Source: Emiliania huxleyi CCMP1516 (taxonomy: Eukaryota). Taken from it: a stretch of DNA of 64,000 nt. A model generated the notes under the pieces. The model was not told where the DNA came from. It searched no databases and saw only the letters and a list, made by a program, of their open reading frames with translations. A program made the position numbers and the translations under genes. The stretch spans positions 62,001-126,000 of the forward strand of contig NW_005201403.1 of NCBI RefSeq assembly GCF_000372725.1, read 5' to 3'. Positions 1-64,000 of this stretch are shown here, piece after piece (the first letter of the stretch is position 1; each line of letters opens with the position of its first letter).

Positions 1-332
1 CGAGCACCCGTTCCCCCCCGGAATTCGCAAACAATGTGTGACGAAACGCAAACGGCGGTTTAAAAAGTGATTGCTTTTGACTTTTGTGTGGCACCATGTG
101 GTGCAAATGTAGAGCTATACACCTAGAGGTAGAGCTACACGCACACACGGTGTGTGTGTCTGTGTTATAATAGGACATGGACACCGACATGAAAGCTGCG
201 CTGTTGTGAGGTGTCTATCATGTTCATGTATGTGTCTGTGTCCAATGCGTGTGTACAGAGCGGCCACAGCGCATGAGTACCCATGATCATCTGGGTGCCG
301 ACCCGTCTATATCTAGCCGTCTTTCTCTAGAG

Positions 333-3271
333 CTACCTCTTCCCCTTCTTGCCGCCGAATCCGCGCACGGAAAGCGGCACGAGGCCATACCGGCGCTTGG
401 GCTTCACAGCAGGTGGCGCAGACGCCGTGGCCGCCGTTCTCGTTCGCTCCTTCCCGGCCGGCGGCCGCGCCGCCGGCGCTGCGCCGAATGCCGGCGGCCT
501 CGCAGCAGCGGCCGCGGCGATCGCCGGCGCCTCGGCGTCAGAGAGGCGGTTGTAGCCGCGGGCTGCTGGCGGTGCGGGCGCGCCACGCCTCTTCGTTGAG
601 AAGTCGGCGAAGGAGAGCGAGAGCTCGGAGTAGGTTTGCTCGAGGCCTCGCGACCTCCGGCTCAGCTCGAGCAGCCGCGCCTTGACGAGGAAGACGAGGA
701 AGTGTCTAGGAAGTGTCTAGGAAATGTCTAGGAGCAGCCGCGCCTTGACGAGGAAGACGAGGAAGTGTCTAGGAAGTGTCTAGGAAATGTCTAGGAGCAG
801 CCGCGCCTTGACGAGAAAGACGAGGAAGTGTCTAGGAAGTGTCTAGGAAATGTCTAGGAGCAGCCGCGCCTTGACGAGGAAGAAGAGGACCTGCGCACAG
901 CCGACAAGGGTGAGCGGGGGGAGGGGGGGAGGCGCATCGCCTCGGCGAGGGGCGAAGAGGACCGTCATCGCGGGAAGTGTCTAGGAAGTGTCTAGGAAAT
1001 GTCTAAGAGGACCGTCATGGCGGGAGCGAAGAGCAGCACGGCGAGAGTGGCGCCCTGCCCGTCGCGGGCGAGGAAGCGACCCGCCATCGCAGAGACGGAG
1101 GAGGCGCCTGCAGGAAGGTTCCAAGAAGGTTCCAAGAAGGTTCCAAGAAGCGACCCGCCACCGCAGAGACGGAGGAGGCGCCCGGCGGCGCCGCGCGCTG
1201 CGCCTCCTCGCCTGCGGGCAGCTAGAGGCGTCAAGAGAGTACCGCTCGCAAGCTCGCAGCGCGCGCTGCGCTCCCTCGCCTCGAGCGACCAGCGACTCCA
1301 CCTGCTCGTCGATGAGCCAGCCAAAGGGGACGAACGTGTCGCGCAAGACGAGGACCTGCCGCGGCGCGACAGAGCCTCAAGGCCGCAGAGAGGGGGTGGG
1401 GTGGGGTGGGGTGGGGGCGGGGAGAGCGGGCACCCATCCCCATCCGACAAAGAAGGCCATCGCGCCCGAGATGAAAGCCCTCTCTGACTGGGCGCGGTCC
1501 TAGGCCGAGATCGACCGAGATCATCCGAGATCACCCGAGATCTTCCGAGATGAGAGCCCTCTCTGACTGGGCGCGGCCTTCGAGATGGCGCCGTCGCCGC
1601 CGCCGACAAGGCAGAGCCAGAGGACGCATCCGGCGGTGAGGGCGAGAGTGACGGCGAGGTTCTGCAGCGCGACGTGCAGCGTCGGCTTGGCGTACAGGGT
1701 GGGGACGAGGTCGCACACGACGTCCGTCCACGCGCAGCCCGCTACCCACCCGAGCGTGGCCTGTGGGCGCGGCTGGGCGGGTCGCGGAGAGGAGCATCGG
1801 AGATGTGCACGCGTGGGCCATCGCTGCAACGTGGCCTCGGGTACTCTCGGCCCATCTACGGCTCATCTCGGCCCCTCTCGGCCCACCTCGGCTCATCTCG
1901 GCTCCTCTCGGCCCCTCTCGGCTCCTCTCGGCCTGCGCGAGGTTGGAGAACTCGACCAGCGCCTCGTCCTTCTTTGCCTTCATCTCCAGCGCCGCCACGC
2001 GAGCCGTGTTCGCTCGCTCGCCCAGCTCCGGCTCGCCGTCGCGCGCCGCCGCCGCCGCCGCCGTCGCCTCCGCGCCCTCTGCGACGAAGTACTCCTCCAT
2101 CGCCTCCAGCCAAGTCGCCACCGCTGACCCGACCGCGGTGATCGAGATTGCCCAAAAGATGTAGATACGGGTCGTCACGCCGCCCTGGTCGGGCTCGACG
2201 CCGTGCAGCTCCATCTGCGCAGGGGGAGGGGCGGCCTGGGGCGAGGGGAGGAGGAGGAGGAGAGGGGCTCGCCGCGGATTTGTGGAGGACCGATGCCCAG
2301 GCCGACCACCACCGAAGATGCGAGGTGACCCGAGATTCCCCGAGATTGCCCGAGATTGCGCGCCTTTGTGAGGACGGACGTCCAGACGAGGAAGTGTCTA
2401 GGAAGTGTCTAGGAAATGTCTAGCCTTTGTGAGGACGGACGTCCAGACGACCATCACCGTAGTGGCTGCCGCCTTGGAGACCAGCTGCCAGATCGACTCG
2501 ACCCAGTCCTCGAGCCAGTCGACGACCCTACCATGAAACTCTCTCCCTCATTCACTGCTACCTCGACCCAGCCCTCGCCGCAGCAGTCCGCCTCCCGCTG
2601 CCGCACTCGACCGACTGCGTGAAGGGCTTGAGCAGCGTGATGAGCAGCGTCGAGCCCACCGTCACGAGCGCCGCCAGAGCGAGGTTGAGCCGCGTGCAGT
2701 CCGGCGCCTCCAGTGCTTCGGCTGCCGCTGTCCCGTTGAGCGCCGCCGGCATGTCGCAGAGCTCGGGCCGCGCTGCGCGAAGCTCTCGAAACAGCTGCAG
2801 AAAGGTATCGCCACCCGCCCAGCCGGCCAGCATGCCCGTCATGGACGGGACCGTCTCCGCGCCCGGCAGCGACGCGCATACAGACGAGCGCGCGAGGTGC
2901 TGGACGAGCCCGGCGACGACGCACAGACCCGCCGCGAAGCGCAGCATCGCGATTGACGAGGCTTGCTCTCCACCACCGCCCCACGGGCGAGGGTGGAGGT
3001 TGAAGATGTAGATGGAGAGCAGCTGGTGCCACGTGAACGAGAGGACATAGGCGGCCGTGCCGTCGAGGAAACCGCCCATGACACCGAGCTTGCCACTCAT
3101 CGCCGAGTCGAGTGCGCGCAAGAAACCGCGCGTGTCTCCTCGCCGGACAGCGAGGCCGAGCGCCCGCTGCTGAGGAGAGAAGAGCGTCGTGAGCCACCCC
3201 ATGTGGAAGGGCGGCGCAGGCGGCGCAGCAGACGGCGCAGCACCGTGCAGCGTCTCGCGCGAGGCACTCAA
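333..3271 (-). CDS. Multi-exon multi-pass membrane protein, unknown function
   Basis: ORF 2558-3271 and 1531-2214 carry hydrophobic segments (AYVLSFTWHQLL, LNLALAALVTVGSTLLITLL, RIYIFWAISITAVG, NLAVTLALTAGCVLWLCLV). Removing GC-AG introns 1500-1577, 1212-1279 and 1108-1181 gives continuous frames (AISK|DRAQSERAFISGAMAFFVGWGW; VARG|EEAQRAAPPG|ASSVSAMAG). Last exon ends in TAG at 333-335. Confidence 0.6.
669..880. repeat. 63-bp tandem repeat: exon piece plus (AGGAAGTGTCT)3 spacer
   Basis: GAGCAGCCGCGCCTTGACGAG recurs at 669, 732, 795 and 858, separated by AGGAAGTGTCTAGGAAGTGTCTAGGAAATGTCTAG. Confidence 0.9.
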
Positions 3272-3561
3272 GAAGGAAGGCCGCCGTATTTGGGAAGTTA
3301 CTTTTTCTGCGGCTCCGGTGGTGTGCCGGTGATAGTACTAGCACGCGCCAGTTCGCACCTGTGTCGAGCCTGTCTGCTGTGAGAGAGAGTTGTCTTGTCT
3401 AAATACTTTTTCTGAGCTGGCCAAGGAAACAAAGCAAGGCTCACATGGCATATCGCTCTCGGTCTTTCTCCTTCCTGAACCCGTGCTTTTTACTTTTACG
3501 TTCACACCGCGTCGCTGAAGGATAGAGCACTTGAGCACTTGAGCACTGACTGGATAGGGTC

Positions 3562-4430
3562 CGTCTGAACCACAGCGTGTCCCGACTCGACCGCCGGCGT
3601 CCCGGTCCGGGGGTGTTTCTTTTCTTACCATGTAGAGCAAGGTCGAGGGCGGGCCCTCTCGGGCTCGGGCCGCCCTCTCGCCCGCACCTCTGCGGGGCTT
3701 GCACGTGGTAGCGGCGGCTCAAGATCCCAGCGATCTCGAGTTCTTCACGCTATCCACTGCGCCGCGGCTTCGCCGCGCCCATCCAAGCCCAGGGCTTGGT
3801 TTGCTGATAACCGCATCTCGCTCTGCGCATCTCTGAGGCTACCCGCGCGCCGACTGCTACGCGCGCGGCGAGAGGCGCACCCCATCGGGGACAGGATTGA
3901 GGCCCCTGTACAAGCTCGGCAACGCTGCCGTCGTTGCCCTCCCGAGCCCTCAACACGATGCCGCACATTGCGCAACCCGTTCTGCGCACATGCCGCAGGG
4001 AGGAGTTTTCACTCTCCCGTCCGAGTTTCTCCTTCCTGCAGGGCGAGAGACATCAGCCTCTCTACTTCCAGGAGAACATCTATGCCACACGCTATCCCTG
4101 GACGGTCCACAACCCACACTCTCGCTGCAGTCGATCCAGCCCTCGCACTCCCCACTGGAGATCTAGCCGAGGCCCCGGCGGACAGGATTGGAGCCCCTGT
4201 GCTGCGTCTGTGGTGATATGTGGGGGACACTTTCTCCTCCCTATTCATGTCAGTCACTCGACTGCGTCGAGGGGGGGGACGTCTGAACCACAGCGTGTCC
4301 CGACTCGACCGCCGGCGTCCCGGTCCGGGGGTGTTTCTTTTCTTATCCGTTACCATGTAGAGCAAGGTCGAGGGCGGGCCCTCTCGGGCTCGGGCCGCCC
4401 TCTCGCCCGCACCTCTGCGGGGCTTGCACG
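3562..4430 (+). mobile_element. Miniature non-autonomous LTR retrotransposon (TRIM-like) with non-canonical termini
   Basis: Direct repeats 3562-3705 and 4280-4430 differ by a 7-bp indel. 5-bp TSD GGGTC at 3557-3561 and 4431-4435. PBS-like TGGTAGCGG directly after the 5' repeat. Purine tract GAGGGGGGGGA directly before the 3' repeat. Confidence 0.8.
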
Positions 4431-5107
4431 GGGTCGATTCCGCATGGACCATGGTACGGGACCCCTCGATCGTCTCGCCCTCCCTCTCTGGTGTGGTCAT
4501 TGGGGGGGGTCCATAGCAAACACGGTACAGGATCGAGGTGCACGCTGCTGAGGCAGTGTCGCCCCCCCTCTCCCCGCTCCCCGGCGGTGATGGCGGTGTG
4601 ACCGATCGAGCACGAGCTACAAGAAAGAAAGAGGAACTTGCTTGTTCAGCAAGCAGGATCCGAGTTAGACCAGTGCACTACCATCTGCTTCACTGGGCCT
4701 GAGACCACCGGAACGCGGATAGAGACAAGCGGCCCGGGGGGCGGGGGAGCGAGTCTGAGAGAGAGTTGCATGCCACGTCCCACGAGGAAGCCGGGCCTGA
4801 CTGACCTACAAACAAAGGAAAGAAAGGTCAAGTCGTGGCACAAGCTGGGTTGTGGCGCAGGCTCGGCGGCTGCGACGTATGGTCGGACCGATTTCTCGCG
4901 AAAAAGAAAGATCTTTCACCGCAAGGGCTCGACTCCAGAAAAAAAGAAAGAAAACAGACAACCCAAGGGAGGGACGTGAGGACGGCACGCCGCCACCAGT
5001 ATTTCTTAGCAGGAGTTAATAATGGCGCCACGTACTTCTGCAATATTGCTGTCAGGTCTGTGAGCGGCGCGAACGCCTTAGCGACCACCGCCGCATAATA
5101 CTGTATC

Positions 5108-6535
5108 ATGCCACTACCCGGCGAGGGCTTGTGCCTGGCGGGTGTCGCAGACCCGACCCGCCAGTTCTGCTGCAATGCGACGTGCGGCACGTGCGGAGGG
5201 CGCGGCTGCTCGCAGAGACCTGGAGGCGCTCGCCAGTGCTGCGGGCCTGCCATAATCAGGACAGGACGCCATTGCCGATCCCGCAACGAGGTAGCCTGCT
5301 CCATGGAGGGGAAGGGTCTGCAGCTGCCAGAATGCGAGCGTTGCAGCTTGTGGGACAGCCGCCGTTGTCACCGCCGCCCGACCTGGTCAGCCGCTTCACG
5401 AACAACGCGCTCACTGATGGAGCAGGGTGTCCGAGAATGGCTACACTTTGATGTAGCGGGCGGAGATCGCTCCGTAATTTATTGGGTGACACCAAAGGCG
5501 GCGCACACTAGTATTATGCATCTGCTCCGACGCCCACCATTCCGACTTTCTGGGATCACGAACCTCAGCAAGGCGCTTGCGTTGAAGCCATTTGAGTTCA
5601 CCTTCGTTCGCGAGCCGCTGCAGCTGCTGATCTCGGCTGCTGGTCAGCTACATCACTGCTTGATGTTAACACAGCCTGGTGTTTCACTCCTTGGCTCAGG
5701 TCATGTCCTGGCCAATGCAGACGACGTCAAGCTGATGCTCGACCTATTTTTTCGGGATGACCTTCAAGGATCGTTCGGGTTAGGCCCCTTCCGGAACACG
5801 AGTCAGCTGGGAAAACTCAAGAATTTCAGTCTTTGGCGCTTGAAGTCTTGGGCGACAGGCATGCGCAACTGCGCGCGCGACCACTTGCGCCCACAGGTCT
5901 CAGGCTACAACTTCGATCGGCAACAGGGGGTGGCTCGGTTGCACTTTGTTGGCCGCGTCGAGCGCTTGCGGGAGGATTGGCAGGCAATGCTTAACGAACT
6001 CAGTGTAGCCTCTGGGCCAGTTCGCATTCCGAACAAAAACTCGCGAAAGGCTACGCTTCCAAGTGGCTTGCGGCCCTCGGGGGTGGAGTGGCGGAGGCTC
6101 GAGTCTGATGCGACTGTTCGCCATCACCTCGCTTGGGACTGGCAGTGTTTCGATGCTTCTTTCTTCGCCAGGAACGCTTGTAGCGTCTCACGTTCCTCTG
6201 CATGCACAGCCCACGCTTCCTACAAAGAGTACCAACTCAAGACGCATGTCAAATACACATTCAAGGCGCAGGGCGAGGGGCAGGCAAAGGCACTCAAGGA
6301 CGCACTCAAGACGCAGGGCGAGGGGCAGGCAAAGGCACTCAAGGAAATCTCAGTGCAGATCGAGGCACTCAAGACGCAGGGCGAGGAGCAGGCAAAGGCA
6401 CTCAAGGACGCACTCAAGGCGCAGGGCGAGGAGCAGGCAAAGGCCCTCAACGATATCTTGTCCGCACAGACGGCCGTCCTGACCCAACTTGTATCCGACC
6501 TGCATGTGCTTCCAAAAATCCGGCGCGCTCCCTGA
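5108..6535 (+). CDS. Carbohydrate sulfotransferase (Sulfotransfer_2 family) with N-terminal Cys-rich module and C-terminal coiled-coil repeats
   Basis: 475-aa intronless ORF. 5'-PSB-like YWVTPKAAHTS, 3'-PB-like FTFVREP..LIS, HLRPQ, and LHFVGRVERLREDW. N-terminal CCNATCGTCGGRGCSQRPGGARQCC. Confidence 0.75.
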   Translation: MPLPGEGLCLAGVADPTRQFCCNATCGTCGGRGCSQRPGGARQCCGPAIIRTGRHCRSRNEVACSMEGKGLQLPECERCSLWDSRRCHRRPTWSAASRTTRSLMEQGVREWLHFDVAGGDRSVIYWVTPKAAHTSIMHLLRRPPFRLSGITNLSKALALKPFEFTFVREPLQLLISAAGQLHHCLMLTQPGVSLLGSGHVLANADDVKLMLDLFFRDDLQGSFGLGPFRNTSQLGKLKNFSLWRLKSWATGMRNCARDHLRPQVSGYNFDRQQGVARLHFVGRVERLREDWQAMLNELSVASGPVRIPNKNSRKATLPSGLRPSGVEWRRLESDATVRHHLAWDWQCFDASFFARNACSVSRSSACTAHASYKEYQLKTHVKYTFKAQGEGQAKALKDALKTQGEGQAKALKEISVQIEALKTQGEEQAKALKDALKAQGEEQAKALNDILSAQTAVLTQLVSDLHVLPKIRRAP

Positions 6536-6589
6536 GACGGGATGCTGAGTGAGGACCTGTGTACGTGAGTGGTGTACAGTGTCATGTCT

Positions 6590-6822
6590 ACTAGCTCCGA
6601 GTAGAGGGGGCGTTCTGAAGTTAAGGGGAAACCCGGTACACGGAACCAACCCTCGGAGACCTGTGTTTACTTTAAGGCCCTTTCCCTGCGAACGCGCACC
6701 CCCGGGGCTAGGGCTCTCTTGCCCGCAACCCGATGCCAATCATCCGGCCCGCTGGGTGCGCTTCTTAGCTCCCCGGCCCTGGATGTGCGGTTGATGACTG
6801 CACTCCAAGTGCTCCAAGTGCT
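6590..6822 (-). repeat. Dispersed ~235-bp repeat; inverted copy at 58041-58270, partial copies at 17687-17915
   Basis: CTAGCTCCGAGTAGAGGGGGCGTTCTG...GCGAACGCGCACCCCCGGGGCTAGGGCTCTC...GATGACTGCACTCCAAGTGC is the reverse complement, with scattered differences, of 58041-58270. Confidence 0.85.
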
Positions 6823-7059
6823 CCTCTCCTCGAGGGCGCTCCGTGTCGAATTTCTTGTGCGCGCCAGTCCCGTGCCTAAGAAAGAAAAAAACACCGTGTT
6901 GTTGTCAGAGCAAGCGATTTCTTTTCGGCTCTTCACGCTCCTGAGACGCCCCTCTAAAAAGAGCTGGGCGGGCGGGTCGTCTACTCGACAGGGCCCACCT
7001 ATACACAAAGAATGGGCAAACGCTGGGCCGGGCGCCGGCCGGTGCTCGACCTGGCCGGC

Positions 7060-8719
7060 ATGAGCGCCGCCGTGCCGCCGTCCTCGCACAACGAGGAGCC
7101 GCCGCCGCCGCCCGACGGCGCCGCGGCGCCGGCACCGGCTGCCAATCCGGCTGCCAATCCACAACGAGAAGCCGCCGCCGCCAATCCGCTGCTAGGGCTG
7201 CTCGGTGCGTACCACGACGACGAGGACGAGGACGAGAGCGGCCCAACGGACGGAAGCGCGCCGCAAAGCATCGCCGCAGAGTCCGAGTGGTGCGCCTGGG
7301 GCGCGTGGGAGCGCTGCCACGATCCCGCCTCATCGGCATACTACTTTTGGAACACCGAGACCAACGAGGTGCGGTGGACCGCGCCGGAGCCGCCGCCCGC
7401 AGCATCCGTCGCGGCGGCGCAGCCTGAGGCCGCCGAGCCGGAGCGTGCCCACGCCGGCGGAGGCGGGGCGTCCGCCGCCGCGTCCGACTCCGCCGGAGAC
7501 GGAGCCCCTCTCGCCCCTCTCGCCCCTCTCGGCGAGCCGCCGCCGCCGGCCCCGGACGCCGCCGCCGCCGCTGCTGACGCCGACGCTCCCGCCGCCGACG
7601 ACGACACCGCTGCTCCTGCCGCTGCCGACGCCGCTGCCGACGCCGCCGCTCCCGCCGCCGCCGACGCCCCCGCCCCGGCCGCCCCTCGCCCGTCTGGGGC
7701 GCAGCGCCGCAAGAGGCGCCGCACCTTCGAGGGCCTCGGCACAGGCACCACTCCAGCGGCGGACACCACTGCCTCCGCGGCGGGCATTGCGGCAGCGGGG
7801 GACACTGCGGCAGCGGGCTCCTCGTTGGAGCCCGAGCCCGCGCTGGCCCCGGTCGCCTCGGCCGCCGCTTCGTCCGGTGACGCCGCCCCATCCCGCCCGC
7901 CGCCCCGCGCCTTCCCCTCTGACCCGCCTCCCCCCCCGGGCGACAGGCGGCGGAGAGGAGGCGGGCGGCGGAGAGGAGGCGGACATGTCTAGGACACGTC
8001 CATGACATGTCCGAGACATGTCCTTAGGCGGGCGGAGAGGAGGCGGGTGAGCCCGACCTGGCGGGTGCCATCGCAGCGTCGCTCGAGCAGGCGGCAGCTT
8101 CGAATCGTGTAGCTGGGAGTAGTGTAGCCGTGAATAGCGTCACTGAAGCAGGCGGCAGCGCCGCAGCCCACACACACACCCGGCAATGAGCCCCGAGCCG
8201 CGCCCGCCGGCCGGCGCCTCGCCGCCTTGCCTGGGCTGACCTTGCCCCCCTCCCCGGCCCGCCCCTCAGATGTGCACGCGCCTGCCCGTCCTGCTCCGAA
8301 CCATGCAGGCCGAGCCGCCGCGGGGCAGGGGCGCGGCTGGAGGCGGGCAGGGCGGCGGCGGGCAGGGCGGCGGCGGGCAGGGCGGCGGCGAGGCGGGCGG
8401 CGGCGAGGCGGGCGGCGGCGACGGCGGCGAGGACGGCGCTGGCCAGGCCACTCCCGCCCGCCCCCCGAGCCCTGCCTCTCCCCCTCCCCCTGCCCTTGCT
8501 GCCCCACCCGATTGCAGCTTCTGAGACCCGAAGCAAGGCGCTGCCCGGGCTGCGCTATTCAACCTCTTCACACCGCCCCCAGGGCCTGCGCGCACTGCAC
8601 GGCTTCGAGACGCGGCGCGNNNNNNNNNNNNNNNNNNNNNNNNNNNNNNNNNNNNNNNNNNNNNNNNNNNNNNNNNNNNNNNNNNNNNNNNNNNNNNNNN
8701 NNNNNNNNNNNNNNNNNNN

Positions 8720-8780
<61 letters not shown>

Positions 8781-9746
8781 ACACCCTCCCCCCCCTCCCG
8801 CCTCCTCTGCAGGCGGGAGCGCTGCAGAGCCCGTACCTCTGGTCCCTCCTCCACCGAGACGGCGCACAGCTGCTCCACACCCTCGAGGCGACACACCTGC
8901 CGCCCGGATGGACGCTGTGAATAGTGTAGCTGTGAGTAGTGTAGCTGTGAATAGGCGCTCCACCTGCCTCCCGGCTGGACGCGCGCGTGGGACGTGTCCA
9001 GCCGCGGCTACTATTACGCGCGATCTAGCCGAGATGCAGCCGAGAGGCAGCCGAGAGGCAGCCGAGGTGCAGCCGAGGTGCAGCCGAGGTGCAGCCGAGG
9101 TGCAGCCGAGGTGCAGCCGAGGTGCAGCCGAGAGGCAGCCGAGAGGCAGCCGAGAGGCAGCCGAGAGACCGCCGAGAGGCAGCCGAGGTGCAGCCGAGGT
9201 GCAGCCGAGGTGCAGCCGAGGTGCAGCCGAGGTGCAGCCGAGGTGCAGCCGAGGTGCAGCCGAGGTGCAGCCGAGGTGCAGCCGAGGTGCAGCCGAGGGG
9301 CAGCCGAGGGGCAGCCGAGAGGCAGCCGAGAGGCAGCCGAGGTGCAGCCGAGAGACAGCCGAGAGGCAGCCGAGGTGTCGAGCGCGGCTACTGCTATGCG
9401 CGCCGCTGTGTCGCACCTTCGCGCAAGGGGAGGGCTGCTGGAGACGCATCCGTGAGAGGCGCTTCTGTGAGAGGCGTCAGGCGCACCCTGCAAGCGGCGC
9501 GGCGCAGTGGGACCCGCCGGCGGCCAAGGAGGGGGAGGAGGGGGAGGAGGCGGAGGGGGCGGAGGGGGCGGAGGGGGCGGAGGAGGGGGGGGCGGAGGGG
9601 GGGGCGGAGGGGGCGGAGGAGGGGGCGGAGGGGGCGGAGGGGGGGGCGGCGGGGGCGGAGGGGGGGGCGCCCGTCGTCTCGGACGCGGAGTGGGTGAGGC
9701 GTGCGACGGCGAGGGCTGCGATGCACCCGGAGCGTCGAGCGGCGCT

Positions 9747-9802
<56 letters not shown>

Positions 9803-11398
9803 GCTTGCCCACCCCCTCCTCTTCGGGCGGCGCTTCTTCTTCCTCTGGTGGCGCTGCGTCGGGCGCGGCGTCGGGCGGGGCGGCGGCGGAGCGCTCGGCT
9901 AGCGGCTCCTGCGGAAGGGGGTCGCCGCAGAAGTGGGGCCCACCCCTGACCCTTCTCGGACACTTCCTGCAGGCGAGCCCTGCTGGCGGAGGCCCTGCTG
10001 GCGGAGGCGCTGCTGGCGGAGGCGCTGCTGGCGGAGGCGCGGCCCCTTCTGAGCGGGGAGAGAAGGGCCCGCGCCAGCCTCTCACGGGCGCGGGTGGGCT
10101 GTCCCGCGCCTGGGGAGAGAGAGAGGGGGAGAGAGAGAGGGGGAGAGGGAGAGGGAGAGGGGGGGGAGAGGAAGAGAGGGCGGTCTCGCGCGCAGGCGAG
10201 GAGGAGGGCGGAGCCGCGGCGGAGCGGGGTGCGGCGAGCAGTGCTGCGAGCAGGCCAGAGCAGCTGTTCTGAGGGGGCTGGGGGACTGCTGATGTCACTT
10301 GTTCTCACCGTCCTCAGCACTCGAGCAGGCCGAAGAAGCGACAAGCCCTCGACAAGCCCAGCTCGAGCCGCGCCGCAAAGGGGAGCGCTGCCAAGCGAAT
10401 GGTGCGCCGCCGCACGCTCCCCACCACAGCTCCGCCTCTCTCGCGGCCTCTCTCGCCGCTGGTGCGCGTCGCGCTTCCGGCTCGCGGCAAGCGGGCGTTT
10501 GGGTGGCGCTCGTTTGCGGCGCGGCGGAGGAGGAGGGCGGTGGCGGGGGCTCTTCTCCCGCCCCGCACCTCTCTCCCGCCCCGCACCTCTCTCCACCCTT
10601 GGGCTGCGTCCTCTTCTTTGGGCGCGTGCGGGCTTGCGCGAGAGTGATGCCGGGCGGGGGCAAGGGAGGGCGGGAGAGGGGCGTGGAGGAAGGCTGGCGC
10701 TCGAGGGGAGGGGCAAGGGGCCGGGGCAGGCCGCCTCCAGGGAGGCTTCCCGCCTCCTCCCTTTCCGACGGAGGGAAGGCTTGACGGGGGCTCCGCGGTG
10801 CTCCCCCGGGAGATCACTCCCCCGGGAGGTGCTCCCCCCCTCTCTCTCTCGCAGCTACGCGCAGGAGGAGGCGTGCTCGTCCCGGCGCGGACGCGTCGCA
10901 AGCGCGCGCCCGACCGCTCGGCGCCGGTGCCTCTCGCGGGGGCGGTAGAGGGTCGGCCCGCGGCTAGAGAGGTGCCTCCAGGACTGCCGCCTGATCTGCT
11001 CCCCCCCCCCCCCCCTCCCTCCCTCCTGTGCCGTGTCAGGGGAACCTCGTGCAGCGCTGGAACGCGGCACGCGCCGAGGCGGAGGCGGAGGAGGAGGCAG
11101 AGGCGGAGGAGGCGAGACGCGACGCGAGGCCAAGATCCATCGCTGAGCTCGAGGCAGAGAGGCGACTCCCCCCTCCCCCCCCTCCCGCCGCCCTCACACC
11201 GGCCGCACACTGCCGGCACTGAGGTGCACACTGAGGTGCCTCTCTGCCCCACCGCCGCCAAGGCACGCGCGGCTGGAGGAGTGGCGCGGCTCGCTCACCG
11301 AAGAGGAGCGCGCAGGCAACTCCAACTTCGCGCCCGTCAAGGGCGACTGGCGCGCGCGCGTTGCAGGCAGGCGCGGCGCCGGCGGCGCTAACGACTAA
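7060..11398 (+). CDS. FNBP4: WW-domain protein, formin-binding protein 4-like (multi-exon, spans gap 8620-8719)
   Basis: N-terminal NPLLGLLGAYHDDEDE; WW domain WERCHDPASSAYYFWNTETNEVRWTAP; second WW-like segment near 9430-9520 (QWDPP). C-terminal LVQRWNAAR...LEEWR...GNSNFAPVKGDWRARV resembles the conserved FNBP4 C-terminus. Stop TAA 11396-11398. Confidence 0.7.
8720..8774. repeat. (CA)n microsatellite abutting an assembly gap
   Basis: Direct reading. Confidence 0.95.
9026..9376. repeat. Intronic 11-bp minisatellite (GCAGCCGAGGT / GCAGCCGAGAG)n
   Basis: About 30 tandem copies of two 11-mer variants. Confidence 0.95.
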
Positions 11399-11946
11399 GG
11401 CGAGGAGGCCGCGCTCTTATTGAAGCACCGCTCTTATTGAAGCACCGCGCGTGGAGTATAAGACTGAGAGAGGGCGAGCGGCGCGTACGTTTGTCTACGC
11501 GAGCTTAGCGGGGAGCGCGACTACTTCGTGCTTGCGGACATTGACACTGTTGCGGTGTCATGGTGGGTGTTCGCAGCCGGGCGGGGTGGCCTTCCTTTGT
11601 TTTTGCTTCATGTACGTCTACTGGAGTGCTTAGTGGTACGGTGCTCGTATAAAACGGAACGGAAAAAGTACAATTGTATCGAACCCTACCTCCGTACGCC
11701 GTAACGTACGCACGTTGTCCGTTGTGTCCCTGGCGCGGGTGTGTCCCTCTGGCGGGTGTGTCTGTGTGTGGGGCGCGGTCCCCGGGAGAGTGGGAGGATA
11801 TTAAAAATTGTATGTATGTACAAAGAGAGAGGATTTAGGTTTGGGGCAGAGCGAGTGGGCGAACTTTTCCGCGGTCGTGCTTTTCGGCGGTCGTGGAGGT
11901 CGTGGAAGTCGTGGAGTGGCGAGTCACGCTCGGGCGGACAGCACTG

Positions 11947-12984
11947 ATGCCGTCGCCGGACGCGGCGGCGAGGCACACGGGCGCCGGTGTGGCGCGTCGG
12001 CAGGCCCACCACGAGCGGATGCGCGACGAGCGCGCTCGGGAAGCGGCCGCGGGCGACGCGGAGCTTCCGCCGGAGGACGACGCGGTCGAGATGGCGAGCG
12101 CCGCCCACGTGCTGGACAGCGTGGCGGAGGTGGGCCCGAACTACACGCTGCTGCGCAGCAAGGAGACGAAGGCGAAGCGGCGGAAGCGACAGCGCGAGGA
12201 TGCCAGGGCGGCGCTCGACGGCCACACTGTCCTGTCCACCGGATCGCGCCTCGAGATATTCTGCGACAGCGAGCGGTGGTACCCTGCGACCGTCATGGCG
12301 CGGGAGGAGGACGGGGACGGGACGGATCGTGCACGAGATCGAGTACGACGGCTACTCGGGTCGGCGGTGGTGGCACATGCTGGACGACGAGCGGTGGCGC
12401 GCCGTCCCAGAGCAGGCCGGCGCGGGCGCAGGCGGCGCTGCTGCAGACGGGGATGGGGATGCGGCGATGGACCGCGCGGACGGCGAGCATGGCGCCCGTG
12501 CCGCGGGCGCCGCCGAGGCGGCCGAGGTGCGGCCGGCGCCGCCTCCTGTGCGCCGCGGTGTGCGGCGCAGCGCGCTGGCGGACGCCCTCGAGGCGGAGAG
12601 GATGACGAGCAGCAGGACGAGGCTGCGCGTGGCGATGAGCGGCCGATGCTAGCGCCCCACGGGCCGGCGCTGTCGGCGCACCTTCGGGTCGTGCGCCTGC
12701 GGCTGCGCGAGTTCCTGGCGGCGCAGGCCGCGGCGGGGAAGAGCGTGCCGATGCAGCGGACGGCTCTCGGTCTGCACCCGACGATGCGGTGGACGATCCG
12801 CTTCGGCAAGTGGCTGGCGACGACGCGAATCACCGCGCCGAGGGCGAGCCGGTGGCACGCGACCGAGCGGGGCGACGCGCGGGACGAGGAGCCGACGGTG
12901 CGCACGGGTCGCGGCGAGAACACGATCTACGTCGCGCTGCAGCACATGAAGAACCACGTGTGGCGCGTAGGAGGTGGTGGATGA
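11947..12984 (+). pseudogene. Frameshifted coding remnant containing a Tudor-like domain; possibly transposon-derived
   Basis: GSRLEIFCDSERWYPATVMAREEDGDG (ORF 11893) continues as RIVHEIEYDGYSGRRWWHMLDDERW in another frame (ORF 11987), with no room for an intron. Ends abruptly in low-complexity DNA. Confidence 0.4.
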
Positions 12985-13393
12985 TGGTGGTAGTGTGAGG
13001 TGGTGTGGGTTGTGTGATAGAATGGAGGTGAGTTGAAATGGATGGGAGAGGTGGTGTGGGATGTGGGATGGGTGAGTTGTCGTGCGGCAGCAACGGTCGG
13101 CAGGCCCTCCGCCGTACCGAGGCGGTGCCCGGTGCCGAACCTGTCGGACCTTGAGACCCAGCGTTGTATCACACCGCAGCTGCGAGGGCCAACCAACTCC
13201 AAGGGATTCGTAAAAACTATAATATGGGGGCGGGCGGACCACCTGCCTGCAGCCTGGGCTCCGTGTTACCCATCTCCTAGTAGTCGTTATTTTTGATTCG
13301 TACTGACGTATACGTACTCTTAGATCTCTTGCATGTGCACACATGCACACATGCGCACATGCATGCACAGATACAGCTTTACATATCTATGTA

Positions 13394-14173
13394 TCATCTC
13401 GTCTCAATTCCTGCCCCGCAGTGCATCGACGTCTCTGGAGCGTGTCGTTCCTCATCCTCCGCCGCTCTCGCATACAGCGGCCGTATAGCGAGCGAGCAGC
13501 ACGAGCACTCGAGCGTCTGCGCGACCGGCGAGGGGGCAATGAGCTGCGCGCGAGCTGCGCGGAGCGGGGCAGCGGCACCGCGCCTCGATGCCGGCGCAGA
13601 GCATCTGCTCCGTCAGCTCAAAGGCGGCGCCGCACCGGCAGGCGTAGCTCCAAACGCCTTGCCCGTCGCTCCCCTCGGCGTAATCCATCTACTTGCACAT
13701 AGAGCGCTCAACAGGGTGCCGGCATGCCACCGGGGCAGGAGGGGCGCCGGCACCTCCCCCAGGTCGACCGGCGCCGCGCGGGCCCGCACGCGAGCCGCCG
13801 CGGCCTCGTCCGCGCGGAGCGACGCGTCATACAGTCGCCGCGCCTCGGGATCGCGCACCTAGCAGAAGCGCCTCGCCTCACGACACGGCACCCGCGTCGT
13901 GCCGTGGCCAGAACGGTGTGGCCGCACCGCCTCCCACGCCTCCTGCAGCGCCACAAAATCGACGCTGGCCGCTCGAGACAACGAGCCGGCCGCGCGGTCG
14001 GGGTGCTGCTCGCGCGCCAGCCGGTGGTACGCACGCCGCAGCTGCGCCGGCGCAACTCGGGCTGTCAGAGGGCTTCGGCTTCGGCTGGCACGAGCTTGGC
14101 TGGAGGAGGGCGTGCGCACCTCGTCGCTGCTCGCGTCACGCGGCACGCCCAGCAGCTCGTACGCCGTCGCCAT
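13394..14173 (-). CDS. DPH4: Diphthamide biosynthesis J-protein (J domain plus CSL zinc finger)
   Basis: MATAYELLGVPRDAS...LRRAYHRLAREQHPDR...LQEAWEA|VRDPEARRLYD (J domain, HPD motif); YACRCG...GIE|TLECSCCSLAIR (CSL zinc finger); several short introns. Confidence 0.85.
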
Positions 14174-14823
14174 GCGACCTCGCGCTCCACTCAGGCCCTG
14201 GGTCAGCGCCGTCGATGGCCGCGAGGCTCTCTCTCGCTCCGCGGTGTTCTTTTTTCGGTTCTTAGGTTGCTCGGAGATAGCCGCGCCGCGGCTATGTAGG
14301 TTATCCTTCAACGTGAGGAGAGGTGGACAGCAAGCAAAAAATACGCGATCCAAATGGGATGCTAGCATGAGCCCGATGCGTCGCAGTGCTCTTGCGTTTC
14401 GGCGGTAGTGATCTGATCACCCGAACAAACAAACCCGAATACCATGCCCGCATCAATGTTGGTGGGCAAAGCCCGCCGCCGACCGAACCAGGTATTGATC
14501 TTGGCTCGGTAGGGGAGATCTAGCTTTAGCACATAGTCTACATACATACATAGTCACCTGGGTACTGGGTAAGTCCACGGTGGCGACACCACAACATAGG
14601 GGCATACACAATGTGTAGGGCACGGAAAGAAAGTTCACGTGGTGGCGGCCCACGCACGAGAGTCGGCGGCCAGGCGTGGAGCGCGGGTGAGGCGAGCCAC
14701 CTTATCGGGGTCGAAAAAGGCGTGATGTCCTTCCCATGATGAGCGCCGAAGTGTCCATGTGTCCATCGGCAGCAGCGTCGCGACCGGAGCTGTCGGCAGC
14801 TCACAGAGGCGACAACAAAATTA

Positions 14824-15294
14824 CAGTGGGTTGCGGGCATTAAGAAAACAGAATTTGGCGGCACGCCGCCGTTTCTAAGCCTTTCCACAGCGGCCCTCAC
14901 CCACCCCACGCCGTGGTTTCTTAGCTCCGGCCGGCACTCAGGCCAGAGCCGGCCCCCTAAGGATTTTAGGTAAGAGGTAAGCTGCTAGCTGCGGTCCGCG
15001 AGGGCGATGCCAGAGAGTCTGCCGCCGAGTCGGCTCTCTGGATGACGGGAAGACGCACACACGCCTCCATCTCCACTCCACTCAGAACACCGTAGACTTG
15101 GAAAGTGACAAGTGCGCGCGCCGCAGGCGAAGAGAAATTTTGAGCTGGGGCCGCTCCCGTTCACACGAGACTCGTGTCTGGCTGGCCTTTTCTCGGGGCC
15201 GCGCCTGCGGCGCGCCGTGGTTTCTTAGATTTTTGCGGAAATCTCTTGGTAGGGGTTCTTAATGCGACGTTTTCTTAATGCCCGCAACCCACTG
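14824..15294. mobile_element. Tc1/mariner-pogo type MITE
   Basis: Perfect 26-bp TIR CAGTGGGTTGCGGGCATTAAGAAAAC at both ends, flanked by TA (14822-14823, 15295-15296). No ORF. Confidence 0.9.
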
Positions 15295-15552
15295 TAAGGA
15301 CACGACGAAGCCCCCTCGCTCGCAAGTAAACGTGAACGACATTTATTTGGTCTGTGCCCGGAATGGGTAGGCTAGGTGCACGAATGGGAACCGGAAAAGA
15401 AAGAAAGAAAGAAAGAATTTAAACAACAGAACTCTCTCTCACAGAAAGAAAGAAAGAAAACGGACAAGCCAAGGGAGGAATGGGAACCGGAAAAAGCTGA
15501 AAAAGGCGGGAAAGGGGGCGCGCCGGGGCCCGCGCTTTTTACCAGTGGCACA

Positions 15553-16467
15553 ATGGCGACCCACGGCTCCGGCTCGGCGTTTCCCACTGCCGCTTTGGTC
15601 TGCGCCATGCGTGCAGAGGCCACGAGGCTCGGCATCGATCCCGACCTTGGCGAGCCTGACATGCTGGCGGAGAGCTTTGCGGGCGATCTCGGCCGCGCTT
15701 TCCTGAACGCCTTTCGCGCGGCTGGCGGCAGCACGCCTGAAGGCGAGGCCCGGGGAATAATCCACCGCACGAACTACTACGACGCCGCAATGTTGCAGGC
15801 TGTCCAGAGCGGGTGCACGCAGCTCTTGCTTCTCGGCTCGGGGCTCGACACGCGCGCATGGCGCCTCCCACTGGGTGAGGGCGTGACCGTGTTTGAGGTT
15901 GACGTGGCTTGCGCACATGAGTTCAAGCGCGAGCGGCTCGCAGAAATCGAGCAGGAGCAACCTATCCGCGATGGCACGACCGAGTCCCACGCAAAGAAGC
16001 TCGCGCACCTGCGGGGTGCGAAGTGCAAGCGGGTTGAGGTGGACGCCGACTTGAGTGAGGCCAGGTGGGGGAGGCTCGTGGCAGATGCCGGTTTCGACAT
16101 GGAAAGGCCAGCTTTCATCCTCGCAGAGGGGCTACTTATGTACCTGCCGGACAAGGACGTGACCGAGGGCCTTTTCAAGCAGGTTCGCGGGCTCATGGCA
16201 CCAGGCTCGTGGTTCATGGGGTGCGCGTTTGTCAGTGGTTTGGGCTGCGCGGACGCCGCGGACAACGGTGTGATGATGAAGTTCGGCTGTGCGTGGACGT
16301 TCAAGTTTGAGAGCGCAGACGAGGTGCGCGACGCGCTGGAGGCGACGGGCTTTGGCTCAGTGACGTTGAAGCAGGCCCAAATCTTCTTTGACCAAGGAGC
16401 GGGCTTGGTTCAGACCAGCTCTCCTGGCTACCAGTACTTCAGCGCGCGACGCGACACGGAGGCGTGA
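15553..16467 (+). CDS. SAM-dependent methyltransferase, leucine-carboxyl-methyltransferase (LCM / TIGR00027-like) family
   Basis: RTNYYD...QLLLLGSGLDTRAWRL...VFEVD...ADL...AGFD...FILAEGLLMYL. Intronless; first ATG at 15553. Confidence 0.85.
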   Translation: MATHGSGSAFPTAALVCAMRAEATRLGIDPDLGEPDMLAESFAGDLGRAFLNAFRAAGGSTPEGEARGIIHRTNYYDAAMLQAVQSGCTQLLLLGSGLDTRAWRLPLGEGVTVFEVDVACAHEFKRERLAEIEQEQPIRDGTTESHAKKLAHLRGAKCKRVEVDADLSEARWGRLVADAGFDMERPAFILAEGLLMYLPDKDVTEGLFKQVRGLMAPGSWFMGCAFVSGLGCADAADNGVMMKFGCAWTFKFESADEVRDALEATGFGSVTLKQAQIFFDQGAGLVQTSSPGYQYFSARRDTEA

Positions 16468-18932
16468 GGGTAGGAGGCGTGAGGTTAGGAGGAAGGAGGC
16501 CAGTGTCATGGAGTCTTCTACCGTGGGATAGACCCGCCCGACCAGTCCAAGCGGAAGTGAATCCGACCAGCCGCTCGTCGTCAGTGGCGGAGTTCGACGG
16601 CCGCGTGGCGCTGCACAGCGGCTCGACGGGCGGCGTGCGTTTTTTCTTGCCGTGCCACCAGATGTGCCGTCGCCTCCTGTCACACCCCACACCCTCTGCA
16701 ACCCGCGGGGAAACACGGTTACGAATCGGGAGGCCAGGGAGGGGCGCAGAGCGGCCCGTGCCGAGATGCGACTTACAAGGGTCCCGGACCACGAGACTCG
16801 GCTTTTCTTACCCCCGACATTACTCCGTGATGCGCTCCCCGCTCCCGTTCCCCGCCTGCGCCGCCCCTCATCGCGTCTCGCACGCACTTGAAGTTTCGAC
16901 GGCAGGATTTCTCTTTTGTTGTAAAATTCTCTTTTGTGTGAGAGGTTCTCGAGGTTCTCGAGGTGGATATCCTTTGGCCGCGTTGGGTAGCGAGGATTGG
17001 TGTAACCCGAGCCACGGAGGCGTGTTTTCTGACGGCCGACCGTCAGTGCACGGAGTTGCCCCTTCTCCGACTGCCCCGGCTAGTTCCCGAGGTCGCGCGG
17101 GGCTGACCCCTGTGTCCCCCGGGACCTAGCGCGGGTGGGTTGGAGGGGGGCTCGCTGCAGGGAAGGGCTGTGTAAGAAGCCGATCCCCGTAGTCTGCCCC
17201 GCTCCTCCCCATCGGGCCGCATGAGCGGCCACGCCTCGCAGATTCGTTTTCGTGCCTGGGTCAGGCGCGCGGGGCATCCCCCGGGTCGCTCGACCAGCGA
17301 TCCGAAGAGTGGCCGCTATGCGAGGGGAAGAGCGGGGGCCCCGACGCCTCAGTCCGGCCCTCCGAGGGGGGAAGGGAATTGCGGGGTCCCCACGGGCGCC
17401 TCTCTTCGGCCCTCCCGAGGGGGGAGGGGAGCAAGGGGGTGGGGGGATCGGGGCGGGGGGGAGGGGTCTCGCTCTCGGGTTTCGTGAGGCTAAACTTGCC
17501 TTTCGGGGAGGGGCCTCAGGAAAGGCGCGCATGCAGCCCTACGTCTTCCCCTCCTCCCTCGAGGCAGCGAGTAGGCAGCGAGTAGTTGTAAAATTCTCTT
17601 TTGAGCTAGCCTTCGACGTTATGACAACAAACGCCAGGCGGACACACAATGACACATCGCGGCTCTCGGGCCCGCACACACCGCCACCCCCGTGCGCGTT
17701 CGCAGGGCCTAACACGGGTCTCCGAGGGATAGTTCCGAGAGAGATGAAACCAACGAAATAAGTCTTCTTTCTAGTTCCGTGTACCGGGTTTCCCCTTGAC
17801 TGCAGAACGCCCCCTCTCCCTACTCGGAGCTAGGACACGGGTCTCCGTCCACGAGGGATAGTCCGCGCTTTGGGTTTCCCCTAGCAGCGGAGCGCACCCT
17901 CTACTCGGAGCTAGTAAACGCGAGAAACGCAGAAAGAAAGAAAGAAAACAGACACCCCAAGGGAGGGATGGGACATGGGAGGACGCTCTGCCAGGACAAG
18001 GTCCCCACCTGCACGAGCAGGATCTTGTAAGGACGATCAGGGACACAGGGGAACCTACGGGAGTGGTGAGCGGCTCTGCGCCTCCGAAGAAAGAACAGGT
18101 TCTGGAAATTCTTCCGGTGCTTCCTGGCAGGCTTCCTGGCAGCGCGCTTGTACACTTGTTCACCTGGAAGGGGTCGCCAGGGCTAGCCCCGGCAAGAGCC
18201 GTGACCTGCATCTGACCGAGCCGCCCGTCGAGCCGCTGCCGCCCCTCCGCCGCCTCGGGCTCGGCTCGCTCCGCACGAGACAAAATCGAGATTTTGCGAG
18301 ATCGCAGATGCGGTTCGGGACGTTCTTTTTGTGAGCTGCTCGTGTGTTCTAAGCATGTAAGAGGATGCATGGAGAGCAAAAAGGCGTGGACACGGGCTAC
18401 TCTGGCCAACCCCACATCTCCCGTCCCGACCCCTAGCCCCCCTCTCTGATAGGACAACGGGAACAATCGTGACTCGGTATACCTCGCGAGAGTCATTCGA
18501 AATCGGAGTCCGAGGCGGTGGGCCGGGCGGCATCGTCTCGCCTCCTCGCAGGGCCTCCGGGGTCCGCATGCTCAAGTCCGGAGAGCTCTCGACGCTTGCC
18601 ACGTGAGCAGTAGCAGACCGCGCTCTCCCTCTCGCGTCGCGACGCGACGTCCGACGCGGCGCGCCTCATTTAGTTGCACGCCGCAGCATTTGTTGCACTT
18701 CCCTGTAACACGATCACGTTGGCGACTTCATCTACTTTGCTGTGAACGTGAGAGTGTATTGAGATGGGCGCATTGATTGGAACATCGCGGCCCGCCCGCG
18801 ATGGGCGATGGCACCGATCAGACAGGAGAACGAGACAGATGTTTTCAAGTGAAAAGGAGTGTTTTTGCATGAACGGCCCCCTGCACGGGGTTGTGCGAAT
18901 GATGAACAGCGCCTTTTTTGACCGAGCGAGCC

Positions 18933-20285
18933 ATGCTGTCGGACTCGGTCATCGACCTCGACGAGAATTTTCTCGCGGTGCTGATCGTCTACTTCGGACC
19001 GCTTCCGCCGTGGCTGCCGCTCACTCTCGCGTCGATGGCGGCGAACCCGACCGTCTCCTTTTCGGTCGTCGGCGACGCGCCGCCGCCATATACCGGCCTG
19101 CCGCCGAACGTGCGCTTCGAGACGGTCGGCTGGGTCGAGATGCAGGCGAGGCTCGGCGCGCTCAGCGGGCGGCGGGTGTCGTACACGCGGCAGTACAAGG
19201 CCAACGACATCAAGCCGCTCCTCCCAGAGCTGTACCCGCACCTGCTCGCTGGGCGCTCCTGGTGGGCGTGGAGCGACCTCGACGTGGTGTACGGCGATCT
19301 GCGCGCTCACATGGCACTGGCGCTGCGCGCGCCCGCGTGCTGCGCCGGGCGCGAGCTCCAGTGCTCCAAGCGGCTGCGGCGCGACCGCCGCTCGCCGTGC
19401 TTCAACTCGTCGCGTGCTCCGCCCGGCCGGTCGGCAGACACGTGGCGCGACGCGCGTGCGTGCCCGTGCACGGCAGGCGAGCGCGTGACGGCGGTGAGCC
19501 CGCTCTACCCCAACCCTTGGCGCAAAAAGTGCTGGGGCCCGTTCACGGCCTTCCGCGTGGAGGGCGGCGCCTCCGCCGCCGGCGCGCGACCGCCCGCCAC
19601 CACCACCTCTCTCTTCCGGCGGGCGCCCAAGTGGCGGCAAATCGTCGGCACAGCCGAGTACGCACACTTTGATGAGTGGTGGGGGCCGCTCTCGGCGCGC
19701 GGCTTCGAGACGATGGGCGACGTGATGACTCGCCTCTCCGACGCGGGCGAACTCGTCATGTCGCGCGCGCTCCTCCCGTTCGCCGAGGCGAAGAGCTGCG
19801 CCGACGTCGAGTGCACCTTCTGCCCGTGCGGCGCGCTGCGCTTCGAGCTGCGCGGCGGCAAGCTGCTCGTCAACGAGCGCGAGGCGATGCTGCTCCACCT
19901 CTGCACTCCAGTCGGAGCATGATCTTGGAACAAAGGTTGCCCCACTGCTACTGCTGCTAGGCGATGCTGCTCCACCTCTCCGAGTCGAAGCCCGCGTGGC
20001 GCGAGCACGCGCGCCGCCACCCGCTGCCGCCGTGGCGCGCCGGCGCGCAGCCCGAGTGCGTGCGCGTGAGCGGCCTCGGAGCGTTCGCGCCCGACGACGC
20101 GCTTGGCGCCGTCGGCGCGCTGCTACGCCGGCGCACGGCGCTGCGCCGCCACCGGCCGCTCTCGGAGAAGGCGGCGCCGCACCTTCTCTACGGCGACGCC
20201 GCGCTCGCGCTGCCCGGCGCCGAGCGCCTCAACGTTTCCGTCGGCGAGTGCGCAGAGAGCGCCTTTGACGACAGCGGCGACGTGA

Positions 20286-20325
<40 letters not shown>

Positions 20326-21219
20326 ACCGCCCGCCGCGGGTAGATGGCACTCGCGCGCGCTTCTAGGAACCTTCTAGGAACCTTCTAGGAACCTTCTAGA
20401 AACCTTCTAGGTGCGATGGCACTCGCGCGCGCTCGGCGCGACTTTGAAGCGCTCGCCGCGCGGTACGCGGCGGCGGTGGCGGCCGAGCTCGCGCACTCGC
20501 TTCGGTGGATCTGCGCGTGGGCGCGGCTCGCGGCTGTCTACCGCTCCCTCGTCTCGCGCGTCGAGCCGGGCCACCCCGCCGCGGCCAAGCTGCCAGGGCT
20601 CAACGGCAACCGGCGCGTGCGCACGCCGCTGTGGGCGGGAGAGCGCCTCGGCTGGTGGCGGCAGAGCCCAACGTGGGCGGTGCACGACTGGGGCGGGAGG
20701 GCCGACGACCGGCCTAGCGACCGGCCGCCCGACGCCGGCGGCGAGCACCGCGCGTGCCTTTGCTCGGCGCCGCCGGCGCCAGCGGGCTCGTGCTTGGCGG
20801 AGGGCGGAGCGCACTCGTGCGCGCGGCCGCTCGACGCACGGGGCGCGCCGATTGGGCAGCCGTGCCTCGGCAAGCGCGTCGACGGCCGGCCGAGCTGTGG
20901 CGAGCGGTGCGGCGCGGCGGAGCTGCTCGACGAGCTGCTCGACGGCTATTTCGCGCTGCTCAACCGGCAGGCGGTGCTCGCCATCCGCTCGCAGCGGTGG
21001 CGCTGCTCGTGGCTGTACAAGCTGCGCGCATGCTGGACAGCGGAGGGGCTCGCCACCCACGCCGACCCCGAGCGGCCGCTGCCGCCGTCGAGCGGCGCGG
21101 CGTGCGCGAGCGTGCTCCCCCCACAGGACGAGGGGCGGCTCGGGTGGGGCAGCGCGAACCCCGCCAACCTGACGAGGGGAGAGTTGGACTCCCTCCTCTA
21201 CCGGTGGCGTTGCTGGTGA
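18933..21219 (+). CDS. DUF6625-like putative glycosyltransferase with Cys-rich extensions (3 exons)
   Basis: IVYFGPLPPWLPL...ANPTVSF...LPPNV...YKANDIKP...WWAWSDLDVVYGDL (DxD). Introns 19884-19960 (GC-AG) and 20340-20410 (GT-AG) join ORFs 18918, 19964 and 20416 in frame. Confidence 0.65.
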
Positions 21220-21689
21220 TGGAGAGAGAGTGTGTGTGTGTGTATAAGTCTTACCCAGACGAGTATCTCGAATGGGAATGCCCCCCCAAATAACAATTCA
21301 TCCCAAATAACAATTTTTTATTTCCCGGCCCCCGCCCCCAATGCCCAAAAACCCAGCATCAGCAAATGAATTTATATTTTTTAACGGTCTCGCAAGACTC
21401 ATTGGAAAGCTCAGAGCCTCGACACGCGCAGCTACTCTACGTACGCTCGATTTTCTACTATACACACGTACGGCAGTCTGGCGACGGGGACAAACGAATA
21501 CGATCCGCGCGGGCGACGAATTCCGGTAATTCGCCCTCCCGAAATAGGTAGAGTAATCGCCCCCATGCCATCCCACAGCCGTCGTCTGACGTTTGTGGCT
21601 AATGTGTCGCGCGCCCGCCTTCCCTTCACAAGAGCGGCGAGTCGGATCGGCGCTCGGTGGGCCCAAGAGTACAGCAATGCCGAGCTGGT

Positions 21690-24600
21690 TCACGTCGTGC
21701 AGTGGATTCCGTCGCCTGCGCCGTCGAGCAGCGGGATCGGGTAGGGCAGCAGCACGCGCGTGAGCAGCCACGGCGGCGGCGGGAGGAGCGCGAGCTCCGC
21801 CGCGCCGCACGCCTCGCGCGCCCGCCCGACCACGCACGAGACGAGCCCGTCCGCCGCCTCGTCGAGACTCACCTGCGGCGGGCGGCGGCGGGCGTGCGCG
21901 CGCGACGCGGGCCTCTTCCGCCGCGCCTCTGCAGCGGGGCGAGCCTTCTCCCCCGCGTGCGCGCGCCACTGCGTGGGCGTGCCGAGGCCGGGCGGGAGAG
22001 GGGTGTACTCGAGGGAGAAGGGCTCGCCGCGCCTGCAGGAGGGTTCGGAGAAGGGTCAGAGAAGGTTCGTGTCGACTCGAGGGGGAGGAGGGATCGCAGC
22101 GCCGCCGCGCGAGCGCGAGGGAGCGGCGGAGCTCGTAGGCGGGTATGACGTACGCGGGGTCGGACGAGTCCTAGGACCGCCACCGCGCGCCTCAAGAGAC
22201 GAGCCGCGGCCGAACGAGCGGCTGCTCGGCGCGCGCCGTGGCGCCCGCTGCGGCGGCGGCGGCGTGCAGCGCGGTCTTGTCGTGGTCGTAGCTTCGCTCG
22301 TAGTAGTTCCTCGCGGCGTAGAACTCAAAGTAGCGGCCGCTCGCGTTGGCGGAGGAGAGGAGCTCTCTCGCGCGCAGAGGAAGCTTGTCTGTCATCTCGG
22401 CGCCGCCCACCTACACGGCCGTCCCCCGAGCCTCTGCTCGGAGCCCTACCGGAGCCCGCCCGTCCGCTCGGCGCCGCGAGCGAGAGCAAGACGGACCTGT
22501 TCACAATGGGAGGGCGTGAGCAGAGGCGCTGTCCACACTCCTCCGATGGGAAGGCGGACGGACGAGTTCGTCGCGTCGATGCGGACGAGCCCTCCGCCAA
22601 AGGCGTCGGACAGCCACGCCGGTGCGGCAGCGGCGCTGCTTTGCTCCGCGAGGGCGGTCTGCAGCAGCCCCGTGGGGACGAGGAGGTGGTTCGAGCCGCC
22701 TGTCGGCAGACGGGTGCGGTTTGGCCGTGGAGGGGAGAGTGAGGACGAGGAAGCGCGTCGCCGTAGTTCTTGACGTTGCCGTACATCGTCGAGCTCGCCA
22801 TCATCTGCAGCCCGAGCACGGGGCCGAGGAAGCCGTACGCGGCGGCGGCGGCGGCGGCGGCGCCGGTGAGGTCGGTGGCGTGGGCGAGCGCGAAGCGGAG
22901 AGGGAAGCGCGGCGCCCAGAGGCAGAGGAGCGCCACGCCGAGGCCGCAGCACGGTAGCGTGGCTGAGGGGAGGGCCGCGGGCGGAACGGCGACGAGCGCG
23001 ACGAAGGTGGCCTAGCAGGGGGTGTGGGGGGGGGGGGGGGGGGGGACTACGCTGGCTGGGCTGGAGCAGTTGGGCTGGAGTCGGGCTGGGGTGGCTGTGC
23101 TGGAGTAGGGCCGGAGTAGTCGGGCTGGAGTAGTCGGCTCGCCATCTTGGCGACAGCGTGCGGCTGCTCCTCGAGGCGGAGGTGTCCGTATGCGCCCGAG
23201 GCACCGCCACCGCCACCGCCTGCCGGCGCGGCGATCGAGAGGAAGTAGAAGAGGGCGAGGGCGAGGAAGATGCCGCCGTGCGCGTCGAGCGAGCCGTGGA
23301 TGGCGACCATCACGCCTGGCGGGGAGGTACTTTATCCTTGTCTTTCTTTCAGCCCGCATTTTCGACATCACGACCGCACCGCCGGCTTGTTGACCACACT
23401 CCATACGGGTGGCCGAGGGGTGGCCGAGGTGTGGCCGAGGTGTGGCCGAGGTGTGGCCGAGGTGTGGCCGAGGGGTGGCCGGAGTGTGGCCGAGGGGTGG
23501 CCGAGGTGTGGCCGAGGTGTGGCCGGAGTGTGGCCGAGGAACAGCCGCACGCCCGTGGTGACGGCGACGAGCGCGGTGGCGCCGACGGCCCGCGGAGCGA
23601 AGCCGACGCCGCGGCGGAGAGTTGCCGATGCGCCGGCGGCGGCGGCGGGGAGGAAGATGATTTGTCGCGCGCACATGGCGATGGAGAAGCCGCCGGCGTA
23701 GGTGGCTGGCATCAGGTTGATGGTCTGGTGGAAGACGAGGGCGAGCAGGACGCCTAGTGAGTCGTCATGAACGAGGAGTCCGTCATTCGGTCAGTCATGA
23801 GGAGGTCTGGTGGAAGATGAGGGCGAGCAGCAGCCGGAGGGGGGCGGGACGGGGGCGTGCAGGGAGAGGGGGAGGAGAGGGGGGCGAGGCGGGGAGGAGG
23901 GGTTGGAGAGGAGGGTTGGAGAGGGAGGGTTGCCGTGGCGTGGCTGCAGGAGCAGCAGGGCCGGCACTGCGAACTCGATGCCGGCGACGAGGGCGGGCGC
24001 CGCGTGCAGCATGAGCCCGCTCAGGGTGGCGAGGGGCGGGAAGAGGGGCTCGAGGCCGGAGAGGAGCTCCTATCGACTGAGGCGTGGCTGGTGAAGGAAT
24101 GGCTCATTCCGAGGGGCTCGAGGCAAGAGAGGAGCTCCTATTCCGTGGCGTGGCTGGGGGTACGGGGCTGGAGCGGCGGGGAGGAGCGGCTCGCGGCGAG
24201 AGGAGCAGTTCCGACATGAGGACTGTCGAGCACGAGTAGTGGCCGTCGTACCTGCCGGGAAGGATTAGAGCTTCCAACAGGCGGCCGCATCTCGGCTGCA
24301 TCTCGTCTGCATCTCGTCTGCATCTCGCACCACGAGGAAGTGAGCTTCCAAAAGGCGGCCGAGAAGTAGAGGACGACTAGCTGCGCGCGCATCGCCGGGA
24401 GGAACTTGCGAGCCGTCTCCGCCATCGAGGAGGATGTGGCGGCGGCGAGCACGAAGGGGGCCTCCATCAGCGCGCACCAGCACATATAGTCCCACACCGC
24501 CTAGCAGGAGGCGCTCGAGCGACGGCTCAGAGACGGACCCTCTCTGGTCTGCGGACATGCAAGTCCGGCCCGGCCGGCATCCGGTCGGCCCATCCGACGA

Positions 24601-24982
24601 CGTTGACGAGGTGCGCGAGAAGGAGGAGCCGCCGGCCGGGGAAGAGCAGGCAGGCCAGCGCGAGCGGCAGTCGTACGAGCCAGTCGTAGTCAAAGTGGGC
24701 GCGCAGGCAGGCGCCTGGCCCGGTCTGGCAGCTCTCGTCGATCATGCCTGCTCGGAAGGAGGAGGAGTGAGAGCAGCCGCGGAAGCTCGTCGCGCCGCAC
24801 TGGTTGTGTCGAGAACAATGACCCGTCCTAGGAGGCGCGAGCAGGGCAGGCGGGCGGAGCGCACGGTGATCCATAGCTCCCGCAAGCGCAAAGGCCTGGT
24901 CGGCGAACGGCGCGAGCTGGTGCAGGCACCAGAAGCGTGCGTATGTGGCGAGGGCCGCGTGCTGCTGCGCGTCAGATTGCAT
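21690..24982 (-). CDS. HTTM-like (vitamin K-dependent carboxylase-related) multi-pass membrane protein, many exons
   Basis: Exon pieces VWDYMCWCALME, QLVVLYFSAAFWKLTSSW, AGIEFAVPALLL, LALVFHQTINL, LGLQMMASSTMYGNVKNY, GGSNHLLVPTG; introns contain 11-bp repeats. Confidence 0.55.
23408..23538. repeat. Intronic 11-bp minisatellite (GTGGCCGAGGT)n
   Basis: About 12 tandem copies. Confidence 0.9.
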
Positions 24983-25176
24983 GTCGGTGCCAGCGTGCGG
25001 AGCAGGAGCCGGAGCTGCAGGGCGAGTCGGCTGCACGAAAGAGTTTTTTCTGATTTTTTCTTTTCCCCCTGGATGCTCGGCTCCTGTTTCTTGTGCTTCC
25101 TTTTTTTCCCACAGCTGCCGTGCGGGGCCTCACTGGAGTGTTCAGGGTCAGGGCAGGAGGGGCGCCGCATGTCTGG

Positions 25177-25358
25177 ATGCTCGGCTCGCTGCTGTCGACG
25201 GCGAGCTTGCCGCATGGCGAGGCCCTCCAGCAGCTTCGCGTTTGGCTGCAGATCGTGAACGTGCTCCTCCTGCTCCACCTCCTCCGACGGCTCTCTTCCC
25301 TCGCAACGCTGCTCAAGGCGCTGCCTCGCTCCGGCTCCGACGCCACCGCCGCCGCCGT

Positions 25359-25393
<35 letters not shown>

Positions 25394-26430
25394 AGCACCT
25401 GGTCCCGCGCGTGCACCTTCGTTCGGTGCCGCCGCTCCCGCTGCAAGACGCAGATCAACGGGAGGCACTCGCAGCGCTTCGTGAGACTGTGCGCAAGAGC
25501 GTGGCGCGTGCAGGGATCTCGCTGGGTGAGGACGAGGAGGCGGTGCTGGACGACGACCTGGCCTGCTGCCGCTACCTGGTGGCGCGCGGCTGGGCCGTCC
25601 CTCCTGCTGCTGACATGCTGCACGCCGCCTTGCTGTGGCGGGTGCGCCGTTCGCCTCCGGGCCCGCTCTGCGACCTCGACTCGGCCGACGGCGCCTTTCT
25701 GCGGCTCGAGGGCGGCCGGGGCAAGGTCTACGTTCCGGACGGAGTGGACTGCCATGGGAGAGGCGTGCTCGTGCTCGACAACTCGGTGCAGCGCTCCGGC
25801 TCCTCGCTGCAGGCCTCGATGCGCTACTTCGCCTTTTGCATCCAGCTCGCGCTGCGGCAGGCGGAGCTCGCGCGCGCGCGTGGCGGTGGCGAGGGAGGGG
25901 CGCCTGCGCCCGGGCTGCAGGCCCCGCCGCCGGACAAGCTGCTGATCGTCATCAAGCTGCACCGCTTCTCGCTGCTCAACTCGCCGCCGCCCTCGCACGC
26001 CAAGGAGACGCTCGAGATGCTCATGAACCACTTCCCCGAGTCTGCGGGCCTCGCCGTCGCCTGCCCACGTCGGGCGTCCTCGCCCTTGCCCCGAGGCGTG
26101 TCGAGCCTCTCTCTAGGCCACATCATCGTCTACCGACCGCCGCGCGTGTTCTCCGGCCTGTGGGCCTTCTCCGCGAAGCTCATCGACGCGAAGATGCGCT
26201 CCAAGGTCCACTTCATCTCCGGATCCGTGGCCGACGGCTCCGCCAACGATGCGCTGATGCGGCGGCTGGCGGGCGACGGCTGGAAGCAGCTCTGCGGCTG
26301 CGAGCAGCCCTTCGTCTCTCCTGGCTGCACCGAGGGCTTCGAGCCGGACTCGTACTGGCGCGGCGTCGTGCAGCGCGATCGCGCGTGGAGCGCACTCCGC
26401 GGGCCGAAGCCGACGAAGGGGAGCACGTGA
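25177..26430 (+). CDS. CRAL-TRIO / Sec14-like lipid-binding protein
   Basis: DDLACCRYLVARGW...MLHAALLWR (CRAL-TRIO N); GVDCHGRGVL; LEMLMNHFPE..LGHIIVYRPPRVFSGLW...IDAKMRSKVHFI. Probable in-frame intron near 26044-26116. Confidence 0.85.
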
Positions 26431-26675
26431 CTGCCTTCCTCCTCTGGGGTCACCGTGCGCCCCCCACCCTAGATCGTATACGTTTTGCTCTCGTCGCGGG
26501 TTGCGCATGCACGCCGCTCCGTGGCTCTCTCTGACCTCTGTCCGTCTACATAGACAGCTGTATCAGCTCCTTACCGCCTACGTTTACGTCGACGTTCGGA
26601 CCGGCGTAAAGCCGTAGGGAGGAGGCCGTACGGTAAAAAGTGTACGGGGAGGTGGCAAGGTGGGGCTGGGCCCTA

Positions 26676-27250
26676 GAGGGTGTGGAGGGTGGGTTGAACG
26701 AAATCCGGGGACGCGACCCACTAGCCACTTCGCCACAGACGGTCCCGCGCCTCGCCGCTATGACGGCCGCACGACCGCAGCTCGTGTGCGTGCGGCCGTC
26801 TTTGTCCGGAGTGAATACTCAAACGCGCTCGTCGGTGACGGTGTCCCCGGATTTCGCCGCGCTCGGCGAACCTCGACAGCGCCGCTTCGGTGGCATGCAT
26901 CAAGCTGCTGTACGGCCCCGGCATCGCCTTCCCAGGCTTAGCTAGACTGAGAGATATTGTGGACATGGTTGGTCTCTACAATATATACACTGACACTGGA
27001 CCTCCCAGAGCTCGTCCCGGTCCGTCACGGCCATCCTCGGCCTCCGGAGGGCCCCCGGCCGCGGCGCGGTGCGGCGGAGTCACAAATCCAACGGCAGCAG
27101 AGCACCCGGGACGCGGTCGGGCGATCTAAGGCCCAGTGAGGCGTATGCATTGCCCATCCAGGACTATCACCTGGACCTATCAACAGGGGCTGGAGCCGAG
27201 CAGGAGGGCCCGGCGCACAACCCCTTGTTCAACTCACCCTCCACACCCCG
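26676..27250. mobile_element. TA-flanked MITE, Tc1/mariner-like (copy 1)
   Basis: TA|GAGGGTGTGGAGGGTGGGTTGAAC ... GTTCAACTCACCCTCCACACCCCG|TA; related copies at 38200-38757 and 44178-44464. Confidence 0.8.
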
Positions 27251-27469
27251 TAAAAAGCGGTGTATCACGATCCGCGGAGAATCTTGAATCTCCAACACAT
27301 TCCTCATTCGATTACGATTTTCGTATTTACTTATTTTTTCTCTTGATGTCGAGAGAGCTCGCACGTTGCCTCCTGCTCCTCTCGTTCGTACGGGGGGTCT
27401 CGTTCGTTCTTTTTACAGCTAGGAGCCCTGCCACAAGGCGCGGAGCGTGGGCCTGCCCGCTGCGCTCTC

Positions 27470-28985
27470 TCAGACGTCTCTCCTCTCTCTCACTTTTTCC
27501 TCTCTTGGACTCAGAGTCTTACCGCACGCCTCTGCCGCTCCCGCTCTGCGAGACTGCCGGCCGCGGACCTCGCAGGTAGCCGCCGCTGGAGTGCCTGCAG
27601 CCCGGCGCGTGCAGCACCTGCGCCTCGCTCGGGTCGTCCAGCTGCCCGCCGCACCTACCGGCACGCGAGGCGAGTGGCGAGTCGCAGGCCCGGTCTCGAG
27701 GTCTCGAGGTCTCGAGGTCTCGAGGCCGAGGCCGTGCCCACCAGGCCGTGCGCACCAGAGCGGTTGCGCGGACTCGACGGCACAGCTCTCGCAGGGGCGG
27801 CGACTGGCTCCTCTAAGACCGGCTCCTCTAAGACTGGCTCCTCTAAGACCGGCTCCTCTAAGACTGGCTCCTCTAAGACCGGCTCCTCTAAGACTGGCTC
27901 CTCTAAGACTGGCTCCTCTAGGGCGGCACAGCGGCAGCGGTGACGGCGCACCTCTCGCAGCACGAGGGGCAGCGGCGGCGATTGAGCGGCACCTCGCCGC
28001 AGCCGCCGAGGCAGACCTGCGCACGCGCGGCGGGGGGTGTGGGGCGCGGCGGCGTGGGCAGAGAGGGGCGGCGGGGCGGGGACGGCCGAGCTGCGCCTCA
28101 GCCCCCGCAGCAGCCGGCGGTGGCACGGAGGCGAGCGGCGCCGGCCAGGCGGCTCTAGAGAGCGCCTGAAAGGGGGAGGGGGGGAGGGGGGGGTGCATCC
28201 AGGGACGAGTGGGGAGGAGGCGTGGGTCTGTGGCGGCGGCCGGGGGGAGGGGGGGGGGGGGGGGTCGTCAGTGCCGGCGCAGACTCGACCCGCGGCTTGG
28301 CGTGGTGGGGCTCGGCGTGGTTGCCGCTCGTCAGCTGGTGGCCGCTCGTAAGCTCGGCGCCCGCCGCAGTCCTTCCAGCCGCAGGCTTTGGCAGCTGGCG
28401 AGGGGCGCGGAAGCCGCCGGCGCGCGGTGCGCTGTTCGCTGTCGTTGGCGGGCGGTGCCCAGGCCTGCGAGCGTGCGCCGGGAGGGCTGCTGTCACGCGA
28501 GGTCCGCGTCGCGCCGCTGTAGCGGTGCCCGGCCCTCGCCTCGCGGCCCGGAGGGAGGCGTCAGTCGGTGCGAGAGGCCGCCGGTGGGACTGAGCCGCGC
28601 CGAGCTCCCCACCGCCGGCCTGTGCGGGCGCCATCGGCACCGTCGACGAGGCTGCGCTCGGTGCGGCTGCGGCAGCCGCAGCGCCTGCCTGTGCGGCCGA
28701 CGGCGCGCCCACACTCCGCCGAGGCCGCTTGAAGGCGCCCGGGCCCGACGGCCGATGCATGGCGTAAACCGGGGGCGGAGCCGCGCCGATCGCGCCGCAG
28801 GCGACCGGCGTGGCCGCCACGGCCGCCGCCGCCGTCGCAAAGCCGTCGCTGGTGGCGGCGGCGGCGGCAGGCTCGAAGCAGCTGCCCGACGGGCCGTCGA
28901 CGCTCTTCAGCCACTCCTGGGCACGCGCCTCGCCGGCCGTGGAGATTGCGATCTTGCCGCCGGCCGCGGTGGCGAAGAGGCCCAT
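27470..28985 (-). CDS. Hypothetical multi-exon protein with N-terminal BRC-repeat-like motif (3' end uncertain)
   Basis: ORF 28155-28985 starts MGLFATAAGGKIAISTAGEARAQEWL; downstream introns hold poly-G and 15-bp repeats. Confidence 0.4.
27804..27920. repeat. 15-bp tandem repeat (GGCTCCTCTAAGAC[C/T]) x8, probably intronic
   Basis: Direct reading. Confidence 0.9.
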
Positions 28986-29747
28986 ATAAATTTTGAGACG
29001 GGCGGTGGCCGGAGCCGCCCGGCGCCCACCCCGGCGATTGCCCGGCGAAGCGGTGAAGCGGAGCGCGGAAGAATTTTATAACCATACCGCCTTAATTTTA
29101 TAGTCGAGCGGGGGCGGGGGCGGGGGCGGGGGCGGGGGCGCGCAGCGCGCGGCGCGCGCGTGCGGGCAACAGAGGGTAGGGGTGGGGAAGACGGCAAGGA
29201 GGGGGCGGCGGCGGCGGCGGCGGCAGCGCGCGCGCGGCGCGCGCGACGGAGGGGCGGAGCAGCGACCGCTGGCGCGGTCGCTGCTCCGTCTGTGCCAGGG
29301 ACGCGCGCTCTGCGCCGCTGCACAGAGCGCGTGTCCGGCAAGGGGGGGCAAGCGTGGCGGCGCGGGACGCGCGGCGGCGGCGGCGAGCAGCCGAGCGCTC
29401 CGTGCGCGGTGAGGCGGCCGGGCGAGGGCGGCGGGTGACGGGGCAAGGGATCAGCCCACACCCGGCCGTCGCTTTTTGAGTGAAGCGCGAGCGCGGAAGA
29501 ATTTTACCGCGTTCTGACTGTGGATAGGCCAACGTTGGTGCACTTGGTTTGTCTTTTCTTTCTTTCTTTCTAGGCTGATGGCCGCTTCTGTTGCTGGTAT
29601 TCAAATCGCATCTTAAAGAAACACGAAGAAAAGAAGCCTGCGTCCGCCATACGCAGGCATATTACAAACAAGCGAAACTCGAATTGCGGAGGGCAAAATA
29701 AAAGAAAACTTCGGGGCGGGAGGCTCCGGCCACTTTCCGCAACGAGA

Positions 29748-30200
29748 GTGGACCTGAGCAACGACATGACAGGGCGGGATATGCTCGCAGTGGGAGTCAG
29801 AAATGTGGTCCTTGCGCGAGGAATGCTCGATAAACTCGAGGGACCAAAATACGCGGAGAGGAGAGCGGACGGACTCCGCCAGAGTTACGCAGAAAGGCGA
29901 GAGAAGCAGCGAGAGCAAGGCAGACGGCAGCGGCGTCTCAGAACGAGGCCGAGGAGAGCGATGAGTCAGGGGAAGAGACAGCAGGAGAGAGAACGACGAG
30001 AGTGGGAAGAACGCGAGGTGGCATGAAGGTCGCTGCGAGAATTGGTGAGAAACTGCGGAGAGAGATAGGAAGTGGTAGACGCCCGAGGGTGTGGGCGACG
30101 GCTAGCACCACACTCCTCTCCTTAAAATCCATGTGTGGTGGCGGTGTGCCGTCCTCCCATCCCTCCCTTGGCCTACGTGCTTTGCGCCTTTCTTTTACTT
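29748..30200 (+). mobile_element. Degenerate retroelement-like 3' fragment ending in the GTGGTGGCGGCGTGCCGTCCTCCCATCCCTCCCTTGG module
   Basis: 30012-30130 is the reverse complement of 57895-58014; the terminal module recurs at 4940-4998, 42090-42330, 48110-48173 and 60853-60915. Confidence 0.5.
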
Positions 30201-30263
30201 CCCGCTCGACAGCCGCTCAGCGCGCTCGCCGCCATTGACCTAATCTGATACGCAACTGCCGGC

Positions 30264-31634
30264 ATGAGGCTCGTGAAAAATGTCGCGGGCGTCGACGGTC
30301 TCCACATCGCGCTCGACGCCTTTGGCGAAGCCGCCGAGCGGCGCCTCTTCGAGTCTCAGCGCATCCACGCGCCGCAGGAATCGCACGGACCAAACAGCGA
30401 TGCGGACGGTCGACGTGCCGGTCGGTGCCACCGCCCGCTGCCCGACGACGTCGACCTGTTTCGTGTATGCAACTTGGTCGGCGACTGCGGCCTCTATCCC
30501 GGCTACGTCACGCCCGACTACGTATACGCCATCACCTACCCTCCAAAAGCCGCCTTCAACAAGCACCTGGATTCGAGATACCGGTGGGGAGAGACTGTGG
30601 TCGGCGTCACGCTGGGGCAGGCCGGCACAGTCTACTTTGAGCCAAACACACAGGCGATCAAGGCTGCAGGCCCCCCCGCCGCCGCGCCGCCCGACGCCGG
30701 CGAGGCTGGCGGGGCCGACGCCTTCCGCGTGCGGATCAAGCACTATGACGAATCGGGATCGTTTGCCATCGAGCTGGAGCTGCCCCGCCGCTCCGTGTAC
30801 GTCATGAGCGGCGAGGCGCGCACGCTGTGGAAGCACGGCATCCGGCAACAGAAGCCTGGCTCCCTGCCACCGCCACCGCCGTGGAATCCCTACAACATGC
30901 GGCGCGCGCTGACGCTTCGCGCGACAAAGGCGTTCAGCGACGCATGCCTGCAGGAGCGGCTGCGGCAGGCGACGGACGAGGCCGAGCGCGCCGCTCTCCG
31001 GCGGCGCATCGCCGCGCAGGACAAGTTCCGGCCCCAGAGCAGCGCTGCGAGACTGAACGATCGCGACCTCGCCGAGCTGCGAGAGGAGGGCGAGCGGATG
31101 AGGCGGCACGTCGCGACGCAGCGGCACCGGCACGCTCGCTTCCCGCCGTCGGAGCTCCACTTCCCCCTGCCCGAGAGCGTGGCGTGCGGTGTGAGGGCGG
31201 CCGCAGACTCATGGCCGCCGAACGGGGGCTTGCGCCTCGGCGGCGCCGCCTCGCCGCTCGGGTCCGTGGCACTCGCCATCGAGGAGGAGGAGCTGCAGGA
31301 GGCGATCCGCGCATCGCTCCGTGCTGCAGGAGCGCCCGTCGCAACGGAGCCCGGCTCGAGCGCCGGCGGCGGCGGCGGCGGGGAGGGCGATCCGATAGAG
31401 TTGGACACGTCGGATGAGGAAGCGCCTTTGACGGCGGCGGCGGCGGCGGCGGGATCGGCTGCGGCTGAGACGGCTGGAACGCCAGGCCCACCCGCGGCAG
31501 CGGCGGCGGCAGCGGCGGCGGCAGGGACCAAGCGCGCGCTCGAGGCAAGACGCGCGGCTGAGGAGGACGGCGACGGGGAGGAGGAGCTTCGCCGCATGCG
31601 CGAGGCGCGGCTGGCGCGCCTCGGAGGGGCCTGA
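30264..31634 (+). CDS. AlkB-family 2OG-Fe(II) dioxygenase with C-terminal UIM/SIM/p97-binding-like motifs
   Basis: YPPKAAFNKHLDS (HxD), VVGVTLG, LPRRSVYVMSGEARTLWKHGI, RRALTLR. Single 456-aa ORF. Confidence 0.85.
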   Translation: MRLVKNVAGVDGLHIALDAFGEAAERRLFESQRIHAPQESHGPNSDADGRRAGRCHRPLPDDVDLFRVCNLVGDCGLYPGYVTPDYVYAITYPPKAAFNKHLDSRYRWGETVVGVTLGQAGTVYFEPNTQAIKAAGPPAAAPPDAGEAGGADAFRVRIKHYDESGSFAIELELPRRSVYVMSGEARTLWKHGIRQQKPGSLPPPPPWNPYNMRRALTLRATKAFSDACLQERLRQATDEAERAALRRRIAAQDKFRPQSSAARLNDRDLAELREEGERMRRHVATQRHRHARFPPSELHFPLPESVACGVRAAADSWPPNGGLRLGGAASPLGSVALAIEEEELQEAIRASLRAAGAPVATEPGSSAGGGGGGEGDPIELDTSDEEAPLTAAAAAAGSAAAETAGTPGPPAAAAAAAAAAGTKRALEARRAAEEDGDGEEELRRMREARLARLGGA

Positions 31635-32161
31635 GCAGCTGGGCCTGAGGGTCGGCTCAAGCGCCAGCACGTCGACGACACGTCGAGAATTGGGGGCGCG
31701 GCGTGCGTGGACATGGCATGCTCATGTGCTTGGGCGATGCGAAGCGTGGAATGGCTGAGACGGGGCCTCGGCTCACCGCGGCTACGCTGCATGCAATGCC
31801 TGCGGTCTCGGAAGAACTCACCTCGTTCGCCGCCGAAGAGACGCTGTGAAGTGATGCGGTATGCTACTGCAGAGATTACGTTTTTCCTGCACACGGTACT
31901 CTGACATCTGACTGGTAATCGAAGTGTGTGTGGCGCGCTGGCCATGCACCTCTGCACGGGCCTCCCCCCCCCCGTGTTCGGGTTCGCCCAAACGTTGCTC
32001 CCGCGCGCCGCGGCGCCTCGTTGACGTTAGTCTTTTTTACTTGTTGTGCATCTTTTCACGGTCCTCGGTCGCGACGGATGCGACCGGTACTGGATTCTAT
32101 TATGAGAGTCGTGCATGGTCTAACTACCAATGATCAGCACCGGCTGCACCTTCTGACCTTT

Positions 32162-34045
32162 TCAGCGGTCGGTCGGCAACTCCACCACAGTTGGCTCGTC
32201 CTCGTCCTCGTCGGCCAAGTCCACCTCGATGTCGATTCGGAAGCGCTCGAGGGCAAACGCGCGAAGCCTTGCGAGCTAATGCGGGGAGGGAAGGACGGGT
32301 TGAGAGGGGGAGGGCAAGCGACTCACAAAAGAGTGGGGGACACGCCTCGGCGGCGAGAGCGGGCGCGAGAGCTTGTTGCCCCTCCGCCTTGGCGAGCGGT
32401 TCCGCGCCCGCGCGCGCGGCGAGTCCGCCGAGCGCCGACCTTGAAAGCAAGGACCGCGGCGTGGAATCTAGCGGCTGAACCGGGCAAACGCCCCCCCCCC
32501 CCCCTCCCTCCCTCCCTCCCCCCCCCGTGCGCGCCGCAAGAAGTTGTCGGCCGAGAGCTCGTCGTCAAAGAAGTCGGGCGGCGCGAACGCGAGCTGCGCC
32601 AGCCGCGGCCCGGCTCAGGCGGGGTCCGGATAGGGGGGACGGCCAAGGGTGGAAGGGCAGCCACGGCCGAGGGGCATCGCACCTGCGCGCGGAGGGCCTG
32701 CACGAATCCAACAAAGAGCGCGGTGCGCGCCTAGACAGCACAAGCGTTGTGAGGGCGATTTCCGAAGCGGCGCCGAAAAGGCGGCGCCGAAGAGGACGTG
32801 TCGCGGGCCTTGAGCGCAGCCTCTAGGGTTAGGGTTAGGGTTAGGGTTAGTGTCGCGTGCCTTGAGCGCAGCCTCGCAGCCGCACAGGAGCGACACGAGC
32901 CGCTTCCACTGCTCGAGCGACGCGAGGCAGGAGAGGCGGAGGAAGAGCAGGAAGGACAGCTGCAGCTCGCCGAGCAAACCCGCCTCGCACGCGCTCAGCC
33001 CGTCGGCCGCGCGAGCCGGCGGCCGACTCGAGTCCGGCGGCGGAGAGTACTCGTGCGCGAGCAGCCAGCCGAGCCACTCGGACCGGTCGAGCAGAAAAGA
33101 GGTCAGTGCGCCGCCGCGTCGCCCGCCGACGCCACGGCTGCCGTCCGGGCGCAGCGCGTGAGGGTCCACCTCGACGTATCTCGCCGTGGCGGTGACCGCA
33201 GCTGCACCGCCACCGCACCCACCTCCACCCTCCGAGCCGCCTTCAGATGCGCCGCCACCTGCTGCGCCACCTATGGACATGTCCATGGCATGTCCGGGAC
33301 ATGTCCCGTAGGCCGCCTCCTGGTACGCCGCCGCCACCTGCTGCGCAGCTCCCCGCCCGCTCCCCGGCAGCGGCGGGTGCGGCCGGCGCTGCCACATTGG
33401 CTTCAGCCTGGACAGCTTCAGCCTGGGCGCAGCGGCTGCGGCGGCGCGCCGCGGAGGCGCCTGCCCCGGCAGGGAGGGCCTCGAGGTCTTCGGCTGCCGA
33501 GGGACCGACGAGCGTGGGCGGCGCGATGGCGGCCCGGGCGAGGGCCGCGGGCGAGATGTGCTGCGTGAGCGCGGCCCATTCTCCCCAAGTGCCCAGCGGG
33601 TACGGGCCGAGCGACGCGTCGAGCGAGAGGCTACGGGACGGCGGCGACCAGTCAGCGGGCGCGAGTGTCTCGATGCGTGGGCATCGATGGGTCGGTGGGA
33701 TGGGGCTTGGCGCCTCGATGTGGCGGCAGCGTGAGGTGCTGCCTCGGCGGGCGCCAGAGGCAGCAGCAACTCCACCGCCGCATCCCACCGGAACACGGCC
33801 ACCTCGGAGGGAGCGAGCGAGACGAAGCAGCCTGTGCGATCCATGTCGGTGCCAAAGACGAGGAAGTGGACGCCCTGCGTCGGGATCATCTTCATGCCGC
33901 CAAAGCGATCCCCGACGGTGTACGAGCGCAAGTCGACGCCAAACTCCCGGCCCGCGGGAAGGCCGAGGCACACCAGAGTGCCGCCCCGCTGCGTGAGCTG
34001 TAGCGCCTCCTCTGGGTCGAGCGACGGCACGTCTGGACCAGACAT
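32162..34045 (-). CDS. AAR2: U5 snRNP assembly factor AAR2 (multi-exon)
   Basis: GTLVCLGLPAGREFGVDLRSYTVGDRFGGMKMIP..VHFL; LLGELQLSFLLF...SLEQWKRLVSLLC; DFFDDELSADNFL; C-terminal DEDEDEPTVVEL. Stop at 32162-32164. Confidence 0.9.
32824..32850. repeat. Interstitial telomeric (TTAGGG)n array in an AAR2 intron
   Basis: TAGGGTTAGGGTTAGGGTTAGGGTTAG. Confidence 0.95.
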
Positions 34046-34230
34046 GCGAGCCGAACACACGACGGTTGGCGACGCTGAGCCTTAGCACCGGCACGCCAAC
34101 TGGGTTCCGGCTCCTACAGTAGCCAGATACTCGAGTAGGGGCTGCGGCTGACTCGCACCAAACCAATTGCGGCGCCAATCGCCAGTCGCCAGTCGCCAGT
34201 CGCCAGGCTCCGTGCCCCACCACCTACTCC

Positions 34231-34420
34231 CTGGGTTCCAACTTTTTCCGGGGTATGGTATGGTTGGGTCGCGCATGCCAGCTCAAGACCATACCCCCCC
34301 GCCTGCTGGCAGACCTGCTTGGGGGTATGGTAGGGCTAGTCTTGGCGGGCAGGACCATACCCCCTACCCCTTTGGGCCGCGACCCTACCATACCATACCC
34401 CGGAAAAAGTTGGAACCCTG
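34231..34420. mobile_element. 190-bp MITE-like hairpin upstream of AAR2
   Basis: About 43-bp TIR C[T/A]GGGTTCCAACTTTTTCCGGGGTATGGTATGGT[T/A]GGGTCGCG; no TSD seen. Confidence 0.75.
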
Positions 34421-34744
34421 GCCGCGCAGCGAAGCGAAAAATACCCGTTAGCCCTCTGTGAATACTCGAGTAGGCTCCCAGCGCCCGCCGCGCGCCGGCT
34501 TGTACCGCGGTGCGCGCCGCCCGCCAGAGCATGGCCTACTGGGCTCTCGAGGCGTTGGCCCCGTTCGCGGCTAAACGCGCCTACTCCCGCGCGAGCGAAG
34601 CGGTCCCCCCCCACACACACACACACACCACACCACCACACACACCACCCTACCTACCTATTGCGGGGCCCTCTGGGGCGGTCAAAACCGGACCTACCTA
34701 CCTATTGCATAGGGTCTAACCGGGGTCAACAGACCCCCGGGGAG

Positions 34745-35109
34745 AAGGAAGAGGAGAGACACCAGTGATGACGAAACAGAAGCTAGCGCAGACGAGAGCA
34801 GGGCAGACCCGGGGACTGGGGAGCCGGAGCAGACGGCATCGGCCGCCGAGGGAACGTTGGGAAGAGGCACGAGGAGGGCGGCGACCTCGACCGACTATGG
34901 AGGACCCGTCACCAGACGACGCAGGGCAGACGACGGGGAGGCGGAGCAGACGCGCAGGGCGAGACGAGGGAGGGAGCAGGACTTTGCGGAGATCAGCAGG
35001 AGGATGTACGAAGAGATTAGGAGCAACAGGGACCCGAGGGACCATGTGGAAGACGGCTAGTGCTAGTCCCCCATCGGGAGGACGACCCCGGCTAGTCGCC
35101 GACCACACC
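34745..35109 (+). mobile_element. Fragment of the same LINE-like element as 36677-37045, in inverted orientation
   Basis: Near-identical reverse complement of 36677-37022. Confidence 0.8.
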
Positions 35110-36460
35110 TGGCGGCGGGGTCGGCGTTGGTGTCTCGGGCGGCGGCGGTGAGGGCGGCGGCGGCGAGGGCGGTGGCAAGGACGAGGCCGGCGGCACAGGA
35201 GGTAGCGAGGGCGGGGACGGCGAGGGCGGGGGGTGGGGGGAAACGTTAGGCCAGACGGGCGGTGCAGAGGGAGGCGGCGGCGAGGGCGGCGGCGAGGGTG
35301 GAGGGGGCATGGGCAGCGGGGGCGAGGGCGGCAGCGGTGATGGCGGTGGCGAGGGTGGCGGCGACGGAAAGCCGATTACATCGACGTGTGGTTGCGCGGG
35401 CGAGGGAGGGGGACTAGGCAGCTGCGGTGGTGGTGAGGGCGGCGAGGGCGGTGGTGGGGGTGGCAGCGTGGGCGGCGACGGTGGACTTGGGGAAACATTA
35501 GGCCAGGTGGGCGGTTCGGAGGGAGGCAAAGCCGGGGAAGGAGGGGTCGGTGAAGGCGACGGAGAGGGCGGCGGAGAGGGCGACGGAGTGGAGGGTGGAG
35601 GCGAGGGGGGAGGGGGTGACGGGAGTGGTGTTATAGGCGGCGGTGGCGATGGTGGAGGCGGTGAGGGCGACGTTGGCGACATTGGCGGTGGTAGGGATGG
35701 CGGCGGGAACGGCGGCGGTGACGGTGGTGGTGGCATTAGGGGCGGCGGCGAGGGCGGCGGCGAGGGTGGCGGTGGGAACGGCGGCGGTATCGGCGCAGGC
35801 GCCTCTGGCGGCGGCGGCGAGGGCGGTGGAGGCGAGGGTGGCGGCGACATTGGCGGCCGTTCCGGCTTTGGCGGCGGCGGGGGTTGCGGCGAGGGAGGCG
35901 GCGGCAAGGGAGGCGGCGAGGGAGGCGGGGGCGACGGGAGTGGTGCAATCGGCGGAGGTGGCGAGGGGGGAGGCGGCGAGGGCGGCTGAGGCAAGGGAGG
36001 CGGCGAGGGAGGCGGGGGCGACGGGAGTGGTGCAATCGGCGGAGGTGGCGAGGGGGGAGGCGGCGAGGGCGGCTGAGGCGAGGGCGGCAGCGGGGCTGGT
36101 GGCGGAAGGGTCGGCGGCGGAGGGGCCGGCGAGGGCGGGAGCGAGGGTGGAGGGGGGCCCTGGGGTGGGAATCTATGGTAGGCTGGTGGCGAGGGCGGCG
36201 GCGAGGGTGGCGGCGGCGAGGGCGGCGGCGAGGGCGGCGGACGTGACGGCGGCGGCGAGGGCGGCGGTGGTGAGGGTGGCGGCGAGGGCGGCGGAGGCGA
36301 GGGCGGGAGCGAGGGTGGAGAGGGTGTGTTGGGGGGGAATTGAAGGATGGCTGGCGGCGAGGGCGGCGGCAAAAAGGGCGGCTGCGAGGGTGGTGATGAG
36401 GGCGGCGGATGTGACGGCGGCGGCGAGGGTGGCGGTGGTTGACGGGTATCAAATTCTTCC
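35110..36460 (-). pseudogene. Orphan Pro/Ser-rich (extensin/pherophorin-like SPPPP) exon, truncated
   Basis: Open (S)PPPP frame with internal repeats (PPxWPNVSP); no clear start, and it runs into the LINE fragment at 35109. Confidence 0.5.
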
Positions 36461-36582
36461 CTACAAAGAGGCCAACGGACCCGAGAAGTACGCACATACG
36501 CGCGGCCACACACGACGACCGACATGAAGAGGGATGCACATGCACATGTGCATGCACAAGCACATGTGCATGTCATGTGAAC

Positions 36583-38150
36583 AATAAATAATAAATAAAA
36601 ACGGACACCTCTACTGTGAGATGGGTAAAAAGGAACAGGTCCCCGCCCGTGCGATCTTTGTGCAGGGTTCTTTGTGGGTGTGGTCGGCGACTAGCCGGGG
36701 TCGTCCTCTCCCGATGGGGGACTAGCACTAGCCGTCTTCCACATGGTCCCTCGGGTCCCTGCTGCTCCTAATCTCTTCGTACATCCTCCTGCTGATCTCC
36801 GCAAAGTCCTGCTCCCTCCCTCGTCTCGCCCTGCGCGTCTGCTCCGCCTCCCCGTCGTCTGCCCTGCGTCGTCTGGTGACGGGTCCTCCATAGTCGGTCG
36901 AGGTCGCCGCCCTCCTCGTGCCTCTTCCCAACGTCCCTCGACGGCCGATGCCGTCTGCTCCGGCTCCCCAGTCCCCGGGTCTGCCCTGCTCTCTTCTGCG
37001 CTAGTTTCTGCTTCGTCACCACTCGCTCTCTCCTCTTCTCTCCTCTTCTTGTATGCTTGTGCCGCGTCGATTCCTTTTCGCGCGAGCACCACCCTGAAGC
37101 CCGCCCAGCAGCTGAACCGCTCCCTAAGTCGAAGGAGCATCATCAGTCTCACCCACTTCGCTCGCTGCCCACTGTCGCCGCTCCCTCCCGCTTGAGCCGC
37201 CGTCGCGGCCCTCGTTCGTCCCACTGGCTGTTGGCCGTGGCGTCCCTGCGTTGCCTGCGTTATCCCTCCTCCTCCGCGACTCCCTCAAGGCCGGCCGGGC
37301 CTCTTTCCACCCAGCGAAGAGCTTCCTCAGCCACTCGATGTGTTCCTCTCCCTTCATTATGCGCGCTGTAGCCTCATCATTGAGCTGGATCCACCTCTGC
37401 ACCGCTCCCGTCGCCGCCTCGGCCACGACTTGCAAGTTCCTCGTGACCCCGGCGCCAAGGTCCCTCCGACTCTTCTCCGAGAGATCATCTACCAGCGCCG
37501 GCAACACCCCCCCGACGGCTGGGGCTAGTGCATCGTACCCGTCCTCATCCAGCACCCTATAGCGTGAGCCCTTCAGCGCATCGACATGCGCTATCCTCAG
37601 CGTCTTCAGCGTATCCTCGGAGTCGGGCGCCGCCTGTGCTACTTTGCTGATCGCCGTCCCCGTCTGCGCTCGCGCTACTCTGAGGAACCATCTGGCCTGC
37701 TCCCTATTCCCCAGGCAGGCGCCGCTGAGCACGTGGGCCATCGTTGCTCTAGGCGGGTTCTCATCTTCCTCGGTCCATCGCTGCGCGGCTTTCCGCACGA
37801 TCGGACACAGCGGGTCCCGCATTAGTGCTGCCCTCCTCGCCGCGTCCCTCGCGGCCTTACAGACGAGGCAGCCCCTGAGTTCGCTCCTTGTGGCGGCGCC
37901 CGGGGTCTCTCTCCCCGCCTCTCCCCGCATGATCCTCTCGTGGTGCGCTCCGTGTGGCACCCCCGCCTGCTGCCGCACCCGCGCTCCCACGGTCTTTGTC
38001 ACCACGTTGTGATCATCCACGTCGGCGAATTCAATCTCGCGCTCGCCGTGCTGATCCTTGATCCGCTGGCGCTTGTCCCATTTGTGTCTCGTCGTTCCCC
38101 TGACCACATCGCTCCAGTCCACACAGCGGCCACATGTTTCATGTGTGAAC
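36583..38150 (-). mobile_element. 5'-truncated, frameshifted non-LTR retrotransposon 3' portion
   Basis: ORF 37124-38122 has CLVC...ATMAHVLSGAC, like the C-terminal CCHC zinc motif of LINE ORF2. 3' end TTTTACCCATCTCACAGTAGAGGTGTCCGTTTT(TATT)n also occurs at 61557-61607. Confidence 0.55.
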
Positions 38151-38199
38151 AGACCGGGACTTGAGAATGAGCGATCTGAGTTTTGTGTCTATATGTGTA

Positions 38200-38757
38200 A
38201 AGGGTGTGGATGCTGGGTTGAACAAAATCGAGGGACGCGACCCACTTCGCCACAGACGGCCCCGCGCCTCGCCGCTATGACGGGCACACGCCCCGCACCG
38301 TCCGCTGTGTGCCCGTCTTTGTCCGGAGTGAAAAGTCCAACGCGCTCGTCGGTGGCGGCTTCCCTCAACCTGCGCCGCGCTCGGCGAACCTCGACAGCGC
38401 TTTCGGTGGCATGCAGCTCTTTGCGACAGATTCCTGGAGAGCAGCTCCTCTGCTGCTCACACACTCTGCACAGCTGACACAGCCTACTGTGCGGCTGCCA
38501 CAGCTGTGACAGCGATGGGCTCGCCCTCACTGGCCCTCAGTCACTTGTGCTGCGGCTTGTGTGAGCGACACTGCTCGGCGACTGCCGGCACACTGTGAGA
38601 CCATGGGTGTGAGGTGAAACCACGCTACCAGCGCTTGGTCACATCGGCCCCGAGGTCAGATCCATCTACTCTGTTGATGACAAGACTTGTCTACCGGCTG
38701 GAGCCGAGCAGGAGGGCTTGGCGCACAACCCCTGTTCAACTCACCCTCCACACCCCG
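38200..38757. mobile_element. TA-flanked MITE (copy 2, different interior)
   Basis: TA|AAGGGTGTGGATGCTGGGTTGAAC ... GTTCAACTCACCCTCCACACCCCG|TA; first ~210 bp and last ~60 bp match 26676-27250. Confidence 0.8.
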
Positions 38758-38935
38758 TATCTCTCTGACACACCCTCGATGCTGGTTAGCGCCGGTCTCT
38801 CTTTCGTTCGCGGCGAAATGTGTATTATTATGCAAAGCTAGGGATCTAGGGACCCAAGGCGCAAGGTACGATGTTTGTGGAGGATCGTAAGGTCTATAAG
38901 GGCGCAAGTCATGCCAGCGGTCTCCATGCTAGCCG

Positions 38936-41900
38936 CTATCTTCCGGTGGCGGCCTTGTTGAGCGCTCGGCCGAATGCTGCCGTCGCGACCCGGCGCAGAC
39001 CGGAGCCGATCGAGAGCGCACGCGGGGAGACGGACGCTAGCAGCGACGCCGCGGCGGGGTCAACCGGCATTGACTTCCGCTGCCGCTTCGCAGGCGGGGC
39101 ACTGGCCGGCTTCGACGAGCCGGCCGTCGCCGACGCGCCTGGCTGCGCTGGCTGCACCGCCTTCCCGCGGCGCGAGCACGTCACCAGGACTTGGCAGAGG
39201 CCAGGGTGGTTGTTCGGGAGCGGGCAGCCCTGTATGCCACAGACGTCGCGCAGAGCAAAGCCGCCGCCCCTCGCCTCGTCCTTTTCGGTCCGCTGTGGCA
39301 CTTGCGCTTCGCCGCTCGGCAGAACTGCCGCAGCAGCTCTTTTCTCCTCGTCGCTCAGCAGAACCTTGACGAAACGAGGCGCGACGCGCTCCTCCGAGTC
39401 GCCGTCGTCGTACGCAATGTCGCACTTTCCATCGGCGTGCACCGCGGTCACCGTCCCGGGGAACCCTGGTGGGAGGAGGGCGGAATTAGACGGGGGCGGG
39501 GGGTGGGCGAGGGCGAAGGCGAGGGGGCACGGACAATTCACGCCGCCGATGTCGCCCTGAAACTTTGCCTGCACCCGATCGCCCGGCTTGAGCTCCACGG
39601 CCGGCAGGACCGAGCTGAGCAGCGTCCACCGCTTCGAGGTGGCGGCGGCGGCGGCCCTGGCTCGGTCGGCGGCCTCCTTCGCGACTTGCCTCGCGGCCTG
39701 CTGCGCGGCCTGCTTCTCGGCAGCGGCCGCCGCCTTGGCAGCGGCACGCTCGGCGGCGGCGGCCTCGCGCTTGGCGGCCGCGGCGGCGGCGGCGGCGGCT
39801 CGGGCAGCAGCGCGCTGCCTGAGGCGCTCGGCGACCTCCGCGCTCACGAAAGCGCGCAAGCGGCCGGGCGGCACGCGCCGCTCGGTGTCTCCGTCCTCGT
39901 AGTGGATGTCGTAGCTGCCGTCCTCGTGCGCCGTCCCCACCCAGCCGTTGAACCAGCGGCCAGAGGCTCGCGAGATGGGTCCGCAATACTGCGCCTCGAC
40001 CCGCTCTCCCACGCCCGGCTTGCGCCGCCCGCCGAGCAGAGCGAGCGCCACCGCCACCGGCCTCTGACGGGCGAGCCTACAGCGCCGGCGGCAGACGAGT
40101 CTCGACTTGCAGACGGTGCAGACCGCACCCCTCTCCTGCGCCCGCCTTGCTGCAGCGGCTGCTGCGGCGCGCGGCTCGCGGTCGCCGGCCTCGTCGCAAT
40201 CTGGGCAGCAATAGCCACCGGGACCGGGCTGCAAGTGGCCCGGCGTGCCGCGCCCGACCGAGCTGCAGCCGGCGGCCTCAGCGCAATCGCCGTGCACGCT
40301 GCGGCCGCAGCAGTCACACGAGAGCCACACGCCTAAGGGGCAGGGTTAGGGTTAGGGTTAGGGTTAGGGTTAGGGTTACACACGCCTGCGGGGCAGGGGG
40401 CGAGCGACGCGTCGCGGCCTCGGCCGCCGCTCGCACCGCCGCAGTGTGCGTTGGCCCGCCGCTCGAGACGTCTGTATCTCGGCTAATCTGAGCTATCTCT
40501 CGGCTACATCTCGCCGCTGAAGGAGAGGCCCGACGCGGAGAGGTGTCGCTTGGTGCCGCAAAAGCACGCGCCTACAGCATCATCAGCAGCAGCAGCATCG
40601 CAGCCGCCTCGCCTCGGCCCCTCTCGGCCCCTCTCGGCCCCTCTCGGCTAGAGCCCCTGTCGCCTCGCTCAGGAAGCTCTGGCCTCGGCCCATCCAGCAC
40701 CACCGCCTCGTCCGCCGCGCGAGGCTCCTGTCTCTCCATCTGGCACCACCGGACGTAGCACTCCACGCCCGACCTGCTGGGCAAGCGCACCCCTCACACC
40801 ACCACAGGCGAGTCGGCAGGCAGCACGGTGCGCCACAGACCGGCCGGGGATGTGAGTCGACACCACGCCAAAGAACTCGCCGCGCAGCCCGCTGCCCATC
40901 GCCCTGCCGCAGAGAGGCGCGAGCCGCGGCACGAGCGCGCGGAGCCGCTCGTCGCCGTTGCGCTTGCCGAGCCACGGCAGCGGCGGCGGTGTGCGGCGAC
41001 TCACCGCGCCAGCCTCGCGCTCGGCGTCTGGCCTGCTGAAGGGCGGAGGACGAGAGGGNNNNNNNNNNNNNNNNNNNNNNNNNNNNNNNNNNNNNNNNNN
41101 NNNNNNNNNNNNNNNNNNNNNNNNNNNNNNNNNNNNNNNNNNNNNNNNNNNNNNNNNNNNNNNNNNNNNNNNNNNNNNNNNNNNNNNNNNNNNNNNNNNN
41201 NNNNNNNNNNNNNNNNNNNNNNNNNNNNNNNNNNNNNNNNNNNGAGAAGAAGCGCTGCTCGCCGCTGCCGACGCCGCCGCTGCCGGGAGGGATGCCGAGG
41301 TTGTAGCCGCTCTGCCGCATCCACGCGAAGGGCAGCACCGGTCCAGAGTACTCGCAGATCGGCAGTCCGGCAGTGAGGTCTCTCCGAGCGATGAGGCCGA
41401 GGCCGCAGTCGGTGGGGGCGACGTAGCAGAAGGGAGATATCGGCCTACTCGCGGAGGGTGCGCGTCACTTCCCTCCCCGACGCAACGCAGCCGTGGCGAG
41501 GCGACCGCGCCCGAAGGCGACCGCCGTGAGCAGCGCCGCGGTTTGGCGAGCGCTCTCCGCGAGCTGCTCGGCAATGTCCGCTCGCGAGGTGGGCACACGC
41601 GGCTCCGCCGACGGATTCTCGACGGGCACAGCCGCCGCGGCCGTGTGCCGTGTCTGTCGAGGCGGCGGCGGCAGGCAGGGCGGCACCTCGGCCTGGTGAG
41701 CCTCGCCGAGCTGCTGCTCCCTCCGCCACGCACCGGCGTTGCCGAGCAGACTCGGCCGCAGCGCCTGGAAGGCTTCGATGGGCGCGCGGTCGAGGAAGCT
41801 CTTGTCAGGCTCCCAAGAGTCGTCCTCCGGCGCGTAGCCGACCCACCGGACGAGGAACTCGCGCCCACCCCGCCGCTGCCGCACGTCGAGGATGCGCTCG

Positions 41901-41995
41901 ACCTCAAAGGCGAGCTGGCCCTTGTCGGTGAGCACGGGCCCGCCCTCGCCGAGCTGGTTCTTCGCGTGATTCTCAGGACTCGGGCCGCGGCGCAT
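38936..41995 (-). CDS. Chromatin protein: chromodomain - SET - PHD - Tudor - Tudor (spans gap 41059-41243; joining inferred)
   Basis: FEVERILDVR...EFLVRWVGYAPEDDSWEP (chromo); CGLGLIARRDLTAGLPICEYSG...FFIDG (SET N-half; IDG read from the duplicate copy); WLSCDCCGRSVHGDC...YCCPDC (PHD); two Tudor-like units ending in YDIHYEDGDTE and CDIAYDDGDSE. Confidence 0.6.
40342..40378. repeat. Interstitial telomeric (TTAGGG)6 array at an intron 3' end
   Basis: AGGGTT repeated six times. Confidence 0.95.
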
Positions 41996-42079
41996 CCGGC
42001 TCAAGCTCGTGTCAGCAACAGTGCTCCGACGAGCAACGTTCGACGCTGAGCGCGAGCGTGAAAGAATTTGAGCGCCAAA

Positions 42080-42545
42080 TTAAAATCCCGGTGTGCTGGC
42101 GGCGTGCCGTCCTCCCATCCCTCCCTTGGGTTGTCTGTTTTCTTTCTTTCTTTACTAGCCGCCCTCTCATCCCTCCTTTGGGTTGCCTGTTTCCTTTCTT
42201 TTTACTTGGCCGTCCTTAAAATCCCTGTGTGGTGGCGGCGTGCCGTCCTCACATCCCTCCCTTGAATAGTCTGTTTTCTTTCTTTCTTTACTAGGCCGTC
42301 CTCCCATCCCTCCCTTGGGTTCTCTGTTTTCTTTCTTTCGTGTCGTGCGACCGCCTTTTGTTGTAAAATTCTTTCTTTACTAGGCACGGGACCCCACCTG
42401 TCATCCCCCTGATCGTCCTTCCAAAATCCTGCTCGTGCTTTACGTGCAGGTCCAGGTGGGGACCCTGTCCTCCTCCCCTATCCCTCGTTTGTCTTCTCTG
42501 TTTTCTTTCTTTCTTTACTAGGCACGGGACTGGCGCGCACTGGCA
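42080..42545 (+). repeat. Head-to-tail stack of short modules ending (TTTC)nTTTACTAG
   Basis: TTTACTAG junctions near 42152, 42287, 42376 and 42514, each preceded by a TTTC tract. Confidence 0.8.
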
Positions 42546-43191
42546 CTAACACAGAAGAAGAAGAATTTCTTGTTGGTTTTCTAAAATCTCTCTCTCTAAC
42601 ACAGGTACACCAGCGCTGAAAATTTTCTCGGGTCCGTTGGCCTCTTTGTACATTGTAGGGAAGAATTTTGATACCCGTCAAGACGCCTGCTGGGGGCAGC
42701 TTCGTAACGAAGCCGTCTGCTCCCCCAGCAGGCACACACTAGACAGATGCCATGGGAGGAGAAAGGGGACGGTGGTGGGTTCGACGAGGAGAGAGAGAAG
42801 GTACTGGCGACGCGCACTGACTGACGTAAGTCTGCCTCTGAAGTGCGCCCCACTTTCAGAGGAGCTTATGGGGTTTCCCGGGTATTTTCGGGTATTACCC
42901 GCACTGTGGAGACACTAAGTGATCGTCGTGGGTCACTGGCCAGGCCTTCCTTACTGTTGTTCAGTCGGCCTAACGTTAGAAACTGTTGTTTGGGGAGCCC
43001 CACTGTTGTTCTGTTGTTACTGTTAACTCTTTTGCTTCATAAGGCTCATGGTGAGCAAATCTCGATATATCTCCAGTCGTAGCGGTGGAACNNNNNNNNN
43101 NNNNNNNNNNNNNNNNNNNNNNNNNNNNNNNNNNNNNNNNNNNNNNNNNNNNNNNNNNNNNNNNNNNNNNNNNNNNNNNNNNNNNNNNNNN

Positions 43192-44070
43192 GGTCGGTCG
43201 CTGGGGCCGGGGGGCGGGGGCGGGCGGGTGGTTTCACCGTCGATGAAGAAGCGCTGCTCGCCGCTGCCGACGCCGCCGCTGCCGGGAGGGATGCCGAGGT
43301 TGTAGCCGCTCTGCCGCATCCACGCGAAGGGCAGCACCGGTCCAGAGTACTCGCAGATCGGCAGTCCGGCAGTGAGGTCTCTCCGAGCGATGAGGCCGAG
43401 GCCGCAGTCGGTGGGGGCGACGTAGCAGAAGGGAGATATCGGCCTACTCGCGGAGGGTGCGCGTCACTTCCCTCCCCGACGCAACGCAGCCGTGGCGAGG
43501 CGACCGCGCCCGAAGGCGACCGCCGTGAGCAGCGCCGCGGTTTGGCGAGCGCTCTCCGCGAGCTGCTCGGCAATGTCCGCTCGCGAGGTGGGCACACGCG
43601 GCTCCGCCGACGGATTCTCGACGGGCACAGCCGCCGCGGCCGTGTGCCGTGTCTGTCGAGGCGGCGGCGGCAGGCAGGGCGGCACCTCGGCCTGGTGAGC
43701 CTCGCCGAGCTGCTGCTCCCTCCGCCACGCACCGGCGTTGCCGAGCAGACTCGGCCGCAGCGCCTGGAAGGCTTCGATGGGCGCGCGGTCGAGGAAGCTC
43801 TTGTCAGGCTCCCAAGAGTCGTCCTCCGGCGCGTAGCCGACCCACCGGACGAGGAACTCGCGCCCACCCCGCCGCTGCCGCACGTCGAGGATGCGCTCGA
43901 CCTCAAAGGCGAGCTGGCCCTTGTCGGTGAGCACGGGCCCGCCCTCGCCGAGCTGGTTCTTCGCGTGATTCTCAGGACTCGGGCCGCGGCGCATCCGGCT
44001 CAAGCTCGTGTCAGCAAAAGTGCTCCGACGAGCAACGTTCGACGCTGAGCGCGAGCGTGAAAGAATTTCA
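43192..44070 (-). other. Near-identical duplicate of the chromo-SET 5' region (41244-42070); allelic or assembly duplicate, or recent segmental duplication
   Basis: About 825 bp near-identical; both copies abut N gaps. Confidence 0.75.
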
Positions 44071-44177
44071 GCGCCCCGTCTAAAATTAAAATCCCTCCCA
44101 CAGCCCACCGTAAATCCGTCTTTTTCAGGCACCCGGAGCCCTCCGGCTCCGCGGCCGCTTCTACGCCGGCGAAGCAC

Positions 44178-44464
44178 CATCAAGCTGCTGTACGGCCCCG
44201 GCATCGCCTCCCCTGGCTTAGCTCTCAGTCAAGATATTGTGCACATGCCACATGGGTGGCCTCTACAATATACTCACTGACACTGAACCTCCCAGAGCTC
44301 GTCCCGGTCCGTCACGGCCATCCTCGGCCTCCGGCGGGCGGCCCCCGGCCGCGGCGCGGTGCGGCGGCGCCGGGACGCGGTCGGGCGATCTGAGGGTGAG
44401 GCCCAAGTAGGCGAATGTATTGCCCACATCCGCCAGGGCTATCACCTGTGGGACCTATCAACAG
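44178..44464. mobile_element. Internal fragment of the 26676-27250 MITE
   Basis: CATCAAGCTGCTGTACGGCCCCGGCATCGCC...GGACCTATCAACAGG matches 26898-27187. Confidence 0.75.
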
Positions 44465-44640
44465 GCGCCTGCGGCGCCGTGCTCAAGGAGTTGGTTTTCA
44501 CTCGCTCGAAATGTGTGTGCGTAAAAAAGGGTTAACACCGTAGCAAAACAGTGTGTGTTCAGCTCCTAACGTTAGGCAACCCTACCGTTTTATAAAACGT
44601 GTCATGACGAGAAGTTCCCATAGTCTCTCACCGGGCCGCC

Positions 44641-44672
<32 letters not shown>

Positions 44673-45227
44673 CCTCCCTCCCTCTCTCTGTCTCNNNNNN
44701 NNNNNNNNNNNNNNNNNNNNNNNNNNNNNNNNNNNNNNNNNNNNNNNNNNNNNNNNNNNNNNNNNNNNNNNNNNNNNNNNNNNNNNNNNNNNNNNNNNNN
44801 NNNNNNNNNNNNNNNNNNNNNNNNNNNNNNNNNNNNNNNNNNNNNNNNNNNNNNNNNNNNNNNNNNNNNNNNNNNNNNNNNNNNNNNNNNNNNNNNNNNN
44901 NNNNNNNNNNNNNNNNNNNNNNNNNNNNNNNNNNNNNNNNNNNNNNNNNNNNNNNNNNNNNNNNNNNNNNNNNNNNNNNNNNNNNNNNNNNNNNNNNNNN
45001 NNNNNNNNNNNNNNNNNNNNNNNNNNNNNNNNNNNNNNNNNNNNNNNNNNNNNNNNNNNNNNNNNNNNNNNNNNNNNNNNNNCGTGAAGACTACCTCCTA
45101 GTTCTAGAGAAAGGGTCGCTTTTCTTGATCCTCTTACATTTCGGTGGGGGGGGGGGGGGCAGCTGTGATGGGCAGCTGTGGCGTAGTCTTGGACGGCGGC
45201 GGGCTTGGGACACTTCAGGCGACTCGC

Positions 45228-45785
45228 CTCGCCGAAGTTGACGCGCGGGAACTCCGCCGCCAGCTGCGTCACCGTGCGGCGGCCGTCGCTCGTGTAGTTG
45301 GCGATACGCTCACGCAGAAGGTCCGTCGTCACGACGGGTGGCGGCCGGCACGGCTCGTGCCGCAGCCACGCGCCGAGCTTGCGCCACCACGGCCGCGCCC
45401 GGTGGAGGCACTCGATCTGCGGGCAGCCGATCATCGCCGTCTGAAGCGTCCGCCGGAAGGGCGAGCTGAAGATGGCGTCGAACGTCACGTTGCTGCGGGT
45501 CAGCTCGCGTCGAAGTTTGGCGGCCTGCCGCCGACCCAGGCGCGTCAGCGGCGGGTCCCAGTATGTGAGGCCGGTGACGCTCTCGAGCAAGTAAAAGGCG
45601 ACGCCATGCGTCTCTCGCAGCGCCCGCCACTCCTCCCTCTTCATGAATCGCTGTCGCCGCTCGGCCTCCAGCTCCGCGGCGTTGTGGGTGCCTTCTGCGT
45701 GCCGAATGAGGTGCACGGTTTTGCAGCGAAGCCCCTCGGGCGGCGGGCGTGACGTCGGGAAGACGGCGTGAGCCGGGCAGTCCAT
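45228..45785 (-). CDS. Histidine phosphatase / phosphoglycerate mutase-like protein (3' exons lost in gap 44695-45082)
   Basis: KTVHLIRHAEGTHN, DPPLTRLGRRQA, IFSSPFRRTLQTA, LRERI. Confidence 0.85.
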
Positions 45786-46053
45786 GTTAGTCTTTGCGTG
45801 AATTACACGAGGACTGGATAGGCGATGAGCGAACGTGGAGAGGCGAGTGCGAAGGGGAGGCGTGATTGAGAGGGTCTGGTCGATCTTGTTATCGCCCGTT
45901 AAATTTCTTTTCATCGCCCCTCCCCGGAAAAAGAAACCCTACAAACGAGGCGTATGGGACGATCGCGCCCCCGCCACGGCCAGACATCTTGGCGCTCACG
46001 GCTTCCTCGCTGCTTGGACGCGGACAACACGGAGCTGCAGCCGCTCATCGCCC

Positions 46054-47238
46054 ATGCTGCCCAGCTGGGGCTTGCCCGTCCTCATCACCACGGCCGCCGT
46101 CGCGGCCTACCTCGGGCTGCAGCGCGCTCTGCGCTGGCGGCGGGCTCGGCGGCTCGCGCGGCTGAGCGCCGACGAGGCTTCGGTCGAGATCCTCAACGAG
46201 ATGTATCAGCTCGAGATGCCCTTCATCATCACCAAGGCTGCCGAGTTCGCGCTGTTCCGCACGTTTGGCGTGCCGACGATTTCCAAGCTGCTCGACTCCA
46301 CCAAGGGCTTCGAGCCCGACAACGTCCTGTCTCGCTACGAGGACACGACGCTGCTCATCCAGCACTTCGCCTACTTCGACGTGCGCAGCAACCAGCACGC
46401 CGCCGCCGCGCTGGCCCGCTTCAACCAGATCCACGGTTTCTACGCCGACCGCATCTCGAACGACGACATGCTGTACACCCTCTCTCAGTTCATGCTCGAG
46501 CCGGCGCGCTTCTGCGCGCGCTTCGGCTGGCGCGCCTTCACGCCGCACGAGCGGGAAGCCTGCTTCAACTACTGGCGAGTGCTCGGCGAGCGGATGGGCA
46601 TCCGGCAGATCCCGACGACGGTCGACGAGCTGGATGCATGGAACCGAGCGTACGAGGCGCGGGCGATGCGGTACAGCGTTACCAACCAGCGCGTCGCCGA
46701 GGGGTCGGTGCTGCTCTTCATCAAGCCCTACCCACGCTGCGTCCAGCCGCTCCTCCGGCGAGTCATCTACGCGCTGCTCGACGACCGCCTCACCGACGCA
46801 ATCGGCGCGCCTCGCCAGCCGGCTTGGCTCAAGGGCCTCGTGCGCGGGCTGCTCCGCGCGCGCGCGGCGCTCGTCCGCCGCCTCTTGCTGCCGCGCCGCG
46901 CCGCCGTGCGGCGCGTCAACGCCGCGCCGGCGCACGGCTGCACCTTCCGCGCGCGCTACCCGCCGTTTGACTACCCGCTCGTCTCGTACCCGTACGCCAA
47001 GGCCCACCCCGATGGGTACACCATCGACGGGCTGGGCCAGCTGCCGGCGACGGCCGACGAGCTCGGCATGCCCACCGACCCGCCGCGCTTCGCGCTGGGT
47101 CCGGCGTACGAGTGCGAGCCCGGGGTCGTCGGTCCACGGTCAACGAGCTCTCGGCCGATGACTGCGAAAACTGTAGCTTCGAATTCTTCTTCCCCTCTGA
47201 GAGATTGGCGGCCTACCGCCACCGACGCTGCAAAATGA
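46054..47238 (+). CDS. ER-bound oxygenase MpaB / DUF2236 (rubber oxygenase catalytic domain) family protein
   Basis: N-terminal TM; FALFRTFGVPTISKLL..T..F...RYEDT...ARFNQIHGFY..ISNDDMLYTLS.F..EP..F...FGWR...YWRVLGERMGI. Intronless. Confidence 0.85.
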   Translation: MLPSWGLPVLITTAAVAAYLGLQRALRWRRARRLARLSADEASVEILNEMYQLEMPFIITKAAEFALFRTFGVPTISKLLDSTKGFEPDNVLSRYEDTTLLIQHFAYFDVRSNQHAAAALARFNQIHGFYADRISNDDMLYTLSQFMLEPARFCARFGWRAFTPHEREACFNYWRVLGERMGIRQIPTTVDELDAWNRAYEARAMRYSVTNQRVAEGSVLLFIKPYPRCVQPLLRRVIYALLDDRLTDAIGAPRQPAWLKGLVRGLLRARAALVRRLLLPRRAAVRRVNAAPAHGCTFRARYPPFDYPLVSYPYAKAHPDGYTIDGLGQLPATADELGMPTDPPRFALGPAYECEPGVVGPRSTSSRPMTAKTVASNSSSPLRDWRPTATDAAK

Positions 47239-47527
47239 TTAGCGAGAGGACCGTCTAAAAACTTCGCCCGAGGTAGAAAAAGAAAGTGGGCGTTTCAAAG
47301 CTCCAAGTGCGAGCTCCGAGCTGCTGGTTACATAGAGAGGCCCCTCTCTGGCTCACTGGCTGTGTTTTTCTGCCACGTTTTTTTTCTTTTGAGGGAGGCA
47401 GGCTGCAGGAAACGGCTGGAGGCGATTCGAGGAGGCGATACGGAGGAGCAAGCGCTTCTCTCTCTCGCACACGGCCCGCCTTCTGAGCTCACTGCCTCGG
47501 CCCGGCGGTGATCTCCTCTAGCTATAC

Positions 47528-48108
47528 CTACCCCTGCACCCCCGCCTCGATCTTCTTGGGTAGCAGCTGGTCCGCACCGTGGTCCGACAGGTCCTCTCCG
47601 TGGCCTAGACAGCCGCGCTCGCCCTGGCCCCAGGTAAAGACGGCGCCGTCGGCGGTGAGGGCGATGCTGTGGGATGTTCCCGCCGACACAGCGAAAACGC
47701 GCTGGCCAGCGAAGGCCTCGACCTTCATCGGCAGCAGTTGGTCCTGCCAGTCGCCGTGGCCCAACTTGCCATAGGTTCCTTCGCCCCAGCTCCGGAGAGT
47801 GCCATCGGCGGTGACGGCGTGGCTGTGGAAGTATCCCGCCCCCACAGCGATGGTGCGCTGGCCAGCCAAGGCCTCGATCTTCTTCGGCAGCGGCTGGTCC
47901 TGCTCGTCGCCGTGGCCTAGCTGGCCTTCACCTCCCCCGCCCCAGCTCCAGTGGGCGCCGTCGGCAGTGAGGGCGAGGCTGTGACCATCTCCAGCCGACA
48001 CGGCGACGACGCGCTGCCCAGCAAAGTCCTCGATCTTCTTTGGCAGCAGCTGGTTCTGTTGGTCGCCGTGGCCCAACCTGCCATAGTAGCCATAGTAGCC
48101 GTAGGGTA
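47528..48108 (-). pseudogene. RCC1-repeat fragment lacking its 5' end
   Basis: About 3.5 repeats of VxVSAGxxHSxAxTADG..WG.G..GxLGHGD....LPKKIE; a repeat module lies immediately upstream and there is no ATG. Confidence 0.75.
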
Positions 48109-48358
48109 GCTAGTAAAAGAAAGAAAGAAAGAAAACACACAAGCCAAGGGAGATGGGAGGACGGCACGCCGCCTAGTAAATAAATAAATAAAACGGGCAC
48201 GCCAAACGAGGGGTGGGAGAAGGACAGGGTCCCCACCTGCACGAGCAAGATCTTGTAAGGCGCCTAGTGTCGTGCGGGTGCACAAATTCTTTTCTCAGTG
48301 CACAAGGTAGGTGGAGCTGTGTTCCGCGGCCCAACCCAGAGGCTGCCTCGCGCGCGCG

Positions 48359-51300
48359 ATGGGGCTGCCGTTCAACCCGCTCGCCCCCGTCGACCGCATC
48401 GCGGGCGTCGAGATATCTCGGGCGCAGTGCGCCGAGATGATGCAGACCGACTGCTCGATGCAGGGAGCGATCGGTGTCAACGGCCACTGCTACGTGCTGA
48501 GCGAGCGGGGCCATACATGCAGCGACGCGTGTGAGGGAGCGGCGCGCGTCGACGTGGAGGCGACGCGCAAGTTCTCCACAGACAGCGCGGTGGTCACTTG
48601 CCTCGAGATGGCGCTCGGGCTCGAGTCGCGGCACGACATCATGGACCAAGTGGGGCAGGCATGCCCTGGGATCCACCTCCTCATCGACGGACTGCACCGG
48701 TGGCACTGCTACCCGCAGTTCACCGCCTTTGACTTCCCGGCCGGCTTCCGCGCGCCCTGCGCGTGCTGGTCCGCGCCATCGCCGCCGCCGTCGCCGCTGC
48801 CTCCGTCCCCTCCGCCGGCGCCGCCGCCGTCATCGCCGCCGCCGCCTTCCCCACCCACGCCTCCGCCCCCCTCGCCACCGCCCGCGCCGCCACCGCCCTC
48901 CCCTCCACCCACACCGCCGCCGCCCTCTCCTCCACCTGCGCCGCCGCCGCCCGAGCCGCCGCCGCCCGAGCCGCCGCCGCCTTCGCCGCCGCCGTTGCCG
49001 CCGCCGCCCTCTGCCCCTCCGCCGTCGCCGCCGCCGCCGCCGTCTCCTCCGGAGCCGTCTCCTCCGCCGCCGCACCAACCGCATCCCAAGCCTCCGTCAC
49101 CGCCGCCTCCGCCGCCGTCGCCTCCGTCGCCGCCCCCGTCGCCTCCGCACCCGCCGCCCCGTCCGCCGCCGAGCCCGCCGAGCCCGCCATCGCCGCCCCC
49201 GGGCCCGCCGCCTCGGCCGCCGCCGTCGCCGCCCCCGCCCCCGCCACCTCCTCCTGCGCCGCCGCCGCCCTCGCCGCCGCCGCCCTCGCCGCTGCCGCCC
49301 TTCCCGCCCCCTCACGCGCCGCCTCCAAACCCCAAGGCGCCTCCTGCGCCTCCCGCCGCTCCGCCGCCGTCGCCGCCGCCGCCGTCGCCGCCGCCGCCGT
49401 TGCCGCCGCCTTCGCCGCCGCCGCCTTCGCCGCCGCCGCCCTTCCCGCCTCCGCCCTCACCTCCGCCGATGCCTCCGCCGCCGCCCAGCCCGCCTCCGCC
49501 CTCGCACCCGCCGCCCCCGTCGCCGCCGCTGCCGCCCTCGCCGCCCAATTCGCCACCGCCCTCGCCGCCGCCCTGCGCGGGGCACTACGTCACCGGCCAC
49601 TGCTGGGTGCTGACGGACGAGGGCCAGTCGTGCACCGACTTCTGCGGCTTCCCCGCCGCGGTCAACGCGACGAGATGGGGCGCAGCTCCTCGCCGGGCGA
49701 GCAGTGAGTGAACTCCTCGGCTCATTCATAGGTCAACGCCGACGAGATGGGGCGCAGCTCCTCGTCGCCCGACGTCGCCTACCACCTGACCTCGGCGTAC
49801 TCGCTCAACAACGTCTCCTCGCCGCACTTCCACCGCCTCGGCAAGGAGTGCTCGGGCGAGTCGCAGTACTTGTACATGCCGCTCGCAAACGGCTGGGACT
49901 GCTACAAGCACGAGACCTTCGACCGCATCGACGGATGGCAAACCGCAGCCGACGCGCCCGCGACGTCGCGCGGGGTCTTGTCCGGGACACGTCCCGGCCG
50001 GCCGTAGGTTCCGCAGCCCCTGCACCTGCAACGAGCCGCAGCCAGAGAGGCTGCCGCAGGCGGCACTCTTCGGGGTCGGGGCCGGCCTCGCCGCGTTCCT
50101 CGTCAACTTCGCGCTGGGCGGGCTGCTGCACGGCAAGACGCGCCGCCGCTCGTCGATGATCGCTTGCGCGCTGCTCTTCGTCGCGCAGCAGCTCTTCCTC
50201 CTCCTCGTTCTCTACCACTTGCACCAGGCGCGACCGCCGCCGCCGCCGCCGCGCAAGCCACCCCCTCTCCCTCCGACGCTCCTCGCTCGTCCGACTGCGG
50301 CGCACTGATTCCCGTCCCCGCCCACGCACCCCTCACGCCGACCCGCCGCCCCGCCGCGCCGCCCCCGCGACCCCTCAGGAGGAGTTTACCATCCCCGAGG
50401 CTTTCCTCGCCAGCTGCATGCTCGCCTCCCTCGCAGCGACCGCCCTCTTCACGCTCAGCCCGGCGCCCCTCTTCATCGCCATCCCCGGAGACGTCGTCTC
50501 CACTCCCCGCGGCCTCGTCCGCATCACCTCCACCGCCCCGTCCGAGGACGGCTACTCCTCGCGCGCAGTCGCCACACCGGGCTCTCGCGCCCTCGAGTAT
50601 GAGTCGCTCCCCTCCCCCTCCACCGGCGCATGGGGCTCCCCTTCCTCCGCCGGCGCCCCCTCGCCCGCCGCGGCGCGCGGCAGCGGCCTCCACTCACCTC
50701 TCGTGCGGGTGATGCGCTCGCCCACGTGCGCGCCTGCCGGGGGAGCGGTCGCCGCTCGCTGTGGCGTCTGCTCACGCGTCTCTTGGCTGTGGGCAGGAAC
50801 GAGCCGGGCAGCGAGGAGACGATTCCCGCCGACGACCTGCACACGTACACGCCGAACGGGGAGACGGCGCTCCGAGGCAAGCTGACCGGCCTCCTCGCAG
50901 CGACGGGGCTGCTCACGCCTGTCGAGGGGCTCGTCTCGCTCGCGCCAACCTCTGCAGTCAGCTGCTGCCTCAGCGAGCACGAGGCCAAGCAGAGAGCCGA
51001 GAGAGCGACGCTGAGCGGCGCGGTTGCGCGCGGCGGCGGCAGCGGTCATGCCGTCGAGGGCGAGTCGCGGCTCTACGACCTAGGAACCTTCTAGGAACCT
51101 TCTAGGAACCTTCTCGTAGGTCATGCCGTCGAGGGCGAGTCGCGGCTCTACGCGCCGATCTGCTTTGTGCAGGCCACGTTCGGGTCGGCGCCGCCGCTCT
51201 TCTTCCTCTCGGTGCTGCTCGCCAACGAGGGCTTCCACCGGGTCGTCCACAACATCGGCCTCAACCGCGGGGAGGCGCGACTCAGACACCGCCAGGACAC

Positions 51301-52267
51301 TTCCCAGACACTTCCTTCTCGGCAGACGCCCGCCCAGCCGCGGAGAGCCGCCTCGCCCTTCCCCCCGCCCTCGCCCTTCCCCCCGCCCCCCCCCCTGACG
51401 GCCTCAGCCCGCGCTGCTGCACGGAGAGATCCTTGATGACTGAATGGTTGCAAGATTGAGGAGTTGAAGACTCCTCTGCGCCGCAGGACATCCTCGCCAA
51501 CCGACTCGACGTGCTCACCGTGAGCGTCGCCGCCGCCCTCTGCTTCTTCAACTCCATCGCCGCCTCGGTCGGGCTGCTCTTCTCCTCCGCAAGTAAGGAC
51601 CACAATGTCGTGCGGCACGAGCTCATCGCCCACCGCGGCACCCTCGTCGGCATCACCGGCTATCTGGTCTCCGACATGGCGCTCCGCGTCGCCGCCGTCG
51701 CCACGCTCGGCTCCGCGCTCGACGAGTACGCCATCGAGGCGGCGCTCGCGGTCTGGGGAGGCGCGGTCGGGGTCACGTTCGTCGCCCGCACCTTCCAGCA
51801 CGGCCCCGGAGCTTGCCAGTCTGCGGCCGAAGGAGGCGACCTCGTGTCTGGCGCCGTCGGCCTCGCATACGCCGGGCTCCGTGCGTGGCTTGACGCCATG
51901 GCGCGCACCCCTCCCACCGCTCCCCGAGCCACCAAGGCCCTCCCCGCGACGCTGCGGCCCTCGCTCACTTCAGGTGCGCGGCACGATGGCGCTGATGGCG
52001 CCCGCCATGTTCCCGTACTATCCGGCCAGCGCGCTCGTGCTGGATGCTGTGGGCAGCACCGCTGGATTCGTCGCAGTCGGCTACGCCGGTCTCTCTGACA
52101 ATTTGCCCGACCCGCACTTCGACCCGAGCTTCCAGTATAACGCGGTGCTCCTCCTCCTCGCGCTAGCGACGTGGAAGCTCCTCGCGTTCGCATTCGTCTT
52201 CCTGGACGCGGTGAGCGGGAGGTCGCTAATCAAGAAGGGGGCGGCGCAGCGAACCGAGCTCTTCTGA
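48359..52267 (+). CDS. Multi-exon membrane protein: Cys-rich module, ~280-aa poly-Pro stalk, second Cys-rich module, multi-TM C-terminus
   Basis: GHCYVLSERGHTCSDAC and GHCWVLTDEGQSCTDFC flank SPPPP repeats. Introns 49661-49731 and 51045-51119 give in-frame joins. Hydrophobic C-terminal exons end in TGA at 52265-52267. Start uncertain; could be two genes. Confidence 0.55.
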
Positions 52268-53690
52268 TCTCGGCACCTTCTGTAAAGCCCTCGCACGCCG
52301 AGCCCGCTCTGATGTGCGATGTGCGCGCGCAGAGACAGGCGCACGAATGATTGAAAGTCGTCTATCTATCTATAGTTCCCTTCGTACTGTGTTGTATGAT
52401 GAATGCCGCTGCCGTTGAGATGCATGTGCGGTGTGTGTATCTGGGAGCGAGAGCAGTGTCTACAGTACCTTCACGTGGCAGGCTGCTAAACGCGACATCA
52501 AAGCGGCCGAGCGGATGGCCGACGAGGCAAAATCGTGGTTGGGAGGCGGGCCTGATCCCGCCGTCCCAGGCGACGAGTCTGGGCAGTGCACGCAGGAGCG
52601 ATCACACACCCTTTGTAGACTACGTCGTTGAATGAATATACGAACCCAATCCCCAATAATTGGGAACGAGTAATGACACACGAGAGAGTGTGAATGGGTA
52701 ATGACACACAAGAGTGGGAGATCAATGTGATCAATCCCCGGGCAGCGACGAAAACACACGCGACTCGAGCTGAGTGCGAGTGGCGTATCGGCGAGATGCG
52801 GGCCAAGATGCAGGCTGAGCTGCGCGAGCAGCTCGACGCGCTGCAGATTTCGATGGAGGCAGAGGCGAGGCGCGCTGGTGCCGCAGAGGCGGAGAGGTCA
52901 CGGCTGCACAACAAGATGGAGGGGATTACGCACACGCGTGATTGATAGTTGCACTTGCAGAGGCGCAGCGCAAGGCAAATATAGGTGGTTGTTAAGAGAT
53001 ATACGTAGCGTTACAGTCGCACGGTCGTCAACGCTCCCACTGTGTGGGCCGCCCGCGCGGACCCCGGAGAGCGGAGAGCTGCTGCGCGTGCAGACAGCGT
53101 TGCGCGAGCATTGGAGAGGCCAGTCCCCGGCGATCTAAAACTAAACGCATTGTCGGAGCACGGAGGCCATGTGGTGTGTGTGGGGGGGCGCGCGGGCGCC
53201 GCGCGCGCTGCCAGGCGCCAGGAGAGCATTCCAGTTTACTCTATATGAATAACAAGGCCGAGCGTTTTTGATCTCTGGGTCTGTGGGGGGCCGAGCCGCC
53301 TCGGGGTGGCGGGCGGGCGGGCGTTTTGAAAAACAGAATTTTACAACAAAACTCCCTCGCACAACACTGAAAAACAGAAAACAGAAAACAAGAGGGGCCC
53401 CGGGGGCCCGGGGCCCCACTGGGAGTAGAAAATACGCCCAAGGGGGCCCAAGGAGGCGGCGCGGGGAAGCAGCATCAGGTAGGTGAGAGCAGGAAGGATG
53501 GCGCTTAGGGTCGGCTTTGAACAAGGGTTTCCAGGTTTTAGATCAGTATTGGTGTCGGCACACATCTCCACATGAGGTCAGCGGCGCGCAGTGCCTCTCT
53601 CGCAGGCTGATTTTGGCTGTTTTAGCTTGTTTTTGTTTTCAGTCTAGGGGGCCCGACCCCCTCAGAGGCGGCGGGCGGGCGCCCACAGAC

Positions 53691-54953
53691 CTGAGCCCTG
53701 GCCTCGACACCTCGACACCAAACCTCGACACCAACTCGACACCTCGACACCCCATGCCAACTCGACAAACTCGACACCCCTCGACACCCCTCGACACCCC
53801 TCGACACCCCTCGACACCATCTAGGCTGAAACCATGCTCGTCCGTGTCAAGGTGCCAAACTCGACCCTTCGACACCCCTCGACACCCCTCGACACCCCTC
53901 GACACCCCTCGACACCGCTCGACACCGCTCGACACACACCGCTCGACACCGCTCGACACCGCTCGACACCTCTGATGATCCTAACACAGCAGAGACGTAG
54001 ACCCATTGGAGTCACAGAGTTAGAAATCAGGGTTGCAGCAGCAATCAAACTTGGCTGGCAGTACTTTCATCCCTGAGTTGCAGCCTCTCAAGTTCTAGCT
54101 CAAGTTGCAGCTCAGTTGCACCCCTGTTGATGCAGCAAACATGGCAGTACTCAGGTAGCCCTAAGGTGCTGCACAGCACCTTGTACAGTGGCAATGAATC
54201 CTCACACCAGTGAGCTTGTGCCATGAGTGCAGACCTGTGGTCCATTGCGCTTTGTGCACTGGCGACGCTCGGCTGCAACGGCGACGCTGCAGCGGCGGCG
54301 ACGCTGCTGCGATGGGGTACTGTAGCCCTTAGCTGCTGGACAGCACCTTGTGCAGTGGCAATGTCCACTGACTCATGGCACCAGCCTTGTGAAAGGAGCG
54401 CTGTGGTCAGTTGCGCTTTGTGCGCCGGTGGCGCTGCAGGGGCGACGACGCTGCAGCGGCGACGCTGCTGCGGTGCTGCGCCTGCACAGCACCTTTGTGC
54501 ACAGTGGCAATGACTCCCGGCACTTGATGTCCTCAAATGTCCACAGAGAGTATACTGGTTGTGCTCAGGTTGTGCTACATCAACAGGGTGCAACTGAGAG
54601 GCTGCAACTATAAGGGATGAAACAGCTTTGCAACTGCTGCCCAAGTTTTGTTGATGGGCTGCAACTGCATCCTGCCACCTTGGACACCTCGACACCTTAG
54701 ACGCAAAACCCCTTGACAACACTCGCGACACCCGCTCGACACGCTCGACAGACGACACGCTCGACACCCTCGACACCCCTCGACACCCCTCGACACCCCT
54801 CGACACCCCTCGACACCCCTCGACACGGACAAGCGTGGTACCAGCCTCGACAGGCCTCGACAGGCCTCGACAGGCCTCGACACCTCTACCCCTCGACAGC
54901 AGCAGCTCGACACCCTCCACACCGGGCCTCGACACCTCGACACCAGGGCTCAG
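53691..54953. mobile_element. hAT-like non-autonomous DNA transposon
   Basis: TIR CTGAGCCCTGG / CCAGGGCTCAG; 8-bp TSD CCACAGAC (53683-53690, 54954-54961); subterminal (CCTCGACACC)n arrays at both ends. Confidence 0.8.
54028..54673. mobile_element. Degenerate foldback element with CpG-poor arms
   Basis: 54028-54140 (TTTCATCCCTGAGTTGCAGCCTCTCA..GTTGCACCCCTGTTGATG) is inverted at 54570-54673. Confidence 0.6.
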
Positions 54954-55215
54954 CCACAGACCCAGAGATAAAAAACGCTCGGCCCAACGCACGACTTTCT
55001 TCAGCACACTTGAAGATTCACTTGCCACAACCACTCTCAAAAAGCGAAAAACAAAATCCGTTGTACTCGTGTGCACACACCTATCACCTTCTCCGACGAT
55101 TCACTCTGTATTAAGCACAGGCGAACAATCCTCTCCCCTCGCCGTCTAACAGCGACGGGGCTCTCGCACGCGCTGAAAGAGAGCATGTGGAATGCAGTCA
55201 TGCCATCACCGAAGC

Positions 55216-57159
55216 TTAGATGCGCTCAATCGGCTCGATTGGATCAAATCTGCTGTTTGCTCTCGTGCCACCAGGAGAGCCAGAGCCGGCATCGTTCGCG
55301 CGCCGTGCACGCAGAAGCGCAGGACTAAGGGTCACTTCATCTGGTTTGAGCTCCGCAGACGATGGCTCAAAGTCTGTCGCAGACGAGGGCTCGAGCTCGG
55401 CGGAAGATTTCGCTTCCCCAGACGCGCCGGCGGCTTTTGCCCACAGCTCCGATCGATGCTCACTCGTGGCATAGCCCCAGACCACTCGTGGATTCGAGTG
55501 CGAGAAGCGCCAGCGGAGGTACGCAGCCTCGTTACCAGCATAGTAGATGCGAACGTAGATCGCCAACAGCAAGGGAGGTAGCAGCAACAGCAACAAGAGC
55601 AGTAACAGCAAAAGGGTTGACTCGTCGTCATCGCTGTCATCTGATGCCGCTGCATCTTGCTGCCCAGGCGATGCGCTTGGGGGAGGGGAAGGAGATGACA
55701 CGACCGTCGAGGAGGGGGCGGGCGGTTGGCTTGCGGCCGGGGTGCGAGGTGGCGGCGGCGCTGTTGCATGGGGCGGCTCCGCCGTTGTCGGTCCCGGTGA
55801 TGCGGCCGGGATTGGGACGGGCGGCGGCGCTGTTGCGGGAGGCGGCTCCAATGTTGTAGCATCGGGCGACGGTGGCGAAATCACAGATGGAAGTTGAGGT
55901 GGAGCTGGCGATGACAAGGGGGGAGGCATGTGCAGCGATGGCGAGACGGCAGGCTGCGACGGTGGCGAAACCACAGACGGAACTTGAGGTGGAGCTGGCG
56001 ATGGCAAGGGGGGAGGCGCCAGCGGAGGCTGGGGAGGCGCCGGAAGCGGCGAAGAGAACGGTGCACGCGGCGGTGGCGGTGCAACCGGTGCCGGTGGTGC
56101 CGGTGGCGAAGGTGGCGGAAGCTCTTCACGCACGAAGAGGATGTAGCCCTGCCTGGCGTTCACGGAATCGTCAGCGCATGATTGGATGTCGATGGCGTCA
56201 AAGCCACGGCATTCCCAGCCGTCGCTTGACCAATCGAATCCCGCGCAGTTTTGCAAGGCATCGCACGTCGCCTTGCAGGACTCAAGCGTGCGGACGCCCC
56301 CAGAATCGGAGCGGGAGCTCTGACTTTCGATGAACACGGTGCTGAGGGTGCAGGGCGCGCTTCCCCCGCGCACATCTTGAAGCGAGCTGTAAGCCAGTCC
56401 CACGTCTCCGGCCGGTGCAATCAACACTTTGTATGTGATGGTAGTTGGATCCACCGTCAGCGTTACTGCTCCATACTCCGTGTTCCAGAGGTCTGTTGCT
56501 TGGACAATGCTCTCCCTTATTGAGAAGGCGTGCGTGATGTTGAACGCCAACGTGGAGATGCGATGAGCTGGGCCAAACACCATCACATCCACCATTTCGG
56601 GTGCTACTCCTGCAGCAGCTGCGACTGCGTGCTCGAGCGCAACGAGATAAGTCTCTGCAGGCGTGTCTGGGTCCGCGGGGTCGACATAGAACTGCGTGCA
56701 CGTGGCGTTCAGCTCGGCCTCGGTGCCAGTGAGGCCGTTGATTGCGCTCCAGCACCAGCTCTCGTCGAGCGAGCCCGTCAGGCGCGTGCGGTGCTGCGTG
56801 TACTCGAGGCCGGGGCTGGTGGAGCCGTTGCAGCCCGTGGTGATGGAGTCGCGGTCGTTGGTGCAGACATAGATGCCGTTCTCGTTCTCGCCGTAGACAC
56901 ACTTGGCGCAGCCTTGCGAGCAGTCGAATGCGTACTCGGCCGGCTCGGGTGGCTCCCAGAGCGGGTCCACGTAAGCCCCCTCGCAGTGCTCCTGGTCGGC
57001 CGGCACGGGGACCGAGGATTCAGCACTCACCCTGCCGCCGCACCACTCGCCGTCGACCTGGCCCGACAGATGAACGCGACCGAGACGGAAGGCGGTCGCC
57101 GGGCACTCGGAGATCAGCTGCAGCGAGACGTCTGAGACGTTCGCACCGGCGAGCGCCAT
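55216..57159 (-). CDS. Type I membrane protein: Cys-rich region, PAN/apple-like domain, Pro-rich stalk, TM helix, cytosolic tail
   Basis: 647-aa ORF; TLESCKATCDALQNCAGFDW...C; poly-Leu TM LLLLLLLLLLLPPLLLAIYV. True start may lie upstream. Confidence 0.65.
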   Translation of the reverse strand: MALAGANVSDVSLQLISECPATAFRLGRVHLSGQVDGEWCGGRVSAESSVPVPADQEHCEGAYVDPLWEPPEPAEYAFDCSQGCAKCVYGENENGIYVCTNDRDSITTGCNGSTSPGLEYTQHRTRLTGSLDESWCWSAINGLTGTEAELNATCTQFYVDPADPDTPAETYLVALEHAVAAAAGVAPEMVDVMVFGPAHRISTLAFNITHAFSIRESIVQATDLWNTEYGAVTLTVDPTTITYKVLIAPAGDVGLAYSSLQDVRGGSAPCTLSTVFIESQSSRSDSGGVRTLESCKATCDALQNCAGFDWSSDGWECRGFDAIDIQSCADDSVNARQGYILFVREELPPPSPPAPPAPVAPPPPRAPFSSPLPAPPQPPLAPPPLPSPAPPQVPSVVSPPSQPAVSPSLHMPPPLSSPAPPQLPSVISPPSPDATTLEPPPATAPPPVPIPAASPGPTTAEPPHATAPPPPRTPAASQPPAPSSTVVSSPSPPPSASPGQQDAAASDDSDDDESTLLLLLLLLLLLLPPLLLAIYVRIYYAGNEAAYLRWRFSHSNPRVVWGYATSEHRSELWAKAAGASGEAKSSAELEPSSATDFEPSSAELKPDEVTLSPALLRARRANDAGSGSPGGTRANSRFDPIEPIERI

Positions 57160-57416
57160 GATGCCTGTAGTTCAAGACCGGCGGCCGAGGACCGAGGAAA
57201 AGGCCCGCCGCCCTCAACTTGAAACGCAGCCGTTGGATGAACAACCTTGGAATCGTTAGGGCACCGGGCACCCACGAGGAGGAGTCTCGTTGACGTTATT
57301 TACGCCATCTCTCACAGTAGCGCCCGATAATTCGCTCGTGGTGCACTCACTCCCTCTCTCTCTCCCTGCCTGCCTGCATGCAGACTCCATCCAGTCCACC
57401 AGCTTGCTTGCTTGCG

Positions 57417-57418
<2 letters not shown>

Positions 57419-57487
<69 letters not shown>
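57419..57487. repeat. (CT)n microsatellite
   Basis: Direct reading. Confidence 0.95.
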
Positions 57488-57490
<3 letters not shown>

Positions 57491-58658
57491 CCCCCCCCCC
57501 CCTGTGTGTGTGTATGGCTATGGGTGTTGCTCTTCTTCGGGGCGTGTTGTTTGTGGCTGGGGTATACGCTCGCTCGCTATCGCTCTGTTGTTTTGTTTCT
57601 ATCGCTGTGACGCTGTCTGAGTCTGTCGCCCCCCAACGGCCCGCCTTCGGGCAAACGGGGATGTTCGTGCCACATACAAGAGTCTGTGAAGTAAAGAGAT
57701 GTAGGACCTTCCTTACTTGGTCCGCCTCTCACACCCTCACTGTCTGTCTGCGATGTGCGCCTCTTGTTGAGCACTTGAGCACTGGATAGGGTTGATTCCA
57801 TCTGGTACGGGACCCCTCGATCGTCTCTCCCTCACTACGGCACGCCGCCACCACACACAGTCCACACGTTTTCGGTCGCGCACACACGAGACAGGGATTT
57901 CATTTAAGGAGAGGAGTGTGGTGCTAGCCGTCGCCCGCCCTTGGGCGTCTGCCTCTTCCTATCTCTCTTCGCAGTTTCTCGCCAATTCTCGCAGCAACCT
58001 TCATGCCACCTCGCGGACTATCGTGTGCGTGGTGTGTGGGCGCACTTGGAGCACTGGAGTGCAGTCATCAACCTCACATCCAGGGCCGGGGAGCTGAGGA
58101 GCGCACCCAGCGGGCCGGATGATCGGGATCGGGTTACGGGCTAGAGAGCCCTAGCCCCGGGGGTGCGCGTTCGCAGGGAAAGGGCCGTAAAGTAAACACG
58201 GGTCTCCGAGGGTTAGTCCGCGCTCCAGGTTTCCCCTAGCAGCAGAACGCCCCCTCTACTCGGAGCTAGTAAACACCAGACACGCACACGACGTACATCC
58301 TCACTGGCGCCGGTTGACTTGTTTTTGTGCGTGAAATCCAAACAAAAGCGTCGTTGCTGTTTCTCGACTGTCTGTGCGTGCGCGTCTTGGGTCCGGGGTT
58401 GTGTTTTTGTGTCAATGTTTTTTGTGTCAATGTCCCATCCCCCTGCGCGCGGGCCTTCTAGGCCCGCGGGTAGTCTCCCCCCATCCCCACGGCCTCCAGG
58501 GCTCGCACCTCAACCTATCACAGGCCAGCGCACAGCGCCATAGGACGTAGTTTCTTCTCATAACAAGGCCTGTGAACACAGCGCCATCAGGTATTTTCTT
58601 CTCAATAACAAGGCTGTGAAAAGCGCCGGGCGTTACAATCTTGCGTGGATTGACAGAC

Positions 58659-59279
58659 ATGCGCCAACCATGGACAACTCAGCGGTCAGCAGTCGGCGGG
58701 CCCTTTGCGGTGCATCCATTCGGCAACAAGGGCGCCGATTTGATTGAGGCTATCCGGCTCGAGCGCGTCGAAGGTCGCATTTTGCTCCCTCGTGATGGGA
58801 GGCTCGAGGCATCGGCAAAGGTGCGGGAGTCCAGATGCAGGGCACACCCACAAGTGAAGATCCACACCTCACCTGAGTCAGTTCAAATGCTCCTCCGCGA
58901 CTCCGATCGTATTCAGTGCAGGCCCGTCGACAGGCCCGTGAGTGCTCCGCAATGCCGGCGACAAAACCTGGTGCCGACAGGCCGCCGTGCCTCTGCCTCA
59001 GACGCATTGGAAAGGCTCAGAAAGGAGCAGAGTCTCGCGAATGACAGGGCCGTGAGGCGGCTTCGACAGCAGCAGCAGCTTCGCGCGGCGATTGAGGATC
59101 GCGCTTTCCAGGACGCCGTCAAGTCCATCAGGAGCGAGCAGGAGCACTTTGTGCCGGCGGTCACGCTGTTCTTGCGACTCCGTGCCGAGGACCAGGAGAA
59201 CAAGAAAGTCACGTTGCATCAGAAGTGGGAAGCTCAAAGGCTAAGCACTCAGAGTCGACTCGCAGAAGCTATCTTTTGA
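58659..59279 (+). CDS. Hypothetical helical protein, first exon(s); weak resemblance to FAM228
   Basis: Coding-like ORF (AFQDAVKSIRSEQEHFV...ENKKVTLHQKWE); further exons to about 59690 are likely but not resolved. Confidence 0.35.
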   Translation: MRQPWTTQRSAVGGPFAVHPFGNKGADLIEAIRLERVEGRILLPRDGRLEASAKVRESRCRAHPQVKIHTSPESVQMLLRDSDRIQCRPVDRPVSAPQCRRQNLVPTGRRASASDALERLRKEQSLANDRAVRRLRQQQQLRAAIEDRAFQDAVKSIRSEQEHFVPAVTLFLRLRAEDQENKKVTLHQKWEAQRLSTQSRLAEAIF

Positions 59280-59683
59280 CAAGCTTCGCAAGTAACGCGA
59301 GCGGCGAGGTCACGCGGCTAGACGCAGATCTTGAGGAGGGCGCTGTGCCGAGCACCCCGACCCGCGGCAGCCCGTCTCGCCCGGCAGCCGTCGTTACCGC
59401 CTGGCCTCGTGTGTGAGCTGTGACGCTGTGACGGACACGTGCGACGTGGGGCACTGGGCGGGGCACGTGCTGGAGGCGAACCACTGGAGGGCGCTTTTGA
59501 GTCCACCGCGCGGGCTGCGCACGAGGCACGCGAGACACACAGGCTGCTGGCTGGGGGTTAACTGTAGTGAGAGTCGGGCTGGTGGTTCGACAGTGTTTTG
59601 TCTGTACGTACTGTTCCACCGCGACCCATAGAACACAAAAAGTCATGGACGACCCTACTCTTCTCGCCGAGGGACGGGTGCTT

Positions 59684-60691
59684 TCAACGCCGCCGCTTTT
59701 CACACGTGTGCGCGCGGTGCCTGCCCACGCAAGCGGGGCACGGCTTTGTGTTCTTTGGCTTTGCGATTCCCTTGCGGCGTCCAGCGGCCGCGGCGGACGG
59801 CAAGGCTGCAGCAGCACGTTGCGGCATGGAGCAGGCGGGCGGCGCGGCGGGCAGGTAGTCGGCAGGCGCCTCCGCGGCGGGTGCGCGTGTGCCGTCGAGC
59901 ACCTCCTCGAGGAAGGTGAGGGCGCTCTTTCTCATCTGGGCCTCGCCCGCGACGTGCATGACGCCCGCCAGCTGTGCGAATTGGACCCGCGCCCCCGCCT
60001 TGGACAGCTTTTGCCCCGCGAGGGTAGCGCACTCGAAGAGCACCTGCTCGTCGCCGCTGCTGTGCGAGATGAGCACCCGCGAGCCGGCAAGGCCGCCCGT
60101 CTTTGCGCTCCGCACGAGAGCCGCGCGTGCCCGCGGTGTCAGCCAGCCGGCCAGCAGCCCCCACCCGGCCAGCCGCGCCCCGAGCGTCAGCGCCGCCTCG
60201 GCCGCCAGCGCACCGCCCTGAGAGAAGCCGACAAGAGCAGTGCGCGAGGGAGGGACCCCCTCGGCCGCGAGCGCCTCGATGGCCCGGTGGACGCGTGCGA
60301 CGCTCTCGGCGTACCACCCCTTGGGGTCGCGGGTCTCGTAGTCGCGCGACCCCACCCGTACGGCGCCCGAGTCCAAGAAGTCTCCCCACGCCGGGTGCCG
60401 CATCTTTTCGTAGCAGGTGATTGGTCGCTCTGGCGCTCGCAGGTGCACCCACTTCCATCGCGGATGCCGCCGCCTTTCGGGCTCGAGCCGCATTGCCCAC
60501 GACTCGGGCGTGTCGTCCAGGCCGTGCAGCCAGATGACAGCGCCAGTCGCCCGGTCTCCCTTCAGCGGGCCAAAGATGATGTCGCGCGGGACGACTGGGG
60601 ATGACTCGTCGTAGGCCCAGAACCCTGCACCTACCTTGCAGGCGCGCGAAGGCTGTCGACCCTTTCTGCTTTGGCTCCTCGTGCTTGTCAT
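59684..60691 (-). CDS. Phospholipase/carboxylesterase (acyl-protein thioesterase-like, Abhydrolase_2)
   Basis: VIWLHGLDDT, APERPIT, VGFSQGGALA (nucleophile), HSSGDEQV (Asp), GVMH (His). Confidence 0.85.
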   Translation of the reverse strand: MTSTRSQSRKGRQPSRACKVGAGFWAYDESSPVVPRDIIFGPLKGDRATGAVIWLHGLDDTPESWAMRLEPERRRHPRWKWVHLRAPERPITCYEKMRHPAWGDFLDSGAVRVGSRDYETRDPKGWYAESVARVHRAIEALAAEGVPPSRTALVGFSQGGALAAEAALTLGARLAGWGLLAGWLTPRARAALVRSAKTGGLAGSRVLISHSSGDEQVLFECATLAGQKLSKAGARVQFAQLAGVMHVAGEAQMRKSALTFLEEVLDGTRAPAAEAPADYLPAAPPACSMPQRAAAALPSAAAAGRRKGIAKPKNTKPCPACVGRHRAHTCEKRRR

Positions 60692-61858
60692 GAAGGCTGT
60701 GGACCCGTTCTGCTTGTCTCCTTCGTCCTGGCGCCTTCGCGGAAAAAAGAACTCCCCCAGGTCAACGAGGAGGGCAGAGCTGCGACGAAAGGCGAGAGAA
60801 GCAGGCAAGCAGCGAGAGCGAGGGAGCGGCAGGCGGCGGCGCTAGCGCATCACACCCCTCTCCTTAAAATCCCTGTGTGGTGGCGGCGTGCCGTCCTCCC
60901 ATGCCTCTTGGTTTTTTTTCCCGCGGCTTTTCCCGCCTTCTAACCTGAGGGAGGGTGTAGAGGATGTAGAGTGTAGAGCGCTGTAGAGATGTAGAGATGT
61001 AGAGCGCTCTGGAGCGCTGTAGAGCTGTAGAGCTCTACATCCGCCATAGCGGGTCAGCAAGCCCTAAAACGGCGGGAAGGGTAGGGCTATATCGATAGAG
61101 CTAGAGAGCTCAACCACCCCTCCACCCCTCCACCCTCCACCCCTCCACCCTCCCGGAGCGAGAGGGGTCCGTCCTCGAGCCCTCCCACTTCCACCCCTCC
61201 GACCGGAGGGCTCGCCAGCCCACAGGGCTGGAGGGTCCCCGTCGGATCGGCGTCGGGAGGGCTCCACAGGGTCCCATAGGGCTAGCGCGCTGGGAGGGTG
61301 GAGCGGTCCACCGGGATTCCGGGAGGGAGAGGGATCAGGAGGGCTGGGCGAGGCGGGAGGGGTTGCGGGGTCCCAGGAGGGCTCGCCGCCCCCCGGCCCC
61401 CCCGAGCTCGGGTGATAGGCAAGAGGGCTCGGGCGCCGGGTGGGCTCGGAGGGACGGTCGGACAAAGGGAGGATCTTCGTGGCGGGAGGGCTCGAGAGGG
61501 GTCGGAAGGGCCTCCGGGAGGGGTAGCAAAAAAAGAATGGCGCGGATCTTCCGAGAAATAAATAAATAAATAAAAACGGACACCTCTCTACTGTGAGATG
61601 GGTAAAAATCTTCCGAGAGTGCCCGCCACAGTAGTAGCTATGAAAAAAAGCGAAACCGAGAAACGCAAAAACGGGTCCGATGCGCTGATGGAGATGGCAG
61701 CCACGCTTCGAAAGAAAAAATAAGGCCCGCTCTGCGGTGCGGTGTGTGTTTGCGAGTGACTGCTACCATCCTGCTTTTGGTTTTGCCGCACGAGGGACGG
61801 CTAGACTAATACGCGGCCGCACCACCACCTCTCGGCTGCGAAAGCGCCCAACGGCTCC

Positions 61859-63666
61859 TCACTTGAGGATACAGCCCAGCAGCCCGCCGCCGGACCAGGT
61901 CTGCGGCGTGAGCGTGAGCGCGAGCTGCTGCACCTGTGCGCCCTCGCCCATCCGCACGACGACCACGTCGATCGGCCGTCCGACCGACGCCTTGACGGCG
62001 GGCACGATCGACTCGGAGACGCCCCTGAAACCGGCGTGCAGCAGCGGGCCGAAGGCGATGATCGAGTCGCCCGTCCGCAGGCCAGCCGTCGCTGCGGGCG
62101 AGCCCGGGTAGACGTTCCCCACTTGGCACATGGAGCGCGCGTCCTTGAGCTGCGGCTTGAGGTCGACGAGCAGGTCGGGCCTAGAAGGGAGCCGCCAGTC
62201 ACGGAGCAGAGGCAGCGGTGCGGCGCGGCGTGACGAGCAGGGCGAGGCCGGCTCTGCTTGAGCGACTGGCCCAGCGCGAGGCCGGCGGGCGAGAGCTTGT
62301 TGCCTCCGAGCCGCAAGCTCGACAGCTCCATCGCACATCCCGACGCGACCGCTCTGCAGAGCACGTGCACCCCCGCGTCGCTCAGCCGGTTGAAGGCCAG
62401 GTCGAGCGTCTCGACGGCGCAGCGCGAGTGGTGCAGCGCCTGGCGAGAGGCGCGGAGAGGGGGTGAGGTGCAGAGGAAGGGAGGTGTGGCGAGGGGGGCG
62501 AGGCGTGTTAGCGGGGAGGGACGAAGGAGGGGTGAGTGCGCGATGGCCTGGATGAGCGGCTCGAGGTGCGAGTCCCGCAGCGAGCAGTTTGCGAGGCAGA
62601 CCTCTCGCTGCGCCTCTGGCTCCTGCCTCAGCCCTCGCAGCGCCGCCTCGAGGGCCGGCGGGAGCTTGTCCTCGCCCTCCTCCTCCTCGCCTGCACGCGG
62701 CACGGCCGCAGTGGCCGTCGGCGAGCGCGCGGGGCGGGGCGAGGGGAGGGGCGAGGGGCGTGGGCGAGGGGCGGGGCGAGGGGCGGGGCGGCGCGTGGTC
62801 GCGCGCCCGAGTCTGATCCGGCGGCGGGCTCTGCAGGCTTTGGCTGCGGAGGAGGCTGCTTGGCGGGGACGGTCGAGACGGCGATGGGCTTGGGGAGGGG
62901 GACGGCGACGGCGGGAGTCGCGTTCGGAGGGCGCGTCTCCGCCACCGCCTCCGCCTCCGGCCTCGCCTTCTCCGCCCGCACCTCCTCCTGCATCCGGAGC
63001 ATCGCCTCCTCGATGCAGCGCCTGACGGCAGCCACGCCCTGCTTGCGCATGGCGGTGGCGACGCCGCCGCTCGACTTGCAGGTGAACTCGCAGTCCAGGT
63101 CGTCGAGCATCGTGGCGCTCACCTGCGGCAGCGGCCGCCGCGTCGTCAAGCGACGGAGAGGAGGGCCAGAGCACTGGGGCCAGAGCACTGGGGCCAGAGC
63201 ACTAGGGCCAGAGCAGAGCCGAGGGCGGGGCACGCGAGGGGCCGAGGGGCGGCTCACGTCCGGCAGCTTCATGGAGCCCTTGCACGCCTCTCCGCCCTCG
63301 CCGTCGCTCGCCTCCCACTTGAGCTTGACCTCCAGGTCGTAGATGAGGAAGATCTTCCCCTTGCGGTTGTTGATGCTCGCCTCGCCCGTCACCTCGGCCG
63401 ACTTGACTCTGGCGAGCGCGATGGGCGGCTCAAAGGTGCACGCCTCGAGGCAGCGGATCAGCTCCTCCTTCGTGTTCTTCGACACGTCCTTGGACGTCCA
63501 GTGCCAATTGTTGCAGTTCCGACCGTCCTGCAGAGGCGAGGCGCCGGTGGACGGCCGGCGGCGTGCACGCGACGAGGCGGCCGGGGTTTAGGGGCCGGGG
63601 TCCGGGTCCACACACCTCCCGCTCTTTGACGATCCACCGCTGGTCGCCCTCGCCAAGCTTAGCCAT
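61859..63666 (-). CDS. Aha1 N-domain - RNI-like LRR - Nas2/PSMD9-type PDZ fusion protein (multi-exon)
   Basis: MAKLGEGDQRWIVKERE|DGRNCNNWHWTSKD...GEASINNRKGKIFLIYDL (Aha1_N); LDLAFNRLSDAGVHVL, LRLGGNKLSPAG (LRR); VYPGSPAATAGLRTGD...LTLTPQTWSGGGLLGCIL (PDZ). Confidence 0.75.
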
Positions 63667-64000
63667 TCCGTCGTAGGCAAATGTGGCCTGCTGCAAGCAA
63701 GTGGCCCGGCTGCGTGCAGCGGCGTTGGAAGAACTCGCGGCGGAAACCAAGCTAGAACACAACTAACGCTCTCACGTTTCAAGAGACACCGATTTTCTTT
63801 CTTTCTTCTGCGATGGCCGGATCGTTAAGCTGCGGGCTCGTCGACGTGTCCTATTGTCCTCCACTTGGGCTTCTTTCGCGCTCCTTGCTTCAAGGCCAAG
63901 CTCGAAAAGAAATCCGACGCGATCGCGGCCCGACTTGTTGGCTTGCCTCTGAGCGCCACCGCACAGACAGACAAGTCGCCACGGCACATGACGCGTGAAA

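What the first reader, a model, noticed from the sequence alone, without database searches (positions are those of the whole stretch)
1108..51119. Introns that start with a copy of their own downstream exon: candidate duplication-plus-filler intron-gain system
Seen: in three unrelated genes, introns whose removal restores the reading frame have the form GY+[~20-35 nt near-identical to the start of the next exon]+[filler, usually a 10-11-bp repeat]+YAG. Cases: 1108-1181(-), 1212-1279(-), 1500-1577(-), 19884-19960(+), 20340-20410(+), 49661-49731(+), 51045-51119(+). Lengths are 74, 68, 78, 77, 71, 71 and 75 nt. Example: G|GTCATGCCGTCGAGGGCGAGTCGCGGCTCTACG..(TAGGAACCTTC)3..TAG|GTCATGCCGTCGAGGGCGAGTCGCGGCTCTACG. 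Similar structures lie near 7947-8027 (FNBP4) and 2363-2450. Established: tandem duplication of an AG|GY site and double-strand-break repair are proposed intron-gain routes, and GC donors are common in E. huxleyi. Inference: staggered-break repair duplicates exon sequence, which supplies the donor, while a small set of reused fillers (AGGAACCTTCT, AGACACTTCCT, ATCTCGG, GACATGTCC) supplies the acceptor. This would create new introns of near-constant length without a transposon.
Basis: partly seen in the sequence, partly recalled or inferred. Interest (0 to 1): 0.9.

Follow-up and report, generated by a model that had tools for sequence, protein, structure and literature searches.

The report
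Alga makes introns by self-duplication
In the bloom alga Emiliania huxleyi, a stereotyped insertion of about 70 bases (a copy of the target site plus a short filler) recurs at well over a hundred sampled sites and is spliced out of the transcripts that could be checked, so it is likely an ongoing, transposon-free source of new introns, probably made during DNA-break repair.

Summary
Confirmed, and larger than reported. The window is Emiliania huxleyi. All seven structures are at the stated coordinates; 21 such structures occur in the window versus 0-1 in shuffles. RNA contigs and transcript-type proteins confirm five of the seven junctions; the two in the middle gene are unconfirmed. In metagenome contigs, 96 of 123 filler arrays sit between direct repeats (1% in controls). 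The unit is a ~26-nt target duplication plus a ~43-nt filler, ~70 nt in total. Two empty alleles were found: one in this window's gene and one in a PPWD1 coding exon, so insertion is recent. Fillers are diverse and tend to resemble nearby repeats; no parent element was found. Best model: staggered-break repair with a locally templated patch. It would explain the species' GC donors and unconserved intron positions. The enzyme and the ~70-nt ruler are unknown. I found no description in ten literature searches, but could not read the 2013 genome paper. The scan noted one similar single intron in another genome.

The parts
1108..1181 (-). 74-nt intron, start-type: 35-nt copy of next exon + 11-mer family-B variant filler (gene 1, EMIHUDRAFT_440159)
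   Evidence: (RNA contig record 11)
1212..1279 (-). 68-nt intron, start-type: 20-22-nt copy + non-repetitive filler; RNA keeps the downstream copy
1500..1577 (-). 78-nt intron, start-type: 33-nt copy + 10-mer filler; spliced contig depth 78.4, retained 30.6
19884..19960 (+). 77-nt predicted intron, start-type: 19-21-nt copy + non-repetitive filler (gene 2); splicing not confirmed
   Evidence: no homologue
20340..20410 (+). 71-nt predicted intron, start-type: 22-nt copy + family-B filler (gene 2); splicing not confirmed
49661..49731 (+). 71-nt intron, start-type: 32-nt copy + non-repetitive filler (gene 3)
51045..51119 (+). 75-nt intron, start-type: identical 33-nt copy + family-B filler (gene 3); no intron at the aligned site in genomic-type ORFs of a distant relative
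681..869 (-). 189-nt intron, inner type: AAG|GC inside a 32-nt duplicate; duplicate + family-A filler repeated three times (669-889)
   Evidence: (joint 693-1005)
955..1025 (-). 50-nt insertion that duplicates an existing donor and lengthens intron 891-1012 from 72 to 122 nt; polymorphic, empty allele in P0005 and P0069
2362..2450 (-). 61-62-nt insertion that duplicates an existing donor and lengthens intron 2215-2424; also present in metagenome locus L068
2528..2591 (-). 64-nt intron with a decayed copy of the next exon (likely older event)
7947..8027 (+). 81-nt predicted start-type intron with palindromic 10-11-mer filler
8081..8159 (+). duplication + 15-mer-family filler; best window match to the filler of 8888-8954
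8888..8954 (+). 67-nt predicted start-type intron with 15-mer filler
23722..23834 (-). duplication + non-repetitive filler; predicted 81-nt start-type intron 23754-23834
32798..32875 (.). 26-nt duplication flanking 4.5 telomere-type TTAGGG repeats
33236..33346 (+). duplication + palindromic 10-11-mer filler; predicted 76-nt intron 33236-33311
49938..50007 (+). 70-nt intron with a weak 8-nt remnant of a duplicate; no intron at this site in genomic-type ORF P0003 of a relative

Best explanation
E. huxleyi carries a recurrent insertion of about 70 nt, a ~26-nt duplication of the target site around a ~43-nt filler, that is spliced out where transcripts could be checked and that likely arises when a staggered DNA break is repaired with a patch copied from another, often nearby, sequence. 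Inferred steps: two nicks about 18-36 nt apart open the site; one 3' end primes by 1-3 nt of microhomology on a neighbouring intron repeat or satellite and copies 30-55 nt; it rejoins the other end, and fill-in leaves duplicate-filler-duplicate. In a coding exon the allele would survive only if the spliceosome removes exactly the inserted length. Where an old donor is duplicated the insertion is simply absorbed into the old intron. New fillers then become templates for later events nearby, so intron repeats spread along genes without a mobile element.
For: Shown: spliced junctions. Flanking repeats at 96 of 123 arrays versus 1.1% of 2425 shuffled pairings and 19 of 221 local controls. Sizes in 82 clean events: duplicate median 26, filler 43, total 69, 68 of 82 within 60-83 nt; copies identical in 49 of 79. 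The same size in 80 events outside the search pattern (median 70). Exact spliceability in 71 of 82 versus about 47% simulated, and 58 of 80 versus 48%. Empty alleles: P0005/P0069 for 955-1025 and L001 versus L064, 98.3% identical, for a 70-nt insertion in a PPWD1 coding exon. Junction microhomology 1.5 and 2.1 nt versus 0.6 simulated. Families A and B mix on 2 of 17 multi-event contigs versus 7.8 expected, P=0.002, with family A in both orientations. 9 of 56 other fillers match their own +-2 kb versus about 3% for random loci. No shared non-orthologous flank next to 123 arrays. Precedent: breaks with overhangs give tandem duplications, occasionally with in-cis templated inserts (PMC5730883, passages).
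Against: No break, enzyme or intermediate was observed. The ~70-nt total also holds for 25 events with no usable splice site (median 70; Mann-Whitney P=0.29), which plain end-joining does not predict. Not all fillers are local: the family-B fillers at 20340 and 51045 match each other best, 31 kb apart, and four window fillers have no match in the window. Same-contig similarity among non-A/B fillers was not significant (2 of 39 versus 25 of 1731, P=0.12). Splicing of the polymorphic PPWD1 insertion was not observed, and its acceptor would be AAG. Empty alleles come from assemblies, which can collapse repeats. The loci were picked by a perfect-repeat pattern, which favours young events.
Confidence: 0.58

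Rival explanations
1. The filler is copied from RNA by a reverse transcriptase at a staggered nick (target-primed reverse transcription). The template would be the gene's own pre-mRNA or intron lariat tail, a satellite transcript, or telomerase RNA, giving the same duplication and the same new introns.
For: Variable long duplications and junction microhomology fit target priming (own knowledge). Family B is strongly polar: 14 of 20 start-type on one strand, 1 of 20 on the other. Fillers with their non-repetitive ends recur at other loci (records 8, 19, 22, 26, 30). One filler is TTAGGG, the telomere repeat of this species (bioRxiv 2024.05.26.595999, passages). A gene's own RNA would also explain local clustering.
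Against: Family A lies in both orientations on one contig and gives start-type sites equally on both strands (12 and 12 of 62). Many fillers do not end in AG. No poly(A) tail or parent element was seen. One telomerase template cannot make the many filler families.
Confidence: 0.24
2. Replication template switching with no break: the polymerase leaves the template, copies a nearby repeat, and re-enters 18-36 nt upstream, producing the same duplicate-filler-duplicate.
For: It predicts microhomology at both junctions and nearby templates in either orientation, and a fixed synthesis tract could explain the ~70-nt total and the negative duplicate-filler correlation (r=-0.60 on 84 events).
Against: Re-entry is always upstream by a narrow range; 89 of 123 arrays have an adjacent duplicate, and deletions at the junction were not scored. 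The correlation could come from boundary uncertainty or from selection on intron length.
Confidence: 0.12
3. These are non-autonomous transposons (introners) with unusually long target duplications.
For: Filler families recur at many loci. Known introners co-opt a splice site from their target duplication, including in the haptophyte Chrysochromulina (bioRxiv 2022.06.06.494994, passages).
Against: Fillers start and end at many registers, 38 of 80 are singletons, duplications are 18-36 nt against the 4-8 nt examples in that paper, and no shared flank or partner element was found.
Confidence: 0.04
4. Old introns were later overwritten by copies of the next exon, or the duplications are assembly errors.
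For: No empty allele was found for the seven flagged introns.
Against: The structures recur in independent DNA runs and a metagenome. Empty alleles hold one duplicate and no intron. Genomic-type ORFs of relatives run through sites 49938 and 51045. E. huxleyi introns show no detectable position conservation with other eukaryotes (PMC3174169, passages).
Confidence: 0.02

Closest known systems
[quoted passage not shown]
   Same: New introns flanked by direct repeats, with inserted DNA, read as repair of staggered breaks; presence/absence alleles in populations.
   Different: The review reports short repeats at 43% of gained introns and only 5 unambiguous events for this route. Here repeats are 18-36 nt, present at 78% of sampled arrays, the product has a narrow size, and the duplicate itself supplies one or both splice sites.
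Tandem genomic duplication of an AGGT proto-splice site (Rogers model; PMC3443670)
   Same: Duplicated exon sequence supplies donor and acceptor; coding sequence is unchanged.
   Different: The duplicate alone is far shorter than these introns; a foreign filler supplies the length and, in the start-type, the acceptor.
Introners (bioRxiv 2022.06.06.494994 and PMC12130899, passages read)
   Same: Many new introns in one genome; a splice site recruited from a target duplication; recurrent sequence families.
   Different: No defined element ends or shared flanks, many unique fillers, far longer duplications, and filler family tracks the neighbourhood. PMC12130899 calls introners the only mechanism able to explain bursts of gain.
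Tandem duplications with in-cis templated inserts after paired nicks (PMC5730883, passages read)
   Same: Duplication of the overhang, microhomology, locally templated insert.
   Different: Shown at engineered breaks in mouse cells, inserts occasional, no link to introns or to a fixed total length.

Membership tests
Introner (transposon-derived intron family) | Near-identical introns end to end at unrelated loci | tested here: not met
   Fillers form families but with variable registers and lengths; 38 of 80 are singletons. A few fillers recur near-identically elsewhere.
Introner (transposon-derived intron family) | Short fixed target duplication and/or terminal inverted repeats | tested here: not met
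   Duplications are 18-36 nt and variable. Inverted ends were not searched by a dedicated call; none is evident in the printed fillers.
Introner (transposon-derived intron family) | An autonomous or longer parent element | tested here: inconclusive
   No shared non-orthologous flank adjacent to 123 arrays; no whole genome was available.
Tandem genomic duplication (Rogers) | Duplicated exon segment contains AG|GY used as both sites | tested here: met
   62 of 146 events have such a site; used at 681-869. Not the case for the start-type.
Tandem genomic duplication (Rogers) | Intron consists only of duplicated sequence | tested here: not met
   A filler of 30-55 nt lies between the copies; events were selected for having one.
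Intron gain by double-strand-break repair | Direct repeats flank new introns more often than background | tested here: met
   96 of 123 versus 1.1% and 8.6% in two controls.
Intron gain by double-strand-break repair | Presence/absence alleles within the species | tested here: met
   L001/L064 and P0005/P0069; assembly-based, and none for the seven flagged introns.
Intron gain by double-strand-break repair | Product depends on a break and on end-joining enzymes | not testable with these tools
   Needs induced breaks or mutation-accumulation lines.
Non-LTR retroposition (target-primed reverse transcription) | Polar insert equal to the 3' end of an RNA, with a parent element | tested here: inconclusive
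   Family B polar, family A not; no parent found.

The most novel reading that the evidence does not exclude
E. huxleyi has a dedicated, still active copy-and-patch mutation process with an intrinsic ~70-nt ruler. It has generated a large share of the species' introns (tens of thousands, extrapolating from roughly one event per 4 kb here) without any transposon, and it is self-feeding because new fillers template later ones nearby. It would account for the majority-GC donors, the 10-11-mer intron repeats and the loss of ancestral intron positions: a second engine of burst-scale intron gain beside introners.
Probability: 0.5. Interest if true: 0.92.

Novelty: new variant of a known kind. Interest (0 to 1): 0.82.

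Why it matters
Where new spliceosomal introns come from is a long-standing question, and burst-scale gain is currently credited to transposons. Here a non-transposon product is frequent, young, polymorphic and easy to recognise, in a cultured alga with several strain genomes, so rate, template and enzyme can be tested directly. It offers one explanation for known oddities of this species. Donors recruited from GC-rich exons would be mostly GC: 35 of 50 start-type events use GC and 67% of GGY in the duplicates is GGC, against 56-65% GC donors in PMC4028052. Intron positions are unconserved (PMC3174169). It also matters for annotation: the NCBI model of gene 1 picks a junction inside a duplicate that the RNA does not use.

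Tried and rejected
No whole genome was held, so there is no genome-wide count; metagenome loci stood in for it. The first read-laying was swamped by repeats; I used its contig coordinates only. An exact-flank search for empty alleles found 0 of 170; pairwise alignment of overlapping loci then found one, and most of those 14 pairs were the same contig or near-identical. No homologue was found for gene 2. The viral-contig scan gave 3 loci with a different, AT-rich 11-mer and no evident link. Pfam gave no family above its cut-off for genes 1 and 3. The idea that fillers are always intron 3' tails ending in AG was rejected as a general rule. The idea that the ~70-nt size is purely selection for intron length was not supported: events without splice sites have the same median. 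The gene-1 part returned nothing and was redone. PMC2784329 (passages) and PMC13518057 (passages) did not describe these structures. One X9 contig continues left of 1107 without being laid on the window; unresolved and not used.

Full report
Identity. No genome was held. An exon of the minus-strand gene at about 330-3200 is 100% identical to EMIHUDRAFT_440159 of Emiliania huxleyi CCMP1516, so the window is E. huxleyi. Below, D is the duplicated segment and F the filler.

Observation. A gapped catalogue finds 21 D-F-D structures in the window, including all seven, against 0-1 in each of five shuffles. A few of the 21 are probably coding or satellite repeats. Four of the seven fillers are 10-11-mer repeats; three are non-repetitive.

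They are introns. In RNA run X12 one 306-nt contig (depth 121.8) skips 311 nt (122+189), then 1108-1181, 1212-1279 and 1356-1433; the spliced model gives exactly 306 nt. For 1500-1577 a 57-nt contig of the spliced size (depth 78.4) stands beside a retained form (30.6). In metatranscriptome X11 a contig places window 1577 at record position 437; the model gives 437 if that contig starts at 532, which I deduced from a distance-to-end figure. DNA runs X6, X9 and X10 show none of these joints. Five of the 11 other members of the gene-1 protein cluster cover the region and all five read through the three junctions using the downstream copy; the other six end earlier. The NCBI model instead uses a junction inside the duplicate at 1204-1271. 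In gene 3, 6 of 15 listed proteins cover the 49661 junction and 11 cover the 51045 junction, all in the spliced form. Gene 2 (19884, 20340) rests on frame continuity only; its homologue search was empty. These are contigs and predicted proteins, not raw reads.

It is not local to this window. A pattern covering two 11-mer families (A, AGGAAGTGTCT; B, AGGAACCTTCT) returned 126 stretches from the quarter of the metagenome collection that was scanned, about 480 estimated in all; 125 loci were stored. Of 141 distinct arrays, 123 had 60-nt flanks. Of these, 96 lie between direct repeats, against 1.1% of 2425 shuffled pairings and 19 of 221 same-locus controls. In 89 the repeat abuts the array. After dropping 7 nested or duplicate rows, 82 events give D median 26 nt (10-90%: 18-36), F 43 (32-56), total 69, with 68 of 82 within 60-83 nt; the copies are identical in 49 of 79. 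A filler-blind scan found 170 events, 93 outside the search pattern. The 80 kept after removing pure tandems have median total 70 nt, filler GC 49% against 70% in D, and fall into 46 groups, 38 of them singletons; 18 of the 80 are still variants of A or B. I take these high-GC loci to be E. huxleyi or close kin: L068 is 98.5% identical to the window, the rest were not assigned.

Three outcomes. Exact removal on some strand is possible in 71 of 82 A/B events against about 47% in simulation, and in 58 of 80 others against 48%; start-type sites are 22 of 80 against 8.8%. Total lengths are spread evenly modulo 3, as expected if they are spliced or non-coding. In the window, 681-869 is an inner-type intron, and 955-1025 and 2362-2450 duplicate an old donor and only lengthen existing introns.

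They are new. P0005 (ENA) and P0069 (JGI) read through 955-1025 with one copy of D and no filler. L001 and L064, from different metagenome assemblies and 98.3% identical, differ by a 70-nt insertion: a perfect 31-nt D containing AAG|GT plus a 39-nt filler almost wholly of A and T. It lies in a coding exon of PPWD1 (E=1e-57 for the upstream exon; residues 295-329 for this one, E=0.007). It shifts the frame unless removed, and removing GT...AAG restores the L001 reading. L001 keeps its other duplications, which argues against systematic assembly collapse but does not exclude it. Its splicing was not observed. Genomic-type ORFs of distant relatives run through sites 51045 (P0010, P0045) and 49938 (P0003) and break at other positions; that they are genomic is my inference from their intron-like ends. 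Against: no empty allele was found for any of the seven flagged introns in five DNA runs or the loci.

Where fillers come from. Families A and B mix on 2 of 17 multi-event contigs against 7.8 expected (P=0.002), and A occurs in both orientations on one contig. Of 56 other fillers, 9 match their own +-2 kb after masking the event, against about 3% for random loci; one of the 9 is a local satellite. In the window the three A fillers of gene 1 share a variant seen in 4 of 58 A fillers, and the filler at 8888 best matches one 800 nt upstream. Against a purely local source: filler-to-filler similarity on the same contig was not significant (P=0.12), two B fillers 31 kb apart match each other best, four window fillers have no match in the window, and near-identical fillers occur at other loci. 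In-register junctions show 1.5 and 2.1 nt of microhomology (45 and 51 junctions) against 0.6 simulated; the search pattern and splice selection bias the second figure. No non-orthologous flank is shared next to 123 arrays. One filler is telomere repeat.

Mechanism. Shown: the product, its sizes, its splicing at five flagged sites, two empty alleles, microhomology, local clustering. Inferred: a staggered break, priming on a nearby template, rejoining, fill-in, and selection for alleles that splice cleanly (0.58). Rivals are reverse transcription from RNA (0.24), break-free template switching (0.12), introner (0.04) and old introns or artefact (0.02). That these are recent intron gains, whichever enzyme makes them, I put near 0.9. 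Unexplained: events with no usable splice site also centre on 70 nt, hinting at an intrinsic ruler, though some may be spliced by other sites.

Literature. Ten searches returned no title or abstract describing this structure in haptophytes. I read passages only, found by term search, of PMC2784329, PMC4028052, PMC12130899, PMC3443670, PMC13518057, bioRxiv 2022.06.06.494994, PMC5730883, PMC3174169, PMC8379373 and bioRxiv 2024.05.26.595999; no supplements. PMC4028052 reports 56-65% GC donors and frequent intron retention. Here 35 of 50 start-type YAG events use GC and 67% of GGY inside D is GGC, which fits donors recruited from exon sequence. PMC3174169 found no detectable conservation of E. huxleyi intron positions. 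[quoted passage not shown] The 2013 genome paper (Read et al.) and the Daphnia paper were not held. I recall that the genome paper notes abundant 10-11-bp repeats in introns; whether it or its supplement notes the flanking duplications is unchecked and could lower novelty. One earlier scan note describes a single similar intron in another genome; it is unchecked, and I saw it before running the local-template test.

Verdict. A real, recent and widespread duplication-plus-filler insertion that creates introns. It works like break-repair intron gain combined with proto-splice-site duplication, and is not an introner on the features tested. Its scale, long duplications, narrow size and local templating make it a new variant of a known kind. 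Interest 0.82.

Noticed in passing
window 32798-32875 and 40342-40378: TTAGGG repeats inside the sequence; the first sits between 26-nt direct repeats like the other fillers, which may point to telomerase or to copying from another telomeric tract.
   Followed up: partly
window 3220-5200 and 6460-7000: Very high summed contig depth in DNA runs: high-copy, transposon-like repeats, not identified.
   Followed up: no
window 1204-1279: The NCBI protein model takes a junction inside the duplicate; the RNA contig and five transcript-type proteins use 1212-1279.
   Followed up: yes
window 669-889; also L018, L034, L085, L094, L098: The whole duplicate+filler unit is itself repeated two or three times in tandem, suggesting secondary expansion.
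   Followed up: partly
window 1221-1291, 1504-1550, 1106-1145: Contigs from other loci in DNA runs match these filler stretches at 0-3 differences; the first includes part of the duplicate and exon.
   Followed up: no
L029:1676-3380: A 1.7-kb satellite of the family-A 11-mer without flanking duplication; a possible template reservoir.
   Followed up: no
L126, L127, L128: Contigs of one giant-virus MAG hold arrays of a related AT-rich 11-mer; no link to these insertions was tested.
   Followed up: no
window 1108-1181 and 1500-1577: The reading of P0005 implies one repeat unit fewer in each intron than in the window: filler copy number varies between strains.
   Followed up: partly
L001:1060-1524: The PPWD1 gene carries three duplicate+filler events within about 500 nt when L064 is included.
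   Followed up: partly
window 9027-9377, 23409-23539, 53702-54944: Long 10-11-mer arrays of other families, not examined for flanking duplications.
   Followed up: no
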